IMG/VR virus record: IMGVR_UViG_3300045988_177721
Location: 1-55,314 of that record
Direction: 5' to 3' (one strand)
DNA: 55,314 bases
Source: a virus
In this document: positions 1-55,314 of the stretch, one piece after another
How the letters are laid out: each line of letters opens with the position of its first letter
Position numbering within the stretch: position 1 is the first letter of the stretch
Made by a program: the position numbers and the translations under genes
Notes under the pieces: model-generated
What the model was told of the DNA's origin: nothing
Databases searched by the model: none
The model's input: only the letters and a program-made list of their open reading frames with translations

Positions 1-55
1 CTTTTTTTATTATAATATAGCTTTAAATTGCTTTGTACTTCCGCTTAGAATAATA
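1..55. repeat. 55-nt terminal direct repeat, identical to 55260-55314; circular-closure or terminal-redundancy overlap
   Basis: Positions 1-55 (cttttttt...gaataata) are identical to 55260-55314. The phosphoesterase ORF stops at 10-12 and the next minus-strand gene (55246) sits 22 nt further with its RBS, so gene spacing continues across the junction. Confidence 0.85.
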
Positions 56-786
56 TGTGGATTATCCTTGCTAGCTGGTTTGAATTCAGCTGCTTCAGCA
101 TATCCTCCATAGTTTAATGTTGCTGCAGTATTTACAAATAATTTTGTAACTAATGCAACTGAACTTGAACGAATATCAACTCTATGAAATGATTGTTTCA
201 TGGTCATAGGTAAATGTGTATGAGAATGGATGTATATATCAGCATCAACAATTGAAGCCATATCAGCTAATCGAATTGCTTTTGCTCCTTCTTTTCTTCC
301 TCCTCCACCACCATGAGTAACAAAGATTACGTATGGTACTTTTGAATAATGTTTGTTACTATTCATTTTGCCAAATCTTAAAAAGATTAAAGCTGATTCC
401 TTTGCATATCTATCTTCAATTCCTAATTGCATAGCCATTAATCTAGTTAAATCAACTCCATCCCATTTCCATGTTCTAGCTTCATGATTACCATAAGTGA
501 TAGAAAGAATTTTATCCTTAATAGGTTCAAATAATATACACATTTTTGCAAGTTGATTCATCGGCGTTTCTTTTTCGTTATATACATCTCCAACTGAATT
601 TTTCGTTGAATTGTTTAAAATATCACCATTAATTATACAATAAACATTTTTGTTGTTTTTAACATATTCAACTTTTTCTTTTACTAGTTCAATATCACAA
701 AGAGGGTCTCCAAAATGTATATCAGCAAAAATAACAATTTCTAAGCTTGTTAGATTTTCAGATAAATCTATTTTTATTGTTTTCAT
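10..786 (-). CDS. Calcineurin-like metallophosphoesterase (phosphatase or phosphodiesterase)
   Basis: Motifs D-x-H...GD (ADIHFGD), GDxxN (INGDILNN), GNHE (YGNHEA), HGG and GHxH-like (HSHTH). RBS AAAGGAAAA upstream. Preceded by hairpin copy D. Confidence 0.7.
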   Translation of the reverse strand: MKTIKIDLSENLTSLEIVIFADIHFGDPLCDIELVKEKVEYVKNNKNVYCIINGDILNNSTKNSVGDVYNEKETPMNQLAKMCILFEPIKDKILSITYGNHEARTWKWDGVDLTRLMAMQLGIEDRYAKESALIFLRFGKMNSNKHYSKVPYVIFVTHGGGGGRKEGAKAIRLADMASIVDADIYIHSHTHLPMTMKQSFHRVDIRSSSVALVTKLFVNTAATLNYGGYAEAAEFKPASKDNPHIILSGSTKQFKAIL

Positions 787-817
787 AAGTAATTTTTCCT
801 TTCTTTAAGGGTGATTA

Positions 818-864
818 GAGAAGTTGATTTAATAAATATATTACTTTTTAATTTTCAACTTCTC
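818..864 (-). promoter_or_regulatory. Conserved stem-loop element, copy D (minus strand), upstream of the phosphoesterase gene
   Basis: Minus-strand reading GAGAAGTTGA-[aaaattaaaaagtaatatatttattaaa]-TCAACTTCTC. The loop shares a 20-nt identical core TAAAAAGTAATATATTTATT with copies B and C, while the 10-bp stem differs by compensatory changes (GTTGA/TCAAC versus AACGA/TCGTT). It is preceded by TTCTCAGAGAA, as in copy B. Confidence 0.6.
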
Positions 865-907
865 TGAGAAAGCTTTTTTTATTATTATTTAGAATCTTCG
901 GTAAGTT

Positions 908-3865
908 TTATTTAATATCTTCATGAGCAAGTATAATTGTACGATAATTAGCTGATTTAACACGTCCGAATGCTTTTTCTAAAATTCGTCTAACTTTTAA
1001 TTGAGCATAATAACTTGTGCAAAGAATCTCTACTCCTCTATTAGTATCTTCTACATAATCAACATCATCTAGATATATCTCATTTTCATCTAAAACTTTT
1101 TCGACTATTTTTTCATAGTTTACATCTTTAAGTTTAGAATCACTTGCCTTTTTAATAATTTTTTTTTCATCTTTAACATATCTTTCAGGATTATAAAAAT
1201 AACCATCCTTCATAGCTTTTTCAATATTTTTAGTAGGTCCATAAAATCTATATAAAGTCTCATCTCTATTTCTTTTTAGAGCAACAACTGTTAATTCATA
1301 TTCTTTAGCAACAAGTTTTGGGTCTTCGTCTGTTTGTCCCCACCATTCTTCAACATAAGAATCTTTAAGTTTAGAATCTTTGGTAACTTTTTTATATAAT
1401 TTTATAATATTTAAAAGTTTTTCACTATTGTTAACTTTAGAATCAATAGTTTTAATATTTTTGATAAAGTATAATTTTAATATATTTTTTAACTCTTCAT
1501 AATCTATATCCGTTGTCATAACTTTAATAGTATCATTTGCTACTAATTTACTATTCATAAATTTTTCTTTTCTTTGTAAAGATTTTAAAGCATCATTTGC
1601 TTCTTTACTTGAATCAAATTTGATTAATATATTTATAGGTTTATTTTCTAATTTATCCTTAACTTTAGAATCTTTATAAGTGTGCTTCTTATATTCGTAA
1701 AGTAAATCATTTATTTTTTTAGAAAGTAACTTACATTTCTCATCTTTAATCTTATTTAATCCATTAGCTCCATCTTCCAATAAACCTACTGTCTCGCTTA
1801 AGAATCCATAATCTCTATTAGAATTTGTTCTTTTATTATTTTTTAAATAATCAACTTCTTGTTCTAATTGCTTATAAACTTGTAAACCTAATTTATAGAA
1901 TTCAGCTATTTTTTCATCATCTTCTTTGCCTAAAATTTTTCTTGAATTAGCTGAATGAGCTCTATCGAAATAATTTCCCATTTGAGCAAATTTATAAGCT
2001 AAATTTTTTAATGTATCAGAATCTTTTAATTCCTTTTTTAAATCTTCAGTAACTTCTTCGTAAGTATCAACATCTCTGGCTTTGATTTTTTTATATTTTT
2101 TCCAAGTTTCAAAATCTTCTCTTACCATATAATCACTATAATCATCGTATTCTTTAACTAAATCAGGTCGAGTGTCCATATAGTCAAGAAAATCTTCAAC
2201 TAAATCTTCATCTTCATTTCTTAAAGTATTTCTAATCTTTTTTAAATGAATTCCTCTTAACGCACCATCTCTCATTTTTTTATTCTCCTCATCTTCAAAA
2301 AATTTTTTATTATTTATATAAGTAATTTCTTTTTCTACAAAAATTACATATGGAATACCATCTTCTTTTTCTAATTTCTTTTGTTCATATTGAGCTTCAC
2401 TTAGAGATGTAAAAGTTCTCTCTGGTTTAGCTCTGCCATGTGATATATCCCATTTTCTTTCTGTTGTTATTCCATAAATAGTAACAACTTTTAGATTTAA
2501 TTTGTCTATTTCTTTTTTTGGGTCTTCGCTATAATCACAGCTAGCAACTCCTTTGCCTTTATATCTGATTTCATAATGAGCGTCATCAGAAGTTCTGCCT
2601 ACTAAATATACATCAAAACCATTATAAGTAAATTCTTTCTTTTCAATATCTTTAATAATTGAATCTTCTGTAAATGTATTTAACCATTTATTTAATTCTT
2701 TAACCGAATTAAACTCTTTCTTTTCTCCTTTTTGTAAATCATTGTCCCAACCATTATAAACACCTTCTGCGATAATTTTTCCGTTTTTTCTATAAATATA
2801 CATATTACCTTTAGGTGTTCCCCAGTCAGTAGTTCCGAACCAAGAATTTTCATCTCCTACTTCCGATTCTCTAAACATTCTCCGCGTTGTTCCAGCATCA
2901 TTTATATTATTTTTTTCAAAATTTTCAGCCCTTAAAGTTTTAAGTTCTGTTATATGTTCTAATTCTTCAGCAATTATATGAGCATATATAGATTTATCTG
3001 CTTCATTAGCATATTTCATAGCTTCTTTATAACCAACAATTGCTTCTTCTTCATCGGCTATTAATTCATCTATTTTTTTGATTCTTTCTTCAGGAGATAA
3101 ATCCTTTAATTTTTCAGAATAACCAGAGTCTTTTAAACTATTAAAATCTTTATATATATCAGTAATCCAATCAACTAATTCAGCAATTTCATCTTCTGTT
3201 ATACCTTTAATATTATTAACTTCAGCAATAGCATCATCTCTATTATAATTATATTTTTTAAAAATTTTAAGCAATCTTGTTTTACGATTTTTAATATTAA
3301 CATCCTTAATAGAGTCTACTACTTCTTGGGTTTCTTTAGATGAGCTATCTTGAATTCTTGCAATACCAGCTCTTCCAGCTTTACATAAAGCGATATGATT
3401 TCCTCTAATGTTTGCTTGATATAAATTATCGCCTTCACCTAAAATATCACAATCATACCCACAAGATAACTCTGTTTTTTCTCCTGATTCAATTTCAGCA
3501 ATGGCTTCAGGGTCCGTGAAAATTAAATTAGCAATAAGAATATCAACATCGTTTAACTTAGAGGCTCTAACATCTCTAGCAAATCCAATTGCATAATCTC
3601 GATAATTATCAACGTTTACATCTTCATCAGGATGTTCATCAACTAGAGGTTTATTTTCAAAAGAAGCAATAGTTGATGGAGATAAAACTTCAGATTTAGG
3701 CCTATCAATTTGTATAACTGAATCGTCGTTAGAATCTTGAAAAATTTCAGATTTCAAATATTCTTGTTTTCCTGTTCGAGCAATGATAGAATCAACACAA
3801 ACTAGATATCCTTCTGGAGTTTTATATCGTCGATTACTTAGTTTTACTTTACTTAAAAACTTCAT
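908..3865 (-). CDS. Large (985 aa) virion-associated multidomain protein; function unknown (candidate minor head, internal or tail protein)
   Basis: Long ORF in the late block. The N-terminal roughly 150 aa resembles a DUF2213-type phage domain (..ELSCGYDCDI..). The central helix pair EEEAIVGYKEAMKYANEADKSIYAHIIAEELEHITEL resembles a ferritin or rubrerythrin-like E..EExxH metal site. The remainder is K/E/D-rich. Confidence 0.6.
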   Translation of the reverse strand: MKFLSKVKLSNRRYKTPEGYLVCVDSIIARTGKQEYLKSEIFQDSNDDSVIQIDRPKSEVLSPSTIASFENKPLVDEHPDEDVNVDNYRDYAIGFARDVRASKLNDVDILIANLIFTDPEAIAEIESGEKTELSCGYDCDILGEGDNLYQANIRGNHIALCKAGRAGIARIQDSSSKETQEVVDSIKDVNIKNRKTRLLKIFKKYNYNRDDAIAEVNNIKGITEDEIAELVDWITDIYKDFNSLKDSGYSEKLKDLSPEERIKKIDELIADEEEAIVGYKEAMKYANEADKSIYAHIIAEELEHITELKTLRAENFEKNNINDAGTTRRMFRESEVGDENSWFGTTDWGTPKGNMYIYRKNGKIIAEGVYNGWDNDLQKGEKKEFNSVKELNKWLNTFTEDSIIKDIEKKEFTYNGFDVYLVGRTSDDAHYEIRYKGKGVASCDYSEDPKKEIDKLNLKVVTIYGITTERKWDISHGRAKPERTFTSLSEAQYEQKKLEKEDGIPYVIFVEKEITYINNKKFFEDEENKKMRDGALRGIHLKKIRNTLRNEDEDLVEDFLDYMDTRPDLVKEYDDYSDYMVREDFETWKKYKKIKARDVDTYEEVTEDLKKELKDSDTLKNLAYKFAQMGNYFDRAHSANSRKILGKEDDEKIAEFYKLGLQVYKQLEQEVDYLKNNKRTNSNRDYGFLSETVGLLEDGANGLNKIKDEKCKLLSKKINDLLYEYKKHTYKDSKVKDKLENKPINILIKFDSSKEANDALKSLQRKEKFMNSKLVANDTIKVMTTDIDYEELKNILKLYFIKNIKTIDSKVNNSEKLLNIIKLYKKVTKDSKLKDSYVEEWWGQTDEDPKLVAKEYELTVVALKRNRDETLYRFYGPTKNIEKAMKDGYFYNPERYVKDEKKIIKKASDSKLKDVNYEKIVEKVLDENEIYLDDVDYVEDTNRGVEILCTSYYAQLKVRRILEKAFGRVKSANYRTIILAHEDIK

Positions 3866-3904
3866 ATTTCTTTTCCTTTCTAAAAATTTATAAAAATAAT
3901 TTAT

Positions 3905-3924
3905 ATACTAATTATATAATCAAA
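3905..3924 (-). promoter_or_regulatory. Candidate late promoter motif TTTGATTATATAAT (minus strand), about 45 nt upstream of the 985-aa gene
   Basis: The 14-nt motif is identical to the one found about 45 nt upstream of the scaffold-like gene (49804-49817). It contains a perfect TATAAT with no obvious -35. Confidence 0.3.
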
Positions 3925-4003
3925 ATCTCTTTAAATATAATCATATAAGCTTAAAATTAAGCATTTAAGAGACTTTTACATGTTTAGTATATAAATTATA
4001 AGA

Positions 4004-4420
4004 TTAATTTATAAAATTATTTTTTAAATCTAAATTAACATCTAAATCACCATAAATTGTTGCTACTTTGAAATAACAATTATATATATGATTATTAAGT
4101 ATTTCAGATTTGAATTCTAAAATTGATATAACATCAGGATGGTCAAGAATAGTTGTAATAATATAAGAATCCATTATTCCTACTTTTTTTGATTTTTCAA
4201 ATAAAGGAATTCCAACACTAACATTATACCATAACTCACCTTTAATAACATTAAGTCTTTGAATAAGAGAATCAGCAACTCCTTCTTGACTAACACTGTA
4301 ATTATCATGTTTATTATTTTCATTATAAAACTTTGCAGTTCCATCTTCATTTACTCCATAACTTCCAAACCAAACAACATTATAATTATTATCACTTTTT
4401 TCAAGTCTTCTACATTTCAT
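4004..4420 (-). CDS. Hypothetical virion-module protein
   Basis: ORF track 4004..4444. The likely start is at 4420 (MKCRRLE), with RBS GGAGAG 8 nt upstream. Its ATG overlaps the TAA of the upstream gene, suggesting translational coupling. Confidence 0.55.
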   Translation of the reverse strand: MKCRRLEKSDNNYNVVWFGSYGVNEDGTAKFYNENNKHDNYSVSQEGVADSLIQRLNVIKGELWYNVSVGIPLFEKSKKVGIMDSYIITTILDHPDVISILEFKSEILNNHIYNCYFKVATIYGDLDVNLDLKNNFIN

Positions 4421-5103
4421 TATAACCACTCTCCTGCATCCCATAACTTATTAGCATCATTTGAATCCCAAATTGCAATATTTTTTTCTTCTGTTTCATA
4501 TACTTTGTATTGGATTCCCATTGATTTAATGGTTAATAAATTAGCAAAGAACATATCTCTAATATTATCACTAATAACGTTAGTTGATGAATTTTCATCT
4601 AATATTAAATAAACCGTTCCTGATTCGAGAGGTAAAGAATATAAATAAATTGGTAATTCAATTAAAGTATATAATTTTCGGATATCTTCATACGTACCAA
4701 GAAAACTATTTTGAACTATTTTTACTAGAATTAATTTCAATAATTCAATATTAGTTAGCTTTAATGATTTATGAATATTATCTCCCTTTTCATTCATATA
4801 ATCAACGTCGAAATATCTAGTAACTCCGTATAATGAAGCCATTTTATCTAATAAATCAAACTCATAACCAGTTGGAGATATTAAATCTGAAGAATCTTCA
4901 TTTTGAGAAATATCTAAATCATGAAAGTAATTAGGATTTGTTAAATTCATTGCACGAAGTAAATCGTTCGCAGTTGAATTAGTATCTAACATAATTTGAT
5001 ATAATATTTTAAAGTGTTCAGGATAACCATATGAATTTTGTAAATATATAGGAAGTTTTTTGAAATAATAACTCCATTTTAATATTTTTTCATTTATTAT
5101 CAT
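4420..5103 (-). CDS. Hypothetical tail or baseplate-module protein
   Basis: 227-aa ORF in a tightly packed operon. Its position after the 456-aa baseplate-like gene is reminiscent of XkdU/gpI-type proteins, by position only. Confidence 0.55.
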   Translation of the reverse strand: MIINEKILKWSYYFKKLPIYLQNSYGYPEHFKILYQIMLDTNSTANDLLRAMNLTNPNYFHDLDISQNEDSSDLISPTGYEFDLLDKMASLYGVTRYFDVDYMNEKGDNIHKSLKLTNIELLKLILVKIVQNSFLGTYEDIRKLYTLIELPIYLYSLPLESGTVYLILDENSSTNVISDNIRDMFFANLLTIKSMGIQYKVYETEEKNIAIWDSNDANKLWDAGEWL

Positions 5104-5111
5104 ATTATCAC

Positions 5112-6482
5112 CTATGCAGTAACTGTGATAGTTAATTTTTTAATTGCTTGAGTATCATCTTTTTCAGTTGAGTAAGTGTTTATATCAAAGAAAGTATCTT
5201 TGGTTTGATAATTATATAAGTTGTCATTTTCTTGAGTAGCAATAAAAGGTGAAGTCGTATCAGAATATTCTAACTTAACATCAATTACATTATATGTTCT
5301 TTGATTATCAAACATTGGGTCTTCATCACTTATTGTTTGAATTAAATCATAAGTTGTAAAGTTTTCGTTAATTGATAAGTCATTTAGGTAATTTTTGACA
5401 GCCTCAGTCATAGTAGTAATAGTTGCGCTTTCATAACTTGAGAAATATTTTCCAGGTCGATAAGAAATAATAATCTTTAACTTGCTGTTTATTCCAGTAC
5501 ATTCTTTCCAATATACATCTACATTTGCAGTTCCTTCACCTAAAGTTGAACTTTGAACATATTCATAACTTTTATTAATTCCTGTATTAGCTTGACCTGA
5601 AAATTGATTAGTATTTATACCTGGAGTTAATTTTTCATAAATTCGACTTCCAATTATTGAATCGTCAATTTGTACTCTATTATCTTTTCTTAAAACAACG
5701 TAGATTGATTTAGCTAAAATTGATGTTCCATCGAGAGCAATGATGGATGAACCTGAATCATTATTATAAATAACACAATCTGCAATTCCTGTAATGTTTA
5801 AAAGACTTCCAATTAAATTCGATAATACTGTTACACCTTGTGAAGATATTATTTGATTTCTTCTACTTCTTAATTCTGAATCTGTTTCATCAAATGAGCC
5901 TATATTTGCATCTTCAGGTTGATTTATTTTTAGGTTTGTATTATTTTCAACCAAAGTACTTATCCATCCTTTAGGTGCACTTACAGGACCTACATTATCA
6001 CAATAAACATCAACTAAAGTTAATACATCTTTTTCTAAACTTATAGGAGAATTAACTAAAACTTGAGTTGACCATGTTAAACCAGCTTGGTCTAAAAATT
6101 TCAATGGAGAACTTGCTGTTATTTGAATAGTTGAATCAGAAAGATTAGTTAATTCCAATTGTGCTTGTGATTTAGTTGCAGAATTACGATATACACCAGA
6201 TAAAGCTGCTAAACTTTCAAGAAATTTACCTGATGCAGTTCGAATATCTAAATTTGAATATAAGTATTTAACATTTTGTAAAATATTAAAAATCATTAAA
6301 GATAGAGTTTCAATGAATACACCATCAGCAGTTGTATTGTTCAAATCTATATCACTTCCATATATTTCTTTATATTTTTCAACAATTGCTCTTTTAATTG
6401 TTGGATAATCAGCAATATTTAATCCACCTGCTGTTAATTGAATCAATGAAGAAAAACCTCTATTGTCTTGAATTAAAGCCAT
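5112..6482 (-). CDS. Putative baseplate protein (baseplate J-like by size and position)
   Basis: 456-aa ORF downstream of the tape-measure-like genes. No diagnostic motif was verified. Confidence 0.5.
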   Translation of the reverse strand: MALIQDNRGFSSLIQLTAGGLNIADYPTIKRAIVEKYKEIYGSDIDLNNTTADGVFIETLSLMIFNILQNVKYLYSNLDIRTASGKFLESLAALSGVYRNSATKSQAQLELTNLSDSTIQITASSPLKFLDQAGLTWSTQVLVNSPISLEKDVLTLVDVYCDNVGPVSAPKGWISTLVENNTNLKINQPEDANIGSFDETDSELRSRRNQIISSQGVTVLSNLIGSLLNITGIADCVIYNNDSGSSIIALDGTSILAKSIYVVLRKDNRVQIDDSIIGSRIYEKLTPGINTNQFSGQANTGINKSYEYVQSSTLGEGTANVDVYWKECTGINSKLKIIISYRPGKYFSSYESATITTMTEAVKNYLNDLSINENFTTYDLIQTISDEDPMFDNQRTYNVIDVKLEYSDTTSPFIATQENDNLYNYQTKDTFFDINTYSTEKDDTQAIKKLTITVTA

Positions 6483-6497
6483 TTTTTATTTACCTCC

Positions 6498-6875
6498 TTA
6501 AATTATTCCTATTACCACTCCATACTTAAGGGAGTGTAATTCAATATTTTTTGAATCAACCTTGGTAAGTTGTTGATTATTATTTTTTTGATTTAAATTT
6601 TGAATAAAATTTCTATCTAAAAATAAAACTAAAACAACATTATCTTTGTTTACTTCTAAATTTTTTAAGCAATAACAATCAATCGTTATTTCACTTTCAT
6701 TTGTGTAAGTTGGAAATAAGTTAACCTTAATTATATTATCTTTAATTGATTTAACTATTCCTAAACTTGCAACCTTTAAATCACGTAATATGTTTCTTTT
6801 CAAAGCTAATAATACTTCTAAATCATCATTCTTAGATATTCCTCTATATCCTTGTCGTCTAGCATCATTTGACAT
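6498..6875 (-). CDS. Hypothetical baseplate-module protein
   Basis: 125-aa ORF. Its 11-nt overlap with the upstream gene suggests coupling. Confidence 0.5.
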   Translation of the reverse strand: MSNDARRQGYRGISKNDDLEVLLALKRNILRDLKVASLGIVKSIKDNIIKVNLFPTYTNESEITIDCYCLKNLEVNKDNVVLVLFLDRNFIQNLNQKNNNQQLTKVDSKNIELHSLKYGVVIGII

Positions 6876-7863
6876 TACCTAATCCTCCTAAAATATTAGA
6901 CCAAAGTGATTTAGCTTTACATTCTAAATTGTAACTAAAATTACTTCCTCTGTTTTCTAAATTTATATCGATTTGATAAACTATATAATTACCATCTCTA
7001 TCCATAAATTGAGCAATATTTTTCAAAGCTTCACTTTCATCTCTTGTACCAATATCTATTATTGAATTATCAACTTCAATTGTATCACCAGGAGCAAATC
7101 CAAAGGTTGGCATTAATGATATTTTCAATCCATCCGAATCTAATGATGGATAACCACCTGTGAGGATTATGGTTGAATTGGTAAGTTTTATTTTTCGAAT
7201 ATCTCTTCGGTAAGGACTCCATATTGCAACATCACTTCCTAAAATTCCATCTGTATTAACGACAAAATTATTTGTATTGCAAAGAGTATCTAACCAACTT
7301 CCTACTTTTCCATTTGCTATTTCGTTTTCTTTTAAAATTCTACTTTTAAAATCTTCATCGATGTATGCTTTATTTGAACTAATTCCTGCTCTAGCTAATA
7401 TAAATGATATCGCTGAATACATATTAATTCCTGAATTTAGAGAAAGGTTTAATCTATTTTGACCGTATTTAGCAACCATTTCTGAAGCACATAAGATAAC
7501 AACATCATTACTTTTTCTATCTCCTAAAACGTTTGATATGTATAACACACCACCTTTGAAAATAGTATGTGCTCCAGAGGTTTGATAATCTTTTCGGTAT
7601 CCTGCTTTAATTTCTATATTATAGAATTGTCCTGAAATCAACTCTGTTATTTCTCTATAAGTTAAATTAGTTATAGTGACAGTCATTCTATCTTTCAATG
7701 AAGATAAATATTTAGTTCCTGTTACAGAAATGTTTAAATCAGGTTTACCTTTTTTCCAATTAGCTCCAAAAACCATTTTCTTTTGATATTTGGTGCTAGT
7801 CAAAATTATTTCTAATTCTCTCATCCATGCTCTAGCTTTAATTTTTTCTGCCATAGAAATCAC
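6865..7863 (-). CDS. Hypothetical tail protein
   Basis: 332-aa ORF. Its start is 1 nt after the stop of the upstream gene. Confidence 0.55.
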   Translation of the reverse strand: MISMAEKIKARAWMRELEIILTSTKYQKKMVFGANWKKGKPDLNISVTGTKYLSSLKDRMTVTITNLTYREITELISGQFYNIEIKAGYRKDYQTSGAHTIFKGGVLYISNVLGDRKSNDVVILCASEMVAKYGQNRLNLSLNSGINMYSAISFILARAGISSNKAYIDEDFKSRILKENEIANGKVGSWLDTLCNTNNFVVNTDGILGSDVAIWSPYRRDIRKIKLTNSTIILTGGYPSLDSDGLKISLMPTFGFAPGDTIEVDNSIIDIGTRDESEALKNIAQFMDRDGNYIVYQIDINLENRGSNFSYNLECKAKSLWSNILGGLGNVK

Positions 7864-9303
7864 CTATTTAAATACATTAATTTTTACAATTTCTGTAATA
7901 ATTTCTTTAAATTTAGTTAAATCAATGTTAGAAGCTAATATCGCATAGTTGGTTAAATTTTTTTGAAGAGCTTCTATTTCTTCATTAGTTCCACCTGATT
8001 CACGTTTTGCTAATGTTTTAGTGTTAGCTAAATAAACTTGAGTTCCCTCTGAAGTTGAAAATAATAAAGTATCACTACTACATTCTGATAAACTTTGAAT
8101 TGATTTTTCAGAAATATCTGATACAATAACTGGATTTGGATTGGTAGAGCTTAGTTGATTAGATTCAATAACGTTTAATTCATATTGTGATTCTTCAGTA
8201 GCTTTTGTAAAAGAAAAAATATAATAATTATTATTTATAGTAACAAAACATTGTTGAGAAGCATCTTCTCCAAACCCGTATAGTGACATGTTTTGTTCTA
8301 ATTGTTCAAATTGTTCTACTAATTTTCCAATGAACTCGTTAAATCTATCAATTTCTTTTCGTTGTTTTTTAGAATTGTTTTTATAATACTTAAATCGTTT
8401 AATTTGATATTTATTTTTTTGTGCTCCTCTAATAATTCCAACAATTATTCCAGCAACAACAGCTACTGCTGCTACAATTGCAGCTGCTACCCATCCTGGA
8501 CCAGGAATTGCTGCAAAAACTCCACAGAGACAAGCTATTCCTTTAGCAATTGCTAACGTTACACCTGCACCAGCTAATCCTCCCACAAGTCCTACGGCTG
8601 CTCCAGCTGCTGCCCCAGCTGCTGTTGAAAGGATTTTCTGTCCGACTGCTAAATCGTGTTGAATTGCGTTTTCTAAGAAATTATCAGCAAATAATCCTTC
8701 ATCTGAAAGTGTTGCAATAGCAACTTGAATAATATCTCCTACGTTTAAAAGTTCATCCGTAACATCTAAAGCTAAAGGGTCAGAGATACGAGGTAGAGAC
8801 GTATCCTTAATATCTTTATCATATTCAGGTTCATCAACTATAGCTGTTATTGCTTCTTTGAATTGAAAACTAAAATCCATTGAGGATTGATGTTCAGTCC
8901 AATTAATTGAAGTTAGAACCATATTTTTTCTAACTTTAAAACGATTTTCATCTCCACCTTTACTTCTTTTAACTAAAGTACACATGATACCTTCTCTATT
9001 AATTCTTTCAAATGTTTCTTGAATATTAGCTAATCTATCACTAGTTCCAAAATTATATTTTTTATTTCCGAATAAAGAAAACGTACCTGAAAAACTCATA
9101 TCAATTGGATTGTTATACATATGGTCAGCAATAACATCACCATTTACTAATGGATGTGTTGTAATATCTGAACTAACTGTTGTTGAAGGATCTTCGACAT
9201 AATCAAACATGAAATCTTTAGTTTCTCCGTCCATATCGCATCTAACAACAAGGTTATATACTTTAGAATCGTCTAAAGGTGTTATTTTATTCAAAACTGC
9301 CAT
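7864..9303 (-). CDS. Tail protein with a long Gly/Ala-rich hydrophobic (membrane-spanning) segment; second half of a split tape-measure or ejection-type protein
   Basis: About 75-aa stretch AAGAAAGAAVGLVGGLAGAGVTLAIAKGIACLCGVFAAIPGPGWVAAAIVAAVAVVAGIIVGII. It directly follows the coiled-coil protein with a 1-nt gap. Confidence 0.55.
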   Translation of the reverse strand: MAVLNKITPLDDSKVYNLVVRCDMDGETKDFMFDYVEDPSTTVSSDITTHPLVNGDVIADHMYNNPIDMSFSGTFSLFGNKKYNFGTSDRLANIQETFERINREGIMCTLVKRSKGGDENRFKVRKNMVLTSINWTEHQSSMDFSFQFKEAITAIVDEPEYDKDIKDTSLPRISDPLALDVTDELLNVGDIIQVAIATLSDEGLFADNFLENAIQHDLAVGQKILSTAAGAAAGAAVGLVGGLAGAGVTLAIAKGIACLCGVFAAIPGPGWVAAAIVAAVAVVAGIIVGIIRGAQKNKYQIKRFKYYKNNSKKQRKEIDRFNEFIGKLVEQFEQLEQNMSLYGFGEDASQQCFVTINNNYYIFSFTKATEESQYELNVIESNQLSSTNPNPVIVSDISEKSIQSLSECSSDTLLFSTSEGTQVYLANTKTLAKRESGGTNEEIEALQKNLTNYAILASNIDLTKFKEIITEIVKINVFK

Positions 9304-9304
9304 A

Positions 9305-10855
9305 TTAGTATCCTCCTAAAGTTCCATCTAAAGATTCAATTAATTGTTCATTGACTCTTTCACCAGCTTTAATATAAGATGACTGTTGATTTAATGGAAT
9401 ATTTGTAAAGCTATTATCAATTTTAACGTTCGCAGTTTTACTATTTGAAATGCTATAAGAGTTAACTAAATCAGAAAGCATAGAAGCTCTATCTTCTTCT
9501 GTAACCTTTTTATCTTTTCCTAATTTTGAAGCAATCCACGTTATTGCACTTAACATAGTTGATAATACCTTCATACTAACCTCCATAAAGTTAATAATTG
9601 TATCTTTATTTTCAGCAAAGAATTCAATAATTACCATTTGTTTTTTATTTTCAAAATCTTGTCTTTGCATTTGATATTCTTCATATTTTTTAAATAAACC
9701 TTTATCTTCAATTTTTTGATATTCAGTAGAGTAGTAACCAATTTTTTTAGCAAATTCATTTCTTGCGGCTTGTCCCATATACATTAAATCTTCTTCAGAA
9801 CCTATGTTCATATCTTCTTTAGCCCTTGTTAAAGCATAATTTTGGGCAGATGATAATCCATATTTTATAGCTTGTTCGGTTGCTTCTGAATTATATCTAA
9901 GACTAGTTTTTAAATTATATTGACTCATTCTATCGAATTCACTTAAAGCATCAGATAAAGTTTTTTTAATAGAATCTGCAAAATTTTTCAAAGCAGAAGC
10001 GATTTTATCTTTAATAGCATCCCCTAAATTTTTACCTGCTTCTTTCCAATCAATCGTTTTTTTCCAATCTAATTTTCCTAAATCAATTTTATTTTGTAAT
10101 CCTTCTTTTTCTTTAAGTGCTTTTTGTGATTCAGATTGAAGTTCAATTTGTTTATCGTTTAATAAAGAAATATTGTTTGCGATTTCTAAAAGTTCTGGAA
10201 ATTCAGATTGTAATGTATTAGAGATAATATTCATATCTTTTTTTAATATTTCATTCTTAGCAAGTAAATTATTAATTTCGTCTTCTCCACCTTCTACTCC
10301 ACTTAAAGATTGAATTTTATTTGAATTTTCTTGAATTTGATTTTGATACCCTAAAAATTGTTGATATAAATCATATCCTTCAGAAGAGTTTAATTTTTCT
10401 TCAAGAGACTTAATAGAAGAATCAAGTTCACTATTACTTTCTTTTAGAAAATTCAAATAATCAGTTAAATCAACAATTCTATCTTTTGCTTCTTCTAAAG
10501 CGTCGTTAGAAAAAATATTAGTTCCTCTTGAAAGTCCTTTAAAGAAATCAGTTATTGTTTGAGGTTGATTTTGAGTTAAATATGATTGTTCTTCCATACT
10601 CTTATTAATTTCTTTAACTAAATCAGAAGCACTCAAATTAGCACTGTTTTGAGTTCCAAAAGTAGCAGATTTATCTTTCGTTTGATTAGAGATATTGTTT
10701 ATAGAACTTGCAAATTTTTTTTGTAAATCATCAAAAGGTTTTCTTAATTTATTCATAATTCTTCCAAAATCTTCAGGTATATTATTCATTTCATTTTTAA
10801 AAGTTGATAAATCTAATTCAGGTATGATTCTAACTTTTTTAATATACTGTTGCAT
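9305..10855 (-). CDS. Coiled-coil protein, tape-measure-like
   Basis: 516 aa dominated by heptad-like Q/E/K/L repeats. It lies immediately downstream of a pair of small chaperone-like ORFs, the canonical position of a tape-measure protein. Confidence 0.5.
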   Translation of the reverse strand: MQQYIKKVRIIPELDLSTFKNEMNNIPEDFGRIMNKLRKPFDDLQKKFASSINNISNQTKDKSATFGTQNSANLSASDLVKEINKSMEEQSYLTQNQPQTITDFFKGLSRGTNIFSNDALEEAKDRIVDLTDYLNFLKESNSELDSSIKSLEEKLNSSEGYDLYQQFLGYQNQIQENSNKIQSLSGVEGGEDEINNLLAKNEILKKDMNIISNTLQSEFPELLEIANNISLLNDKQIELQSESQKALKEKEGLQNKIDLGKLDWKKTIDWKEAGKNLGDAIKDKIASALKNFADSIKKTLSDALSEFDRMSQYNLKTSLRYNSEATEQAIKYGLSSAQNYALTRAKEDMNIGSEEDLMYMGQAARNEFAKKIGYYSTEYQKIEDKGLFKKYEEYQMQRQDFENKKQMVIIEFFAENKDTIINFMEVSMKVLSTMLSAITWIASKLGKDKKVTEEDRASMLSDLVNSYSISNSKTANVKIDNSFTNIPLNQQSSYIKAGERVNEQLIESLDGTLGGY

Positions 10856-10858
10856 AAA

Positions 10859-11050
10859 TTACCTCCTCCTTCTTCTAATAGATTTATTATTATTTTTAAG
10901 TCCTATCGCTCTATTGTGCAAATTAACTAAACATACTTCGTATAAATCAATGGCCTCTTCAAAAGTGTAGTCATCTCTTAATTCTTTTAAAGTTGCATAT
11001 CTATTTGAGAGCAGCACATACATTATTGAATTGACCCTACTACTTGACAT
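10859..11050 (-). CDS. Small ORF, possible downstream (T) part of a G/GT-type tail assembly chaperone
   Basis: 63-aa ORF ending RRRRR. Its frame is open for about 37 nt upstream, across the stop of the 104-aa ORF, in the -1 frame relative to that ORF. Confidence 0.4.
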   Translation of the reverse strand: MSSSRVNSIMYVLLSNRYATLKELRDDYTFEEAIDLYEVCLVNLHNRAIGLKNNNKSIRRRRR

Positions 11051-11100
11051 AAATTCAAGGTTATCATTTTCTCCGAAGTCATTGATGGCTGTATCTGACT

Positions 11101-11415
11101 CTATTCTTCGGATTTCCTGAAAAGTGGTTGAAGATAATCTTTAATGAAATATATACATAATTGCTGTAAAGCAATGTAATCGTTTTGAATATCGAGAGGC
11201 ATATAAACTTCTCTACCTTTTTCTTTCAAAGTAACCCACATATTATTTAAAGATACTTCAATGTGTTCTAAAATAAAATTAAATAAAGTTTCAGTTTGAG
11301 ATAACGAGTTAAAATTAATTTGTGTTTGAATTGCTAATATTTCAACCGTTGATATTTTACCAACTCTGAAAAGTTCTTTTCTTCCTTCTATATTAAATGT
11401 TTCATTTTCTTTCAT
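11101..11415 (-). CDS. Putative tail assembly chaperone (G-like)
   Basis: 104-aa ORF immediately upstream of the 63-aa ORF and the tape-measure-like gene. This is the classic chaperone position. Confidence 0.45.
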   Translation of the reverse strand: MKENETFNIEGRKELFRVGKISTVEILAIQTQINFNSLSQTETLFNFILEHIEVSLNNMWVTLKEKGREVYMPLDIQNDYIALQQLCIYFIKDYLQPLFRKSEE

Positions 11416-11430
11416 TTTAATTTCCTCCTT

Positions 11431-13008
11431 TTAAGGTAATAAGGTAATGGTAACTATATAATCAGTTAAAGCTGCTTTAGCATTTGTTCCGAGATATAAT
11501 GTTAATGTAGTTCCTCTAGATATAGTAGGTTGTATGGTAATTGAACCATTTGAACAACATAGATTTATTTCATGTGTAGCACTCGATTCTGTTATTTTAA
11601 AAATGGTTGAATGGAATCCTTGATTTCCTGAACCAGCAAATACTCCATAAGGAATTCTATTATATGATATAACAGTTGAGTAGTGAACTGAATTAGATTC
11701 AATATTTGAACTACTATCAAGCTCAATTAATACTCTTAAATTATCTAATGCACTTAATTCAGCACCATTTGCAAAATTTGATATTAAAGTGTTAAAATTG
11801 ATAGAATAATAGAATAAAGAACCATACCTTGTGAAATTACCAATTTGTTTGTTAAATTTGAATTGTGAAATTAAATTACCAGTTTGTCTACTAAAATTTA
11901 ATTCTAAATTACGTTTAAAACCAGGAATGTATTTTTTAGGAGTACTATGTGAACCTCCTGCTACAACAGATGTTAAATCATAAGCAGATAAATTACCATC
12001 AATATCATCTCCATCCGGAGTTAATGATGGATATTCAACATAATCCGTTTCACCTTGACCATTTGCTGTAATAAGTGACCTATCAGGAGCACTTCCTGTG
12101 TTTAAGTTATTAGCTTTAGCAACTACATCGGCTGAACCAACTCGTAAATTTCTACTTCCTGTCCAGTAAGGAGCAAATCCATCAGAGACTAATACATTTT
12201 GGTCTTCTCCTTCTTGAGGAGCACTTAAAAACTTAGTTTGACTATTTTGAGTATAAACTAACTCATTTGTACCAGCGTTTAATAAATCTTTAGCAGTTGT
12301 TGAATTTTTAACAGTTAGTCCATCACTTTCAAAAATATCAATAAGGTCTTTGCCTCCAATAGTCGAATCAACATTTTTTGAATTATTAACATTATCGACA
12401 GATTTTTTAAACACTGTCTTATTTCCAGTTGGACCAAATTCGAACTCAACGTTTGAATCAGCTTTAGTATTTGTGTTTTTAAAATCTAATAAAGAACTTG
12501 CTTCATCTGAACTATCAGCATGAGTAATATCTAAATCTTGTTCTGATACAAACAAGTATCCATTATTTTCAGTTTTAGTTGGATTATAGCATAATATTTG
12601 ATTTTGATTGATACTAGAAGGGTTATATACAATTGGTTTCAAAGAATTGTTATAAAAGTAAACTATATATCCTGAAGTGTTAGCTGCATTAAACATATCC
12701 AGTAAATCATTTAATTTAGTTTTTTGATATGAGAAAAAAGTATTAAATAATTCAATGAAATCATTAAGAGAAGTATTAGGTCCATAAGTTTTATTTAATG
12801 ATGAAGTTGATTCATCTGAAATAACATATTTAATAATAGCGTTTGCAATTAATGAATCTTGTCTTAAGATAGCATTCATTATATTTGAACGAACAACTGT
12901 ACCAGATTGATATCCAGAAAGACGTTCATTTGAATTATTAAATTCTGAATCAGAAAGTATATTAGAAGTATTTTCAGCAAATACTTTTACATTATTTATA
13001 TTAGCCAT
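11431..13008 (-). CDS. Asn/Ser/Thr-rich structural protein (candidate major tail or sheath-type protein)
   Basis: ORF track 11431..13029. The likely start is 13008 (MANINN), with RBS GGGAGG and an ATG overlapping the TAA of the Tad2-like gene. It is beta-rich and low-complexity. Confidence 0.5.
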   Translation of the reverse strand: MANINNVKVFAENTSNILSDSEFNNSNERLSGYQSGTVVRSNIMNAILRQDSLIANAIIKYVISDESTSSLNKTYGPNTSLNDFIELFNTFFSYQKTKLNDLLDMFNAANTSGYIVYFYNNSLKPIVYNPSSINQNQILCYNPTKTENNGYLFVSEQDLDITHADSSDEASSLLDFKNTNTKADSNVEFEFGPTGNKTVFKKSVDNVNNSKNVDSTIGGKDLIDIFESDGLTVKNSTTAKDLLNAGTNELVYTQNSQTKFLSAPQEGEDQNVLVSDGFAPYWTGSRNLRVGSADVVAKANNLNTGSAPDRSLITANGQGETDYVEYPSLTPDGDDIDGNLSAYDLTSVVAGGSHSTPKKYIPGFKRNLELNFSRQTGNLISQFKFNKQIGNFTRYGSLFYYSINFNTLISNFANGAELSALDNLRVLIELDSSSNIESNSVHYSTVISYNRIPYGVFAGSGNQGFHSTIFKITESSATHEINLCCSNGSITIQPTISRGTTLTLYLGTNAKAALTDYIVTITLLP

Positions 13009-13009
13009 A

Positions 13010-13204
13010 TTATAACGCCTCCCAATCATTAGCTAAGGTATTAGATATAGTTAAACCTAAATCACCTTCTGTAATTTCTTTTCCATTACTTAAATGAATA
13101 GTTAATTTGAAAGTTGATTGGTCGATAAACCAATAACCTTTCCAACCTTTTCTTCTAACCTTTAGACCTGCTTTCATCATTTTCCAAGCATCTCTAAATT
13201 TCAT
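13010..13204 (-). CDS. DUF2829-domain protein, Tad2-like (Thoeris anti-defence sponge family)
   Basis: 64 aa: MKFRDAWKMMKAGLKVRRKGWKGYW...NTLANDWEAL. This matches the DUF2829 signature (F.eAl.amk.GkkvrRkgW ... DWEi). It is embedded in the late operon and translationally coupled to the downstream gene. Confidence 0.6.
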   Translation of the reverse strand: MKFRDAWKMMKAGLKVRRKGWKGYWFIDQSTFKLTIHLSNGKEITEGDLGLTISNTLANDWEAL

Positions 13205-13207
13205 AAA

Positions 13208-13642
13208 TTATTCCTCGCTTTCGCTGATTTTTTCTAAATAGTCAATATCATCAACAAATTCTTCTTTTTTCTTAGCTACTTTCTTAGCAGGTTTTTCAAG
13301 AACTTTATCCTTGTTTAATTCTACTTCAATTTTTTGATTTCCTTTATTTAATTTATCTTTTAATGCTTTAGCTTCTTCTTTTTCAAAATCAGGTTCATCT
13401 GTATATTCACCAATAGTTATAACCTTATCTTTTTGTAGACATTTAACAGTGTTCCATTCAGTGATTTCACTTGGATAAAAATGAGAACCTTCTCTAATAG
13501 GAATAATACGTTTTGACCAAAGTGAGTTAATTTTTAAGCGGTCAGCAACATGAGCGTCTGGATTTGTTACATCCCTATACTCTAAACCAGATGTTACATT
13601 AATATTAATTTGTGATTGAATTCTTACATAAGCTTTTTTCAT
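13208..13642 (-). CDS. Hypothetical protein with K/E-rich helical C-terminus
   Basis: 144-aa ORF with RBS GGAGGAAA. Confidence 0.55.
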   Translation of the reverse strand: MKKAYVRIQSQININVTSGLEYRDVTNPDAHVADRLKINSLWSKRIIPIREGSHFYPSEITEWNTVKCLQKDKVITIGEYTDEPDFEKEEAKALKDKLNKGNQKIEVELNKDKVLEKPAKKVAKKKEEFVDDIDYLEKISESEE

Positions 13643-13668
13643 ATTTTAATTTCCTCCTTTTAAGCTTT

Positions 13669-13935
13669 TTAAAAATCATTTTCCATATCTATTATATATA
13701 CTCTCATAAATTCACCATTTAAGAATCTACATAAATTGTCTTTTCTTTGAAGAGCATTATATAATTCAACATTTATTAAATTTACATTTTGTCTAGTTAT
13801 TTCTTTATTTTGAAACTCTAGAATCTCTCGTACATTGTCGAATATGTAGAGTAATACTTCATCTGTCACATCATAAAAAGCGATGATATATTTATTTTTA
13901 TAGAATTTTACCTTTTCTTTTTCAAGAGGTAACAT
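13669..13935 (-). CDS. Hypothetical protein
   Basis: 88-aa ORF with RBS. Confidence 0.5.
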   Translation of the reverse strand: MLPLEKEKVKFYKNKYIIAFYDVTDEVLLYIFDNVREILEFQNKEITRQNVNLINVELYNALQRKDNLCRFLNGEFMRVYIIDMENDF

Positions 13936-13945
13936 AAATAATCAC

Positions 13946-15535
13946 CTACTTTTTAGAATGCTTAAATAGTTTTTTGAATAATGAATCTTTTTGTTTTGTT
14001 ATAAACTCATTTTCATTTTCTTTAATTTCATTTTCATTTTCTTCTTCAGGTTCATCCAAATCGATATTTTCAAATTCATCTTTAGTATTTTCTTCAAGTT
14101 CTTTTAAATATTCTTCATCAAAACCAAAATTAATTTCATTCTTATTAATAAAGTGTTGAAGAATTTCAGCATATTTCTTAGTTGTTAAAATACCATCACC
14201 TAACATACTTGATAATAAAGTTTGAAATTTAGATAAACCATCCATTCTTTCATCATCATGTTTTTTAATTAATAATGAATTAAATTCAAATTCAATATTT
14301 TCTTTGATATTGTATTTTTTGTAAAGAATCCACAAAAACTTTTCAAGGACTGGTCTAAAATAAGATTCAGCTCTATTTAAAATTGTTTCATCATATCTTT
14401 CTAATGCGTCCGTATCATTTGAGAATCCTTGTTTTAAATCTCCAAATAACACACCTTGCATTTCTAAAGCTGCAGAGATTAACCACATATTTTGTTCTAA
14501 TAACTCGGCTAATCCATTTAAACCTGAAAAACCATGTTCTTGGTATTCGTCTTCTTTATCTAAGAAGGTTAAACTGTTATATGTCCTACCCCAGTTAACC
14601 ATTTCTAACCTAGCTCGAAGTTGATTTTCTGAAGCTTCATCTTGACCCATGAAAACTCCTCTCATTCCAGCCATTTTGATAACTTCAATCAATGCTTTAT
14701 TAACTAAAGATTGAATTGATGCTTTAAGTTGGTCATCTCTCGATAATTCGTTAAGAATGTGAGCTCCTTCTGCATATCCCCAACCTTGAAGCTGACCAGT
14801 TTTAATTAATTTAGGAGCTGTACGGTGTTCATATCTAAGAATGAAATCATGATGAACATTCATGCTAACTCCATCTGCAAAAGTAATTCTATAAGTTTTA
14901 GGTTTACCGAAGTCTAAAGATTTCATATTTGACACAGTATCTTCTGAAACAACTCCTACACCATACCATCTGTCCGTAACATACAATCGAATACTTTTAG
15001 AATCTTGTATTTTCTTTAAATCCATAGGTTTAGCGTAATCTTCATTGTTCATAGTATCAAACATAACAACTGCTACTGACCCACCAAATAAAGCACCCCA
15101 TTGTAGAAGATTGATAAAATCAGTTCGATATTTTTTTAAATCTTTTAAAATCATATCTTTTTTTTCTTCGTCTTTTAAACTTAAAGTTATGCCACAACGA
15201 ACAACATCAGTTGATGGTTTATCAATAGCTCTTCTAAAAACCCAAGAATCGTTATACAGAGCTAACCACAAAGGCCAGTTTAGAGTATCATTTGAAAAAC
15301 CGTAATTAGTGAACGATTGAACTTTATCGTCAGTACCAATAGAACTTAGAGTATTTCCATAGTGGTCGTGAATTGAACTTTTCATTGCTTCAGAACTATT
15401 ACCTAAGTCAACTAATTTTTCTATTTTTTCTTCAGAGCTATCTTCTAATGTTTTTCTTTCACTATCTTTTAACTGCATTTCTTTCATCATAGCAATAACT
15501 TTAGAATTACTGTAATTTTTATTTTCCTCTGACAT
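13946..15535 (-). CDS. Putative portal protein
   Basis: 529 aa with an acidic C-terminal tail (EENTKDEFENIDLDEPEEENENE). It is the first gene of the late operon, and its size and acidic C-terminus are typical of portals. No family motif was verified. Confidence 0.4.
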   Translation of the reverse strand: MSEENKNYSNSKVIAMMKEMQLKDSERKTLEDSSEEKIEKLVDLGNSSEAMKSSIHDHYGNTLSSIGTDDKVQSFTNYGFSNDTLNWPLWLALYNDSWVFRRAIDKPSTDVVRCGITLSLKDEEKKDMILKDLKKYRTDFINLLQWGALFGGSVAVVMFDTMNNEDYAKPMDLKKIQDSKSIRLYVTDRWYGVGVVSEDTVSNMKSLDFGKPKTYRITFADGVSMNVHHDFILRYEHRTAPKLIKTGQLQGWGYAEGAHILNELSRDDQLKASIQSLVNKALIEVIKMAGMRGVFMGQDEASENQLRARLEMVNWGRTYNSLTFLDKEDEYQEHGFSGLNGLAELLEQNMWLISAALEMQGVLFGDLKQGFSNDTDALERYDETILNRAESYFRPVLEKFLWILYKKYNIKENIEFEFNSLLIKKHDDERMDGLSKFQTLLSSMLGDGILTTKKYAEILQHFINKNEINFGFDEEYLKELEENTKDEFENIDLDEPEEENENEIKENENEFITKQKDSLFKKLFKHSKK

Positions 15536-15569
15536 ATTGGAAAAATCCTCCTTTCTTTTTATATAATAT

Positions 15570-15598
15570 ATTATATCATATTATTTAAAAAAAGTACA
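15570..15598 (-). promoter_or_regulatory. Candidate promoter for the minus-strand late operon (extended -10 TGATATAAT on the minus strand)
   Basis: Minus-strand reading tgtact-N17-TGATATAAT, about 28 nt before RBS AAGGAGG and the ATG at 15535. The -35 is weak. Confidence 0.35.
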
Positions 15599-15740
15599 TA
15601 GTTTTTTAAAAAAAAGTGAAAATTTTTTAAATAAAAAAAAATGTAAAAAATGCAGGAAAATCCTGTGAAATGATGAAAAAAATTTATTGATAAAAAAAGA
15701 TGATTTGAGTGATGTATTATTAACAATTAAGGTTTTTTAA

Positions 15741-15800
15741 CATATTATATTATATAGTATATTATTATATTATATAGTATATATTATTATATTATTTTTT
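15741..15800. repeat. AT-only tandem repeat (about 22-bp unit attatattatatagtatat, 2-3 copies)
   Basis: Read directly from the sequence in the divergent control region. Confidence 0.6.
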
Positions 15801-15896
15801 ATAATAATATTATAAAATTATTTAATATTTAATAAAATATAACTTAAACTATATACCGCTAACATTTGAAAGTAATTAAGAACCTATATTAAGTAT

Positions 15897-16080
15897 CTAT
15901 TAACATTTTGGATTTAATGAAATGTTAATAGTCATTACAAACTTTTGAAAAATTTGAATCAAAATGTTAATAGGAAGTTAATAGGAAGTTAATAGGTCAT
16001 CTTAATAGAGAATTTGCATATTTGAAAGTATTTAGAGACTATTAACATCATCTATTAACATTCATCATTTTTATTAACAT
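15897..16080. repeat. Iteron-like array of a 10-bp motif CTATTAACAT / ATGTTAATAG (at least 8 copies, both orientations); candidate replication origin or operator array
   Basis: Direct copies start at 15897, 16039, 16052 and 16071. Inverted copies lie at 15922, 15964, 15977 and 15988, including tandem GTTAATAGGAA x2.5. Variants occur at 15717, 15737 and 15859. The array lies between the divergent early and late operons. Confidence 0.6.
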
Positions 16081-16147
16081 TTATCATTTTTTTATTGTCA
16101 TCTTAATAATCACTAAACAAATTTTTTAAAATAAATTATCATTTTAA

Positions 16148-16196
16148 TTTACATACCTTTAAAAATGTGATATAATTAAATTGTAAAAATTAATAA
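16148..16196 (+). promoter_or_regulatory. Early promoter P1 (TTTACA-N17-TGaTATAAT) plus conserved leader ATTAAATTGTAAAAATTAAT
   Basis: -35 at 16148-16153, -10 at 16171-16176 with TG at -15/-14, A/T-rich upstream element (aaataaattatcat). The leader contains the inverted repeat ATTAA-N10-TTAAT. Confidence 0.75.
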
Positions 16197-16213
16197 AGGA
16201 GAAAATAAAAATT

Positions 16214-16528
16214 ATGAAACAAATTATTGTTAGAATTAATGATTATGATGGAAAATTAATTGCAAAAGATTATTACTATTCACAAGCAAGATTTAATGAT
16301 GAAGGAGCAGATTTTATTTACCAATTTTTAAATCCTGGTTGTGAAGTTCAAATCAAGATTGGTAATTTATATTCAAAATATTTAACACATTCTGAATTAT
16401 TAGATATTATAAAAGAAGTTGAGTTATTAGATAATACTAATTATAATGAAAGAGAATGTATATATGATTATTTAATAAACGATTATGGTGTTCAATATTA
16501 TATGAAAGAATATTTACCTAAATATTAA
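16214..16528 (+). CDS. Hypothetical early protein
   Basis: 104-aa ORF with RBS AAAGGAGAAAA, first gene after P1. Confidence 0.65.
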   Translation: MKQIIVRINDYDGKLIAKDYYYSQARFNDEGADFIYQFLNPGCEVQIKIGNLYSKYLTHSELLDIIKEVELLDNTNYNERECIYDYLINDYGVQYYMKEYLPKY

Positions 16529-16558
16529 AAAAAAAATAAAAATAAATTATCATATTAG

Positions 16559-16607
16559 TTTACATACTTTTAAAAGTGTGATATAATTAAATTGTAAAAA
16601 TTAATTT
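16559..16607 (+). promoter_or_regulatory. Early promoter P2 (same cassette)
   Basis: TTTACA 16559-16564, N17, TATAAT 16582-16587 with TG. The conserved leader is identical to P1. Confidence 0.75.
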
Positions 16608-16626
16608 AAAGGAGAAAATAAAAATT

Positions 16627-16953
16627 ATGAAATTAAGAGATGCTTTACAAAAAGGAATTATTACTTTAACAGATTTAGAAAAAGAATGTTTAAATGCAAT
16701 TAGAGACCAAGGAAGCTTCTATGAAGAATCTATGGATTACAATCCTGAAACAGGAGAAAATGAATTTTCAGAAGGTCAATTCTTCGGTTGGGAAATATAT
16801 GAAAGTGAAGTAAAAGGTTGTAGAGGAGCTATTGCATCATTAGTTAAAAAAGGAGTATTAGATACTTTGGATGATGATGAATGTACTGCTTATTATATTA
16901 ATTATGAATTAGAATTTGAAGATGATAATATATGGAAAATTAAATTTGAATAG
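16627..16953 (+). CDS. Hypothetical early protein
   Basis: 108-aa ORF with RBS AAAGGAGAAAA. Confidence 0.65.
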   Translation: MKLRDALQKGIITLTDLEKECLNAIRDQGSFYEESMDYNPETGENEFSEGQFFGWEIYESEVKGCRGAIASLVKKGVLDTLDDDECTAYYINYELEFEDDNIWKIKFE

Positions 16954-16973
16954 AGTTTTTAAAACTCTTTCTT
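16952..16973 (+). terminator. Candidate intrinsic terminator (short hairpin AGAGTTT-tta-AAACTCT plus TTCTT)
   Basis: 7-bp stem, 3-nt loop and a U-rich tail immediately after the stop codon. Confidence 0.35.
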
Positions 16974-17013
16974 AAAACCACAAACTGGTCCTAAGTCCAG
17001 TATAATCATAAGG

Positions 17014-17370
17014 TTGAAGGAGAAAGTGAGAAAAAATAAAATGAAAAATAATGAAATTGAAAAATTTGTGAAATTATTAAAAGAAAATGATTTTACAGAT
17101 TCGTATGATTCCTATTTAATTGTAAATGATAATGATGTTATTTATAAAGACCAAGGAGGTTGGTTTGAATTAAAATTAGTTAATAAAAAAGAACAAAAAT
17201 ACATATTCAAATGTGATACATATAGTGATGAACCTTATTCCAAAATTATTAGTGGTGAAAAAGAATTTGATGAATTTTTAGAAGAATTTAAAACATTATA
17301 CTGTTTTGATAATAGTGCTTATGATTTTATTCTAGATGAAGATGATGAAGATGAGGATGTAGAGTGGTAA
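17014..17370 (+). CDS. Hypothetical early protein, acidic C-terminus (DEDDEDEDVEW)
   Basis: 118-aa ORF with RBS GGAGAAAG. Confidence 0.6.
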   Translation: MKEKVRKNKMKNNEIEKFVKLLKENDFTDSYDSYLIVNDNDVIYKDQGGWFELKLVNKKEQKYIFKCDTYSDEPYSKIISGEKEFDEFLEEFKTLYCFDNSAYDFILDEDDEDEDVEW

Positions 17371-17373
17371 TTT

Positions 17374-17730
17374 ATGAAAAGTAAAGTATGTATAATTTTT
17401 GATAAAGATTTTTTAGTTGATGATTTAATTTATTATAAGAAAGTATATAAAGGTTTATATTTAGTTAAATTTAATTTTATGCCATATAACTCAAGTAAAT
17501 ACTACAGTTATGTTAGTAAATTTAAAAAATCCTATCATCCTTTTATTAGAAATAATTATTATTTAATCACAAATTATGGAAAAGTTATGTACTCATTTAA
17601 TGTGTATAATAAAGATTCAAAAAAGATGATTAAAAAATTTAAAAAGAATTATAAAAAATTCTTAAAAAGTTCAGAATATGAAAATGAAATGTTAAAATAT
17701 TTGATGTTGTTTTGTAAATTAAAAACATAG
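17374..17730 (+). CDS. Hypothetical early protein, Lys/Tyr-rich
   Basis: 118-aa ORF. Confidence 0.55.
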   Translation: MKSKVCIIFDKDFLVDDLIYYKKVYKGLYLVKFNFMPYNSSKYYSYVSKFKKSYHPFIRNNYYLITNYGKVMYSFNVYNKDSKKMIKKFKKNYKKFLKSSEYENEMLKYLMLFCKLKT

Positions 17731-17731
17731 A

Positions 17732-17983
17732 TTGGAGAATATGATGATGAATAGTAGAAAATATTATGTAAGTACAGAGTATTTTAAAAATCAAGGTTTA
17801 GGATTAGATTTCATTGCCTCTGATTGTGAAAATACTGAAATTAGTGAAGATGAATGTAAAAAATTAAACTTAAAACAATTATGGAATTTTGATAAAGAAT
17901 ATCATAAAACTATAAAATTAAAATGTGTTGAAGAAGTTGATGAAAATAATGACATTTATATATTAGGTTATTATGAAGATTAA
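17732..17983 (+). CDS. Hypothetical early protein
   Basis: 83-aa ORF. Confidence 0.55.
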   Translation: MENMMMNSRKYYVSTEYFKNQGLGLDFIASDCENTEISEDECKKLNLKQLWNFDKEYHKTIKLKCVEEVDENNDIYILGYYED

Positions 17984-18129
17984 ATTGGTCTTAAATTGAG
18001 AGGTGCAATTTTAGATATAAATTTAGCTGAAGGAAAACAGCGAAATCTAAAACCAACTAAATATTAATCAAATTGTTAAAAAGTAAAATATTGAAGACAC
18101 CTCCTTCAATAATCTTTAAAGGAGAAAAT

Positions 18130-18285
18130 ATGAAAAAATGTAAATTTACGTTAGCGTTAGATATAGACGGTGATGATATTGAACTTAACATTGCTTTTGA
18201 ATCTGAAAATTATGAAGATGCTATCGAATTTGTAAAAGATGTTATTAAACGTATGGATGTACTTAAGGAACTAGATGGTGAATGA
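18130..18285 (+). CDS. Hypothetical small early protein
   Basis: ORF track 18073..18285. The likely start is 18130 (MKKCKFTL), after RBS AAAGGAGAAAA. Confidence 0.5.
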   Translation: MKKCKFTLALDIDGDDIELNIAFESENYEDAIEFVKDVIKRMDVLKELDGE

Positions 18286-18569
18286 CTATGAAGAAAATTA
18301 AAGAAAATATAGATTTGAAAGAATTAGAAAAATATGGATATGAAGAAGAAAATTCAAGATATGTTAAATATACAAACGATACATATTATGATAATCCAAT
18401 AACCATTACTGTTAATAAATTTACAAGAATTATAGAAAAATGTTATGCTTGGAAGTGTATGTTAGGTCCAATATATCACTCGCCTATTATAAAAAATGAC
18501 AAACAGGTTAAACCTGATAAATATATCAAAGATTTAATAAAAGCAGGTTATGTGGAGGAGATAGAATGA
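18282..18569 (+). CDS. Hypothetical early protein
   Basis: 95-aa ORF that overlaps the stop of the upstream gene. Confidence 0.55.
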   Translation: MTMKKIKENIDLKELEKYGYEEENSRYVKYTNDTYYDNPITITVNKFTRIIEKCYAWKCMLGPIYHSPIIKNDKQVKPDKYIKDLIKAGYVEEIE

Positions 18570-18832
18570 GAAAGCGAATAATGTTAGTAGACCCACAAAT
18601 AAAAAACGAACCATTATATGTTGATTTTTATGATAAGCATTATGCACCAGTAATAAACGACCAATACGTTTGCGATTTAACACCAAAACAAGTTTTGCAA
18701 ATTATGAATAGTAATAGTTATGAATCAACAATTGTCGTGGATATAAACGTTATAAATGAGTTAGGAATTGATTATGAAATAATACCGAAATATGAAAATA
18801 AAAGATATTTTTTTAGAAAGGAGAATAAATAA
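18566..18832 (+). CDS. Hypothetical early protein
   Basis: 88-aa ORF with RBS GGAGGAG. Confidence 0.55.
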   Translation: MRKRIMLVDPQIKNEPLYVDFYDKHYAPVINDQYVCDLTPKQVLQIMNSNSYESTIVVDINVINELGIDYEIIPKYENKRYFFRKENK

Positions 18833-19443
18833 TGAAAATAACAGATTTTAAAAAAGAAGATTTAGAAAAAGGTATTATGATTAGAAGAAAGGGATGGGCA
18901 AAAGATATATCAATTTCTTTTAATAAAAGTGCTAGTATTTTTGATGCTTATATTAATGGAATTATAACAGGTGATAAAACAGATTTAACACTTGAAGATA
19001 TTACAAGTGATGATTGGGAAATAGCTGACGAACCTAATAAAAGCTGGAAGCCTAAAGAAGGTGATACCATTTTTTATATAACCGAATCAGGTAGAGTAAT
19101 ATCTGGCTCTTTTCTATCACTCTTACCTAGTGATAATGATAAAGTACTTTTTAACAATGCTTTTCAAACCAGAGAAGAAGCCGAACATATGCTTGAAAAA
19201 ATAAAAATTATTAATAAATTAAGAGAGTTATCAAATATTAATTTTAATGAAACTGATGACCACCATTATATGATTGTTTATCATAAGACTGATAATGAAA
19301 TAATTAGCGACTATTGCTTTAGTTTAAATCCAATACCCTTTAATGTATTTTTTAAGACTAGAGAAGACTGCCAAAAAGCCATTGAAACAATAGGCGAAGA
19401 TAATTTGAAGAAGTATTATTTTGATATTAAGGAGGAAAAATAA
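18832..19443 (+). CDS. Two-domain DUF2829 (Tad2-like) protein, paralog 1 of 3
   Basis: N-terminal ...GIMIRRKGWAK...TSDDWEIADE (DUF2829-like) followed by a roughly 140-aa C-terminal domain shared with 20945..21547 and 40401..41039. Shared motifs are WKPKeG, F.T.EEAeHm.EK.KiI..L, PFN.fF and IGEd.LKKYYFDiK. Confidence 0.55.
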   Translation: MKITDFKKEDLEKGIMIRRKGWAKDISISFNKSASIFDAYINGIITGDKTDLTLEDITSDDWEIADEPNKSWKPKEGDTIFYITESGRVISGSFLSLLPSDNDKVLFNNAFQTREEAEHMLEKIKIINKLRELSNINFNETDDHHYMIVYHKTDNEIISDYCFSLNPIPFNVFFKTREDCQKAIETIGEDNLKKYYFDIKEEK

Positions 19444-19622
19444 TGACGGATTTAGAAATGACAAAACAATTATTAGAAAGAATGCATTTTGGTTATGAAA
19501 TCAAAAATTGGAAGGCATGTATTGCAATGACCATATACGACTCAGATACGCTTATAGATATAACAACTTATGAATGTACTTTGTTATTTAATTTTGACGG
19601 TTCATATAGGGGGACGTTATAA
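19443..19622 (+). CDS. Small ORF (59 aa), not in the supplied track
   Basis: ATG at 19443 with RBS GGAGGAAAA. MTDLEMTKQLLERMHFGYEIKNWKAC... Confidence 0.35.
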   Translation: MTDLEMTKQLLERMHFGYEIKNWKACIAMTIYDSDTLIDITTYECTLLFNFDGSYRGTL

Positions 19623-19624
19623 TA

Positions 19625-19825
19625 ATGACATATGAAACAATTGTTAATTTTCAGGCATATAAAAAATATTATATAGAAGCAGATTCAAAAGAAGCTGCAA
19701 TTGATAAAGCAAAAGAAAAGATATGTGTTGATTATAAAACACGAGATATATTAAAAATTTATATAAAAGAAAAGGAAGAATTTATCGAAGATACAAATAT
19801 ATATAGAATGGAGAATAAACTATGA
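19625..19825 (+). CDS. Hypothetical small early protein
   Basis: 66-aa ORF. Confidence 0.5.
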   Translation: MTYETIVNFQAYKKYYIEADSKEAAIDKAKEKICVDYKTRDILKIYIKEKEEFIEDTNIYRMENKL

Positions 19826-20088
19826 ATTTTAATAACCTTGATTATTATGAAATGGATAAATTAAATGAAACTTATTTTAAAGATGATTACAATAGAATGA
19901 AAAAAAGAGAAATACCAATGTTAGTAGACTTAAATTATTATACTTATGAGGGAATTCAATCTAATATATTATATTATTATTGTCCTAATTGCTATAAAAA
20001 AATTAAAAGAAATCATAATTATTGTCCTACTTGTGGTCAACATTTATTATGGATTAACACAGATGTTAGTGGAGGAAGCTTTATATAA
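19822..20088 (+). CDS. Zinc-ribbon protein (CPNC...CPTCGQ)
   Basis: Two CxxC pairs. The C-terminal YCPTCGQHL is paralogous to YCPNCGQKI in 20263..20571. Confidence 0.55.
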   Translation: MNFNNLDYYEMDKLNETYFKDDYNRMKKREIPMLVDLNYYTYEGIQSNILYYYCPNCYKKIKRNHNYCPTCGQHLLWINTDVSGGSFI

Positions 20089-20261
20089 TGGAAGAATATA
20101 GAAAAGCTTTAAATAATTTAATTTCTAAAAAATATAATATTGAAGATATTCAAAAATTAAATGAGTTAATAAATGAACATGAAAAATTAAAAGAAGAATA
20201 TCAAAAATTAAAAGAAATTAATTTAATTTTAAAAGTATGGAATAATGGAAGGAAAATATAA
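20088..20261 (+). CDS. Small coiled-coil ORF (57 aa), not in the supplied track
   Basis: ATG at 20088 with RBS GGAGGA 9 nt upstream. MEEYRKALNNLISKKYNIEDIQKLNELINEHEKLKEEYQKLKEIN... Confidence 0.4.
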   Translation: MEEYRKALNNLISKKYNIEDIQKLNELINEHEKLKEEYQKLKEINLILKVWNNGRKI

Positions 20262-20262
20262 A

Positions 20263-20571
20263 ATGAAAGAAAAAAATAAATATCAAGAAGCGTTAGATAA
20301 TGCAGTAAGTGATATTGAATATTGTTATAATGATTCTTTTGAAGAGGTTCCTGAAAAACGCTTAAAAGAAGTCGAATTATTACAACAATTAGTAGATAAA
20401 GAAACGCCTAAAGAACCAATAGATAAAGGATTTAAAAATGACATTTTACAATATAAATGTCCAACTTGCAAAATTGGAAAAGTTGGCAGAATAATTGATA
20501 ATGGTTGGAAAACAAAAGGAGAAGGTTTTACTAACTATTGTCCTAATTGTGGTCAAAAAATAAAATGGTGA
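20263..20571 (+). CDS. Zinc-ribbon protein (CPTC...CPNCGQ)
   Basis: ORF track 20245..20571. The likely start is 20263, after RBS AAGGAA. It has two CxxC pairs. Confidence 0.55.
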   Translation: MKEKNKYQEALDNAVSDIEYCYNDSFEEVPEKRLKEVELLQQLVDKETPKEPIDKGFKNDILQYKCPTCKIGKVGRIIDNGWKTKGEGFTNYCPNCGQKIKW

Positions 20572-20585
20572 AGGTGAACAAAACA

Positions 20586-20915
20586 ATGGATTTTAAAGAA
20601 TTACACAAAGATATTGAAAGATATTTAGAAGATAATCACTATCGTATTCATATGGGTTATTCAACTTATAGTGATTTTGATTTACTTTTTTTCCCAAATC
20701 AAGACTGTAAATTACTTGGAAAAACAAAAGAAGTAATAATTTGTTTAGCACAAACTTATAGAGATGTTATGTTAAAAGAAAAAATTATTTTGTTTTTTCT
20801 TAAAGATGATAAAATTTGTAGGTCAACATATTATAATAAAACTGAAAAGAATTTAGAAATAGTTAAAGATATTTTAGAAAATGGAATCAATGGTAGAAAA
20901 TTTCCATTTGATTAA
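20586..20915 (+). CDS. Hypothetical early protein
   Basis: ORF track 20547..20915. The likely start is 20586 (MDFKELHK), with RBS GAAGGTGA. Confidence 0.5.
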   Translation: MDFKELHKDIERYLEDNHYRIHMGYSTYSDFDLLFFPNQDCKLLGKTKEVIICLAQTYRDVMLKEKIILFFLKDDKICRSTYYNKTEKNLEIVKDILENGINGRKFPFD

Positions 20916-20944
20916 TACAATAAAATGAAATGAGGAATAAAACA

Positions 20945-21547
20945 ATGGATTTTAAAGAAGCATATCAAAAAATGTTAGAAGGAAAGAAAGTTAAAAGAAA
21001 AGGTTGGGAAGACTGGCAATATTATAAATTAATTGGAGATAATATGTATTATGCTAACAAACTAATAGCTTCAAATGTTAGTATTGAAAACGCTTTAGCT
21101 AACGATTGGGAAGTTGTAGAAGAAACTAAAAGCAAAGTTTGGAAACCTAAAAAAGGTGAAAATTATTTTTTTATCACTAGCAGTTTAGAAGTTAATAAAT
21201 TTACAAATGAAGGAGATATGGTTGATGAAAGTATTATAGGCTGCGATAATTGTTTTAAAACTGAAGAAGAAGCTCAACATATGATAGAGAAGTTAAAAGT
21301 AATAAAAGAATTACAAAATTTTGCTTTAGAAAATAGAGATGAAGAAATTAGTTGGGATGAAGATAGTCGTTATAAATTTTATATTTACTTTGATTATAAG
21401 TGGAAAATGATAAGAATTACTTGGGCTACTGTAGCACATGGCTCTCCTTTTAATATATATTTTGCTTCAGAAAAAGCAATACATGATGCTATTGAATCTA
21501 TTGGTGAAGACAGAATTAAAAAATATTACTTTGATGTTAAAGATTAA
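20945..21547 (+). CDS. Two-domain DUF2829 (Tad2-like) protein, paralog 2 of 3
   Basis: MDFKEAYQKMLEGKKVKRKGWEDWQYYKL...ALANDWEVVEE is a canonical DUF2829 N-domain. The C-terminal domain is conserved with paralogs 1 and 3. Confidence 0.6.
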   Translation: MDFKEAYQKMLEGKKVKRKGWEDWQYYKLIGDNMYYANKLIASNVSIENALANDWEVVEETKSKVWKPKKGENYFFITSSLEVNKFTNEGDMVDESIIGCDNCFKTEEEAQHMIEKLKVIKELQNFALENRDEEISWDEDSRYKFYIYFDYKWKMIRITWATVAHGSPFNIYFASEKAIHDAIESIGEDRIKKYYFDVKD

Positions 21548-21596
21548 ATTTATAATAAAAGGTAGAATTAAAAAATATTATTAGAGGTGAAAGAAA

Positions 21597-22055
21597 ATGA
21601 TAATTAAAAAGAAATTAAAAGATATTAGTTTGGAAGAATTAAAAGTGTGGAGTATAAAAAATTGCAAACAATTAACTTGTGAAAAGTGTGTTTTTTCAAA
21701 AGTTTATTGTGATGAATCTTTAAGGAATTGCTGGATAAATAACAAAGATATTTATTCTGATAAATTTTTAAATCAAGAAATAGAAATTGAGACTGATATT
21801 TTATCTGAAAAAGAAAAAGAGTATTTAAAATCAATAATTAGACCTTTTAAAGATAGGGTTGAATATATTGAGAAAAAAATAAATATGAATTGCATAGGTA
21901 GAAGTTTTTATTATATTACAATAACAACTAAAAGTGTTGTTAATGATAATATAATGGAAATAACAGCTCTTCCTTATTTTAACTTAGAAAGCAAAATGTA
22001 TAATGGTATGGAACTCAACAAAGAATACACATTAAAAGAATTAAAATTATTATAG
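21597..22055 (+). CDS. Hypothetical protein with Cys-rich N-terminus
   Basis: 152-aa ORF with RBS GAGGTGAAAG. Confidence 0.55.
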   Translation: MIIKKKLKDISLEELKVWSIKNCKQLTCEKCVFSKVYCDESLRNCWINNKDIYSDKFLNQEIEIETDILSEKEKEYLKSIIRPFKDRVEYIEKKINMNCIGRSFYYITITTKSVVNDNIMEITALPYFNLESKMYNGMELNKEYTLKELKLL

Positions 22056-22071
22056 GAGGAAAATAAAAAAA

Positions 22072-22254
22072 ATGAATAATTACATAATTAATTATACAAT
22101 TAAAATGAAAGGTAGTATATGTATTAAAGCTCCAAGTGCAATTGATGCTAAATTAAATTTTATAGATTTATTGGATGAAAACAAAATAGAATTAGTTAAT
22201 AATTCAAATTATCCGATTAAAATTGAAGATATTGAAATTGTTGAAGAAGATTAA
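22072..22254 (+). CDS. Hypothetical small protein
   Basis: 60-aa ORF with RBS AGGAGGAAAA. Confidence 0.5.
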   Translation: MNNYIINYTIKMKGSICIKAPSAIDAKLNFIDLLDENKIELVNNSNYPIKIEDIEIVEED

Positions 22255-22279
22255 AAAATAAAAATAAATTATCATATTA

Positions 22280-22328
22280 TTTTACATACTTTTAAAAATG
22301 TGATATAATTAAATTGTAAAAATTAATA
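22280..22328 (+). promoter_or_regulatory. Early promoter P3 (same cassette)
   Basis: TTTACA 22280-22285, N17, TATAAT 22303-22308 with TG. The leader is ATTAAATTGTAAAAATTAAT. Confidence 0.75.
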
Positions 22329-22329
22329 A

Positions 22330-22400
22330 TAAATCATTTCTGAGAAAACGAAAAAATAAAATTAATATATTTATTCATTTGAATTCTTATAAATGATTTA
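22330..22400 (+). promoter_or_regulatory. Conserved stem-loop element, copy A (variant stem)
   Basis: A 10-bp perfect stem TAAATCATTT (22330-22339) / AAATGATTTA (22391-22400) encloses GAGAAAACGAA and ATTAATATATTTATTCATT, which are conserved with copies B, C and D. It lies between P3 and the small ORF at 22420. Confidence 0.5.
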
Positions 22401-22419
22401 GAGGAAAGGAAAATAATTA

Positions 22420-22593
22420 TGAAAAAGAAAAAATTTATATTTTATAAATTAATAGGAGGAAAAAAAGTAGATTTATTAGAATTAATGTTAGATGCTTCAA
22501 CATCTAAAGAAGTATTAAGAAAAAGTTTAAATTATCTAAATTTTGATGGAATTGATACAGTTTGTATTATAGGTGAATCTCATGCCATTTAAT
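22420..22593 (+). CDS. Small ORF (57 aa), not in the supplied track
   Basis: ATG at 22420 with RBS GAGGAAAGGA. MKKKKFIFYKLIGGKKVDLLELMLDAS... Confidence 0.4.
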
Positions 22594-22791
22594 GCATATA
22601 TCGGAAATTATATTATTTTAAAACATAAGATAATTAACAAAACTTTAATATTTAAAAATAGAGGAGAATTAGTTAAATATTTATCAGATAACTTAACTAA
22701 TAAACCAAATTCTTTTGAAAAAGATATATTAAGTCTTCAAAAAGAAGAATTAGTATATAAATATTTAAAAAATTATTATATTAATATATGA
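22573..22791 (+). CDS. Hypothetical small early protein
   Basis: 72-aa ORF. Confidence 0.45.
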   Translation: MNLMPFNAYIGNYIILKHKIINKTLIFKNRGELVKYLSDNLTNKPNSFEKDILSLQKEELVYKYLKNYYINI

Positions 22792-22800
22792 GGAGAAGAT

Positions 22801-22986
22801 ATGAAAAAAATTTGCAAAAAATATAACTTAAATCCTGAAACGTATAATAAATTTATCTCTGTAATAATTAAAAATCTTAATTTTAAAGAAAGTGTTAATT
22901 TATTAAATCCGGAACTCCAAAAAGTTAAACCTTATTTAGACGCTGTGAAAGAGTTATTAGAAAAAGGAGATATCTCTAATGAATAA
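22801..22986 (+). CDS. Hypothetical small early protein
   Basis: 61-aa ORF with RBS GAGGAGAAG. Confidence 0.5.
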   Translation: MKKICKKYNLNPETYNKFISVIIKNLNFKESVNLLNPELQKVKPYLDAVKELLEKGDISNE

Positions 22987-23185
22987 TGATTTTAAACTTT
23001 TAATATTAGAATCATCTTCAAATCGTTCAAAAGTTTATTTATTAATAAGTAAATCAGAATACAATGTTGCTTCTCAATTTGTTAAACAAATGAAAAAAAG
23101 GTATAATATTTATCAAATTAAAGATGAAATTATTTCAAATTTTAATGCATATGATTTAGAATATAATTATATGAATCTTGATTAA
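22979..23185 (+). CDS. Hypothetical small early protein
   Basis: 68-aa ORF with RBS AAAGGAGA. Confidence 0.5.
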   Translation: MNNDFKLLILESSSNRSKVYLLISKSEYNVASQFVKQMKKRYNIYQIKDEIISNFNAYDLEYNYMNLD

Positions 23186-23196
23186 AGGAGGTTCTA

Positions 23197-24903
23197 ATGA
23201 CACAAATTAAAAAAATAAATGATATTGCTGCATCAGTAGATTCTGCAGTAGTCATGGATAGACCTCTTTCTGATTGGAGACCGATTCTTTCAGAAGAATG
23301 CCAAGTTTACGTTTTTGGTGAAAATTATATCGCTAAAAGATTTGACCAAATTCATTATAAATTTTGTGAAAAATTAGAAGCAAAAGATATATTAATTGAT
23401 AATTTATATGCATTGTTAAGATATAAATATTTCCCTAAATCAAGTGAAGCAATAGATGATAAAATTTCAAAAATAGTTCAAAATTTCACAGCAAATTTAA
23501 AAACAAGTTTAAAAAAAGTATCATTAGAGGATGATACATTATGTGAGCATATTAACTTTTTACCTGATTATTGTGTTGCTTTTAGAAATGGAGTATATGA
23601 TTTTAAAAATGATAAATGGCTTTTAAAATATGATATTATTTATATTGAAAGTCTTAAAAATACAATTTATCAATATGACCCAAAATGGATAATAACTTGG
23701 TATATTAATTTAGATTTTGAACCTTTACCTGTTTCAATCATGGAAACCAGCTTAGAAGAATTTATCGACTTAGTTAAAGAAATGATAAAAGATAGTCATA
23801 ATTACTGTTTTGAATTGATGTATAATATAGCGCATGATGTAGAAGATAAATTTTCATTAAAGCGATTTAATCACCTTTGTGAAATATTAGGTTACACTTT
23901 AAATATATCATTTTTACAACATTTTGTAATATTAGTTGGTTCTGGACAAAATGGTAAAAACTCATTATTAGATGGATGTTTCACACATAGAGTTGTTCCA
24001 ACTCCAACATCAAATTCAATTGAATCTTTTGAAACAGATAGATTTATCACTGGTGCTTTAGAAAATCATGCTCATAATTTTTATTTAGAAACATCACAAA
24101 AAACGAAAGAATTTGATTCACAAGTATTAAAAAATATCACAGGTAGTATGTACCAAACAATTGAAGTTAAAGGTATACAAAAGTATTCTTCTCTTATAAA
24201 TTGTAAACATATTTTTGCAGCAAATGACCAAGCAAAATTAAAATTTAGTGATACTACTCATGGATTTAGAAGAAGAATTAATGTATTTGAAATATTTTAT
24301 AGGTGGGATTCTCAAAAAAGATATTTGAAAAAAGGTGATTATTATGATACATCTTTTAGTGATTCTTTAAAAGAAATTAAGGGAGATATATCGAATGTAA
24401 TAATGTATGTTTATTTTGGAATGTATGGATTAAAAAGTTCAACAAAAGGTTGGGAACAAAATTTTAAATTTACTTCAAATGAATGGAATTTGACATATTC
24501 TGATATTGATGTTGATGTTAAAGAAAAAATTGAATCTACATCTATTCAACAAATTACAAATGAAATGTTTAAATCTAAAGAAGAATTTAAAGTTTTATTT
24601 TATGATTTGAAAAAAGTTAGATTATACGAATCTAAAACAGTTCACAAATTGGGCTATAAAACTTATGATGATTTATTAAAAATGTTAGATAACGTTGAAG
24701 AAGCATCATATTATTTTTCAGAAAATGATGTTTATATGAATTTAAGATTAGTTCAAAAGATTATTAATGATAAATCAACTTCTATTAATTTTACACAAAA
24801 AATTAAAAAAATATATAATTTAAACGGATTAAGTAATATATATAATAATCAACCATATGTTAAGGTTAGATTTATTAATAATAAAATGAGAATTATTAGT
24901 TAG
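23197..24903 (+). CDS. P4/D5-type primase-associated SF3 helicase (NTPase) protein
   Basis: Walker A VGSGQNGKNS (G.G.NGKS/T of the P4-family primase C-terminal domain) and a downstream LKNITGSMYQTIEVKG...FAANDQAKL...HGFRRRINVFEI block matching the family signature (lK.ltGgD.i..r.k...f.tN..P...d.wRR). RBS AAAGGAGG. Confidence 0.7.
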   Translation: MTQIKKINDIAASVDSAVVMDRPLSDWRPILSEECQVYVFGENYIAKRFDQIHYKFCEKLEAKDILIDNLYALLRYKYFPKSSEAIDDKISKIVQNFTANLKTSLKKVSLEDDTLCEHINFLPDYCVAFRNGVYDFKNDKWLLKYDIIYIESLKNTIYQYDPKWIITWYINLDFEPLPVSIMETSLEEFIDLVKEMIKDSHNYCFELMYNIAHDVEDKFSLKRFNHLCEILGYTLNISFLQHFVILVGSGQNGKNSLLDGCFTHRVVPTPTSNSIESFETDRFITGALENHAHNFYLETSQKTKEFDSQVLKNITGSMYQTIEVKGIQKYSSLINCKHIFAANDQAKLKFSDTTHGFRRRINVFEIFYRWDSQKRYLKKGDYYDTSFSDSLKEIKGDISNVIMYVYFGMYGLKSSTKGWEQNFKFTSNEWNLTYSDIDVDVKEKIESTSIQQITNEMFKSKEEFKVLFYDLKKVRLYESKTVHKLGYKTYDDLLKMLDNVEEASYYFSENDVYMNLRLVQKIINDKSTSINFTQKIKKIYNLNGLSNIYNNQPYVKVRFINNKMRIIS

Positions 24904-24913
24904 GAGTTATTAA

Positions 24914-25621
24914 ATGCCAAAAAAGAAAAAAGAAAATTTATATGATAATTTAATGACTGAAGAATTTAAACAAAAACAAATTGAATATTTAGACACTATT
25001 AAAAATAATCCTCAATATTCACTAATTGTTGACCCTGAAAATAAATACAATTTAACATTGCAACAAAAAGAATTTATTGGTTTATATTGCGAATTTAAAA
25101 ATATTCAACTTGCTGCTATGATGAGTAATTTAGAGTTGGAAGAAGCTATGACATTATATTCAAGTTATCCGTGTCAACAAGAGATTAGGAGAATTAATTT
25201 AGCAATGTATCAAACACAATTTGCTAATAAGTTGATTTCACTAAATGAATTAGGAGGATATTTAACATCTTTATTATGTGATGCAGTACCTAGTGGAGAT
25301 AAATTATCACCTTCTGATAAATTAAAAGTAGCACAATTAATTTTAGATTTAAACAAAACATTAAAAGAAACACCTAATGAAGTTAAAGATATTGTAGATA
25401 TTCCGATTGATACTCAAATTAAAGATTTATCAATTAAATCAATTAAAGCTTTACTAGAAGCAAATAAAAATAAAGATAAAATAAAAGAAGAAAAAGAAAA
25501 AATTATAGAATCATTTGAAAATTTTGATAATTTTTCACAAGAAGAAATTAGTTTTTTAAACACATTATCAACTAAAGAATTATTAGATTTATTGAATTCA
25601 ATGGAAAAGGAGACTAAATAA
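24914..25621 (+). CDS. Hypothetical protein; weak terminase-small-subunit or HTH-like resemblance (LTLQQKEFIGLY)
   Basis: 235-aa ORF. The motif LT.QQKeFi.lY...N...AA is reminiscent of TerS N-termini. Not verified. Confidence 0.5.
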   Translation: MPKKKKENLYDNLMTEEFKQKQIEYLDTIKNNPQYSLIVDPENKYNLTLQQKEFIGLYCEFKNIQLAAMMSNLELEEAMTLYSSYPCQQEIRRINLAMYQTQFANKLISLNELGGYLTSLLCDAVPSGDKLSPSDKLKVAQLILDLNKTLKETPNEVKDIVDIPIDTQIKDLSIKSIKALLEANKNKDKIKEEKEKIIESFENFDNFSQEEISFLNTLSTKELLDLLNSMEKETK

Positions 25622-25815
25622 TGAATCAAAACCAATCATTTAAAGCAATTCAAATTCCATATATGTTATATGAAGAATGGTGTAAAGAAAAAGAAAAAAA
25701 TCCGTCTTTACCTAAAACAAAAGAAGAATTTTTTAGATTAATTTTAGATGGAAAATTAGTTAGAGAAGGAAATAAATTAATTAGAAAGAGAATTCGAGAA
25801 AATGAAAAAAGATAA
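25621..25815 (+). CDS. Hypothetical small protein
   Basis: 64-aa ORF. Confidence 0.45.
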   Translation: MNQNQSFKAIQIPYMLYEEWCKEKEKNPSLPKTKEEFFRLILDGKLVREGNKLIRKRIRENEKR

Positions 25816-25987
25816 AAATATTTGTAAAATTTATTTTGATGAAAAAAAATATAATATGGAATTAAATTTATCAGAAACATATAAATTAAGTTTATCTCGA
25901 CAACTTTTAGATGATTCTTTAAAATTTATTAAAATTAGCAATTTAGTTATTAATAAGGATAAAATAGAGTATGTCGAATTCATTTAG
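25802..25987 (+). CDS. Hypothetical small protein
   Basis: 61-aa ORF. Confidence 0.4.
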   Translation: MKKDKNICKIYFDEKKYNMELNLSETYKLSLSRQLLDDSLKFIKISNLVINKDKIEYVEFI

Positions 25988-26399
25988 ACCATCTTGGGAA
26001 GAAACCTATTTTGAAATTGCTAAAGTTATAAGTAAAAGAAGTAAAGACCCTCATACAAAAGTTGGAGCTGTTTTAGTTAAGGATGGAAGAGTTTTAGGAG
26101 TTGGTTACAATGGTGAACCGAGAGAATTTACATATTCATTTAACTGGTTTACTGAAGAAAAATATAATTATGTTATTCATGCTGAGTTAAATGCAATTGC
26201 TAATGCCTGTTCTATAGGAGCAAATGTTACAGGAAGTGATATATACTTAACTTTATCACCATGTTCAAATTGTATAAAATTATTAATTCAACATCAAATT
26301 CGAAATGTTTATTTTTTAAAAAAATATAAGGATTTTGAGTTAACTGAAAAAATTGCAAATCATGCAAATATAAATTTAATTTACAAAGGAGAAAAATAA
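25971..26399 (+). CDS. dCMP (deoxycytidylate) deaminase
   Basis: Cytidine/dCMP deaminase zinc motifs HAELNAI and SPCSNCIKLL (H[AC]E ... PCxxC). Size 142 aa. Confidence 0.8.
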   Translation: MSNSFRPSWEETYFEIAKVISKRSKDPHTKVGAVLVKDGRVLGVGYNGEPREFTYSFNWFTEEKYNYVIHAELNAIANACSIGANVTGSDIYLTLSPCSNCIKLLIQHQIRNVYFLKKYKDFELTEKIANHANINLIYKGEK

Positions 26400-26400
26400 A

Positions 26401-26895
26401 ATGGAAGAAAATAAATATGAATTAATTGAAAATAAAGAAGGATATGCTGTAATCTCTCAAAAGGTTGAACAAATTTTAGATGATTATAACACAACTAAAA
26501 AAGAATTTGAAAAAAGAGAAAAACTTTTTAGAGATTCTTTATTTAAGGCAATGCAAGAGAATAATATTATAAGTGCAAAAGTTGGAAAATATAATATTTC
26601 TCAAGTAATTGGAAAACCATCATATATATTGGATGAAGATAAATTTTTAACAGAAGTAGATATCGCAACATTAAATCTTTTTGCAAAAATTGAAGAAACT
26701 GAAGAATTTGATATTCAACGTTTTATAAAAGAATGTCCTGAGTTATATCAAAAATATCTAAATAAACAACAAAAAGTTGTTTATGATTTAGAAAAATTAA
26801 AGAAACTTCGTCCAGATTTATATGATAAATACACTATTGTTGTTCCTAGTACTAAACAACCATATCTAATGATTAAAGAAAGTTCTAAAAAATAA
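26401..26895 (+). CDS. Hypothetical protein (recombination-module neighbour)
   Basis: 164-aa ORF with RBS AAAGGAGAAAAA. Confidence 0.55.
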   Translation: MEENKYELIENKEGYAVISQKVEQILDDYNTTKKEFEKREKLFRDSLFKAMQENNIISAKVGKYNISQVIGKPSYILDEDKFLTEVDIATLNLFAKIEETEEFDIQRFIKECPELYQKYLNKQQKVVYDLEKLKKLRPDLYDKYTIVVPSTKQPYLMIKESSKK

Positions 26896-27149
26896 TGGCT
26901 AAAAAAGATAAAATAAATTATATTTGTTTAGTAGGAATGATGAATGAAAATAATGAAATTTTATATCAAAAAGAATGTGAAGGAGAAAAAAAAGTAGTTA
27001 TTGATTTTATAAATAAGTATAATCAAAAATATTCAGTTCTTTATTTTCATGAAAAAAATTTAAAATTTGTTGTTAAAATTAATGAATTAGATTGGATGAC
27101 AGTTGAAGATTTAATAAATAAAAATTTAGCGATTAGAAGGTTAAAATAA
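26895..27149 (+). CDS. Hypothetical protein
   Basis: 84-aa ORF. Confidence 0.5.
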   Translation: MAKKDKINYICLVGMMNENNEILYQKECEGEKKVVIDFINKYNQKYSVLYFHEKNLKFVVKINELDWMTVEDLINKNLAIRRLK

Positions 27150-27150
27150 A

Positions 27151-28314
27151 ATGGAAAATAATCAAATTATATGGTCACATAGTAAATTATCAACTTTATT
27201 AAAATCACCGATGAATTATAATTTAAGTTATAATTATGGTGTTTTTCCAAAGTTCGAAAAAGAAGCTTTAGGATTAGGTTCAGCAGTTCATTGGGGTATT
27301 GAGTATAATACTTCTGATTTAGAAAAATATTATGAAGAAAATTCAAAATTTAAAAATAAAGCTAAAATAAAAGACGAACAAATAACCGCTGAATCAATGG
27401 TAGGTGGGTATCTAACTCATAAAAATAAATTATTTGATATTATTTTAGAAAATGATGAATTAATATCTGAAGTTCATGAATTAAAAATTTATGGTATTCT
27501 TCCTTCAAAAATTTTAAAAGAGGGAAATAAATTTGTTGGAATTATTGATTTACTACTATTAACAAACAAAGGATTTATCGTTGTTGATTATAAAACTTCA
27601 TCTTCCATTCCAGATTGGTCAAATTATTTAGACCAACTTTATAGATATATTTTCTTATTAAATTCTGAATTTCCAGAAACTCCAGTTTATAAAATTGCAA
27701 TAATTAATTTAAGAAAATGTAGAGTTAAAAGAAAACCAAATGAAAATGATGCTTCTTTTAGAAAAAGATTAGATATAATATATCAATTAAATGATGAACA
27801 ACATATCGATGTTCATGTGTTTAAATCAAACGAACTTAATATTACTGATATGAATACATATATTAATAATTTATCAATCATGTGCGATGCCGGTTTATCA
27901 ATTATTAATAATAATTGTTATTATACTAATTATGCTAGTTTAGATGATTATGGAGGTTCAGATTTAAAGGAATTATTACTAAAAGAAGATGGAGCATATA
28001 CTTTGTATAATATTCGAGATAAATATTATAATGAATTGTCAAATACAATTGATGATTATAGGGACATGCAAGAATTAGATGTTGAAGTAATATTTAATAA
28101 TTATAATTATATCGATAGATATTCAAAATTTAAAGAAATATATGATAAATTTTTAAAAGAATTTGAAATTAATGAAAATTTTGAAAAATTTGATGATTAT
28201 TTTATATGTTATATTTCTGAAATGAATTATAATTATGATGAAAAATTAATTCGAAATTATTTAATAGTTTATAAATACTGTTTAAAGGAAAAAGAGAAAG
28301 AAAAAATAAAATAA
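27151..28314 (+). CDS. PD-(D/E)xK nuclease, RecB/Cas4-like exonuclease
   Basis: Core GIIDLLLL...IVVDYKTSS (D...D.K) and a downstream QLYRY (the QxxxY motif of the RecB-family nuclease fold). 387 aa. Confidence 0.6.
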   Translation: MENNQIIWSHSKLSTLLKSPMNYNLSYNYGVFPKFEKEALGLGSAVHWGIEYNTSDLEKYYEENSKFKNKAKIKDEQITAESMVGGYLTHKNKLFDIILENDELISEVHELKIYGILPSKILKEGNKFVGIIDLLLLTNKGFIVVDYKTSSSIPDWSNYLDQLYRYIFLLNSEFPETPVYKIAIINLRKCRVKRKPNENDASFRKRLDIIYQLNDEQHIDVHVFKSNELNITDMNTYINNLSIMCDAGLSIINNNCYYTNYASLDDYGGSDLKELLLKEDGAYTLYNIRDKYYNELSNTIDDYRDMQELDVEVIFNNYNYIDRYSKFKEIYDKFLKEFEINENFEKFDDYFICYISEMNYNYDEKLIRNYLIVYKYCLKEKEKEKIK

Positions 28315-28326
28315 ATTATCATATTA

Positions 28327-28375
28327 TTTTACAAACTTTTAAATTTATGATATAATGATTATGTAAAAATTAATA
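28327..28375 (+). promoter_or_regulatory. Early promoter P4 (diverged copy of the cassette)
   Basis: TTTACA 28327-28332, N17, TATAAT 28350-28355 preceded by TGA. The upstream AAATAAATTATCAT element is present. Confidence 0.65.
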
Positions 28376-28394
28376 ATGAAAGGAGGAAATTATA

Positions 28395-28718
28395 TTGAGT
28401 AAAAACAATTTGAAATTATTAGAAAGAAATGATTTGGAAGTATTTATTAACAAATATGAATTTACCATTCATGACCAATATGTTATTGTTTCAGTAAAAA
28501 CATTTAATCGGCCAACATTACACGATAAAAGCAAATCTTTTTCAATTTCATGTAATAACCGAAAATTAATTATTACACCTGAAGCAATTAATTTATGGGA
28601 AAATCATTTTAGAGATAAGAACTTAATTGAAGTTCAAAATGCATTAAATACAATAATTTTAATGTATCAATCTCCAAATCCACAAGATGTCGAAAAAATT
28701 TTAAATAAAGAAATTTAA
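28395..28718 (+). CDS. Hypothetical protein (TTG start)
   Basis: 107-aa ORF with RBS AAAGGAGGAAA. The start codon is TTG. Confidence 0.5.
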   Translation: MSKNNLKLLERNDLEVFINKYEFTIHDQYVIVSVKTFNRPTLHDKSKSFSISCNNRKLIITPEAINLWENHFRDKNLIEVQNALNTIILMYQSPNPQDVEKILNKEI

Positions 28719-28739
28719 GAAAGGAAAAATTAAAAAATT

Positions 28740-29909
28740 ATGAAAAGAATTAAAATGATATTATATGGTGAACCTGGAGTTGGTAAATCCGTATTTGCAG
28801 TTAAATTTCCAAAACCATTCTTTATTTGTTCAGATAACAACTATGAATGGTTATTAGATTTTGGAGCTAAAGAAGAAGCTCATATAAAAGTTACATCATG
28901 GGCACAGGCTAAAAAAGTATTTAAAGAAGAGTATAACGACTATGAAACAATTGTCGTCGATTTAACTGAAGATTTATTTATGTGGTGTGAATTAGAATGG
29001 TGTAATAGAAATGGTGTAGAACATCCATCTGATTTAGGTTGGGGAAAAGGATATTCTGGTCCTCGAAATGAATTTTTCGTTGAAATTTCAAGATTATTAG
29101 CAAAAGATAAACATATCGTATTGTTAATGCATGGTGAAGTTATCACATTAAAGAATAAAAGAGGAGTTGAATATAATACATACCGACCAACTTCAAGAAT
29201 TCCAGATAAACTTTTAGACCAATTAGAAGGAAGAGTTAGATATTGTTTAAGAGCATATATTGATTCAAAAGAAGTTGACGGCAAATTAGTTAAAACTCGT
29301 TATTTATCTTTAGTACCTAAAGAAGATGAGTATGGTATAATTAGAGGAGTAAATGAAAATGAAATTCCTCAAACAATTCCTCTAGATTTTAATGTTTTTT
29401 GGAATACAGTAATTGGTTCTGAAAAACCAATAGAATTGAGTAAAGAAGTTAAAGAAGAAATTAAAAAAGAAGCTGAAGAAGTTGAAGAAGTTAAAGAAAA
29501 ACCCACTCGAATTAGAAGAAAAAAGGTAAATAATGAAGTTGGTGATGATGGTTTAACTGATGAACAACGAAATGAGTTTAAAGAACAAATGGAAAAAACT
29601 AATTCTGAAATTGAAAAAATAAGAGAAGAATTAAAATCTGAAACCATTGGTGAAAAAGAAATTAATGGAGAAGATGTAATTCAAGAAACAGTTGTTCAAG
29701 AAGAAAAACCATTATCTAAAGAAGAAAAATTAGCAGCATTAAAAGCTAAATTAAATAAAGTTAATCAAGAAGTTAAAGAAGAACCAAAACAAGAAATTAA
29801 AGAAGAAGTTAAAGCTGAAGTTAAAGAAGTTATTCAAGAAAATAAACCTTTAACAAGAGAAGAAAAGTTGGCTGCCTTAAAAGCTAAATTACAAAATATG
29901 AAACGTTAG
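28740..29909 (+). CDS. Sak4-like RecA-fold ATPase (phage recombination) with a K/E-rich repeat tail
   Basis: N-terminal MILYGEPGVGKSVFAV...PKPFFICSDNN...YETIVVD matches the Sak4/AAA_24 pattern. The C-terminus contains a duplicated PL(S/T)(K/R)EEKLAALKAKL segment. Confidence 0.7.
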   Translation: MKRIKMILYGEPGVGKSVFAVKFPKPFFICSDNNYEWLLDFGAKEEAHIKVTSWAQAKKVFKEEYNDYETIVVDLTEDLFMWCELEWCNRNGVEHPSDLGWGKGYSGPRNEFFVEISRLLAKDKHIVLLMHGEVITLKNKRGVEYNTYRPTSRIPDKLLDQLEGRVRYCLRAYIDSKEVDGKLVKTRYLSLVPKEDEYGIIRGVNENEIPQTIPLDFNVFWNTVIGSEKPIELSKEVKEEIKKEAEEVEEVKEKPTRIRRKKVNNEVGDDGLTDEQRNEFKEQMEKTNSEIEKIREELKSETIGEKEINGEDVIQETVVQEEKPLSKEEKLAALKAKLNKVNQEVKEEPKQEIKEEVKAEVKEVIQENKPLTREEKLAALKAKLQNMKR

Positions 29910-29923
29910 GAGAAAATTAAATT

Positions 29924-30475
29924 ATGAGTGATAAATTAACAAATGTATATGAAAGTGTAAATAGTATATTAGCAAAGGTAAATGTCAATAAGATTGACCC
30001 AAATTCATCTGATTTTGAAAGTTTACCTGAAGGATATTATTTATCAGAAGTTGTGAAAGCAGAATATGAAAACTTTCCAGACGGTTCAAAAGCTCCTCGA
30101 ATTAAATTACAATTAAAAGTAGTTGATGATGGTTTAAGAGTTGTTATAAATGAAAATGGAGATAGTACTTTAGAGCCAATTTCAAAATCTAAAGGAAGAA
30201 TGATTTTTAAATATTATAGATTAACAACTGTTGAAGAAGCTGAAAGATGCATAAAAGATTTATTAAAATTTGAAGGTGAAAATCCAGGAGAATCTTTACT
30301 TGAAAGAGACTATTTCACAAATGAAGATTTATTAGTAGAAGCATTAGAAATATTAGAAGGTTCTCAAATTTATGTTCAAAATACAATTACTAAGAAAAAA
30401 GATGGAGAAAGTTCTTCATGGATTAATTTACTTTCATGGGAAAGAGCTACAAAGTTAGGTTTAATTGACGAATAA
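29924..30475 (+). CDS. Hypothetical protein (candidate SSB or annealing partner by position)
   Basis: 183-aa ORF directly after the Sak4-like gene, with RBS AGGAGAAAA. No motif was verified. Confidence 0.5.
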   Translation: MSDKLTNVYESVNSILAKVNVNKIDPNSSDFESLPEGYYLSEVVKAEYENFPDGSKAPRIKLQLKVVDDGLRVVINENGDSTLEPISKSKGRMIFKYYRLTTVEEAERCIKDLLKFEGENPGESLLERDYFTNEDLLVEALEILEGSQIYVQNTITKKKDGESSSWINLLSWERATKLGLIDE

Positions 30476-30477
30476 AA

Positions 30478-31371
30478 ATGAATGCATTAGATACAATTAA
30501 TAATATCATAAATAATACTTATTTACCACTTGCAGATTTGAAGTATTGTTTAGTTAATAAAAATAAAATACCTTTTAAAATTAATGGTGAAAACGCAAAA
30601 CCAAATAATATAAATGATTTTGTTGATATTGACACATTATTAAATTGTAATAATTTGGAAGATTATTCAGGAGTAGGAATTTCAATTCAGGCTTCAAATA
30701 TTTCAGCAATAGACGTTGATAAATGTTTTAAAATTCCATTTGATATAAATTCAGCAGATGATAGAGCATTAGATATAATTCAACGGTTTTTTGATTATGC
30801 TTACATTGAATTTTCATTTTCAGGAAAAGGATTACGCGTTTTATTTAAACAAGAAATAATCGAAAATTATTCTAAAACATTTTATATTAAAAATGAATCA
30901 AATGGAATTGAATTTTATCAACCTTCTCAAAGTTATCGATATGTTACTATCACTGGAAGAGTAATTAATAATAAAGAAATAAATACAAATAAAGATTTTT
31001 CTCATATAATTTTAAAATTCTTAAATGATTATATGAAAAGACCAGAAAAAATTAAAAAAGAAATTATTGTTATAAAAGAAGATAATCGAAGTATTGAAGA
31101 AATAATGAAAAAAGTAAAATCAAAATTATTAATAGATTATATTTTTCAAGAAAAATGGTTTTCACATGCTCCTGGAAGTAATTCAAATGAAAGTGAAATT
31201 GATTATTTTATACTTTCATATTTGTTTGAAAATGTTGTTCAAGATAAAGAAAAATTAAGAATTGTTTTTGAAACTTCTCCTTATTTTAAAAGTAAAGATA
31301 AAAAACATTTAAACAAATGGATGTATAATGATTATCGATATTATAATTATATTTATGAAAGGTTAAAATAG
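30478..31371 (+). CDS. Archaeo-eukaryotic primase-type prim-pol domain protein
   Basis: YSGVGISIQASNISAIDVDKC and EFSFSGKGLRVLF...GIEFYQPSQSYRYVTITG fit the Prim-Pol N-terminal domain pattern (G..l.viDvD ... sGgG.Hl.F ... yvvaP). Confidence 0.5.
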   Translation: MNALDTINNIINNTYLPLADLKYCLVNKNKIPFKINGENAKPNNINDFVDIDTLLNCNNLEDYSGVGISIQASNISAIDVDKCFKIPFDINSADDRALDIIQRFFDYAYIEFSFSGKGLRVLFKQEIIENYSKTFYIKNESNGIEFYQPSQSYRYVTITGRVINNKEINTNKDFSHIILKFLNDYMKRPEKIKKEIIVIKEDNRSIEEIMKKVKSKLLIDYIFQEKWFSHAPGSNSNESEIDYFILSYLFENVVQDKEKLRIVFETSPYFKSKDKKHLNKWMYNDYRYYNYIYERLK

Positions 31372-31373
31372 AT

Positions 31374-32609
31374 ATGAAAAGTAAAACAATTACAACATTA
31401 GTTGTTGAAGGAACTGACGGTGTTGGAAAAACAACATTATATAAAAATTTATTAGATTATTATAACTATATGTATTGTGTATATGATAGAGGAGAATTAT
31501 CAAATATTGTATATGCTGAAAAATACAATCGTCCATTTTGTTCAACACAAAGAGGTTTACCTATATTATATATTTTATTAATTTGTAATAAATCTGAATT
31601 AAAAAGAAGAATTATAGAAAGAGCTGAAAATGAAAAATGGTTAGCAAAAGATGTTAATAGTGAATTAAATAAGATAAATGACCAAGATAACTTTATTAAA
31701 TATTATGATTCTTTTAAAAAGGATTATCATATAATTAAAATTGATTGCACAAATTTAAATGAAAAAGAATTATTAAAATTAGCAGTTAAAGAAATAAATA
31801 ATTATGTTAATAATTTATCTATTGACGATAACTTAAGTTCGTGGAATGAATTATACAAATCAGGATGTGAAAAATTAGGATTAAAATTTAAGTGTATAAA
31901 TAATCAACCTTATATTAATAATGTACCGATTATGGCAGAATGTAATTTACACAACGGTATGTATGAAATGTTTGATAATAAAACAATTCCTCATAATTTA
32001 ATATATTGCCAAGCATATACTCAAAAAGAATTTATGTTTGATTGCGATTTTTCAATAGTTGATTTTTATGATAGGAAAGAAGATTTTTCATATATTATTA
32101 ATTCAAAAATTTTTTCGAGACGCGAGTTGTTTGATTATTTTAAAAAATTTACTGAAAATAATATATCATGTATTACTGGAGATATTTTTATCGATAATCC
32201 ATTAATTAAACGCTCTCCTCGAGTTTTTGGTGATGATTATATTAAAAAAATAGGAGAAGCAAAAGCAACTGTTTATGTTGCTAGAGAATTAGCATATTTA
32301 AAATATACAACAACTAGATTATATGAAAGTATTTTAGCAAAGCAAATAATATTTGTTGATAAATTATCTGACCCTGAATGTATTATTTTAAATTCAATTT
32401 ATAAAAATTCAAAATATAAAAGTACTTTAATATCATTATTATATGTTGATGAAAATTCAATTTGTGATAATTATAAAATAATTCTTAATGATTATAATTT
32501 GGTTAATGAAATTATAATAAATCAATTTAATTATTATAACGAATTAAAAGCAAGTGTATTAACAAATAATTTATTTATTCAATTAGGAGATAAAAATGAA
32601 AGTAATTAA
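31374..32609 (+). CDS. Thymidylate-kinase-like dNMP kinase fused to a roughly 200-aa C-terminal domain of unknown function
   Basis: P-loop VVEGTDGVGKTTL (Tmk signature EG.DG.GKTT) and YDRGELSNIVY (the DRY/Ss region of Tmk). The 411-aa length is about twice that of a Tmk. Confidence 0.65.
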   Translation: MKSKTITTLVVEGTDGVGKTTLYKNLLDYYNYMYCVYDRGELSNIVYAEKYNRPFCSTQRGLPILYILLICNKSELKRRIIERAENEKWLAKDVNSELNKINDQDNFIKYYDSFKKDYHIIKIDCTNLNEKELLKLAVKEINNYVNNLSIDDNLSSWNELYKSGCEKLGLKFKCINNQPYINNVPIMAECNLHNGMYEMFDNKTIPHNLIYCQAYTQKEFMFDCDFSIVDFYDRKEDFSYIINSKIFSRRELFDYFKKFTENNISCITGDIFIDNPLIKRSPRVFGDDYIKKIGEAKATVYVARELAYLKYTTTRLYESILAKQIIFVDKLSDPECIILNSIYKNSKYKSTLISLLYVDENSICDNYKIILNDYNLVNEIIINQFNYYNELKASVLTNNLFIQLGDKNESN

Positions 32610-33345
32610 AGGAAATACAATAACAGATGTATATAAAGAATTAATAGATTATTTATTAAGTGAAAGTATTGAATGTAATAATGGAACAAAAGAAATTGAA
32701 AATGGTATTTTAGAAATATTAAATCCTTCATTAGAAAATATCAATTTTCCATATCGTCATATTTCGATAAAATATTCTGATGCTGAACTTGAATGGTATT
32801 GGAAAGCACATAATTCATGTGATGAAATAGGAAAATTTGCTAAAATGTGGTTAAATTTAACAGATGATGGAAAAACTAATAATTCTGCATATGGATATAT
32901 TTTATTCAAAAAATATAACTTTAATCAATTAGAGCAAATTATAGAATTATTAAAAAAAGATATTGACAGTAGAAGAGCAGTATTAAATATTTCTGACCCA
33001 ACAATTAATAGAATAACAACAAAAGATATGCAATGTACAATTGGACTTCAATTTTTAATTAGAAATAATAAATTAAATATGACAGTATATATGAGGAGTA
33101 ATGATGTATATTTTGGACTTCCATATGATTATATCTTCTTTGAGAGTATTCATCAATATATTTTTATGAGATTAAAAGAATGTTATTCTGAATTAAAATT
33201 AGGTTCTTATACACATGTTGCAACATCATTACATATGTATAATAGAGATGTAGAAAAATTTAAAACTCAAAAATCAAATTTTATTTCAATAGATATGGAT
33301 AAAATAAAAAAATATTATAAAGAAGGAGATTCTATAAAATGTTAA
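32596..33345 (+). CDS. Thymidylate-synthase-family pyrimidine C5-modifying enzyme with Asp at the ThyA Asn177 position (dCMP hydroxymethylase-like)
   Basis: It aligns to ThyA around the catalytic Cys: QCTIGLQFLIRNNKLNMTVYMRSNDVYFGLPYD versus [33 protein letters not shown], with Q, F, K, L, Y, R, S, D, V, G, L, P conserved at identical offsets. Upstream DSRRAVLNISDP matches ThyA DSRRIIVSAWNP, and AELEWYWKA matches ELLWFLKG. The residue 31 positions after the Cys is Asp rather than Asn. Confidence 0.7.
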   Translation: MKVIKGNTITDVYKELIDYLLSESIECNNGTKEIENGILEILNPSLENINFPYRHISIKYSDAELEWYWKAHNSCDEIGKFAKMWLNLTDDGKTNNSAYGYILFKKYNFNQLEQIIELLKKDIDSRRAVLNISDPTINRITTKDMQCTIGLQFLIRNNKLNMTVYMRSNDVYFGLPYDYIFFESIHQYIFMRLKECYSELKLGSYTHVATSLHMYNRDVEKFKTQKSNFISIDMDKIKKYYKEGDSIKC

Positions 33346-34133
33346 AATCTATAAGTTTTATTATACCTTGCGCAGGAAAAGGAAGTAGACTGTCAATTCC
33401 TTCAGCAAAAGAATTATTACCTGTTGATTATAACACAACACTAATTGATTGTGTATTTAATAATTTAAAAAATTATAAATATAAAGCTAATTTTATTTTT
33501 ATTATTTCAAAAGAAAAAACTGACTTAATAAAATATTTAAGTAAATATTCAGATAATTATGATATTTATTTCGTATATCAAAAATCAAATAAAAAAGATT
33601 TATTAGGTGCAATAGAATCTGCTGAAAATTTATTTAGTGAAAAAAATATATTAATATTACCTGATATATTATTATTAGATGATAGTATCTATTTAAAAAT
33701 AGATGATTACATTAAATTATTAGATAAAAATATTGATTTATCTATTTTAGATTATTGTGAGTTTAGTGATAGTAAAAAAGAAAAATTGGGAAATGTTAAA
33801 TATGATGAGAATGAAAACATATTAGGAATTATAGATAAACCAACAAATCATACAATACTACAAAATGAGAATTCATTTTGCTGGGTATCTTTAGGATTTA
33901 GAAGTGATAAAGTGTTTGAATTTTATAATATTTTTAAACAAATCCAAATAAAAGATAAATATGTTGATTTAGAAAAAAATAAAATTAATGCAAAATCTAT
34001 TCATATTCGTAATGCTATTGATTTAGGTGTATGGGATAATATAAGATTATTTCATTCACAATATGAATATTATATAAATCTAGAAAAAGTTTGTGGTCGA
34101 GATTATTTACATTTTAATAAAAAAGATATATAA
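33339..34133 (+). CDS. Sugar-phosphate nucleotidyltransferase-like protein (NTP_transferase fold)
   Basis: N-terminal IIPCAGKGSRLSIPSAKELLPV matches the G.G.RL....PK.LLPV signature of glucose-1-P nucleotidyltransferases. LLGAIESAEN and ILILPDILLLDD correspond to the GTA.A and GD..l motifs. Confidence 0.6.
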   Translation: MLKSISFIIPCAGKGSRLSIPSAKELLPVDYNTTLIDCVFNNLKNYKYKANFIFIISKEKTDLIKYLSKYSDNYDIYFVYQKSNKKDLLGAIESAENLFSEKNILILPDILLLDDSIYLKIDDYIKLLDKNIDLSILDYCEFSDSKKEKLGNVKYDENENILGIIDKPTNHTILQNENSFCWVSLGFRSDKVFEFYNIFKQIQIKDKYVDLEKNKINAKSIHIRNAIDLGVWDNIRLFHSQYEYYINLEKVCGRDYLHFNKKDI

Positions 34134-34156
34134 TTAATAAAAGGAGAAATGTTAAA

Positions 34157-34573
34157 ATGAAAATTAAGTTATTAGATAAAGGAAAATTTCCTACAAAATC
34201 TCATAAAGAAGATATAGGTTTAGATTTATATTTACCTGAAAAGATAATATTAACACCTTTTGAGACAAAAACAATAGGTTTAAAAATGTGTGTTGCAATT
34301 CCAGAAGGATTTGCAGGAATGATTGTTCCTAGAAGTTCAATTGCTAAAAAAGGATTAATTATGCAAACTCAAATTATCGACCCTGGTTATCAAGGAGAGA
34401 TTCATTTAATTGTTACGAATTGTTCAAATTCAATTCAAACATTTGATGAAAATGAAAGATTATGTTCACTTGTTGTTTATTCAATTTTAAATCCTTATCT
34501 TGAAGAGGTTAATGAATTCACAGAAATTTCAAGTAGAGGAAAAAATGGTTTAGGAAGTTCAGGAAAATATTAA
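34157..34573 (+). CDS. dut: dUTP diphosphatase (dUTPase)
   Basis: All trimeric dUTPase motifs are present: IGLDLY, VPRSS, IIDPGYQGE and C-terminal SRGKNGLGSSGKY. RBS AAAGGAGAAA. Confidence 0.85.
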   Translation: MKIKLLDKGKFPTKSHKEDIGLDLYLPEKIILTPFETKTIGLKMCVAIPEGFAGMIVPRSSIAKKGLIMQTQIIDPGYQGEIHLIVTNCSNSIQTFDENERLCSLVVYSILNPYLEEVNEFTEISSRGKNGLGSSGKY

Positions 34574-34574
34574 A

Positions 34575-36374
34575 ATGAATACTTTTAAAATTGTTATTTT
34601 TGATTTTGAAGTATTTAAGTATAATACTTTATTAGGAGCAATCGTAATTAATGATGGTGAAATTAACTTATTTCAATCATGGGATTTAGATGAAATTAAA
34701 AACTTTTACAAAGAACATATTAATGATATCTGGGTAGGTCATAATAATGAAAGATATGATAATTTTATATTACAATCTATTATTTGTAATATAAATCCAT
34801 ATATAACATCTAAAACAATAATTAATTCTGATGAATTCAAATATAAAAAATTAGGTATTCATTTATATTATTTTGATATTTTTTTAAATCATCCAGGTTC
34901 ATTAAAAGCAATAGAATGTGGAAATGGTAAAAACATTTCTGAAACAAATGTAGAGTTTGATATTAATAGAGAATTAACGATTGAAGAGAAAGAATTAACA
35001 GAATCATATAACTTTGATGATTTAGAGCAAACATTTGAAAATTTTTTAGAAATTTTTGAAGAGTTAAAATTAAGATTGTTAATGATTCAAGAATTTAATT
35101 TAGATATGACAGTATTACACTGCTCTGAAACTCAATGTGCTGAAAAAGTATTGAAATCAACAAAAATTGAAGGTATTGAAAATTGTTATGTTGCTCCTAA
35201 AATTTATCCTGATATGCAAGTAAAAAATCAAGATGTATTAAATTTTTATTTAAAAGAAAAATTTAGGATGGAAAATCAATCATTTATATTTGATTTATGT
35301 GGAGTACCACACAAATTAGCAAAAGGTGGTTTACATGGTGCTGAAAAGTTTTGTCATGTTGATTGGGCTTATTATTTTGACGTTTCAGGATATTATAATT
35401 TAATAATGATTTTAAAAGGATTATTACCTAGAACAATTCCTGATGAAGGTAAAAAATTATATGAATATATGTATCATAAACAATTAGAGTTAAAAATAAC
35501 AAATCCTATTATGAGACCTGTGTATAAAACAATTTTACTTGCAGTGTTTGGTTCAATGTTAAATAAATGGACTCAATTTTATGACCCTCAGCGCGGTACT
35601 TTAGTTACTATTTTAGGACAATTATACATTATTGATTTATTAGAGAAATTAGAAGGTAAAATAAGATTAATACAAACAAATACAGATGGTGTAATTGCGA
35701 AACCATTAAATGAAAAATATGAAAAAGAAATGATTGATATAATTAATGAATGGCAAAAAAGAACAGGATTTACATTAAAATTTGATAAAATATATGACAT
35801 TCATCAAAGAGATGTTAACAACTATATGTACAGAGATGAAAAAGGAAAAATTAATGTTCATGGAGAATTAGTTAAATATTATGATTCATGGGAGAAAGTT
35901 CTTCAAAAAGATGTATTCAATACAAAAGAACCTCCGATAATTCATCATGGAGTAGTTGAATTTTATATGAATAAAAAGTTACCAGAGCAAACTGTTGAAG
36001 AAAATAAAAATAATTTAAGAATGTTTCAATATTGTTGTCGAAAAAACTCATTTGATTGGTTAGAATATGAAGAAATTAATTTAGAAAATGGTGAAATAAA
36101 AACTATAAAACTTCAACACGTTAATAGAGCGTTTGCAATGAAATCTGATAAATACTTAGGAATGATTTACAAACGAAAATATGTAGGTAAAACAACAAAA
36201 GCTAAAGCTCAAAATTTACCTGATTCTGTTTTTGTTTATAATCATGAAATACTTTCTAAAGAAACAGTTAATAAATTAGTTAACGAAATTGATTATGATT
36301 ACTACGTTAAAAGAATATACGAAAGAATTAAAGAATTAATATATATTCCAATCATAAAGGATTTAAAGATATGA
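34575..36374 (+). CDS. Compact family-B DNA polymerase with N-terminal 3'-5' exonuclease (phi29-size)
   Basis: Exo I IFDFEV; Exo II GHNNERYDNFIL (compare phi29 HNLKFDGAFI); Exo III Y..D; motif A YYFDVSGYYN (Dx2SLYP-like); motif B K..L.AVFGSMLNK; motif C IQTNTDGVI. 599 aa. Confidence 0.6.
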   Translation: MNTFKIVIFDFEVFKYNTLLGAIVINDGEINLFQSWDLDEIKNFYKEHINDIWVGHNNERYDNFILQSIICNINPYITSKTIINSDEFKYKKLGIHLYYFDIFLNHPGSLKAIECGNGKNISETNVEFDINRELTIEEKELTESYNFDDLEQTFENFLEIFEELKLRLLMIQEFNLDMTVLHCSETQCAEKVLKSTKIEGIENCYVAPKIYPDMQVKNQDVLNFYLKEKFRMENQSFIFDLCGVPHKLAKGGLHGAEKFCHVDWAYYFDVSGYYNLIMILKGLLPRTIPDEGKKLYEYMYHKQLELKITNPIMRPVYKTILLAVFGSMLNKWTQFYDPQRGTLVTILGQLYIIDLLEKLEGKIRLIQTNTDGVIAKPLNEKYEKEMIDIINEWQKRTGFTLKFDKIYDIHQRDVNNYMYRDEKGKINVHGELVKYYDSWEKVLQKDVFNTKEPPIIHHGVVEFYMNKKLPEQTVEENKNNLRMFQYCCRKNSFDWLEYEEINLENGEIKTIKLQHVNRAFAMKSDKYLGMIYKRKYVGKTTKAKAQNLPDSVFVYNHEILSKETVNKLVNEIDYDYYVKRIYERIKELIYIPIIKDLKI

Positions 36375-37207
36375 ATAAAAGAATAGAAAATGAAATTAGA
36401 AAAATATATATCTCTGTTTTTAATAAAGTTTATAAAAATGTTAAAAAAGAAAAGATATTATATAGTAAAAATAAACAAGAGAGAATAGATGATATTATTT
36501 TAAGATTAGAAAATTCAAAAAAATATAAAGAGTTTGCTGAAAAATTTGCAAAAGAATTATCAAAAAGAGGTTTATCTCAACAAAGAGGTATATGGAGAAA
36601 ATTTTATGCAGCTGCAAAACAAAAGAAACATATTGTATTACCTTCAACCTATAAAGAATTTGAATTATTACAATTTAAAAAAGCAGTGTTACATAATCTA
36701 AAAATGATTAAATCAATTCCAGATGAAGTAAAAGAAGTATATAAATATAAATATACTAAAACATTAATAAATTCAGTAGTTTTAGGTAAAGTTGGAAGAA
36801 AAACTTTTGAAAAAGAACTTTTAGAATCTGGAGCAAAGAGAGCAAAATTAATTGCTCGAACCGAAACAGCTAAATTACAAACTGCTATATTAGAAAATCG
36901 TTCATCGGATTTAGGTTCAATAGCGTATATTTGGAAATCGTCAAATGACAGACGAACTAGACAATCACATAAAGAAATGAACAATGTTGTTGTATTTTGG
37001 AGAAAAAATTTAGAAAAACCTTTATTAGATGGAATGTATGGTAATGCAGGAGAATTTCCAAATTGTAGATGCACACCACTACCAATTTTTGATGAAAGTG
37101 ATTTAAGTAAAAATGTATATAAATTATATGATTATCGAAATCATACAATTGTAAGTGTAACAAAATTTGAATTATTACAATTCATGAATAATAAACAAAT
37201 ATTTTAA
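36371..37207 (+). CDS. Phage minor head protein, MuF / SPP1 gp7-like
   Basis: C-terminal GEFPNCRCTPLP (the NCRC motif of the Phage_Mu_F family). 278 aa. It sits upstream of the terminase. Confidence 0.55.
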   Translation: MNKRIENEIRKIYISVFNKVYKNVKKEKILYSKNKQERIDDIILRLENSKKYKEFAEKFAKELSKRGLSQQRGIWRKFYAAAKQKKHIVLPSTYKEFELLQFKKAVLHNLKMIKSIPDEVKEVYKYKYTKTLINSVVLGKVGRKTFEKELLESGAKRAKLIARTETAKLQTAILENRSSDLGSIAYIWKSSNDRRTRQSHKEMNNVVVFWRKNLEKPLLDGMYGNAGEFPNCRCTPLPIFDESDLSKNVYKLYDYRNHTIVSVTKFELLQFMNNKQIF

Positions 37208-37279
37208 AATATAAAGCTTAAAAACAATAGTTTTTTAAACTTTAAAAAATTATTTATATAAATATATAGGAGGAATAAT

Positions 37280-37609
37280 ATGAGTGAAAAAACATATATA
37301 AATAAATTAGAAGAAATGATTGAGTCTAGAGAAGAAGCAATCGAAAATTTAAGAAATGTTATTAACGACCAATTAGCGGTAATAGAGGTTTTAAGTAAAG
37401 ATGATGAAGGTAAAAAAAATAAAAGATTTACAAAATTAATAGATGAATTAAAAGAACAAACAAATGTTCTTGGAAAAAATATAGAGAAATTAACAACTAA
37501 AAACGTAAATACTACTAAATTAATTGAAATATTAAGAGATAATAAGGAATATGATAGAATTTGTACTTTAGTAATTGATGAACTTGAAATATTTAAAGAA
37601 GAAAATTAA
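37280..37609 (+). CDS. Small coiled-coil protein immediately upstream of TerL (candidate terminase small subunit)
   Basis: 109 aa with RBS AGGAGGAATAA. Its stop is 2 nt before the TerL start. Confidence 0.4.
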   Translation: MSEKTYINKLEEMIESREEAIENLRNVINDQLAVIEVLSKDDEGKKNKRFTKLIDELKEQTNVLGKNIEKLTTKNVNTTKLIEILRDNKEYDRICTLVIDELEIFKEEN

Positions 37610-37611
37610 AT

Positions 37612-39621
37612 ATGAATATTTTAGAAAAAACTTTATATCGAGAATTATATCGTAAAAGTTTTTATGAATTTGTAAAAGATTTTTGGAGCGAAGCAGACCC
37701 ATCAAAATTAGTTGATGGTAAATTGATTCAATTATATTGCGAAATCTTTCAGTATCTTTGTAAACCTTGGATTGGTTATGAAGAAATAAATGTAGAATTA
37801 CCTAAATTAAAAGAAGATGATATATTAATTGATATTCGAGGAAAGAAAAATAAAATAATTATAAATGTTCCTCCTCGTCATTCAAAATCAATGATATTTA
37901 ATGTTTTAGGACCGACTTGGATTTGGTCATATTTCCCTATTAAAGCTGCATCAATTTCTCATACAGGCGGGTTAGCTAAAAAAATGAATATGAAACGACA
38001 ATCTTTAATATCTTCAGAAAGATATAAAGAAATCTACCCCGATATTAAAATTATTACAGATTCTAACACATCACTAATTGATTCCAGAGGAGGGGAATTA
38101 TATTCATTAAATAAAAATGCATTTACCGGTTATGGTGGAGATATAATTATTAATGATGACTTAACAAATGCAGAAACAGCGAGAAAAGATATGGAAGAAA
38201 TGAATAATTCTTGGGAATATTATCGTAATACAATGCCTTCCCGAATTAATGATATAAATAAATGTATAATTTTAAATATTCAACAGAGGTTAGCTCCAAA
38301 TGATGTTACAGGAAGAATTTTATCAGATTCTAAATTATCAAAAAATTATATTCATTTAGTATTACCTGCTAAATTTGATAGAGATACATATGTTGTTTGT
38401 CCTATTTCAGGAGATATATTAGTTTGGAAAAAAGGTGAATATTTATGGCCTGAAAGATTTGGAAATTATGAATCTTTAAGAGACGATGTTGGTGAAGTTA
38501 TTTGGAAAACACAATATCTTCAAAACCCAACCGCAACCGATAAAACCGTATTTAAAGAAGATATGCTTGTTTTAAAGGATAAAAATGAAGTTCCTGGAAT
38601 TGAATATGCAGATATGATTTATGCTTCTCACGATTTCCCAGTTAAGGATAAAGAAAAGTCAGATAATTTAGGAAGTGTTTTAGGTTATAAGATAGGAGCA
38701 ACACTCTATATAATTGATTGCTTGGAAAAGAAAATGGGATTTACGGCCGGTGTAAATTACGTAAGACAATTAGATTCTCATTATCTAGGTTCAATTCAAA
38801 TTATTGAAGATAAAGCAAATGGAAGTCCTATTATTGAACAACTTCAAGATGAAATTCCAGGAATTCAAGCATATAACCCTGGAACAAATTCAAAAGTCCA
38901 AAGAGCTGAATCAAGTTCATTATATATACAAAATGTTGTTTTTGTTAAAACTAAATTTAATAAATTTACTAATACATATGAACTTTCAGAGTCATTAAAA
39001 AATTTAATTCAAAGATTGTTAGATTTTCCTTTTGTTAAACATGATGATATCGTCGATGCATTTACTATGTTAGTATTATTTGTATTTATGGATAGAAGAT
39101 ACAGTGTTTATGGAAGGTCATTTAATGATTATAATATTTGTGATATTTCACAATTTAAAAATTTAGATTATTCAACTATTTTCTTTAACAGAGAAGGAGA
39201 TATTTGGAAAGCATTAGAAATATCAGTTCTTTATGGAGTAACAACTAAATTAGTTGTAAAAAAAGAAATAAGATTTAAATCATCTGTTGAGGAAGGATTA
39301 TTGAAATTAAAAGAATTTTCAAACGGTAAAAATATATTTATTGATTGTAGTGAGAGTAGTGCACTACGAGGAATGTATTCAAATGGATATACGATTGAAA
39401 GATATGAAATTGAAGATTTTGAACAATCTGTTGCTCAAGTAAATCTCGCATTTTCAAAAAAATTAATTTTAATTGATAAAAATTGTAAACTATGTGTGTC
39501 AGATATTGATACCTTTAAATTTTCAAAAACTAAAGATGAAACTGTTAAATATAAAACAACAAAAGATGGTTTTGTTTCTTGTTTGAGAACAGCGTTAAAA
39601 TATTATGGAGGTATTGTTTAG
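37612..39621 (+). CDS. terL: Terminase large subunit
   Basis: N-terminal SFYEFVKDFW is typical of TerL. ATPase region IIINVPPRHSKS / GGDIIINDDLTN. The nuclease motif FVKHDDIVDAFTMLV matches the terminase RNase-H-like DDxxDA signature. A roughly 200-aa extra C-terminal extension follows the nuclease domain. Confidence 0.8.
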   Translation: MNILEKTLYRELYRKSFYEFVKDFWSEADPSKLVDGKLIQLYCEIFQYLCKPWIGYEEINVELPKLKEDDILIDIRGKKNKIIINVPPRHSKSMIFNVLGPTWIWSYFPIKAASISHTGGLAKKMNMKRQSLISSERYKEIYPDIKIITDSNTSLIDSRGGELYSLNKNAFTGYGGDIIINDDLTNAETARKDMEEMNNSWEYYRNTMPSRINDINKCIILNIQQRLAPNDVTGRILSDSKLSKNYIHLVLPAKFDRDTYVVCPISGDILVWKKGEYLWPERFGNYESLRDDVGEVIWKTQYLQNPTATDKTVFKEDMLVLKDKNEVPGIEYADMIYASHDFPVKDKEKSDNLGSVLGYKIGATLYIIDCLEKKMGFTAGVNYVRQLDSHYLGSIQIIEDKANGSPIIEQLQDEIPGIQAYNPGTNSKVQRAESSSLYIQNVVFVKTKFNKFTNTYELSESLKNLIQRLLDFPFVKHDDIVDAFTMLVLFVFMDRRYSVYGRSFNDYNICDISQFKNLDYSTIFFNREGDIWKALEISVLYGVTTKLVVKKEIRFKSSVEEGLLKLKEFSNGKNIFIDCSESSALRGMYSNGYTIERYEIEDFEQSVAQVNLAFSKKLILIDKNCKLCVSDIDTFKFSKTKDETVKYKTTKDGFVSCLRTALKYYGGIV

Positions 39622-39642
39622 TACCTTCTTTTATTTTTTTTT
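39607..39642 (+). terminator. Intrinsic terminator after terL
   Basis: Hairpin GGAGGTA-ttgtttag-TACCTTC (7 bp including one G.U) followed by TTTTATTTTTTTTT. It overlaps the terL stop. Confidence 0.55.
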
Positions 39643-39662
39643 AAAATAAATTATCATATTAT

Positions 39663-39711
39663 TTTACATACTTTTAAAACTGTGATATAATTAAATTGTA
39701 AAAATTAATAA
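39663..39711 (+). promoter_or_regulatory. Early promoter P5 (same cassette)
   Basis: TTTACA 39663-39668, N17, TATAAT 39686-39691 with TG, plus the conserved leader. Confidence 0.75.
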
Positions 39712-39729
39712 AGGAGATTTTTAAAAATT

Positions 39730-39933
39730 ATGAAAGAATTAATATTAAATGAAGAAGAAAGTCAAGTATTATTAGAACAAGGATATATTGAAATTGAACG
39801 TAACGGATTTCTATTAAGTTTAACAGAAAATTCAAATTTTAATAAAAATAAAAAAGAAAGTGTTTTTAATAGAAAATATTTAGTAAATATTGTTGATACT
39901 TTTGATAAAATTATTATTAATGAAGACAAATAA
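39730..39933 (+). CDS. Hypothetical small protein
   Basis: 67-aa ORF with RBS AAAGGAGA. Confidence 0.5.
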   Translation: MKELILNEEESQVLLEQGYIEIERNGFLLSLTENSNFNKNKKESVFNRKYLVNIVDTFDKIIINEDK

Positions 39934-39946
39934 GGAGATTGAATAT

Positions 39947-40165
39947 ATGAAAATAATTGAATTAAATAAAGATGAAATTGGATTATTAAAACTTGGTTAT
40001 TGTGTTGAAAAGAAAGTAAATGGTATTGTGTACAACGTTTATCTTGAAAATGGAAAATACAAAGCATATCGAAAATTAAAAGGACTCTATAATGGTACAT
40101 CATATATGAATTATAGAGAATCTATAAACCCTACTAAGTTTAATTTTAAAGAGAAAGAACTTTAA
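39947..40165 (+). CDS. Hypothetical small protein
   Basis: ORF track 39890..40165. The likely start is 39947 (MKIIELNK), after RBS AAGGAGATTG. Confidence 0.5.
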   Translation: MKIIELNKDEIGLLKLGYCVEKKVNGIVYNVYLENGKYKAYRKLKGLYNGTSYMNYRESINPTKFNFKEKEL

Positions 40166-40184
40166 TTTTAAGGTTCTTTTTCTT
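40154..40184 (+). terminator. Intrinsic terminator (AAAGAACTTT-loop-AAGGTTCTTT plus TTCTT)
   Basis: About 10-bp stem with one U.G pair, 6-nt loop and a U-rich tail. It overlaps the stop codon at 40163-40165. Confidence 0.5.
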
Positions 40185-40248
40185 AAAACCAGCATTGAAT
40201 GGTTGCAACTCCATTATGTGAAAGGTTGAGCAAGAAAGAGAGTAAATT

Positions 40249-40383
40249 ATGAAAAAATGTGTACTTTGCGGAAAAGAATTTAGTGGTTATGGAAATAATG
40301 CAGAACATCTTAAAAAAGGTGTATGCTGTGATGAATGTAATCAAAAAGTTATATTAGAGAGAATTCTTTTATTAATTAAATAA
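40249..40383 (+). CDS. Small zinc-ribbon ORF (44 aa), not in the supplied track
   Basis: MKKCVLCGKEFSGYGNNAEHLKKGVCCDECNQKVILERILLLIK, with RBS GAAAGG upstream. CxxC ... CxxC. Confidence 0.4.
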   Translation: MKKCVLCGKEFSGYGNNAEHLKKGVCCDECNQKVILERILLLIK

Positions 40384-40400
40384 GGAGGAATAAAAAAAAT

Positions 40401-41039
40401 ATGAATTTTAGTGAAGCTTTATATAAAATGAAAGAAGGAAAAAAAGTAAAAAATGAATTTTTAAATAAACATGGATACTTATACATGTTTTTAGATAAAG
40501 AAAAAGGTATTATGATTAGAACTCTTAATGATGAATACGATGAAATTTATGAAAATTTATCTACAGAAGAACTTTTATCAGAAAATTGGGAAATATATGA
40601 AGAGTCTAAATGGAAACCGAAAGAAAAAGAATTATATTTTTATATTACTTCAAATGGAGACATAGAATTTAGTTATTATAAAAATAAAAGTATAAATGAT
40701 AAACGTCGTATTTATGATATTGGTAATTATTTTAAAACGGATGAAAAAGCTGAACATATTGTGGAGAAGTTAAAAATAATAAGAGAGCTACAAGATTTTG
40801 CTTTAGAGAATAATGACAAAAACGTTGATTGGAGAGATAAATGCACAGGTAAATATTTTATAACTTATGATTTTTATGATGAAGAAATCTCAATCGCTAG
40901 TTATACTTTTAGAAATTTTTTACCATTTAATATTTTCTTTACTTCAAAAGAGATAGCTCAAAAAGCTATTACAAAAATAGGAAAAGAACGACTTGAAAGA
41001 TATTACTTTGATATAAAAGAAAAAGAAGAAATAAAATAA
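40401..41039 (+). CDS. Two-domain DUF2829 (Tad2-like) protein, paralog 3 of 3
   Basis: MNFSEALYKMKEGKKVKNEF...LSENWEIYEE N-domain, with a C-terminal domain conserved with paralogs 1 and 2 (WKPKEKELYFYITS, FKTDEKAEHIVEKLKIIRELQDFALEN, PFNIFFTS, IGKERLERYYFDIKE). Confidence 0.55.
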   Translation: MNFSEALYKMKEGKKVKNEFLNKHGYLYMFLDKEKGIMIRTLNDEYDEIYENLSTEELLSENWEIYEESKWKPKEKELYFYITSNGDIEFSYYKNKSINDKRRIYDIGNYFKTDEKAEHIVEKLKIIRELQDFALENNDKNVDWRDKCTGKYFITYDFYDEEISIASYTFRNFLPFNIFFTSKEIAQKAITKIGKERLERYYFDIKEKEEIK

Positions 41040-41052
41040 ATTATCATTTTAA

Positions 41053-41101
41053 TTTACATACTTTTAAAAATGTGATATAATATATTTATAATAAATAAAG
41101 G
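41053..41101 (+). promoter_or_regulatory. Early promoter P6 (cassette with a diverged leader)
   Basis: TTTACA 41053-41058, N17, TATAAT 41076-41081 with TG. Confidence 0.7.
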
Positions 41102-41114
41102 AGAAAAAAGAATT

Positions 41115-41522
41115 ATGATTTATTATATTGAAGTAAACAAAAATCCAAAAAAGAAAAGAACAGGAGATTGCTCAACTAGAGCATTATGTAATATATTAGA
41201 TATTTCATATGCGGATGCATTAAAAGAACAATGTGAAGCAAGTTTAAAAACAGGTTATGATATTACATCAAGGCAAACTGTTGATTATATCATGAAAAAT
41301 CATGGATGGATAAAACAAAAACAACCTAAAACCATTTACAATGCAAAAGTAAAAATTTCAAATTTAGATGAAGCAATTGATTCAAAATATATAGATGAGG
41401 ATGGTAAAGGTATATTAATTTCAACTAGAAAACATTGGACAGTTGTTAGGGATTATACAGTTGAAGATACATGGGATTGTAGAGATTACTGCTGTGGAAT
41501 TTATTATACTAAAGAAAATTAA
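41115..41522 (+). CDS. Small Cys/His protein, possible papain-fold (NlpC/P60- or C39-like) peptidase
   Basis: 135 aa. Candidate nucleophile in TGDCSTRALCNIL (resembles DCSG of NlpC/P60) and candidate His in RKHWTVVRDY. RBS AAAGGAGAAAAAAG. Confidence 0.35.
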   Translation: MIYYIEVNKNPKKKRTGDCSTRALCNILDISYADALKEQCEASLKTGYDITSRQTVDYIMKNHGWIKQKQPKTIYNAKVKISNLDEAIDSKYIDEDGKGILISTRKHWTVVRDYTVEDTWDCRDYCCGIYYTKEN

Positions 41523-41532
41523 AAACACTCTC

Positions 41533-41579
41533 AGAGAAAACGAAATTTAAAAAGTAATATATTTATTCATTCGTTTTCT
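41533..41579 (+). promoter_or_regulatory. Conserved stem-loop element, copy B, 19 nt upstream of the SNF2 gene
   Basis: GAGAAAACGAA (41533-41543), loop atttaaaaagtaatatatttattca, then TTCGTTTTCTT (41569-41579): an 11-bp stem including a terminal G.U. Preceded by TCTCAGAGAA. Confidence 0.6.
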
Positions 41580-41597
41580 TATAGAAAGGAGAATTAA

Positions 41598-43136
41598 ATG
41601 AGTATATATGAAAAGTTATTTAATTGGCAACAAAAAATAGTAAATAAATATAAAGATAGAACTGATTTTGGAATTTGGTTGGATATGGGTTTAGGTAAAA
41701 CTCCCATATCCTTATCCTTTGCAGAAATTAATAATTGTTCAAAAATATTAGTAATTACAATAAATTCAAAAATTGAAGATAGTTCAATTTCAGGTTCATT
41801 CGCAAATTGGTTATTAAACTCAAATATTAAATATAATTTACATTATAAGAGTGATAAAGAATTTAATTTTAAAACCGATGAGAATGATTTCTTTATTGTC
41901 AATTACGAATACTTATTTAAAAGAAAAAAAACAAATGAGAGAAATTCAATTGAATTAAGAAAAGAAATAACAGACTTTATTAATTCTTGTAAAGGTCATA
42001 ATTTAGCTATTATAATTGATGAGTCTCATAAAATAAAAGACCAAAATTCAACACAAACAAAATGTATAAATAAAATTAAAAAGTTAGCTTTACTTAAAGC
42101 GTCAAATGTTTATTCTTATTTATTAACAGGAACTCCATTTACACAAGGTTATATTGATTTATATTCTCAATTAAAGTTTTTAGGTTATGAATCATCTAAA
42201 CAGGATTTTAAAGATGCGTTCTGTATAGTCGGAAACATTAAAGGTCTTCTTGGATGGCAACAACCAATCGTGGGTTATAAAAATATTGATGGATTATACA
42301 GAATTATTCATCGATATGCTATCACAATTCAAACTGATGAGGTTGAAGATTTACCAGACCAAGTTCATATTTCAATTAAACAAAAAGAATCTGAGTTATT
42401 TAACTTATTTATACATGAAAAAATTAAAGGTAATGAAATAAAGAAAGAACTTGAAAAAAGAAAAGTATTATCTGATTTAAACAGATACAATACGGATATT
42501 TTAATGAATAATCCTTTTTATCGGAACATTGATTATCCTGAACAAAAGTACGTAGCTGATACACCTGGAAATTTTTGGTTAAGAGCTCGTCAGTTATCGA
42601 TTGGATTTCAAGGAAATTCAAAAGATTATTGTTGGTATGATAAAACCAGATTGGAAGAATTAGAATTCTTTTTAGAAAATAATCCAGATAATTATATATT
42701 ATTTTATAATTATACCCCTGAATTGTATGAGATATTTGATATTTGTGAAAAATTAAAATATAATATCGATATATTTTCAGGAGAAATAAAATCTTTATAT
42801 TTTTATGAAAAATATCAATCTCAATCGCCTGAAGAAAAATTTACAAATAAAAAAAATATAATATTAGCAAACTTTGCAAGTGGTTCAACAGGTAAAAATT
42901 GGCAAGAATATAATAAATGTATTATATTTTCAATACCAGTTTATAAAGATTATTCTCAAGGAATTAAGAGAATTCATCGACTCGGGCAAAAAGAAACGGT
43001 AATTTATTATCATTTTTATCAATCTAATTTTTTAGATTATGGGATGAAAAAAGCATTAGATGAAAAAATAGATTATAATATAAATATGTTTCAAAGTGAT
43101 TTAAAGAATAACGATAATTTATTAAATAAGACTTAA
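41598..43136 (+). CDS. SNF2-family (SF2) DNA-dependent ATPase/helicase
   Basis: Motif I IWLDMGLGKT (SNF2 DEMGLGKT), motif II IIIDESHKIK (DExH), SNF2-specific LTGTPFTQGYIDLYSQLKFL (LSGTP.qN...ELw.ll.FL) and C-terminal helicase-C motifs. Confidence 0.7.
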   Translation: MSIYEKLFNWQQKIVNKYKDRTDFGIWLDMGLGKTPISLSFAEINNCSKILVITINSKIEDSSISGSFANWLLNSNIKYNLHYKSDKEFNFKTDENDFFIVNYEYLFKRKKTNERNSIELRKEITDFINSCKGHNLAIIIDESHKIKDQNSTQTKCINKIKKLALLKASNVYSYLLTGTPFTQGYIDLYSQLKFLGYESSKQDFKDAFCIVGNIKGLLGWQQPIVGYKNIDGLYRIIHRYAITIQTDEVEDLPDQVHISIKQKESELFNLFIHEKIKGNEIKKELEKRKVLSDLNRYNTDILMNNPFYRNIDYPEQKYVADTPGNFWLRARQLSIGFQGNSKDYCWYDKTRLEELEFFLENNPDNYILFYNYTPELYEIFDICEKLKYNIDIFSGEIKSLYFYEKYQSQSPEEKFTNKKNIILANFASGSTGKNWQEYNKCIIFSIPVYKDYSQGIKRIHRLGQKETVIYYHFYQSNFLDYGMKKALDEKIDYNINMFQSDLKNNDNLLNKT

Positions 43137-43245
43137 AAATGTCATTTTCTGAACTTTTAAATAAAAGTAATATAAATTATAATAGTATTTTTAAAAGTTT
43201 AAAAATGATATGATTTTGAGTCTTAAATTAAAAAGGAGAATTTTT

Positions 43246-43656
43246 ATGAAAAAAGTATTAAAAGAAATTTTATTTTGGACATGGTGTTTACCTCAAACCT
43301 TATTAGGATTTATTTTAAAAATTTTATTTAAAGGAAAAAGAAATTACGAGCCAGCAATAGTGTTTGATAAATTTGATAATATTACCTATTATGATTGCAA
43401 TTTAAGCTCTGGTTCGATATCATTAGGTAAATATTTATTAATATGTAAAGGTCATTCTTCAAATACTCAAATAATTAAACATGAATATGGTCATCAAAAA
43501 CAATCATTTATTTTAGGTCCTTTATATTTATTAATTATCGGACTTCCATCCTTATTATGGGCAAATATATTTTGGAATCCTAAAAAACACAATTATTATT
43601 GGTTTTATACTGAATCATGGGCAAATAAATTAGGAAATGTAAAAGAATATGAGTAA
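43246..43656 (+). CDS. Small two-TM membrane protein with an HExxH zinc-metallopeptidase motif (HEYGHQKQ)
   Basis: ORF track 43210..43656. The likely start is 43246, after RBS AAAGGAGAA. Hydrophobic helices ILFWTWCLPQTLLGFILKILF and FILGPLYLLIIGLPSLLWANIFW flank HEYGH. Confidence 0.45.
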   Translation: MKKVLKEILFWTWCLPQTLLGFILKILFKGKRNYEPAIVFDKFDNITYYDCNLSSGSISLGKYLLICKGHSSNTQIIKHEYGHQKQSFILGPLYLLIIGLPSLLWANIFWNPKKHNYYWFYTESWANKLGNVKEYE

Positions 43657-43981
43657 GTTAACTCCTGAAAAAAAAATCCAAAATAAAGTCATAGCTTATA
43701 TTAAAGAATTACAAAGTAAAGGAATCAACATTGATTATGAACGGCGACAAGCAGGTGGATTTAATTATCAAAAAGGCAAACCAGATTTATTTGTTGTTTT
43801 GGAAGGAATTCATATTGAAATAGAAGTTAAAAAGCCAGGAGGTAAAACAACTCCTCTTCAAGATAAATTTGCTGAGAAATGTAAAAGAATGAACTGTTTA
43901 TATTATTTAATAGACGATGTTGAATATTTTAAAAATTTAATATTAAATTTAATTAACTTATATTCAACATCATCATTGTAA
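43649..43981 (+). CDS. VRR-NUC domain nuclease (PD-(D/E)xK)
   Basis: GKPDLFVVLEGIHIEIEVKKPGGKTTPLQDKF matches the VRR-NUC signature (G.PD ... E.K ... Q.f). 110 aa. Confidence 0.7.
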   Translation: MSKLTPEKKIQNKVIAYIKELQSKGINIDYERRQAGGFNYQKGKPDLFVVLEGIHIEIEVKKPGGKTTPLQDKFAEKCKRMNCLYYLIDDVEYFKNLILNLINLYSTSSL

Positions 43982-44025
43982 GAAAACGAAATTTAAAAAG
44001 TAATATATTTATTCATTCGTTTTCT
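43981..44025 (+). promoter_or_regulatory. Conserved stem-loop element, copy C, at the 3' end of the plus-strand block
   Basis: AGAAAACGAA-atttaaaaagtaatatatttattca-TTCGTTTTCT, identical to copy B in both stem and loop. No downstream gene. Confidence 0.6.
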
Positions 44026-44040
44026 TATAGAATAAATAAA

Positions 44041-44083
44041 AAGAAGTATTTTTATATAAAAATACTTCTTTTTTAAAGGGAAA
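44041..44083. terminator. Bidirectional intrinsic terminator at the convergence of the plus and minus transcription blocks
   Basis: Perfect 13-bp stem AAGAAGTATTTTT / AAAAATACTTCTT with loop atat, flanked by an A-tract on the 5' side and TTTTTT on the 3' side. Confidence 0.7.
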
Positions 44084-44111
44084 ATGGAAAAATTATGAAA
44101 AACATTTAATG

Positions 44112-44573
44112 CTAATCACTAAATGTGATTTGCCCACAAGTTAAACTCCAAGTTTGATTTCCTGATTCTTGACCGAATTCTTGTCTTGGAATTTTGATAA
44201 AATAACAATCTACACAGTTCGCGATTTCATTACCTTGATTATCAACTAATGATAAGTTAACTCCATCATAATCTGTGCCTGATTGATAATATATATTTAC
44301 TATTTTCTTAAACTTAGCTACTCTATCTGAAAGTTGATTTAATGATATTTCTGCTTTTCCGACTCTACTTAAATTCTTATCATGAACCCATGAGCCAGTC
44401 GCATCACCTTTAGTACTAAACATATCATTATCTAATTCAACAGCGAATGTATCTAAATATGAACCTTCTCCACCAACAACTAAACTTTCACTTCCTGTTA
44501 AACCTAAAATTGTTGCTAATTCAGATGGAAGAGTGATTGCTAATGTATAATTAGCTAAACTATATCTTGCCAT
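44112..44573 (-). CDS. Tail-tube-like protein (by size and position)
   Basis: 153 aa, immediately after the 381-aa sheath-like gene with RBS GGAGG. Last gene of the late block. Not motif-verified. Confidence 0.4.
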   Translation of the reverse strand: MARYSLANYTLAITLPSELATILGLTGSESLVVGGEGSYLDTFAVELDNDMFSTKGDATGSWVHDKNLSRVGKAEISLNQLSDRVAKFKKIVNIYYQSGTDYDGVNLSLVDNQGNEIANCVDCYFIKIPRQEFGQESGNQTWSLTCGQITFSD

Positions 44574-44585
44574 AATTTACCTCCT

Positions 44586-45731
44586 TTAAATTACTTCACC
44601 GTTAATAACTACTTTACGTATGCCATAACTATCTGCTAAAATTACATAAATATAAGGAGCTTTATGTTCTTGTTTATCTTCATCTGTTAATGATGATAAA
44701 GGTAATATTGTAATTTTAAATCCTTGTGTTAATGCAGTACCTTGAGTTATTAAAGTATATGTTTTATTATTATAACTTAAAGTTAAATCTGGGTTTGTCC
44801 AATATTTCTCAGTTGTTAAATAACCACATGTGATGTATCTATTTAATTCTTGAGAGATTGAACTATATAAAGCAGTTATTGCTGAATTTCCTTTTATTTT
44901 TTGACTTAATGTATTGAATACACGTTGTGATAAAGTTTGATGTAATACAATTAATGAAAATTTATTTACTAAATCTTCACCAGATGTTAGATTACCACCA
45001 ACATTTCTAACACTATTTGCAATTTCAATTGTTATGTTTGCATTATTACTTAATACATCTTTTACTATTGCGTTTAAATTATCTGGATAACCAGTAACAT
45101 CTAATGATTCTTTTGTATATGCATAATCTTGAACTGTATTAATTCCATAGAAATCAATTCTACTTAAATATGCACCAATTGTCATTTCACATCCAGTTTG
45201 TTTTGTTAAATCCCCAACTTTTAATGCAAAATTATCAACGGATGGGTTAGCATATTTTGCTGTATTTCCTGTGAATTCAGTATATCCGATTGCGCCTAAA
45301 AATAATTTTTGAGCAACACCATAACTAGTTGTTTGAGCATTATATTTTTGAGCTAACACTAATGCAACTTCAGCAGAAGCTCCAACTTTTGCAGTATCAC
45401 ATAATCCAATTACTATTTCTTCTTCAGCTAAATTATTAACCAAAGGTAAAATAACTGTGTCAGTTATAGTTGCTGAATAAATTACTTTTAATTTAACCCC
45501 ACCAGCTTCGAAGTAAACTTTAGCATATTTATATCCAACACTTGAATCTAAATTAGATGCTCCAACTTTTGCTTCAACTTCTGATAATGAAGAAAACACA
45601 GCAGAACCGCTTGCGATTAACTTACTATCATTTGTAAACAACACTGTTGTTTCTCTTGTGCTAGTAATAGAAGCAACCGTTTTCGATTTTATGTTAATAT
45701 CAACGAAATTCCTAATATCTACTAACGACAT
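44586..45731 (-). CDS. Tail-sheath-like or major tail protein (by size and position)
   Basis: 381 aa with RBS AGGAGGAAA. It follows four small connector-type ORFs. Not motif-verified. Confidence 0.4.
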   Translation of the reverse strand: MSLVDIRNFVDINIKSKTVASITSTRETTVLFTNDSKLIASGSAVFSSLSEVEAKVGASNLDSSVGYKYAKVYFEAGGVKLKVIYSATITDTVILPLVNNLAEEEIVIGLCDTAKVGASAEVALVLAQKYNAQTTSYGVAQKLFLGAIGYTEFTGNTAKYANPSVDNFALKVGDLTKQTGCEMTIGAYLSRIDFYGINTVQDYAYTKESLDVTGYPDNLNAIVKDVLSNNANITIEIANSVRNVGGNLTSGEDLVNKFSLIVLHQTLSQRVFNTLSQKIKGNSAITALYSSISQELNRYITCGYLTTEKYWTNPDLTLSYNNKTYTLITQGTALTQGFKITILPLSSLTDEDKQEHKAPYIYVILADSYGIRKVVINGEVI

Positions 45732-45748
45732 TTTAATTTCCTCCTATT

Positions 45749-46291
45749 TTAAATTTCTTTAAATTCAATATTATTAATTGTATCCATTTCGTAATCTTCT
45801 TCGACTTGTGATACAATTTGTCTACATGATATATTCAATGTTAAATCAGTTCTAATCCATAAAGTATTATTTATAAATTCTGTCATACTCTCTGGATTTG
45901 AAATTGAACATATATGTATTCCTTTAAAATCTAAATCATTCCTAACCTTAGAAGTTAATAATCTAGATTTTATGTTACTTGCTACATTATTTGAATTATT
46001 ACCATATATTAATACTTTAACATAAAATGATAAATAATTCGTTATACTTCCATCATTTTCAGTCATTGAAACATTATCTGTACTTGAAGGATTAAATACT
46101 TTTTCAAAAATTATAAATAAATCTGAAACATCATAACTTTCATATATTTTTCCTTCTATTAATTTCGATAAATCCTGACCTCGAATAGAGATAGCATTTA
46201 ACACCCTATTAGACGGAAGCTCTCCTTGAATCTCTAATATTTTTTTTATTTGCTTATCTATATCTAAAAAATTATTAATTGGATTAATCAT
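45749..46291 (-). CDS. Hypothetical head-tail connector or completion protein
   Basis: 180-aa ORF, coupled by a 4-nt overlap with the upstream gene. Confidence 0.5.
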   Translation of the reverse strand: MINPINNFLDIDKQIKKILEIQGELPSNRVLNAISIRGQDLSKLIEGKIYESYDVSDLFIIFEKVFNPSSTDNVSMTENDGSITNYLSFYVKVLIYGNNSNNVASNIKSRLLTSKVRNDLDFKGIHICSISNPESMTEFINNTLWIRTDLTLNISCRQIVSQVEEDYEMDTINNIEFKEI

Positions 46292-46710
46292 ACTAATATT
46301 TCTCCATTTAAATATTTAAGATATTCTTCTAAATCTTTATATTCTGTTAATTGAACCATTGTTAATGAACATTGTCGTACACCATATTCATCAAAATCTT
46401 CAACATCATTTACTCTTAAAAGTCGATTTTTATATAAGATGAAATCTCCAATTTTTATTCGAAATAATGATTTACAATAGAAATTATAAGTCATTTCTTC
46501 TCTATTTCCTTCCTTACTTTGATTTAATCTAACTCCTTGAGATTGTAAAGAACCTCGAATAACTTTATTAGTATATTCAAAAGTAAGTCTTCCATAGTCA
46601 TCAATATTTCTATCAGATTGAACTATCCAATCATAATTAAAAGCAAATTGTTCAATAGCATCATAGAAGAAAGTAGGGTCAACAACATGGTTTTGATAAA
46701 TTCTACTCAT
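46288..46710 (-). CDS. Hypothetical head-tail connector or completion protein
   Basis: 140-aa ORF. Confidence 0.5.
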   Translation of the reverse strand: MSRIYQNHVVDPTFFYDAIEQFAFNYDWIVQSDRNIDDYGRLTFEYTNKVIRGSLQSQGVRLNQSKEGNREEMTYNFYCKSLFRIKIGDFILYKNRLLRVNDVEDFDEYGVRQCSLTMVQLTEYKDLEEYLKYLNGEILV

Positions 46711-46720
46711 TTACTTTCTC

Positions 46721-47212
46721 CTAAAATTTATTATTTTGTTTCACAATAGGTCCTGAAGTAACAACCATAATTGAAGGAACAGCTTTAGTTTTAAGTAATG
46801 CCATTAAAGCAGCACCATAACTTGTTTGATTCCAAAATAATGCTTCATCTTCGCTTAGTACAGTTTTATCAATATCATAAGATTTACTAAATCCACCAAC
46901 ACTAGCTGATGATAAAACTCCTCTTATACTTCCTCCTCCAGCAATTCCTTGTAAACTATCACCAGAAGGAGCTTGTTCTTGATTAGCTATTAATGTTAAA
47001 TAATGAGCTAATGCATAACTCATTGCTAACTCCCAATCAGTTCCATATATTGATTTGAAGATTTTATTATTGACTAGAATATACAATTTGTTAAAATATT
47101 TTTGACCTTCTTCGGTTTCCATAAATGCTTTATATTGAGGCATCCAAAAAACAAAATCATCTACTGTAAATGAAGGATTTTTTCTATCCAAAGTAATTCC
47201 GATTATTGCCAT
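46721..47212 (-). CDS. Hypothetical head-tail connector or adaptor protein
   Basis: 163-aa ORF with RBS AAGGAGG. Confidence 0.5.
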
Positions 47213-47237
47213 TTTTATTACCTCCTTATTTTAAAAA

Positions 47238-47624
47238 TTATTTTTTTTCTTTTAACCTAGTGAGTTGAAAAATTTTATCTTCATCCCATTTACAAACTGC
47301 TACACCAAAAGAACCATATAATTCTGTTTCAAAACCTTCTCTTCTCATAAGTCTTGTTACTGCACCTTTTGCTCCTGCTGATGTACAATTAATTTCTATT
47401 AAAGGTGTGTAAAAACATATTGTTTTACCAGTATTCCAAGTACCTTCCCGTATGCTCTCAAGTTTCCAGGTCATTTTAACATATGATATTTCATTTACAT
47501 TATTATCATACATTTTATGAGAAGATAAAATCTTATCAACTTCATTGAATATTTTATTTCTGTCAAAAAGTGTTATTTCTTCAACAACTCTATCTTTAAT
47601 TTTTTTAATAGTATATCTTTTCAT
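47238..47624 (-). CDS. Hypothetical head-associated protein
   Basis: 128-aa ORF downstream of the capsid-like gene. Confidence 0.5.
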   Translation of the reverse strand: MKRYTIKKIKDRVVEEITLFDRNKIFNEVDKILSSHKMYDNNVNEISYVKMTWKLESIREGTWNTGKTICFYTPLIEINCTSAGAKGAVTRLMRREGFETELYGSFGVAVCKWDEDKIFQLTRLKEKK

Positions 47625-47640
47625 AAAATTTTAAGTTCCT

Positions 47641-47688
47641 TTAAATAAAAATAGCTGATTAGACCGAGTAAATTCTCAATCTAATCAG
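47641..47688 (-). terminator. Intrinsic terminator or attenuator after the capsid-like gene (minus strand)
   Basis: 9-bp stem CTGATTAGA / TCTAATCAG with a 16-nt loop. On the minus strand it is followed by CUAUUUUUAUUU. Confidence 0.45.
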
Positions 47689-47707
47689 TCTAGAAAATTA
47701 ATTTGTA

Positions 47708-48820
47708 TTATTTTTGGAAGTCCCAATATGTTACAACTCCAAATTCAGTTGATTTAGTGTTGTATGGCAATTGAACTTCTGATACTTGACCAACGAATGC
47801 TGATGTATATGACATCTTATCAATGTTTGGCAATGTAATATAATGTTGCATTGGATATGGCATATCAATTCTTACAAATGATTTATCTTTCTTATAAGCA
47901 ACGATTCTACCATGACCACCTGTACCTAAAGTATCTAAAGCAGGTCTAGATTTGAATGTAACTTTGATGTTTCCATCACTTTCATCTGCTGCTAAGTTAT
48001 GTTCTTGTAAGAACTTTCTTAGTGTTGAAGTATATAATGCAGAGAATCTTGAAGTTAAATCGCTACCAACAAATGATGGAAGTAAGAATGTATCAGGTAA
48101 TACCGCAATATTCATATTTGATTGAACTAAATATGTTTCAAATACACCATTGAAGAATGATACAACTGCTTCGTCTGTCATTCCTTCAAAACCAGAATTA
48201 TCTGCAGTTGATGTACTATTATCAATTGTTGTTGCCATTACGTTAGGGCAATTAAATAAACCAGAACTTCCTTGAACACCAGTATAACTAACTTTTTGAA
48301 CAAATAAATCCCAACCAGCAACGATTGCGTTTTGGTAAATATCTTGAATTGATTTTTGAAGAGTGATTTTCTTCATTTTTTCTAATTCAATAAATCTTAA
48401 ATCGTATGCAACTTCAAATGTATAAACATTAACTCGTTTTTGATTTAAACCAGCATTAACACGTGGAATATAGTTAGCATTGTTTCCAACAACGTTTCTA
48501 AATTCATTCATAATACCAGCCCAATCAACTGTGTAATATGTTACATAATCAACGAATCCACCACCAACATCTACTGGGATATCTTCTTGATAAGTAACGA
48601 AGTATAATGGTTCATATAATTGTGTATGTAATTTTGATAAAGCTGTTGTTAAGAATGCAAAGTTAGCATCATGAACTTTAGTATCATTGATATATGCTTT
48701 AGCAACTCTTGGGCCATAAGTATCTTTTACTGAATATGTATGTCCTCTTTTACTTGCAGCAATTGAATCAGTAAAGAAATTTTTTTCAATTGTTGTAGGA
48801 CTAAATAAATTTTGATTCAT
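47708..48820 (-). CDS. Putative major capsid protein
   Basis: 370 aa with strong RBS AAGGAGG. It is preceded by an acidic scaffold-like gene and a small decoration-like gene, and followed by a hairpin terminator, all typical of a highly expressed major capsid gene. Family not verified. Confidence 0.5.
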   Translation of the reverse strand: MNQNLFSPTTIEKNFFTDSIAASKRGHTYSVKDTYGPRVAKAYINDTKVHDANFAFLTTALSKLHTQLYEPLYFVTYQEDIPVDVGGGFVDYVTYYTVDWAGIMNEFRNVVGNNANYIPRVNAGLNQKRVNVYTFEVAYDLRFIELEKMKKITLQKSIQDIYQNAIVAGWDLFVQKVSYTGVQGSSGLFNCPNVMATTIDNSTSTADNSGFEGMTDEAVVSFFNGVFETYLVQSNMNIAVLPDTFLLPSFVGSDLTSRFSALYTSTLRKFLQEHNLAADESDGNIKVTFKSRPALDTLGTGGHGRIVAYKKDKSFVRIDMPYPMQHYITLPNIDKMSYTSAFVGQVSEVQLPYNTKSTEFGVVTYWDFQK

Positions 48821-48837
48821 ACTTTACTTCCTCCTTA

Positions 48838-49329
48838 TTATTTAACAAGAATTTCAGCTAAAATTGTATCTCCGTGTTTTTCATAAACACCTGTGTAAAC
48901 AACATTTGGTAATTCAACAACAGTTGCTGATGTTTTATCAGAAGTAGTTAATGTACCATTTGTTAAATCTACATAAACTTTAGCGTTTGCTTTAATATTT
49001 GCAAGAGTAGCATCTGATTTTACTTCAATTGCCATAAAACCATTAACAAGTAAGTTAAATGCTTCACTTGGATATGTATATACTTTTTCTGAATTCCATT
49101 CTTGTAATTTAACATTTGTTGCAAGAACAAAACCAGCAATCTTATCAACTGTAACTTGAGCTGTAATAGCTTCATAATAACCAGGATTAGCATCACTGTA
49201 TTTAACTAATTGACCAAATTCAATAGGTGTATTCCCTGCTAGTGTAGCACCTGCTACATTGTATTTGTCTGAAACAGTAGGATAACCTTTTTTCAACATT
49301 GGAATTCCACTTTTACCAATAATTAACAT
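48838..49329 (-). CDS. Hypothetical head protein (decoration- or capsid-associated)
   Basis: ORF track 48838..49374. The likely start is 49329 (MLIIGKSG), after RBS GGAGGTAAATAAT. Confidence 0.5.
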   Translation of the reverse strand: MLIIGKSGIPMLKKGYPTVSDKYNVAGATLAGNTPIEFGQLVKYSDANPGYYEAITAQVTVDKIAGFVLATNVKLQEWNSEKVYTYPSEAFNLLVNGFMAIEVKSDATLANIKANAKVYVDLTNGTLTTSDKTSATVVELPNVVYTGVYEKHGDTILAEILVK

Positions 49330-49330
49330 A

Positions 49331-49759
49331 TTATTTACCTCCATATCTCTTAGACCATGCAGAAGAAATTTCATCTTCTTCTAAAGAGTCTTCAATAATT
49401 TTTGTTTTTTGAATTGAACCGTAAGATTTTTTAGAATCTTTTCCTTTTTTCTTTTCAACTTTTTCATCAGTATCAACAATTTCTTCTTCAACTTCTTCTT
49501 CGTCTTCATCTTCATCCATATCTTCACCATCGATTTCTTCATCAATTTCTTCTGAAGTTTCTTCTGGTTTATTAAGTAAAGCTAAAAGAGAAGGAGCTGC
49601 TTTTGCTAATTCTTTTAAACTAGCAATTTCTTCAGAAGTTAAAACCGCAACTTCATCGTCTTCAGCCTTAGCTTTAGTCTCTTCTACGATTTCATCTTCA
49701 TCTTCTAATTCAGTGATTTCATAAGTTTCATCACCATCATTAATTCTGAATTTCTTCAT
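49331..49759 (-). CDS. Acidic scaffolding-like protein
   Basis: 142 aa that is extremely D/E-rich (EEIDEEIDGEDMDEDEDEEEVEEEIVDTDE), immediately upstream of the capsid-like genes. Confidence 0.5.
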   Translation of the reverse strand: MKKFRINDGDETYEITELEDEDEIVEETKAKAEDDEVAVLTSEEIASLKELAKAAPSLLALLNKPEETSEEIDEEIDGEDMDEDEDEEEVEEEIVDTDEKVEKKKGKDSKKSYGSIQKTKIIEDSLEEDEISSAWSKRYGGK

Positions 49760-49797
49760 AAGATTTTTTCTCCTTTTTTTAATATTTTTTCTTTTAC

Positions 49798-49817
49798 AAG
49801 TATATTATATAATCAAA
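49798..49817 (-). promoter_or_regulatory. Candidate late promoter motif TTTGATTATATAAT (minus strand), about 45 nt upstream of the scaffold-like gene
   Basis: Same 14-mer and same spacing to the ATG as the motif at 3911-3924. Confidence 0.3.
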
Positions 49818-49841
49818 CTTAAAAATTATATAATCATTATT

Positions 49842-50306
49842 TTAATTTTTTATACACAATTTACAAGTTATACTTCTTGCCAATTGACCTGTATCAAATA
49901 AAGGGTGATTTCCTTTTTTTCGTTTTGCTACTCGAGGTGAGTTAGGGGCTAAGGTTCCATCATTATCATATATTATTTCTCTAGCGTGATTTTCCATTCG
50001 GATACACATTCTACTTAATTCTCTTTCTATTTCAACCTTACCCCAATTTTTTTCAAATACTCCCTCTATAATACTATCCAACACTCTCTTTATCAAATGT
50101 TGTTCTGTCCACATGATTGTTAAATCTAATACTGGACGAGCAGGTATATTTTTAATAGGAGAACCATTTTCATGAATTTGCATTAATTCTGCATTCGTTA
50201 TTCCATAAGAAACAGTTTCTTTTCGTCCAGTATCTTCAGATATTACTCCAATTTCAATTGAATACTTTGAAAGAGACTCTATTAATTCACTTTCTTTTTC
50301 AAACAT
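49842..50306 (-). CDS. Hypothetical morphogenesis protein
   Basis: 154-aa ORF directly after the holin-like gene. The C-terminal APNSPRVAKRKKGNHPLFDTGQL resembles virion-morphogenesis-type proteins. Not verified. Confidence 0.5.
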   Translation of the reverse strand: MFEKESELIESLSKYSIEIGVISEDTGRKETVSYGITNAELMQIHENGSPIKNIPARPVLDLTIMWTEQHLIKRVLDSIIEGVFEKNWGKVEIERELSRMCIRMENHAREIIYDNDGTLAPNSPRVAKRKKGNHPLFDTGQLARSITCKLCIKN

Positions 50307-50308
50307 AA

Positions 50309-50617
50309 CTATTTTTTAGCAATAATATTATAATTTTCAATAATCTTGTTAACTAATTTACATATTAATTTATAAAGCATCTCATAAGGTATTCCTAATT
50401 CAGCACATTTAATTCTTACTGCCTCTAAAACTAATTCTAATTTTTCTTGTCCATGACCTTCTGGAAATTTAGTTTCAGCCTCTTGAATTGCTTTTTTAAT
50501 TGTATCTGTTAGTTTTTCAATCCATTTATTTTTAATTGCTTTACAAATATAATAAATAGCTAAACCTAAAATAATTAATGCTAATGCAACAATTTGAATT
50601 ATTTCTAATTTATTCAT
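50309..50617 (-). CDS. Putative holin (LL-H/phiLC3-type: single N-terminal TM plus hydrophilic helical C-terminus)
   Basis: N-terminal TM IIQIVALALIILGLAIYYI, then GQEKLELVLEAVRIKCAELGIPYEMLYKLICKLVN, which resembles the Holin_LLH family pattern. 102 aa. Confidence 0.45.
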   Translation of the reverse strand: MNKLEIIQIVALALIILGLAIYYICKAIKNKWIEKLTDTIKKAIQEAETKFPEGHGQEKLELVLEAVRIKCAELGIPYEMLYKLICKLVNKIIENYNIIAKK

Positions 50618-50710
50618 CTTTTATTCCTCCTTTTTAAGTAAAAATATAAATAAACGATAATAATTTTATTTTTCTTTCATCTATAAACTCTGATTTTATT
50701 TTAATCATAC

Positions 50711-51835
50711 TTACTCATTCGGGTTGGCTTCGATATAATTAGCAAAATTTACCCAATTTGCAGCTGTTTTATAGGCTTCTACACTTGCACTTGGAACGTA
50801 AATTTTATTTAACATAATATTATCAAATGTAGTCCTTGCAATTGTTGGTGGTGTAGTTGATTTAAATGTAATTGTCGCTTTATTTGTACTTGAACCAATT
50901 TGCAAAGCATATTCTTTAATGTTTGCAACACTTGCTGGTATAGTTAAATTTATTAAACTAGTACAACCAAGAAAAGCATAAGGACCAATTAAAGTAATGT
51001 TATTTGGTAATTCAATATTTGTTAAGGCTTCACACCCGTTGAAAATATTTTGTGCTTTTAATATATCACCACAATTAATAAAATTAACAGTTTTTAAGTT
51101 TTTGCAATTATAAAAAACACCTTCATCAATTTTACTAACATTACTTAGAGTTAAAGATTCAAACCCCGTATTATTAAATGAGAATTCTCCATAAACAATG
51201 GAAGTATCATATCCGTTTATACAAACAAGTTCTTTTAACCTAGCTAAATTCGTAAAACAGCGGCTACGAAAACCAGTTATAGGCTTAGTTGAATTAAGAA
51301 CAATTTTTTCTAATTTACCTAAATATGGGGCCGGATAGTTTTCATTTAATTCATTTGAAGTAATTCCAAGTATTCCTTTTATTACATTATTACCAACTAA
51401 ATCATCAAACATGTCTTTTATAGTTGCTGTGTGAGGATAGCCGTCACTATCATAATTACTAAATATAACACCTTTTGCAGGTTCGGGGGTTTGAGAAACG
51501 TTTGTTGTTATGCTAACTTTACTTAAAACTTTTCCTGTATCAGGCGTAACGGTAGTTGTTCCGTTTTCAGTTATTTCGATAGTTTTTTCTTGCTGTGGAA
51601 TACTAGGAATATTTGTTGTAACCACTACCTCCTTCAATACTTTGCCATTATCCGGACGTATTGTCGTAACCTTATTTTCAGTTATATCTAAACTCTTGCT
51701 TTGTTCTTCTTTACCTGGAACGTTTACACTTGCTTTTGCATAATTTAAAACATCATACTCTCCATTTTGAACGATTGATAAAGTATCTGTAGGCAAATCA
51801 GCCTTTATAACAACTGAGTTAGTTTTTCCATACAT
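50711..51835 (-). CDS. BspA-type leucine-rich-repeat (LRR_5) protein, candidate receptor-binding or tail fibre component
   Basis: C-terminal repeats VFYNCKNLKTVNFINCGDILKAQNIFNGCEALTNIELPNNITLIGPYAFLGCTSLINLTIPASVANIKEYAL match the BspA-like LRR consensus (F..C..L..i.iP.sVt.IG..aF..C.sL). Its start is 1 nt after the stop of the 588-aa gene. Confidence 0.65.
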   Translation of the reverse strand: MYGKTNSVVIKADLPTDTLSIVQNGEYDVLNYAKASVNVPGKEEQSKSLDITENKVTTIRPDNGKVLKEVVVTTNIPSIPQQEKTIEITENGTTTVTPDTGKVLSKVSITTNVSQTPEPAKGVIFSNYDSDGYPHTATIKDMFDDLVGNNVIKGILGITSNELNENYPAPYLGKLEKIVLNSTKPITGFRSRCFTNLARLKELVCINGYDTSIVYGEFSFNNTGFESLTLSNVSKIDEGVFYNCKNLKTVNFINCGDILKAQNIFNGCEALTNIELPNNITLIGPYAFLGCTSLINLTIPASVANIKEYALQIGSSTNKATITFKSTTPPTIARTTFDNIMLNKIYVPSASVEAYKTAANWVNFANYIEANPNE

Positions 51836-51836
51836 G

Positions 51837-53603
51837 TTAATCTAAACCCCCTTCTTTAAATATTATTAAACTTAATACAGTAGGGGGATTATTAATCTTA
51901 CCCCATAAATAAACCACTCCTGATGCACATTCTGTAATAGGAGCATAATTTCCACTAGTTGCATCATCTACAGATAATACAACATCTGCTCTGCACTTTT
52001 GTGTAACTCCTTCAATAGTATAAGTGTACTTATAAGGATAAGAAGAATATGTTGTATCAGTAGCAATGGTTGGAGATGTAGTAAAACCAGATGTAATATC
52101 AAAGGTATTATAAGGATATGTAATAGGTACACCTGATATTTGTGTTAACTTTTTTAAATTAATTACAAAATAACCGTTAAAATAATGAAGAAGAAGATTT
52201 AGAGTAACTGCTTGACTATATATCAAACCTTCCTTATTACTTTCATTTATAAAAACAAAACCAGAAGAGAAAGAAAGATTTAAGGAAACGGTTCCATATT
52301 TAATAATTAAATTAGCTTCATAATTTTTTAATTTATTAAATTCTTCCTCAGTTAAAGGAGTTTTAAATATCAAATCTCCTCCTGTATTTTTAAAATTACT
52401 AATACTTTCTTCAGTAACTTCTTTCACTATAGTTTCTTTACTATCACCAGAACCTCCATCTCCTTGTATAAATTCTTTTCCTGTGTAGAAATAGAAATTA
52501 AATACTTTTTGTGAGTAATCTGAATCCATAACAGCATTTATAGGTTCGTTTTGTAAATCTGGTAAAGATTCGTTTGAATATTTTGGATTTATGTTACATT
52601 GCTTTAAAAAGTCTCTACTGCGTTGAGCTAGATCGGCTTCTCCTTCAACTACTACTTTATAATCATTACTTAATATATATTTTCCCAATTCCTCAACTGA
52701 GTCAAACTCTTTATATAATTCAAAAATTGTTGTTTCCGCGTCACCTTCAATTTGTTTAAACGATATATCAATTATGTATTTATTATTTTCAGCCAAAATT
52801 TTAAATTTTTGAGTTAAATTACCTTCATTATTAATAACATCTACTGAGCCAAAAAATCCAGTTAAAATAGAATACATAACATAAATTGTTGCTTCATCTT
52901 CACTTATACTTGATGGAACATCATCTTTAATTAAATTATATATTTGATTAACTCTTTCTTCTACATCTGAGAAATTTGTTAAATGTTCGAATTCATTTCC
53001 ATAAACAAAAGTTTTATTAATATTTAATAAAGTACTATTTTTTGTATCTAAAACTTTATAAATACTATTAGTTCTTAAAGGAATATCTGAAGATAGGTAA
53101 TAAATAAAATATGAACCTCCATCTCCTTTAATTCCGAAATCTTCAAAATTTAATTCGATATCCTTAGTTCCAATTTGAGATTTATCATCTCCAATATATA
53201 CAACCTTAAATATTTCAACCCCAGTATCTGTCATATCCACCCATGATTTTGAGCTTGATATCCAACTATATATTTTTTTAGTTTCTATAACAAACCAGAA
53301 ATCATGAATTTCTCCTTCTTCAGGAGCTTTGGGCAAATCACTATACATTCGAACAACATGTGTTGGATAGTCTAATGTATCTTTTGTTAATTTAGAAATA
53401 TCCATAGGATTTGTAAATTTTCTTTCAGGAAATTCCACTTGCATACTGCTGTACATAGCTTGCATATAATCATTCATCACTCCTGAAAAATAAACGTTTA
53501 CTTTATATTCAATTTTAGGTAATTTTTTTAATTCTTGTGCATAGTAGTAATCTTGCAAAGGACCATTCATTCTTTGATAAGTTTTAATAAATCTATTCGT
53601 CAT
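51837..53603 (-). CDS. Putative tail fibre or adsorption-apparatus protein
   Basis: 588-aa ORF translationally coupled to the LRR gene. Beta-rich. Confidence 0.5.
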   Translation of the reverse strand: MTNRFIKTYQRMNGPLQDYYYAQELKKLPKIEYKVNVYFSGVMNDYMQAMYSSMQVEFPERKFTNPMDISKLTKDTLDYPTHVVRMYSDLPKAPEEGEIHDFWFVIETKKIYSWISSSKSWVDMTDTGVEIFKVVYIGDDKSQIGTKDIELNFEDFGIKGDGGSYFIYYLSSDIPLRTNSIYKVLDTKNSTLLNINKTFVYGNEFEHLTNFSDVEERVNQIYNLIKDDVPSSISEDEATIYVMYSILTGFFGSVDVINNEGNLTQKFKILAENNKYIIDISFKQIEGDAETTIFELYKEFDSVEELGKYILSNDYKVVVEGEADLAQRSRDFLKQCNINPKYSNESLPDLQNEPINAVMDSDYSQKVFNFYFYTGKEFIQGDGGSGDSKETIVKEVTEESISNFKNTGGDLIFKTPLTEEEFNKLKNYEANLIIKYGTVSLNLSFSSGFVFINESNKEGLIYSQAVTLNLLLHYFNGYFVINLKKLTQISGVPITYPYNTFDITSGFTTSPTIATDTTYSSYPYKYTYTIEGVTQKCRADVVLSVDDATSGNYAPITECASGVVYLWGKINNPPTVLSLIIFKEGGLD

Positions 53604-53826
53604 CTTCTACCCTCTCCTTTACTTTTATATTTTTAAAAAATCTATTTATCATATTTAATTCCTTCTTTCATACAAATAAATATAATAGAATATATAATAT
53701 AATAATTTCAGAAATTAAAGGTAATATATTAATTTTTCTATCATCAATAAATTCTGAAATTATGTTAATAAAATTAGTTATAATATCTACCGATATTAAT
53801 ATTGTTATTAAGATAATAACCATAAA

Positions 53827-54189
53827 TTAATTTACAAACCGATGATGTTTTTCTAAATCGTCTAATCTTTTTTCAACTTTATCTAATCTAGCATCAGTTC
53901 GATTTAAATGTTCAGTAATTTTAGCAATGTTCTCTCCAGCTTTATTTTGAATTTTTTCAATGACATCTAATCTTGTACCAATTCTATCTATCCCATCTCT
54001 GGTATATTTCAAATCAATTTTAATCGTTGCTAAGTCTACTGCATTTGTTAATTTTTCTTGTGAATTAGATTTTGATTCATCCTTGATATCTTTCTTTTGA
54101 TTTCTACTAAATGCTAAATAGGCAAATGAAATTGAACTAATTGTACCAACTAATGAAATAAAAGATAGTATAATTTCTAATACATTCAT
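53827..54189 (-). CDS. Small membrane-anchored coiled-coil protein (holin or XhlA-like accessory?)
   Basis: N-terminal TM ILSFISLVGTISSISFAYLAF followed by a coiled coil. RBS AGGAGG. Confidence 0.45.
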   Translation of the reverse strand: MNVLEIILSFISLVGTISSISFAYLAFSRNQKKDIKDESKSNSQEKLTNAVDLATIKIDLKYTRDGIDRIGTRLDVIEKIQNKAGENIAKITEHLNRTDARLDKVEKRLDDLEKHHRFVN

Positions 54190-54223
54190 TTTAGATTCCT
54201 CCTAGTTTTTAATATAATTTACC

Positions 54224-54521
54224 TTAAAACCAATCATAGAAAATAGAATCTACAAATGTTTTGTTTGTTATATTTATTGTCTTATAGGCATTAGCCCATG
54301 ACTTATTTAAATAAGAATATGCAGGAATTTCTTCAGAGTCGTTTACATAATATACATAAGTTGAGGTTATTTTAATTTTTGTAAAATTAACATTATTTGA
54401 TGTGAAAGGTAGGTTAACTGTTAAAGAATCATTAAGAGAGGTTAAATTAGGATTTCCTGCATATTTTCCAGTAGCAATATACTATTATTATTATATTTTT
54501 ATTATTAATTGTAAACGACAT
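54224..54521 (-). pseudogene. Frameshifted ORF (24-codon ATG-initiated frame plus an 84-codon Met-less +1 frame) in an otherwise non-coding 430-bp gap
   Basis: Minus strand: RBS GAGGT, then ATG at 54521, MSFTINNKNIIIIVYCYWKICRKS*. The +1 frame is open from just after this start to a TAA at 54224-54226, giving YIATGKYAGNPNLTSLNDSLTVNLPFTSNN...DSIFYDWF* with no Met. The switch window contains a GGAAAAT run. Confidence 0.3.
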
Positions 54522-54619
54522 AATTTAACCTCTAATTAATGATGTTTAAAGTTTTTGTTCTTTCATCATATTCTAAATTTAGTACTGAACAAATATTTAA
54601 CTTCTGTATGATATTACCT

Positions 54620-55246
54620 TTAATCAGCATTAATAGTAATTAAACTTAATCCTGGTGCCATATTTTCAACATCTATTTCGCAAGGAACACCGCCGATTTC
54701 ACCTGATTTTTTAAAATCTCCTTGAGCAACTGTCATATAAAGTTTATAGGTTGAACCATTTTTAGCTTTTGCTAACACACCATTAGTTGGACCTAAATCT
54801 AAATCACTTGATACTTCTCCTGGAAGTTCAATATATAAAAATGATAAGTTAATAACTTTTTGTGTGGCGAAACGTGTTAAATGGTTAATATCTGCAAACA
54901 TAATACCAAAACTTAAAGAATCTGTTGCTTTATCATAATCAATTTTTATATCTTTAGGATTTACTTCTTTCATTTTATATTTAACTTCTAATTTATTAGT
55001 TAAAGAAAATTTTTCAATCTCTGCTTGATAAAATTTGCATCGATTACTTTGGTGTAGTGATTCAAATGCTTCTTTAATCTCTGAACAAATAAGTTGTGCT
55101 TCAGCATCGAAATTATTAGTATTTACAAAATCATTCATTCCGAAATTATTTAAATAGGCTGGAAATGGTATTACATTTGAATATTGTCCAGCACTTCTTT
55201 TGTTATTTTCTAAAAAAGATTTAGTAACTAATCTATTTATACTCAT
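54620..55246 (-). CDS. Hypothetical late protein
   Basis: 208-aa ORF with RBS AAGGAGA. Its start is 22 nt after the phosphoesterase stop, across the circular junction. Confidence 0.55.
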   Translation of the reverse strand: MSINRLVTKSFLENNKRSAGQYSNVIPFPAYLNNFGMNDFVNTNNFDAEAQLICSEIKEAFESLHQSNRCKFYQAEIEKFSLTNKLEVKYKMKEVNPKDIKIDYDKATDSLSFGIMFADINHLTRFATQKVINLSFLYIELPGEVSSDLDLGPTNGVLAKAKNGSTYKLYMTVAQGDFKKSGEIGGVPCEIDVENMAPGLSLITINAD

Positions 55247-55259
55247 TTTAATTAATCTC

Positions 55260-55314
55260 CTTTTTTTATTATAATATAGCTTTAAATTGCTTTGTACTTC
55301 CGCTTAGAATAATA
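55260..55314. repeat. Second copy of the 55-nt terminal direct repeat
   Basis: Identical to 1-55. Confidence 0.85.

Follow-up and report, generated by a model that had tools for sequence, protein, structure and literature searches.

Related Hairpins in Phages and Other Replicons

In phage T7, RNase III sites (R0.3 to R18.5) set the stability of individual mRNA segments, as do the early-mRNA processing sites of Bacillus phage SP82. About ten related hairpins of this kind occur per phage genome, with sequence that is common between the copies. The hairpins described here resemble them in their intergenic placement within predicted polycistronic mRNAs, a short distance before ribosome-binding sites and where units end. 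However, a T7 site is a helix of ~20 bp with small internal and apical loops, whereas the present hairpins have stems of 10–16 bp and an invariant loop of 21–30 nt; T7 sites are also cleaved, while cleavage at the present sites is a prediction.

The boxB/N system of lambda nut and the put sites of HK022 offer a possible second parallel, as RNA hairpins in which the loop is read, the stem only pairs, and loop and reader vary by lineage. In contrast to the present family, with at least six copies that are mostly far from promoters and one that directly precedes a terminator, boxB has a 5-bp stem, a 5-nt loop, a boxA partner, and two copies per genome by the early promoters. The origins of geminiviruses, circoviruses and rolling-circle plasmids likewise pair an invariant A/T-rich loop with a stem that covaries between relatives. 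Such origins occur as one copy per replicon together with a Rep (HUH) nickase, whereas six copies are present here and no HUH protein was detected among the ~50 proteins scanned. The complement of the present loop contains ATATTAC, which resembles the origin nonanucleotide TAATATTAC, although a match to an A/T-rich 7-mer may be due to chance.

The PeSL and PmSL elements of T4-type phages are repeated intergenic stem-loop cassettes beside variable small ORFs, as here, and a role in modular shuffling has been proposed for them (PMC2839356, PMC4122927). In PeSLs, a complete sigma-70 promoter and a Shine-Dalgarno sequence come after the stem-loop, whereas the present hairpins have a conserved loop and no -35/-10 pair. 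A separate 110-nt early-promoter repeat of this genome (family D1) is its PeSL-like feature. The ESAS of Cluster K mycobacteriophages are inverted repeats just upstream of the translation starts of some genes, and are orientation-biased and lineage-specific; their 17-bp arms are conserved and their 4–13 bp spacers variable, the reverse of the arrangement seen here (PMC3203893). Finally, REP/BIME and MITE palindromes are short and extragenic, lie in or at the ends of operons, can be present or absent between close relatives, and can stabilize upstream mRNA (PMC3184786). They differ in having conserved arms and an associated RAYT or transposase, whereas in the present hairpins the arms drift, the center is conserved, and no such enzyme was found among the ~50 proteins scanned.

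A Hairpin Family in an Uncultured Gut Phage

The window, i.e., the entire 55,314-nt stretch of DNA analyzed, is the complete 55.26-kb, phage-like genome of an uncultured gut phage with a G+C content of ~25%. It contains one hairpin family with at least six copies (A, B, C, D, F and, probably, E; Table 1), each built from a stem of 10–16 bp and an A/U-rich loop of 21–30 nt with the core AAAAG-TAATATA. The identical loop core noted in a preliminary description, the 20-mer TAAAAAGTAATATATTTATT, has exactly three matches in the window. At ≤3 mismatches there are six matches versus 0.59 expected, and none of 100 shuffles gave six. The hairpins are also more stable than shuffled sequences (z −2.3 to −4.5). 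As no Rfam family matches them, "undescribed" is a fair label, and on these comparisons the family is a real, undescribed structured element. An intrinsic terminator was considered and rejected, since the stem has only 2–3 G-C pairs, the loop spans 25 nt and a U tract is absent.

Table 1. Hairpin copies and an adjoining feature in the window.
Feature	Coordinates	Strand	Basis or description
Copy D	813..869	-	Sequence read; RNA fold; covariance model
Copy A	22330..22400	+	Sequence read; RNA fold; covariance model
Copy B	41529..41585	+	Sequence read; RNA fold; covariance model
Copy B, 5′ arm GAGAAAACGAA	41534-41544	+	
Copy B, 25-nt loop	41545-41569	+	
Copy B, 3′ arm TTCGTTTTCTT	41570-41580	+	
Copy F	43139..43211	+	Sequence; comparison with relatives
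Copy C	43975..44031	+	Sequence read; RNA fold; covariance model
Bidirectional terminator (context only)	44038..44073	.	Perfect 18+18-nt palindrome, A and T runs flanking (repeat I8)
Copy E (probable member)	53702..53763	-	Repeat I2; fold z −3.5; loop match to copy A

Copy B (−12.8 kcal/mol, z −2.3; covariance model 82.3 bits) is followed by a ribosome-binding site, GAAAGGAG, and by the SNF2 ATG at 41598. Copy C (z −3.9; 77 bits) had been described as the same sequence; its loop and 3′ arm are indeed those of B, within an identity of 52 nt (window repeat family D3), but its 5′ arm (43980-43990) reads AAGAAAACGAA rather than GAGAAAACGAA. The stop codon at 43979-43981, with which the last plus-strand gene ends, falls within the C stem of 14–15 bp (43976-43990 with 44016-44030), and no gene lies downstream. 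The terminator reported after C is borne out by a palindrome that starts 7 nt past this copy, between converging gene blocks.

Copy D (z −4.5; 72.5 bits) has the arms previously read, GAGAAGTTGA / TCAACTTCTC (minus strand, 865-817); its stem, AGAGAAGTTGA / TCAACTTCTCT (865-817), bounds a 27-nt loop with a core identical to that of B and C. As had been claimed, the B and D stems differ at three pairs, all of which are fully compensated in the sequence. Copy A (40.9 bits) also agrees with its earlier description, in that an outer 10-bp stem, TAAATCATTT / AAATGATTTA, encloses a degenerate B-type hairpin (22337-22393). It occupies the leader downstream of an early, sigma-A-type promoter (TTTACA 22282-22287, TATAAT 22304-22309) and ahead of a 57-aa ORF (ATG 22419).

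The four copies first listed were all found at their reported positions, and that count is too low. Copy F begins 3 nt past the SNF2 stop codon and ends 32 nt ahead of a likely ATG at 43243. Its inner stem, TGAACTTTTAAA / TTTAAAAGTTTA, lies within an outer stem, ATGTCATTTT / AAAATGATAT, and bounds a 28-nt loop, TAAAAGTAATATAAATTATAATAGTATT. In both A and F the outer stem, whose sequence they have in common, lengthens the helix to ~20 bp or more. Copy E, upstream of a 588-aa late gene, probably belongs to the family: it has a 12-bp stem, ATAATTTCAGAA / TTCTGAAATTAT, and its minus-strand loop has AAAAATTAATATATTA, matching AAAATTAATATATT of copy A. Its orientation is ambiguous from sequence, with model scores of 20.3 bits (plus strand) and 15.1 bits (minus strand). 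Copies F and E are additions to the preliminary description, as are loop variants of particular lineages, the lack of copy A in a close relative, and an inverted copy in a distant relative.

Covariation and Loop Conservation

Among related metagenomic phages with SNF2 proteins 58–96% identical, the loop is kept at homologous sites and the stem is altered by compensated substitutions. At site B, for instance, AAAACGAA/TTCGTTTT and AAAATGAA/TTCATTTT flank an unchanged 25-nt loop, with a C-G pair becoming U-A. At site C, the stems AAGAAAACGAA/TTCGTTTTCTT, AAGAAGATGAA/TTCATCTTTTT and AATAAAATGAA/TTCATTTTATT likewise enclose an unchanged loop; L034 and L043 each have two compensated pairs, and L043 also one G.U. 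At site D, GAGAAGTTGA is replaced in a close relative by GAGAATTTGAA (paired with TTCAAATTCTC), a G-C to U-A change under an unchanged loop. Changes of C-G to U.G and of G.U to A-U are found in copy F, the stems of which have been replaced in L034 around a retained 20-nt loop core. In a relative, the stem of copy E is retained and its loop differs by one substitution. A 21-nt core is identical at B, C and D in relatives whose SNF2 proteins are as little as 78% identical, despite changes in stems and flanks.

Across 15 distinct copies, 89.6% of stem cells hold standard pairs, versus 41–50% when the partner column is slid, and 9 of the 16 stem pairs have changed on both sides. None of 500 shuffles reached the covariation score of this set (covariation was also computed on 11 sequences). 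The claim that pairing and loop are conserved while stem sequence is not is thus stronger with the relatives included, and the comparison demonstrates selection on both stem pairing and loop sequence. Arms that are unrelated among copies of one genome also uphold the earlier argument against a dimeric DNA operator.

Some lineages have loop versions of their own, for example GTAATATAAT in L048, and, in L033, AAACCTTAATAA (three sites) and AAAAAGTAATATAAAT (a fourth site). Lineage-specific loops at several sites are the pattern expected from a co-evolving reader.

Strand, Gene Context and Preferred Reading

The core lies in the sense of the flanking genes in copies A, B, C, D and F and in those of L033 and L048, E being ambiguous. 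Most copies occur directly past a stop codon and 17–32 nt ahead of the next start. B, A and D had been placed 19–32 nt upstream of genes in the same orientation; position and orientation hold, with gaps of 17 nt, 18 nt and, to the metallophosphoesterase ATG (786), 31 nt. Within helices, mismatches on the core-bearing strand are G.U in 8 cells versus C.A in 1, an asymmetry based on ~11 independent events. From the gene-sense orientation at most sites and this excess of G.U over C.A, we infer that RNA is the folding strand. Copies between cistrons have no terminator upstream and would therefore be transcribed through, and phage messenger RNAs are the most likely site of action.

The best explanation, with a probability of roughly 40%, is a hairpin in mRNA with a loop that an RNase or an RNA-binding protein recognizes in trans, in a manner similar to T7 RNase III sites. 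Its position after the last gene suits copy C to 3′-end processing or stability, and not to a promoter, a translational operator or an antiterminator. Among the roles listed in the preliminary description, a processing/stability site or a protein-binding site fits best, and the placement of C argues against translational control. Several observations run counter to this reading. A stem of 10–16 bp with an unpaired 25-nt loop is not a classical RNase III substrate, and a possible A-U upper stem within the loop is not kept in other lineages. Copy A is dispensable, as a close relative lacks both the hairpin and its ribosome-binding-site segment, and has a 25-nt RBS stretch instead. Copy B of L050 has one uncompensated C.A intermediate. 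In L019, a clear family member (48.7 bits) with plus-strand genes on both sides carries its core on the minus strand, so that this copy would be unusable by an mRNA loop reader. Lastly, no RNase or RNA-binding protein was recognized among the ~50 window proteins scanned (Pfam or PHROGs). The same scan found no phage RNA polymerase, sigma factor, HUH/Rep nickase, integrase or transposase.

Alternative Explanations

It is also possible, though unlikely, that the hairpin forms in single-stranded DNA, either on the lagging-strand template or where A/T-rich DNA is melted. A phage protein would then act on its loop in nicking, priming, helicase loading or the initiation of recombination, as in rolling-circle and geminivirus origins. 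A covarying stem with an invariant loop is the exact architecture of such origins. Gene direction follows G+C skew, so the sense strand may also be the lagging-strand template; it is the G-rich strand on both genome arms, and an iteron cluster (15880-16110) is found on roughly the other side of the circle from the B-F-C group, which makes a replication bias indistinguishable from a transcription bias. The inverted L019 copy still has its G.T wobble on the core-bearing strand, and the phage encodes a primase, a D5-like helicase, PD-(D/E)XK and VRR-NUC nucleases, and a metallophosphoesterase. However, a single origin or nick site does not need six scattered sites hugging stop codons and RBSs, G.T pairs are tolerated better by RNA than by DNA, and a cruciform with an unpaired 25-nt center would presumably be costly to extrude. 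The ~50 proteins scanned also yielded no nickase, integrase or transposase.

Less probable still, the hairpins may be recombination linkers or small duplicative elements at gene-cassette borders with little or no direct effect on expression, such that identical stretches of 25–50 nt allow gene swaps between co-infecting relatives, as has been suggested for PeSLs. Relative to a 99%-similar neighboring gene context, 25 nt have given way in the window to copy A and its own ribosome-binding site, and L034 has a D-type hairpin before a different small ORF beside SNF2. The metallophosphoesterase behind D is common to unrelated phages at 69–73% identity and so moves as a cassette. Furthermore, B, F and C bracket two gene modules, the outer stems of A and F are alike, two L033 copies have the same stems with different loops, and the inverted loop of L019 fits a flip by recombination between arms. 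On the other hand, linkers explain neither compensated stem changes at orthologous sites nor a loop that is frozen although its flanks diverge by >20%. The sites are also stable over lineages, with B, F and C persisting from 96% to 65% SNF2 identity. Neither a target-site duplication nor, among the scanned proteins, a transposase was seen, and the arms lack the conservation expected of transposon ends.

A -10-only promoter within the loop (TATAWT after AAAAG-TAA) is improbable; in this scheme, host RNA polymerase and a phage factor would use it in middle or late transcription, and the flanking arms would assist or gate melting. In most copies a -10-like hexamer does lie ~6 nt ahead of the 3′ arm (TATATT in A–D; TATAAT in F and in L048 B and C), and L020 and L076, from other lineages, have a canonical promoter (TTTACA/TTAACA-17-TGnTATAAT) and no hairpin at the same SNF2-upstream site. 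Nevertheless, the -35 position reads AGAAAA or AGAAGT, a poor match, and copy A is ~60 nt behind a strong promoter. Copy C would fire into a terminator, yet is conserved. A transcript begun in the loop would lack the 5′ arm, leaving the compensated changes and the G.U bias unexplained. The earlier suggestion of a phage-sigma promoter is a poor fit for the same position of C, for want of a -35 at promoter-like spacing, and for the absence of sigma factor and RNA polymerase genes among the ~50 proteins.

Antitermination, also proposed earlier, through a nut/boxB- or put-type site that loads a factor onto elongating polymerase is highly improbable, for although a sequence-specific loop hairpin on the transcribed strand and a promoter-proximal copy A would suit it, only A is near a promoter, C is conserved 7 nt ahead of the final terminator where read-through would enter converging late genes, the loop has 25 nt versus the 5 nt of boxB, each genome has six or more copies versus two in lambdoid phages, and both a boxA-like partner motif and more than a few internal terminators to overcome are lacking.

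Predicted Role in Phage mRNA

Under the preferred reading of an mRNA hairpin recognized in trans, binding of the loop by a factor would lead to processing or stabilization of the mRNA. The hairpins would be transcribed within polycistronic phage mRNAs, where the stem would need only to pair, and the A/U-rich loop of 21–25 nt, with its core AAAAG-UAAUAUA, would be kept single-stranded for sequence-specific recognition by an endoribonuclease or RNA-binding protein of phage or host origin. Much as at T7 RNase III sites, binding or cleavage would split the long early and late transcripts into segments, each with its own stability and, as a consequence, its own yield.

Hairpin Copies in the Window

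The hairpins are almost certainly a real structure that has been maintained by selection. They share a loop with the core AAAAG-TAATATA and occupy at least six sites per genome across related phages of ~50–56 kb. A reading of the sequence places copies A, B, C and D where the preliminary description had put them, and its sole slip in copy positions and sequences concerns copy C, whose 5′ arm was given as GAGAAAACGAA and actually starts AAGAAAACGAA. The 20-nt core occurs three times exactly in the window, and allowing up to three mismatches yields six matches there against 0.59 expected. On folding, each hairpin is more stable than shuffled controls (z of -2.3 to -4.5).

Two copies were added to these four. 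Copy F adjoins the gene for the SNF2 helicase, while copy E, whose loop is close to the AAAATTAATATATT of copy A, is regarded as a probable member only, because the covariance model slightly favors the other strand (20.3 bits on the non-gene-sense strand versus 15.1 on the gene-sense strand). The palindrome just ahead of copy C (43913–43974; arms of 15 bp, A/T-rich loop of 32 nt) is probably not a member, as it lies inside the coding tail of VRR-NUC (its last 22 codons) and is not conserved in the related contigs L018 or L034. An A-U upper stem within the loop, predicted for copy D, is not kept in copy F or in the relatives L033 and L048. The coordinates of these and other features are collected in the table.

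Positions of the hairpins and neighboring features, in window coordinates unless a related contig (L-number) is named
Feature	Position	Strand	Description
Copy A	22330-22400	+	
Copy B	41529-41585	+	Upstream of SNF2
Copy C	43975-44031	+	
Copy D	813-869	-	Upstream of metallophosphoesterase
Copy F	43139-43211	+	Starts 3 nt past SNF2 stop; stems unrelated; loop TAAAAGTAATATAAATTATAATAGTATT
Copy E (probable)	53702-53763		12-bp stem; gene-sense strand of loop has AAAAATTAATATATTA
Copy B of L050	9932-9988		3′ arm G to A, 5′ arm unchanged, giving a C.A mismatch
Terminator	44038-44073		Perfect palindrome, 18+18 nt; convergence point of both gene blocks
Early promoter cassette	16122-16232, 16533-16643, 22255-22365, 28302-28412, 39637-39747, 41027-41137		~110 nt; six near-identical copies
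GTTAATAG(G) / CTATTAAC repeats	15880-16110		At least nine direct and inverted copies; 678-nt divergent region between portal and first early gene
(TTT)GATTATATAAT motif	3866-4003 and 49760-49841	-	Late-block intergenic regions; without -35 element
GATATAATATATTATA	15560-15585		Upstream of portal gene
Two-hairpin element	16930-17020 and 40140-40235	+	Conserved; two copies
Inverted repeat of L021	338-432 (= L029 3887-3967)		20-bp inverted repeat; 41-nt A/T-rich loop with inner 12-bp stem
Family 2 hairpin	L019 2606-2660; L030 ~3860-3930; L033 9879-10003; L045 ~1040-1150; L070 and L071 upstream of 3001		SNF2-upstream site

Genome Setting

Positions 1–55 of the window are identical to 55260–55314 (55 nt; repeat family D12), and the window is therefore a genome of 55,259 bp that is either closed into a circle or terminally redundant. 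Its G+C content is ~25%, and its genes fall into two blocks. The plus-strand block (16214–43981) starts with many small ORFs and includes replication genes for a D5-like helicase, a primase, a DNA polymerase, a PD-(D/E)XK nuclease and an AAA_24 ATPase, and it further encodes MuF, the large terminase, the SNF2 helicase and the VRR-NUC nuclease. This block is driven by the six early promoter cassettes, each comprising an A/T-rich upstream part, the sequence TTTACA-17-TGTGATATAAT and a common leader, AATTAAATTGTAAAAATTAATAAAGGAG, sometimes with a terminator ahead. The minus-strand block, which encodes virion proteins, runs from the portal gene at 15535 across the coordinate origin to 44112. The repeats of the divergent region look like replication-origin iterons or operator sites, and the late-block motif and the sequence upstream of the portal gene may be late promoters.

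Two plus-block proteins (20930–21547 and 40401–41039) begin with a domain like that of Tad2 (Thoeris anti-defence 2), with a recurring KKGWxxW motif; one Pfam match is above the gathering score and the other just under it. Possible further Tad2-like starts, seen in the protein sequence alone, are encoded at 18832–19443 and 13010–13204 (minus). Megablast with two window segments found no close isolated relative, and tblastn with the capsid protein returned only matches of <30% identity and no characterized relative.

Distribution Beyond the Family

In IMG/VR, the exact 20-mer occurs at 17 loci, of which only those on record IMGVR_UViG_3300045988_176542 belong to family members; the remainder look like chance matches in A/T-rich DNA, because they are without flanking arms. 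An exact 21-mer matched 15 times in 185,579 genomes, never with a hairpin, and gave neither a clue to the host nor a host counterpart. Of two stem-based scans, the first pattern returned nothing, and a looser one returned only chance occurrences among the matches listed. No Rfam 15 family matched any hairpin of the window or of five related loci (gathering score or E ≤ 1), which agrees with the earlier claim that the element was undescribed. Within the window, the only segments complementary to the loop, as a trans-acting RNA partner would be, are the antisense strands of the copies themselves.

Covariation and Selection

One close relative is a 58-kb IMG/VR contig with an SNF2 protein 94% identical to that of the window. 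At E ≤ 1e-30, SNF2 has 622 homologs, many of which come from 50–56 kb contigs, and the hairpins were compared among contigs with SNF2 identities of 96–90%, 78%, 70%, 69%, 65% and 58–52%. Down to 78% identity, the 25-nt loop at sites B, C and D is constant, while the stem changes pairwise. At site B, for instance, AAAACGAA/TTCGTTTT becomes AAAATGAA/TTCATTTT in relatives. At site C, AAGAAAACGAA/TTCGTTTTCTT is replaced in L043 by AAGAAGATGAA/TTCATCTTTTT (two compensated pairs and one G.U) and in L034 by AATAAAATGAA/TTCATTTTATT (two compensated pairs). At site D, GAGAAGTTGA becomes GAGAATTTGAA, and the opposite arm has changed to match. Copy B of another relative, L050, is an apparent intermediate between two compensated stem states of other relatives, as its single mismatch suggests.

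In a gap-free alignment of 11 distinct 57-mers, 89% of stem cells are paired, versus 42–51% with slid partners; 7 of 16 pairs show double-sided changes, and no shuffle reached the covariation score. Taken together, the excess of paired cells, the double-sided changes and the shuffles indicate that the hairpin is under selection for pairing. The covariance-model search of relatives proposed in the preliminary description found members in L033, L048 and L019, raising the sample to 15 distinct sequences and the double-sided changes to 9 of the 16 pairs. As for the loop, the chance that 25 neutral nucleotides at a single site all remain the same at ~20–25% divergence is estimated at ~0.002; judging from these comparisons, the loop is under selection for its sequence.

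Which Strand Folds

On the strand bearing the AAAAG-TAATATA core, the helix shows G.U wobbles in 8 cells versus C.A in one, from a sample of ~11 independent events for which base composition alone is estimated to predict ~1.2 to 1. The changes at site F are C-G to U.G and G.U to A-U. The excess of G.U over C.A, together with the site F changes, favors folding of a single strand, and at nearly every site that strand is the gene-sense one. Genes are co-oriented with the G+C skew, however, so the sense strand may also be the lagging-strand template. The folded form may thus be RNA or single-stranded DNA, both being compatible with the sequence.

Function of the Hairpins

The preferred reading, given tentatively a probability of roughly 40%, is that of a hairpin in the transcript that delimits mRNA segments, with a loop that would serve as the landing site of an RNase or RNA-binding protein. 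This reading fits all positions, because copies lie after stops, before starts and after the last gene. No candidate RNase or RNA-binding protein was recognized among the ~50 proteins scanned. The logic is that of the RNase III sites of T7, although the shape of the hairpin differs. A T7-type site consists of about two helical turns of double-stranded RNA, with upper and lower stems and a small internal loop, and RNase III cuts it at a defined bond. Including their outer stems, copies A and F come to at least ~20 bp; B, C, D and E have 10–16 bp.

A function in single-stranded DNA is possible, though clearly less probable. A known arrangement of this kind is the rolling-circle or geminivirus origin, where an invariant loop on a covarying stem goes with a cognate HUH Rep nickase encoded by the replicon, with one origin per replicon. 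The hairpins likewise combine an invariant loop with a covarying stem; they differ in having six copies, and a scan of ~50 proteins detected neither an HUH nor a Rep domain, many small ORFs being without any domain match.

A mainly recombinational or cassette-linker role is less probable again.

In the wider family, the window B stem, (T)AGAGAAAACGAA, recurs in early and late blocks of the lineages with 70% and 65% SNF2 identity: in L033 at 9554 and again behind the capsid gene at 16898, and in L048 at sites B and C. The loops of these genomes differ. Two types can be told apart, AAAAGTAATATA and the Class II loop AAACCTTAATAA, the latter absent from the window. Three sites of L033 carry AAACCTTAATAA and a further one AAAAAGTAATATAAAT, L048 has GTAATATAAT, and a loop version tends to be common to several sites of one genome. 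Since this stem persists while the loop differs by lineage, stem and loop behave as separate modules.

Whole hairpins also vary in place and orientation. Copy A is absent from the close relative, where the promoter leader directly joins the ribosome-binding site, and in L034 a D-type hairpin has been relocated ahead of a different small ORF adjoining SNF2. The contig L019 has a clear member in inverted orientation, its core on the minus strand between two plus-strand genes, and a second hairpin, after the capsid gene, that also seems inverted. The metallophosphoesterase behind copy D (10–786, minus) has 69–73% identical homologs in unrelated phages (L091–L093) with a different terminase and portal. 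Variants of D and E were sought at these homologs; no hairpin was found there, and a tRNA gene lies ahead instead. Occurrence in unrelated phages behind a tRNA gene shows horizontal movement of this gene as a cassette.

It is conceivable, though improbable, that the hairpins are recognition sites of a lineage-specific phage factor acting on single-stranded nucleic acid and double as borders of exchangeable cassettes. Each unit would consist of a hairpin, a ribosome-binding site and an ORF, and a last hairpin would close the array, akin to an integron-like or PeSL-like system in a lytic gut phage. If so, one motif would both control the expression of a cassette and mediate its exchange.

The preliminary description had also proposed promoter and antitermination roles, both of which are unlikely. 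Most copies do carry a TATAWT hexamer ~6 nt ahead of the 3′ arm, as a promoter might. However, a -35 element is missing (with TATATT as -10, its position holds AGAAAA or AGAAGT), copy C faces a terminator, copy A lies behind a strong promoter, and a transcript that began in the loop would have no use for the 5′ arm. A promoter role is therefore unlikely. Antitermination, which meets the same objections from the positions of copies C and A, is the least probable of these roles. A lambda nut site, for comparison, consists of boxA and a boxB hairpin with a 5-nt loop, is promoter-proximal and occurs in two copies per genome. Here, the loop is 21–30 nt, there is no common flanking boxA-like motif, and only A of the six copies is near a promoter.

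The remaining readings (terminator, operator, PeSL, ESAS, MITE and N4 promoter) each fail on defining features, and nut, REP/MITE, N4 promoter and rolling-circle origin each have at least one defining feature that is lacking here. In a PeSL, a stem-loop is followed directly by a sigma-70-type promoter whose -35 and -10 elements are 17 nt apart (PMC2839356, PMC4122927). The hairpins have no full -35/-10 pair downstream; the PeSL-like feature of the window is instead the ~110-nt early promoter cassette. The ESAS of Cluster K have conserved 17-bp inverted-repeat arms, a variable 4–13 bp spacer and an adjacent 13-bp SAS (PMC3203893). In the present family, the arms vary and the spacer is conserved. 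MITEs and REPs are defined by terminal inverted repeats of conserved sequence, a duplicated target site and a transposase or RAYT of their own. Here, arm sequence is not conserved, the A site shows a replacement with no clear duplication, and no transposase was found among the ~50 scanned window proteins. N4-type hairpin promoters combine a stem of 5–7 bp with a loop of 3 nt and depend on a virion RNA polymerase. The present stems and loops are of other sizes, and no RNA polymerase gene was found among the window proteins scanned.

A dimeric DNA operator would require the same half-site at all sites. The arms of B, D, F and E are unrelated and variable arm positions always change together, which excludes such an operator and upholds the earlier argument against it. 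An intrinsic terminator is rejected on the 2–3 G-C pairs, the A/U-rich stem, the 25-nt loop and the lack of a U tract (3′ flanks are AUAGAAAGG after B and AAUCACCC after D), and a terminator scan of the window called none of the hairpins. A translational operator fails for copy C, and the ribosome-binding sites are not covered by the hairpins. Pairing of the loop with the SNF2 start (41559–41571 with 41597–41609) is not supported: it is absent from the minimum-energy fold and is broken in the related contig L036 by a synonymous AGU-to-AGC change with the loop unchanged; copy C, moreover, has no start codon.

Other Hairpins Nearby

In L020 and L076, the SNF2-upstream site holds an ordinary promoter rather than a hairpin of the present family. 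In a 73-kb relative, the inverted repeat of L021 lies directly upstream of SNF2 (z -7.2). A second hairpin family at this site, without a match in Rfam, has a covarying stem (GAAACGA/TCGTTTTC, GAAGCAA/TTGCTTTC and GGAAGCGA/TCGCTATTCC) and a loop of ~37 nt with conserved GAACTCTRAGTA and ATAGGTA; another conserved hairpin precedes it. The two-hairpin element of the window consists of a hairpin ending CTTTCTTAAAACC, then ACTGG-N8-CCAGT or AATGG-N8-CCATT, a compensated change, and then AAGGTTGA.

Significance

Model phages such as T7 and lambda are classic cases of genomes with repeated regulatory hairpins, and the element fits this known kind. What is unusual is its architecture, in which the stem drifts under a long, unpaired loop that is invariant; the phages that carry it form a large uncultured group from the gut. 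To our knowledge, almost nothing is known of gene control in such groups. The hairpin is a clean case, absent from Rfam, in which covariation is strong and purifying selection on the loop is strong too. It offers a concrete starting point in the search for the factor that reads the loop. If that reader is a phage-encoded, sequence-specific nuclease or binder of RNA or single-stranded DNA, it could be a useful tool. Transcript boundaries in metatranscriptomes can be mapped with the hairpin as well, and it allows a test of whether such motifs double as joints of cassette exchange.

Follow-up and report, generated by a model that had tools for sequence, protein, structure and literature searches.

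Four Tad2-fold genes of a human-gut phage, three of them carrying the C-terminal domain of a large uncharacterised phage family

The window analysed here, i.e., the whole 55,314-nucleotide stretch of the human-gut phage record IMGVR_UViG_3300045988_177721, contains four genes with a Tad2-like (DUF2829) domain, one short and three long, named below by their first position (Table 1). All four open reading frames of the original prediction are present, and a Shine–Dalgarno-like sequence (GAGGA for the 13010 gene) lies 8–11 nt 5′ of each of them. The start of the second long gene was set at 20945, not at the ATG at 20930, because of the ribosome-binding site and the 200-aa homologues. Six-frame scans of the window with local HMMs yielded exactly four N-domains and three C-domains, the next matches having E > 0.2, in agreement with the predicted copy number. 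A near-identity search of 24 kb of DNA against 50,697 phage records gave no match, no tRNAs were found that would assist host assignment, and a scan of bacterial genomes produced relatives with at most 43% identity, almost all of them in Bacillota MAGs.

Table 1. Genes and other features discussed in the text; positions are those of the window.
Feature	Position	Strand	Details
64-aa single-domain DUF2829/Tad2-like gene	13010..13204	-	ORF; PF11195 28.3 bits; leave-out profile 54 bits
Extended -10 promoter-like element	16559..16587	+	5′ of the block with the 18832 and 20945 genes
Hypervariable early-gene island with two long paralogs	18073..21600	+	Identity to IMGVR_UViG_3300045988_176542
203-aa two-domain gene	18832..19443	+	N-domain about 18832-19041, C-domain 19042-19440
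200-aa two-domain gene	20945..21547	+	N-domain 20945-21130, C-domain 21131-21544
Copy of promoter-like element	22281-22309	+	Next copy after 16559..16587
Terminator-like hairpin	39607-39628		Just before the 39663..39691 element
Promoter-like element	39663..39691	+	Heads the small unit ending with the 40401 gene
212-aa two-domain gene	40401..41039	+	N-domain 40401-40607, C-domain 40608-41036
Copy of promoter-like element	41053-41081	+	After the stop codon of the 40401 gene

The three long proteins are paralogs that align over the full length, the 18832 protein being the most divergent (31–35% identity to the other two). Their C-domains share 37–42% identity and 34 invariant columns, including the motif blocks by which the common C-terminal domain had been recognised originally, and match the local family profile (about 135 aa) over the full length with 209–239 bits.

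Affiliation with the Tad2 family, predicted for all four genes, is directly visible with the Pfam profile PF11195 (Tad2-like; gathering threshold 25 bits) for two of them, the 64-aa 13010 gene (28.3 bits) and the 20945 gene (28.2 bits), while the 40401 gene (22.2 bits) and the 18832 gene (13.2 bits, E 0.13) score below the threshold. Leave-out profiles, from which all sequences with 35% or more identity to the respective target had been excluded, gave 40–54 bits on all four N-domains (54 for 13010, 44 for 40401, 40 for 18832); these scores and the paralogy link all four genes to Tad2/DUF2829. The fusion-family profile also matches Tad2 chains in the PDB (E 1e-4). The Tad2 fold (α1, antiparallel sheet, α3) is present in the N-domains; for the divergent 18832 protein, the AF2 model shows the same α1-β1-4-α3-β5 topology. 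Weak matches of the N-domain profile to tail-tube entries (8v3t, 6gkx; E 0.08) were taken as chance.

In SPO1 Tad2, gcADPR is contacted by W25, N26, W73, S76, T78, and D79, with N26 and W73 among the main contacts; the HgmTad2 counterparts are W21, N22, W87, S90, T92, and D93, respectively, and binding is markedly reduced in the W21A/N22A double mutant. These positions were compared by aligning the four genes and 48 related fusion N-domains to SPO1, Mod, and Spt Tad2 with MAFFT. W25 is retained in three genes out of four, and D79 corresponds to N, D, N, and E across the four genes. Judging from the alignment, other residues take the place of N26, W73, and T78 in each of the four genes: K, A, or E for N26 (the 40401 protein has N in that column of the automatic alignment, yet lacks the GW motif), L, T, S, and E for W73, and S, E, E, and E for T78. 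The 48 fusion domains behave similarly, with N26 kept in four, W73 in none, and T78 changed to E in 33. The signature F.eAl.amk.GkkvrRkgW...DWEal, described as canonical in the original prediction, marks the fold and not the ligand site, and the ligand pocket, whose conservation had been named as a check, is altered both in the window and among the relatives. The glutamates at positions 26 and 78 are added acidic residues and would disfavour phosphate binding at the canonical site. Li et al. report conservation of the gcADPR site in about 99% of the Tad2 homologues, which makes the present clade an outlier.

The domain is also shorter than the known Tad2 proteins (SPO1 Gp34.65, ModTad2, HgmTad2/AcrIIA7, and SptTad2, all of PF11195), 62–70 aa vs. 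85–104 aa. The β2–β3 insertion with helix α2, which forms the Tad2 dimer interface and, in HgmTad2, also the cyclic-dinucleotide site, is absent, so that about 25 residues of the Tad2 chains have no counterpart in the HMMER and MAFFT alignments; likewise, the predicted model of the N-domain shows no α2. With this dimerisation segment missing, even oligomerisation is uncertain. In addition, three of the copies, unlike Tad2 proteins, carry the 135-aa C-terminal domain.

It thus seems very unlikely that all four genes encode working Tad2 sponges that capture the Thoeris signal gcADPR in a canonical pocket, the C-domain providing a second ligand site or an oligomeric change and the early and late copies together covering the infection. 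The confirmed fold, the two genes above the PF11195 threshold, W25 in three genes, D or N at position 79 in three, and the functional versatility of Tad2 family members are consistent with such sponges, but N26 and W73 are missing from all four genes, and the HgmTad2 mutant, the residue counts in the 48 fusion domains, and the deviation from the 99% rule all argue against them. Moreover, it has been argued that a sponge must be expressed early, whereas the short copy is encoded late, in the structural module.

The genomic context of the long and short copies agrees with the original prediction. A sigma-70-like promoter element with a near-identical spacer, TTTACA-N14-TGnTATAAT, occurs in six copies, all on the plus strand, vs. 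0.28 expected by chance, and is found upstream of all three long genes, which agrees with the predicted early promoters. The small transcription unit of the 40401 gene lies between the genes for the large terminase and a helicase (PHROGs). The 13010 gene, predicted to be late, is part of the structural operon, where the portal (13946–15535) and tail-fibre (11431–13029) genes flank it (PHROGs); it overlaps the start of the tail-fibre gene by 20 nt.

The 64-aa gene appears to be a separate case. A homology search with its product returned only two clusters, the sensitivity being limited by the word-index method. Its nearest relatives in cultured phages, Clostridium CP51 and phiCT19406A and Dorea DO134P1, are located directly 3′ of portal and minor-head genes, and in the related genome IMGVR_UViG_3300045988_176542 the protein is 98% identical, similarly to the structural proteins. 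This slowly evolving late gene may differ in role from the long copies, as suggested by the recurrence of short DUF2829 genes in the head modules of unrelated phages, and cover throughout infection by short and long copies, as proposed originally, is speculation. A head-module or virion-associated small protein, with a part in assembly or packaged inside the capsid, and not a sponge, is conceivable although rather unlikely; it would explain both the late-operon position and the slow evolution, and the overlap with the tail-fibre gene fits as well. On the other hand, such positions also host moron-type cargo genes, and the relative in Lactobacillus phage LpeD has MazG-like and RNA ligase genes as its neighbours.

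The C-domain defines a very large, uncharacterised family restricted to phages, and the three long genes belong to it. With clustering at 50% identity, the family amounts to about 3,500 clusters; the C-domain profile matches 3,508 representatives when E ≤ 1e-3 is required, and 1,024 when the limit is E ≤ 1e-10. Genes of this family occur only in phages or prophages and are abundant in gut phages and prophages of Bacillota. Most members are stand-alone, lacking any Tad2 domain, so that the C-domain is not a Tad2 accessory. In most of them, some 35 aa of helical leader precede the C-domain; in the low-GC gut-phage lineage studied here, the minimal Tad2-fold domain takes the place of this leader; a zinc ribbon and an SH3-like module also occur, the N-terminal modules being interchangeable.

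The C-domain itself is of α/β type and about 135 aa long, and its conserved motifs are WKP, GNCFKTxEEA, and IGEDRIKKYYF. It has no enzyme-like invariant residues and no obvious pocket; the conserved polar residues resemble helix caps plus a basic/aromatic cluster, R190 K192 K193 Y194 Y195. The proteins are mildly acidic (pI about 5), which is not extreme enough for a DNA mimic. A comparison with hhalign is suggestive of, and does not establish, an internal duplication of a unit consisting of a β-hairpin and an F-x-[TS]-x-E-x-A helix (49% probability, 14 columns only). The C-domains of the window proteins have no match in Pfam at E ≤ 1, nor in NCBIfam or PADLOC, and only weak matches in PHROGs, all without an assigned function, in line with the original description of the domain as conserved and uncharacterised. 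The PDB search gave no solved-structure match, the BFVD search gave only uncharacterised viral proteins, and the motif strings were absent from those supplements of two 2025 sponge preprints that were searched.

Among the matches listed for 42 C-domain family members (first 25 of 75 families), DUF7336 (PF24024) is the sole Pfam family with recurrent weak matches, in seven of the 42 (best E 0.014); all are below the threshold (at most 16 bits vs. 25), and in the one member mapped the match lies over the GNCFKT-EEA region. A literature search retrieved no paper mentioning DUF7336. By sequence or predicted fold, stand-alone C-domains are encoded by genes 27–29 of Aerococcus phage AVP and by Stenotrophomonas phages BUCT702/704, with structural relatives in Lactobacillus phages Iacchus/Semele and Fusobacterium phage Fnu1. 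These cultured-phage proteins often come in two or three copies per genome, as here; they have no Tad2-like N-domain and are all annotated as hypothetical.

The original statement that no DUF2829 fusion had been characterised applies to the present partner domain, but not in general, as Tad2–Acb4 and Tad2–PF21825 (Sequestin) fusions have been described, with the Acb4–Tad2 fusion and stand-alone PF21825 proteins assayed (Tal et al., 2025, bioRxiv 10.1101/2025.07.12.664507). As in those fusions, a Tad2-type domain is joined in one polypeptide to an independently occurring, mostly stand-alone phage domain; unlike in them, the partner is larger (about 135 aa) and mixed α/β, and the Tad2 part lacks the canonical site. 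Neither Acb4 (PF13876) nor Sequestin (PF21825) matched the window proteins at E ≤ 1, and neither was among the matches listed (first 25 of 75 families) for the 42 family members.

Comparison with the above-mentioned relative, IMGVR_UViG_3300045988_176542, demonstrates fast divergence of the long genes. Island proteins are mostly 51–86% identical to their counterparts (the exception is 18282–18566, 97%), vs. 92–100% for the flanking structural and replication genes; the long paralogs show 57% (18832), 84% (20945), and 67% (40401), and the named genes downstream of the 40401 gene again 92–100%. The 18832 locus is duplicated in the relative, and the comparison also reveals a recombinant junction between paralog cassettes. 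In 118 orthologues, conservation is 79% in the N-domain vs. 64% in the C-domain, with variability concentrated in the hairpins and loops of the latter.

No known anti-defence genes were found next to the long genes. Typical neighbours of C-domain genes are early, replication, and recombination genes (DUF3799, RusA, SSB, YopX, DUF1064, helicases), and the C-domain family might serve phage replication, recombination, or regulation as an accessory or adaptor, with the Tad2 fold as a swappable scaffold and no counter-defence role. The exchange of N-terminal modules and the label of phrog_643, a PHROG related to the N-domain (transcriptional regulator), are compatible with this role, which we nevertheless consider doubtful: the acidic proteins are a poor fit to DNA binding, no neighbour gene is conserved across 81 loci (the best, a zinc-ribbon family, occurs in 17), and genomes contain several divergent paralogs that change in copy number and diverge far faster than the adjacent replication genes.

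The reading that we favour, albeit tentatively, is that the long genes encode non-enzymatic binders, made early, that would neutralise a host factor and so act in host interaction or counter-defence. The target would be either a defence protein or an immune signal other than one bound via the canonical gcADPR site; the conserved Tad2-fold domain would provide homo-oligomerisation and possibly a diverged ligand site, and the variable β-hairpins of the C-domain, together with the conserved basic/aromatic patch, would confer specificity. A precedent is that the domains fused to Tad2, Acb4 and Sequestin, turned out to be sponges (10.1101/2025.07.12.664507). Besides, about a quarter of the sponge homologues assayed had no inhibitory effect on any of the seven systems used and may recognise signals not yet known (10.1101/2025.08.24.671296). 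Several points speak against our reading. The canonical site is degenerate, the α2 segment is missing, and the neighbourhood of the long genes yielded no known anti-defence genes. Known sponges often measure less than 100 aa (Tal et al., 10.1101/2025.07.12.664507), and the C-domain exceeds most of them in size, is mildly acidic, and does not obviously form a pocket. Finally, rapid divergence and an early time of expression would suit any kind of host interaction, not counter-defence alone.

A more specific version of the favoured reading, possible but less probable, makes the C-domain a new, very large counter-defence family, either an immune-signal sponge or a direct inhibitor of defence proteins, with the Tad2-fold part as a diverged sponge or oligomerisation module for an unknown signal. 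Sequestin was found as a new sponge family via its Tad2 fusion in a screen limited to Pfam-annotated partners (10.1101/2025.07.12.664507); the C-domain, if of this kind, would have escaped the earlier fusion-based screens for lack of a Pfam entry.

A PF11195 match alone does not mean “anti-Thoeris,” as a whole clade has the fold and lacks the ligand site. The partner domain described here has no library annotation and no solved-structure relative, yet is abundant. If it acts against host immunity, a large family would be added to the phage counter-defence repertoire. Sponges have earlier served as probes for discovering new signals, and thus the C-domain might point to a new signalling molecule or defence system.

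All four open reading frames of the original prediction are present in the phage genome (GC content 25%), each with a Shine–Dalgarno-like sequence. The ribosome-binding site and the length of homologues favor 20945 as the start of the second long gene, and a human-gut metagenome contig of 55,386 bp encodes an identical 200-aa protein. The expected Pfam matches were obtained in part: the 64-aa and 20945 proteins exceed the 25-bit threshold of PF11195, the Tad2-like model, whereas the 40401 and 18832 proteins do not. These two are still homologous: each N-domain scores 40–54 bits on profiles restricted to sequences that share less than 35% identity with it, and the three long proteins can be aligned end to end. 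Six-frame HMM scans of the window yielded exactly four copies of the N-domain (Tad2 fold) and three of the second, C-terminal domain (C-domain), with no further copy of either. The fold assignment is known biology, and some homologues have already been labeled DUF2829 by automated pipelines.

The sequence profile of the fusion family matches Tad2 chains at E 1e-4, and the lower-confidence model of the 18832 protein (pLDDT 74.5) has the secondary-structure elements in the same order. In SPO1 Tad2, W25, N26, W73, D79, and also T78, S76, and others contact 1''-3' gcADPR (10.1101/2023.05.01.538930), and binding by HgmTad2, whose gcADPR site about 99% of homologues are reported to share, is markedly reduced by W21A/N22A and by S90A/T92A/D93A (10.1101/2023.11.15.567273). 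An alignment of the window proteins to Tad2 of SPO1, Mod, and Spt gave the substitutions in the table; the 40401 protein has EFL where Tad2 has GWN. None of 48 fusion-type N-domains retains W73, four retain N26, and T78 is glutamate in 33, with the fold motif D-W retained in 46–48. Unlike Tad2, the window N-domains have no β2–β3 insertion bearing helix α2, which forms the dimer interface in Tad2 and the cyclic-dinucleotide site in HgmTad2. Judging from the alignment, these substitutions and the missing insertion indicate that the known determinants of binding have been lost from the window's clade, which retains the Tad2 scaffold. A canonical gcADPR sponge is unlikely. A 168-aa protein of another sequence record (L052) has two tandem Tad2-like domains, the second of which (PF11195, 81 bits) is far more canonical than any window copy.

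The short gene differs from the long ones in its behavior: 98% conserved in the closest relative, it is the third after the portal gene in the minus-strand structural operon and overlaps a tail-fiber gene. Its closest relatives in cultured phages belong to Clostridium phages CP51 and phiCT19406A and Dorea phage DO134P1; in Lactobacillus phage LpeD, the relative sits elsewhere. The N-domain of the short protein is most similar (45%) to that of certain fusion proteins, so the short and long forms have probably exchanged this module. Also on the minus strand is a gene for a 985-aa protein, of which the N-terminal ~300 residues, followed by ~680 others, match head-maturation protease profiles.

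The C-domain forms a family in its own right, very large and without annotation. When 1.84 billion cluster representatives were searched with a profile of the three C-domains, 3,508 proteins matched at E ≤ 1e-3, of which 1,024 reached E ≤ 1e-10. The best 150 matches comprise 98 stand-alone proteins of ~165 aa that begin with a ~35-aa helical leader, about 25 with a Tad2-like N-domain, and 17 with other N-terminal regions, a few of them SH3-like or zinc-ribbon-like at sub-threshold Pfam scores. Among the matches listed, nothing rose above noise in Pfam, PHROGs, NCBIfam, or PADLOC, except for recurrent sub-threshold Pfam matches to DUF7336 (seven of 42 members), for which we found no literature and whose function is likewise undescribed; a BFVD structure search returned uncharacterized viral proteins only. 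Cultured phages with the domain are few, among them Stenotrophomonas phages BUCT702/704 and Aerococcus phage AVP (Herelleviridae), in which three tandem stand-alone genes lie directly downstream of rIIA/rIIB; the two-domain fusion was not found among 50,697 phage records. In the model, a long helix joins two β-hairpin-plus-helix units, possibly an internal duplication. Conserved positions appear structural (helix-capping N/T/S residues), except for a basic/aromatic cluster (R190, K192, K193, Y194, Y195), and show no sign of catalysis.

The long genes diverge rapidly. In the closest IMG/VR relative (a 58,242-bp contig), structural and replication proteins are 92–100% identical to those of the window, versus 57, 84, and 67% for the 18832, 20945, and 40401 proteins. 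The 18832 locus is duplicated there, and the 40401 orthologue is preceded by a copy (90% identical) of the gene that lies upstream of 20945 and by approximately the first 50 nt of 20945 itself, a hybrid arrangement that indicates recombination between paralog cassettes. In 118 orthologues of the 20945 protein, conservation is 79% for the N-domain versus 64% for the C-domain, with variability mostly in C-domain hairpins and loops. Across 79 IMG/VR loci, the fusion is restricted to low-GC relatives (as many as three copies within 20 kb), and outside these the form is stand-alone, at times in tandem. Matches in bacterial genomes are distant and nearly all from Bacillota MAGs; a stand-alone form is on record from an Anaerobutyricum soehngenii MAG as well as from contigs of chromosome size.

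Six near-identical copies of a promoter-like element of 29 nt with an extended −10, TTTACATACTTTTAAAAATGTGATATAAT, are present, on the plus strand only (0.28 expected by chance); the element appears to split the early/middle block into transcription units. As such elements head the units of the long genes, their proposed expression from early promoters is plausible. The head-morphogenesis and large terminase genes lie apart from the other structural genes, which are on the minus strand.

Table. Coordinates of the features discussed (window positions unless a record is named; substitutions relative to SPO1 Tad2).
Feature	Position	Strand	Remarks
Short gene	13010-13204	-	PF11195 28.3 bits; N26K, W73L, T78S, D79N
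Long gene 18832	18832-19443	+	13.2 bits; N26A, W73T, T78E, D79 kept
Long gene 20945	20945-21547	+	28.2 bits; N26E, W73S, T78E, D79N
Long gene 40401	40401-41039	+	22.2 bits; W73E, T78E, D79E
CP51 relative	L095 4001-4207		Head module, directly after portal and minor-head genes
phiCT19406A relative	L096 4001-4201		Head module, directly after portal and minor-head genes
DO134P1 relative	L097 4001-4495		Head module after portal and minor-head genes; N-terminus of 164-aa protein
Two tandem Tad2-like domains	L052 19528-20031	+	
AVP genes 27-29	L001 5016-6408		Annotated hypothetical
Recombinant junction	L094 897-1910		Versus window 20547-20996 and 40401-41036
Paralogous zinc-ribbon small proteins	19822-20088, 20245-20571	+	Between long genes
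Promoter-like element TTTACATACTTTTAAAAATGTGATATAAT	16148-16176	+	
Promoter-like element	16559-16587	+	Heads small-gene block with 18832 and 20945 genes
Promoter-like element	22281-22309	+	
Promoter-like element	28328-28356	+	
Promoter-like element	39663-39691	+	After terminator-like hairpin 3' of terminase gene; heads small unit ending in 40401 gene
Promoter-like element	41053-41081	+	3' of 40401 stop codon
985-aa protein	908-3865	-	
MuF/gp7-like and large terminase genes	36371-39621	+	3' of DNA polymerase
Nucleotide-metabolism genes	25971-26399, 31374-33345		And other small ORFs

No neighbor gene is conserved beside C-domain genes in 81 loci; the most frequent co-occurring family is the zinc-ribbon one (17 loci), and the genes nearby are of the usual early, replication, and recombination types. 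That the long proteins serve the replication or regulation of the phage itself is a serious rival explanation, if a somewhat doubtful one. The window is also dense in nucleotide-metabolism genes (dCMP deaminase, dUTPase, and dCTP-deaminase-like, thymidylate-synthase-like, and thymidylate-kinase-like genes), which might point to modified DNA bases. Among 57 small ORFs, no known sponge or other anti-defense Pfam family was found.

The reading with most support makes the long proteins early, non-enzymatic players in the host–phage arms race. By analogy with the Tad2-Acb4 and Tad2-Sequestin fusions, where the partner domain proved to be a sponge (10.1101/2025.07.12.664507), it is quite conceivable, though short of probable, that they act as bivalent sequestering or inhibitory proteins, in which oligomerization would fall to the conserved Tad2-fold domain and variable specificity to the C-domain.

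What is new is a Tad2-fold clade without the ligand site, its fusion to a phage domain whose huge family has neither a name nor a match among solved structures, and the multi-copy cassettes that evolve fast. The C-domain may, tentatively, be a new counter-defense family.

Follow-up and report, generated by a model that had tools for sequence, protein, structure and literature searches.

A candidate dCMP hydroxymethylase and a kinase-glycosyltransferase fusion suggest glycosylated 5-hydroxymethylcytosine in an uncultured gut myovirus

Sugar-decorated 5-hydroxymethylcytosine (5hmC) is among the known DNA modifications that protect against restriction. The dCMP hydroxymethylase of bacteriophage T4, gp42 (PDB 1b49/1b5e), is a short member of the ThyA family without the C-terminal tail of thymidylate synthase (TS), and its gene adjoins that of a BGT-type transferase. 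The DNA of Enterococcus phages VPE25 and VFW has been shown experimentally to be cytosine-modified, with the behaviour of glucosyl-hmC (MspI is blocked and PvuRts1I cuts), an observation which concerns the DNA and not the enzyme. Other outcomes have been described for ThyA homologues in which Asn177 of the E. coli enzyme is replaced by Asp (N177D). The arabinosyl-5-hydroxycytosine clusters of RB69 (gp45-gp55) and DLP3 (gp76-83) use a flavin-dependent hydroxylase carrying D169N (PMC13326640), and the XP12/PaMx74 dCMP methyltransferase system combines an N177D ThyA homologue with a dCMP-deaminase-family enzyme in one phage. In this study, we report the analysis of 55,314 nt of viral DNA (IMG/VR record IMGVR_UViG_3300045988_177721, positions 1 to 55,314; hereafter the window) and propose, on sequence grounds, that the DNA of this phage probably carries glycosylated 5hmC. 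The diagnostic residues and the chemistry are already published, and the finding mainly carries a known system into a new lineage; new chemistry may lie in a fused transferase and in the variable donor cassettes of its relatives.

The ThyA-like enzyme and its diagnostic residues

The ORF at 32596-33345 (+ strand; ATG start, stop codon inside the end coordinate) encodes a 249 aa protein of the ThyA family, a predicted dCMP hydroxymethylase. The original prediction had described a 249 aa ThyA homologue here; the ORF is real, the motifs it quoted, DSRRAVLNISDP and QCTIGLQFLIRNNKLNMTVYMRSNDVYFGLPYD, are both present in the product, and the Pfam profile Thymidylat_synt (PF00303) matches at 73.5 bits against a cutoff of 24.3 bits (E = 2e-20). 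The catalytic core (E64, Y99, R126, C147, R167, S168 and H213, with C147 as the nucleophile) is invariant across the aligned references, and R127 and Y215 are shared by at least 90% of them; together with the profile match, this core places the protein in the ThyA superfamily. Within the superfamily, a sequence search of the PDB ranked MilA (8e-22) and the T4 dCMP hydroxymethylase (2e-18) ahead of the thymidylate synthases (9e-12 or weaker), and the scores against the NCBIfam TS equivalogs were far under every cutoff. More than 1,500 homologues of the enzyme were found in the databases.

Asp178 lies 31 positions after Cys147 and shares its column with Asp179 of T4 gp42 and Asn177 of E. coli ThyA, both in the HMMER search against the PDB and in two MAFFT alignments; the T4 D179N mutant (PDB entry 6l18) has Asn in the same column. 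The earlier claim of an Asp at the Asn177 specificity site was therefore borne out, with no misaligned Asn. The D/T/D/D signature formed by D144 (L143 in E. coli), T148 (H147), D170 (D169) and D178 (N177) is invariant in the protein and its 122 database relatives (123/123) and in 83/83 further homologues from related loci, giving Asp at the N177 position in 206/206 sequences, so that Asp178 is not a chance substitution.

At the L143 position the Asp is shared with T4 gp42, SPO1 gp29 and MilA, whereas E. coli has Leu and PaMx74 has Asn. An acidic residue here has been linked to water access and to a hydroxymethyl rather than a methyl product (PMC13326640), a rule which is a correlation and was checked here on few characterised enzymes. 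The original prediction had allowed hydroxymethyl- (or methyl-) cytosine, a choice that can be narrowed to the former. Asp169 is kept, as D170 within MRSND, where RB69 gp48 has Asn (MRSQN). The deoxyribonucleotide-type pair Ser167/Arg126' is present as S168 and R126, the corresponding residues of MilA being Ala176 and Lys133. Thr148 replaces the His of the TS motif (QCT for PCH), as had been noticed. At the level of sequence, N177D, the acidic residue at L143, the kept Asp169 and the Ser167/Arg126' pair are all those of T4 gp42, and this signature is unlike that of every other characterised activity.

With T4 gp42 the protein has ~27% identity, the same four diagnostic residues (D/T/D/D), the same Ser and Arg at the deoxyribose-specificity positions, the short length without a TS tail, and a BGT-type neighbour. 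The closest cultured homologues are those of VPE25, VFW and Lactobacillus phage ATCCB (45-46% identity), which carry the D/T/D/D signature and are accompanied by a small Tmk-like ORF upstream and by dUTPase (Dut) and BGT genes adjacent to the ThyA-like gene. These phages are siphoviruses of 80-86 kb, whereas the phage analysed here has a contractile tail and 55 kb. A literature search on DNA modification in ATCCB returned nothing relevant. Unlike T4, the phage would have a low-GC gut bacterium as its host; the window has no tRNAs that might point to one.

The fusion protein, its neighbours and the donor slot

Upstream of the ThyA-like gene lies an ORF for a 411 aa protein (31374-32609, + strand), which the original prediction had called a Tmk-like kinase fusion. 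This held for the N-terminus; the glycosyltransferase half had gone unrecognised. Residues ~1-150 (31374-31823) have the P-loop GxxGxGK(T/S), the NMP-binding Arg and the Tmk fold, and form a predicted hm-dCMP (modified dNMP) kinase. Residues ~151-411 (31824-32609) have a GT-B fold nearest that of T4 beta-glucosyltransferase (BGT; PDB 1c3j, ~13% identity), with the UDP-glucose-binding residues R191, R195, R269 and E272, and form a predicted DNA hmC glycosyltransferase. The donor-binding residues do not vary among 56 members of the family. The homology to BGT is significant only in profile-to-profile comparison trimmed to the glycosyltransferase part; when the fusion family profile was compared with the T4 BGT sequence alone, the probability was only 2.4%.

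Residues 1-110 of BGT, with Glu22 and the catalytic base Asp100, have no aligning region in the fusion, and the Tmk-like domain sits in their place. For this reason the protein is termed BGT-like rather than a BGT orthologue, and its DNA glycosyltransferase activity is not assured. The structure model predicts a rigid two-domain body (pTM 0.87). In the relatives the fusion is full-length and beside the ThyA-like gene, and it takes the place held in related modules by standalone, full-length T4-like BGTs; in VPE25, VFW and ATCCB the kinase and the complete BGT are separate. Tblastn of the fusion against cultured phages gave no match, which leaves metagenomes as the only known source of the family.

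The ThyA-like gene overlaps the fusion gene by 14 nt and the following nucleotidyltransferase gene by 7 nt, an operon-like arrangement. Further genes on the same strand encode a trimeric-type Dut (34157-34573; PF00692 E = 4e-27, phrog_135), a phage DNA polymerase (34575-36374; phrog_1252 E = 1.4e-96) and a dCMP deaminase family enzyme (25971-26399; PF00383 E = 4e-26, phrog_174 E = 2e-39). Dut adjoins the ThyA-like gene in VPE25 and most relatives, the polymerase gene is syntenic with the module in relatives, and in one relative (L013) the deaminase gene is directly beside the ThyA-like gene. The earlier calls for these neighbours and for the nucleotidyltransferase all matched by profile. Their description as the enzyme set of T4 stands as a functional analogy but not as orthology, with a kinase that resembles Tmk and not gp1, and a trimeric Dut in place of a gp56-type enzyme. 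In nearly all ORFs of the window, including every one of at least 60 aa, there was no Pfam or PHROG match to a gp56-type (MazG/PRA-PH-type) dCTPase; as such an enzyme would keep out unmodified dCTP, this counts against the hmC pathway. DHFR, ThyX, a second ThyA and a standalone glycosyltransferase were likewise not found across the window.

The nucleotidyltransferase (33339-34133, + strand) is a sugar-1-phosphate nucleotidylyltransferase closest to GalU (UDP-glucose pyrophosphorylase) and a predicted supplier of an NDP-sugar donor. It matches NTP_transferase (PF00483) at E = 2.4e-9 and shows the features of such enzymes: the G-x-G-(T/S)-R-(L/F) loop, a catalytic Lys, a catalytic Asp, an (E/D)-K-P motif and the characteristic fold. 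A single-sequence phmmer search of the PDB gave nothing; the assignment came from the family profile and the structure model, in both of which GalU was the best match, the sugar specificity not being readable from sequence. The earlier suggestion of a phage-supplied NDP-sugar is consistent with this GalU-like assignment. Most relatives lack the enzyme (15 homologues, compared with 106 of the fusion), and this patchiness, with the missing BGT 1-110 counterpart, forms a counterpoint to the glycosylation step. In one relative (L008), as here, the slot between fusion and Dut is filled by a GalU-like enzyme; in another (L010) it contains UDP-galactopyranose mutase and an unknown protein. A third (L009) encodes choline kinase, a LicC-like cytidylyltransferase, an EamA transporter and LicD there.

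Predicted pathway and alternative readings

From the family membership, residue signature, folds, synteny and conservation described above, we infer the catalytic activities, the sugar and the degree of cytosine replacement. We hold it probable, at about 0.78, that the ThyA-like protein is a T4 gp42-type dCMP hydroxymethylase, with hm-dCMP leading to hmC DNA and then to glycosylation by the fusion. The original prediction of a dCMP-specific enzyme and an hmC genome appears well founded on the residues, the PDB ranking, the BGT-like and GalU-like neighbours and, as indirect evidence, the cultured relatives. In the proposed pathway, Cys147 would attack C6 of dCMP while Asp178 reads the N3/N4 face of the cytosine; the methylene of CH2-THF would be transferred to C5, where its hydration instead of reduction would yield 5-hm-dCMP. 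The Tmk-like domain of the fusion would phosphorylate hm-dCMP, host NDP kinase would complete hm-dCTP, and the phage DNA polymerase would insert it, and so would need to tolerate the modified dCTP. After replication, the BGT-like domain would glycosylate the hydroxymethyl group with a hexose, most likely glucose, using a UDP-sugar donor from the GalU-like enzyme, whose gene lies just downstream. Dut and the dCMP deaminase would supply dUMP to the host TS for a genome of 75% A+T.

It is improbable that the enzyme is instead a dCMP methyltransferase of the XP12/PaMx74 type, giving 5mC DNA, with the 25971-26399 product deaminating 5-methyl-dC nucleotides to thymidylate. N177D alone converts TS to a dCMP methylase, deaminase-linked N177D homologues beside 5mC-selective deaminases have been shown to make 5mdCMP (bioRxiv 10.1101/2024.12.05.627091), and the phage encodes a deaminase but neither another ThyA nor a ThyX. 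Against this, the L143 position has the Asp seen in every characterised hydroxymethylase, and PaMx74, the reference sequence for 5mC-type enzymes, also differs in its Pro at H147. PaMx74 keeps a TS-type tail and has frd beside thyA and no glycosyltransferase, whereas the protein here lacks a tail homologous to YDPHPGIKAPVAI / TYNPRPEVVE and the window lacks DHFR; a non-acidic L143 residue, a TS-like tail and an associated DHFR are thus all absent. The flanking BGT-like domain and GalU-like enzyme both need a hydroxyl acceptor, and the DNA of the closest cultured relatives behaves as glycosylated hmC, not 5mC. A flavin-dependent 5-hydroxy-dCMP synthase like RB69 gp48 or DLP3 gp80, with sugars ether-linked at C5 (glycosyl-5hoC), is very improbable, although those enzymes also combine N177D with an acidic L143 residue, their clusters also hold a Tmk-like kinase, a first glycosyltransferase and an NDP-sugar nucleotidyltransferase, and the family profile for the kinase part of the fusion has a weak match in RB69 gp45. 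The published diagnostic D169N is missing from the protein and from all its relatives, Asp being kept in 206/206, and the window is without the arabinose-5-P isomerase, phosphatase and sugar kinase of those clusters.

Scarcely any weight attaches to a uracil-specific enzyme (ordinary TS or dUMP hydroxymethylase) or a MilA-like CMP hydroxymethylase. Relatives are annotated in databases as 'thymidylate synthase' or 'deoxyuridylate hydroxymethyltransferase', dUMP is supplied by Dut as well as by dCMP deaminase, and MilA is the top PDB match; but Asp replaces Asn177 in every member, the Ser168/Arg126 pair departs from that of MilA, and the TS equivalog scores fall far short. Canonical TS, dUMP hydroxymethylase, MilA-like CMP hydroxymethylase, 5hodCMP synthase and dCMP methylase were all rejected on the diagnostic residues and gene context. 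It is also unlikely that 5hmC is made and left bare, or given a non-sugar decoration, with the GT-B half inactive or in another role and the nucleotidyltransferase acting elsewhere, for example at the host surface. The missing Asp100/Glu22 region, the patchy nucleotidyltransferase and the lic-type genes of relatives, classically for cell-surface glycan decoration, agree with such an arrangement; the invariant donor-binding residues, the conservation of the full-length fusion beside the ThyA-like gene, its position where related modules have standalone BGTs, and the rigid two-domain body in the model argue for glycosylation of the DNA.

Chimeric transferase and spread of the clade

A bolder extension of the gp42-type pathway, offered tentatively as possible but doubtful, is that the 411 aa protein is a chimeric DNA glycosyltransferase in which the first ~110 residues of BGT were replaced by the Tmk-like domain. 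That domain might then be both the hm-dCMP kinase and the pocket for the flipped-out hmC nucleotide, and a chimera of this kind would be previously unannotated. On the same reading, the fusion-to-Dut slot would be a swappable donor-synthesis cassette; if so, the gut myovirus clade makes a range of hmC decorations, possibly one bearing phosphocholine. A literature search for phosphocholine or LicD on phage DNA returned nothing relevant.

No cultured phage was matched by megablast with 20 kb of the window. If the hmC pathway is correct, glycosylated 5hmC takes the place of cytosine in the DNA of a widespread clade of uncultured human-gut myoviruses. This would affect the escape of these phages from restriction and CRISPR, their recovery by virome methods that rely on restriction, bisulfite or amplification, and the interpretation of reads in methylation-aware sequencing. 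The compact hydroxymethylase and the fused kinase-glycosyltransferase, possibly with a different sugar specificity, would then be candidate epigenomic tools. The ~55 kb genomes of the clade recur in independent gut samples.

The ThyA-like enzyme and its residue signature

The 249-aa ORF at 32596-33345 (+), assigned to the ThyA family in the original prediction, is on sequence grounds a clear member of the ThyA superfamily: PF00303 matches it at 73.5 bits (cutoff 24.3), and PHROG 'thymidylate synthase' families match down to E = 3e-42. None of the NCBIfam thymidylate synthase equivalog models came near its cutoff with this protein, and a HMMER search of all PDB sequences returned as top matches MilA (8e-22) and T4 gp42 (2e-18), both hydroxymethylases specific for cytosine, with thymidylate synthases proper appearing only from 9e-12. 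Operon-like overlaps join the ORF to both neighbours: 14 nt with the one upstream (31374-32609, +) and 7 nt with the one downstream (33339-34133, +).

Diagnostic residues for this family have already been published and used on hundreds of metagenomic homologues. In E. coli ThyA numbering, N177D marks a cytosine substrate, and N177 and H147 were the best two positions in MetaGPA for telling modified from unmodified viral contigs (PMC8670742). Enzymes with a hydroxymethyl rather than a methyl product tend to have an acidic residue at L143, and the flavin-dependent 5-hydroxy-dCMP synthases, described only recently, are recognised by D169N (PMC13326640). Deoxyribonucleotide substrates are marked by Ser167 and Arg126', where MilA has Ala and Lys (PMC5175136).

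The window protein was aligned with enzymes of known activity drawn from annotated records. The Asp predicted to lie 31 positions after the catalytic Cys was confirmed (C147 to Asp178), and inspection of the column against T4 gp42, ThyA and a dUMP hydroxymethylase (HMMER, MAFFT) upheld its placement at the specificity position, in the column that holds Asn177 of E. coli and Asp179 of T4; in the PDB sequence of the T4 D179N mutant this column reads N. Residues at L143/H147/D169/N177 were D/T/D/D in the window protein, T4 gp42 and the VPE25 homologue, L/H/D/N in E. coli ThyA, D/N/D/N in the dUMP hydroxymethylase SPO1 gp29, E/T/N/D in the 5hodCMP synthase RB69 gp48 and N/P/D/D in ThyA of the 5mC phage PaMx74. 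Ser168 and Arg126 are present, and the TS-type C-terminal tail, kept in PaMx74, is absent. D/T/D/D was found in all 122 database relatives retrieved and in 83/83 ThyA-like ORFs of related loci (80 of them from IMG/VR), so Asp178 is no chance substitution but is fixed throughout the family. The window protein agrees with the T4 gp42 class in every feature of that class that can be read from sequence, and is predicted to work like T4 gp42.

The putative modification module and its predicted pathway

The closest cultured homologues of the window protein are those of Lactobacillus phage ATCCB (46%) and Enterococcus phages VPE25 and VFW (45%). Experiments on VPE25 and VFW DNA found cytosines that were bisulfite-resistant, together with refractoriness to MspI and cutting by PvuRts1I, which was read as glucosylated 5hmC (PMC4999554). 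The gene order is small ORF, ThyA-like gene, Dut and beta-glucosyltransferase (BGT) in VPE25 and VFW, and small ORF, ThyA-like gene, BGT and UDP-galactopyranose mutase in ATCCB; the module is the same as that of the window.

Related contigs share a core made up of a Tmk-like kinase, a D/T/D/D ThyA-like gene, a BGT-type transferase and Dut, which takes three forms. The kinase and a full-length T4-like BGT may be separate genes (E down to 1e-98 against T4 BGT); in the window's own clade the kinase is fused to the glycosyltransferase; and in five loci it is fused N-terminally to the D/T/D/D enzyme, in ORFs of about 440 aa (L021:2814-4136, L024:1483-2799, L034:7506-8819, L049:7458-8756 and L052:7437-8756). 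In these ORFs the kinase part has its homologue in the small ORF that precedes the ThyA-like gene of VPE25 (E about 1e-20), and is the same small Tmk-like kinase as in the window clade with another fusion partner. Such Rosetta-stone evidence suggests that the product of the ThyA-like enzyme is the substrate of the kinase.

The fusion of the window is the 411-aa protein at 31374-32609. In its family profile, the N-terminal part hits RB69 gp45 and the small ORFs that precede the ThyA-like genes in ATCCB and VPE25; the C-terminal part hits the BGT of ATCCB (conditional E = 6e-13) and, with lower significance, those of VPE25 and T4. Profile-profile alignment with the BGT family covered the whole donor-binding domain (97% probability, E = 3e-11), and the invariant or nearly invariant residues K245, R249, R315 and E318 aligned with T4 R191, R195, R269 and E272, invariant in the BGT family. 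In T4 BGT structures these T4 residues bind UDP-glucose. From these matches the protein is taken to be the module's kinase fused to a BGT-like glycosyltransferase domain. No counterpart of BGT residues 1-110, with Glu22 and the catalytic base Asp100, was aligned in the fusion, where the kinase domain occupies that position. The sole close relative in BFVD is annotated just 'Deoxyguanosine kinase', which leaves the transferase half without annotation in public data. This chimera is among the less expected features of the module and merits experimental follow-up.

In the proposed pathway, the ThyA-like enzyme would hydroxymethylate dCMP, the Tmk-like domain and then host NDP kinase would phosphorylate the product, and the phage polymerase would incorporate it. 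After replication, the BGT-like domain would glycosylate the base using UDP-hexose from the GalU-like enzyme (33339-34133), while Dut (34157-34573, +) and dCMP deaminase (25971-26399, +) would supply dUMP for host thymidylate synthase. The family membership, signatures, folds, synteny and conservation are observed here; what each enzyme does, which sugar is used and how completely cytosine is replaced are inferred.

A dCMP methylase paired with a 5mC-selective deaminase is disfavoured: the residue at L143 is acidic, a glycosyltransferase is present, and neither the C-terminal tail nor a DHFR was found. The retained Asp169 likewise speaks against a 5hodCMP synthase, and Asp178, Ser168 and Arg126 argue against an enzyme specific for uracil or for a ribonucleotide. 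DNA carrying bare 5hmC, without glycosylation, is a possible outcome, given how atypical the transferase is in its acceptor half.

The variable slot between the fusion and Dut

The slot between the kinase-glycosyltransferase fusion and Dut varies across related contigs. It holds the GalU-like enzyme in the window and in contig L008 and is empty in L012 and L014. In L010 (9882-12046) it holds a UDP-galactopyranose mutase (GLF, 1e-68) and a 351-aa protein whose homologues directly follow the ThyA-like gene in three IMG/VR loci (L075-L077, around 8557-9847); this protein may be a further transferase that has so far escaped recognition, perhaps one for galactofuranose. In L009 (8725-14024; contig ERZ27233366 k141_457456, 66 kb, ThyA-like protein 60% identical to that of the window) a 272-aa protein is followed by a full lic-type set of choline kinase (7e-14), LicC/IspD-like nucleotidyltransferase (7e-12), EamA transporter (1e-18) and LicD (6e-34). 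This set could place phosphocholine on the modified DNA or on the host surface; a literature search turned up no phage DNA reported to carry phosphocholine. Such putative swappable donor cassettes, the lic-type one above all, were also less expected and are worth following up by experiment. L009 also encodes two Dut-family paralogues (567-1007, 146 aa; 14189-14599, 136 aa), the window having one such gene; because a dCTPase is missing, one paralogue might have altered (dCTP) specificity.

The genome and its other genes

The window covers nearly all of a 55,386-bp contig that two human-gut metagenomes (ERR321465 and ERR209454) each yielded in separate assemblies. Contigs L002 and L003 are equal at 55,386 bp and both encode the exact window protein; identical lengths from two different gut samples suggest that the genome is complete and probably circularly permuted. 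G+C content is about 25%, no near match was found among cultured phages and no tRNAs were found in the window. Contractile-tailed virion genes are present (sheath, baseplate, portal, major head protein and terminase). The first ~310 residues of a 985-aa ORF (908-3865, -) match head maturation protease families (phrog_530, 3.5e-49); the ~670 residues beyond this match make it unusually long for a prohead protease.

The DNA polymerase (34575-36374, +) has a strong PHROG match (phrog_1252, 1.4e-96) and no Pfam match, so it belongs to a divergent family; under the predicted scheme it must accept modified dCTP. Downstream of the replication module lie a SNF2/ResIII helicase (41598-43136, +) and a weak VRR-NUC nuclease match (43649-43981, +; E = 9e-4, below cutoff). 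Two ORFs carry N-terminal domains resembling Tad2 (Thoeris anti-defence 2, PF11195), at 20930-21547 (+; 28.2 bits, E = 2.7e-6, above the Pfam gathering score) and 40401-41039 (+; 22.2 bits, just under it), and may be anti-defence genes. Coding strand and GC/AT skew both switch at the same two points, about 15.5 kb and about 44 kb.
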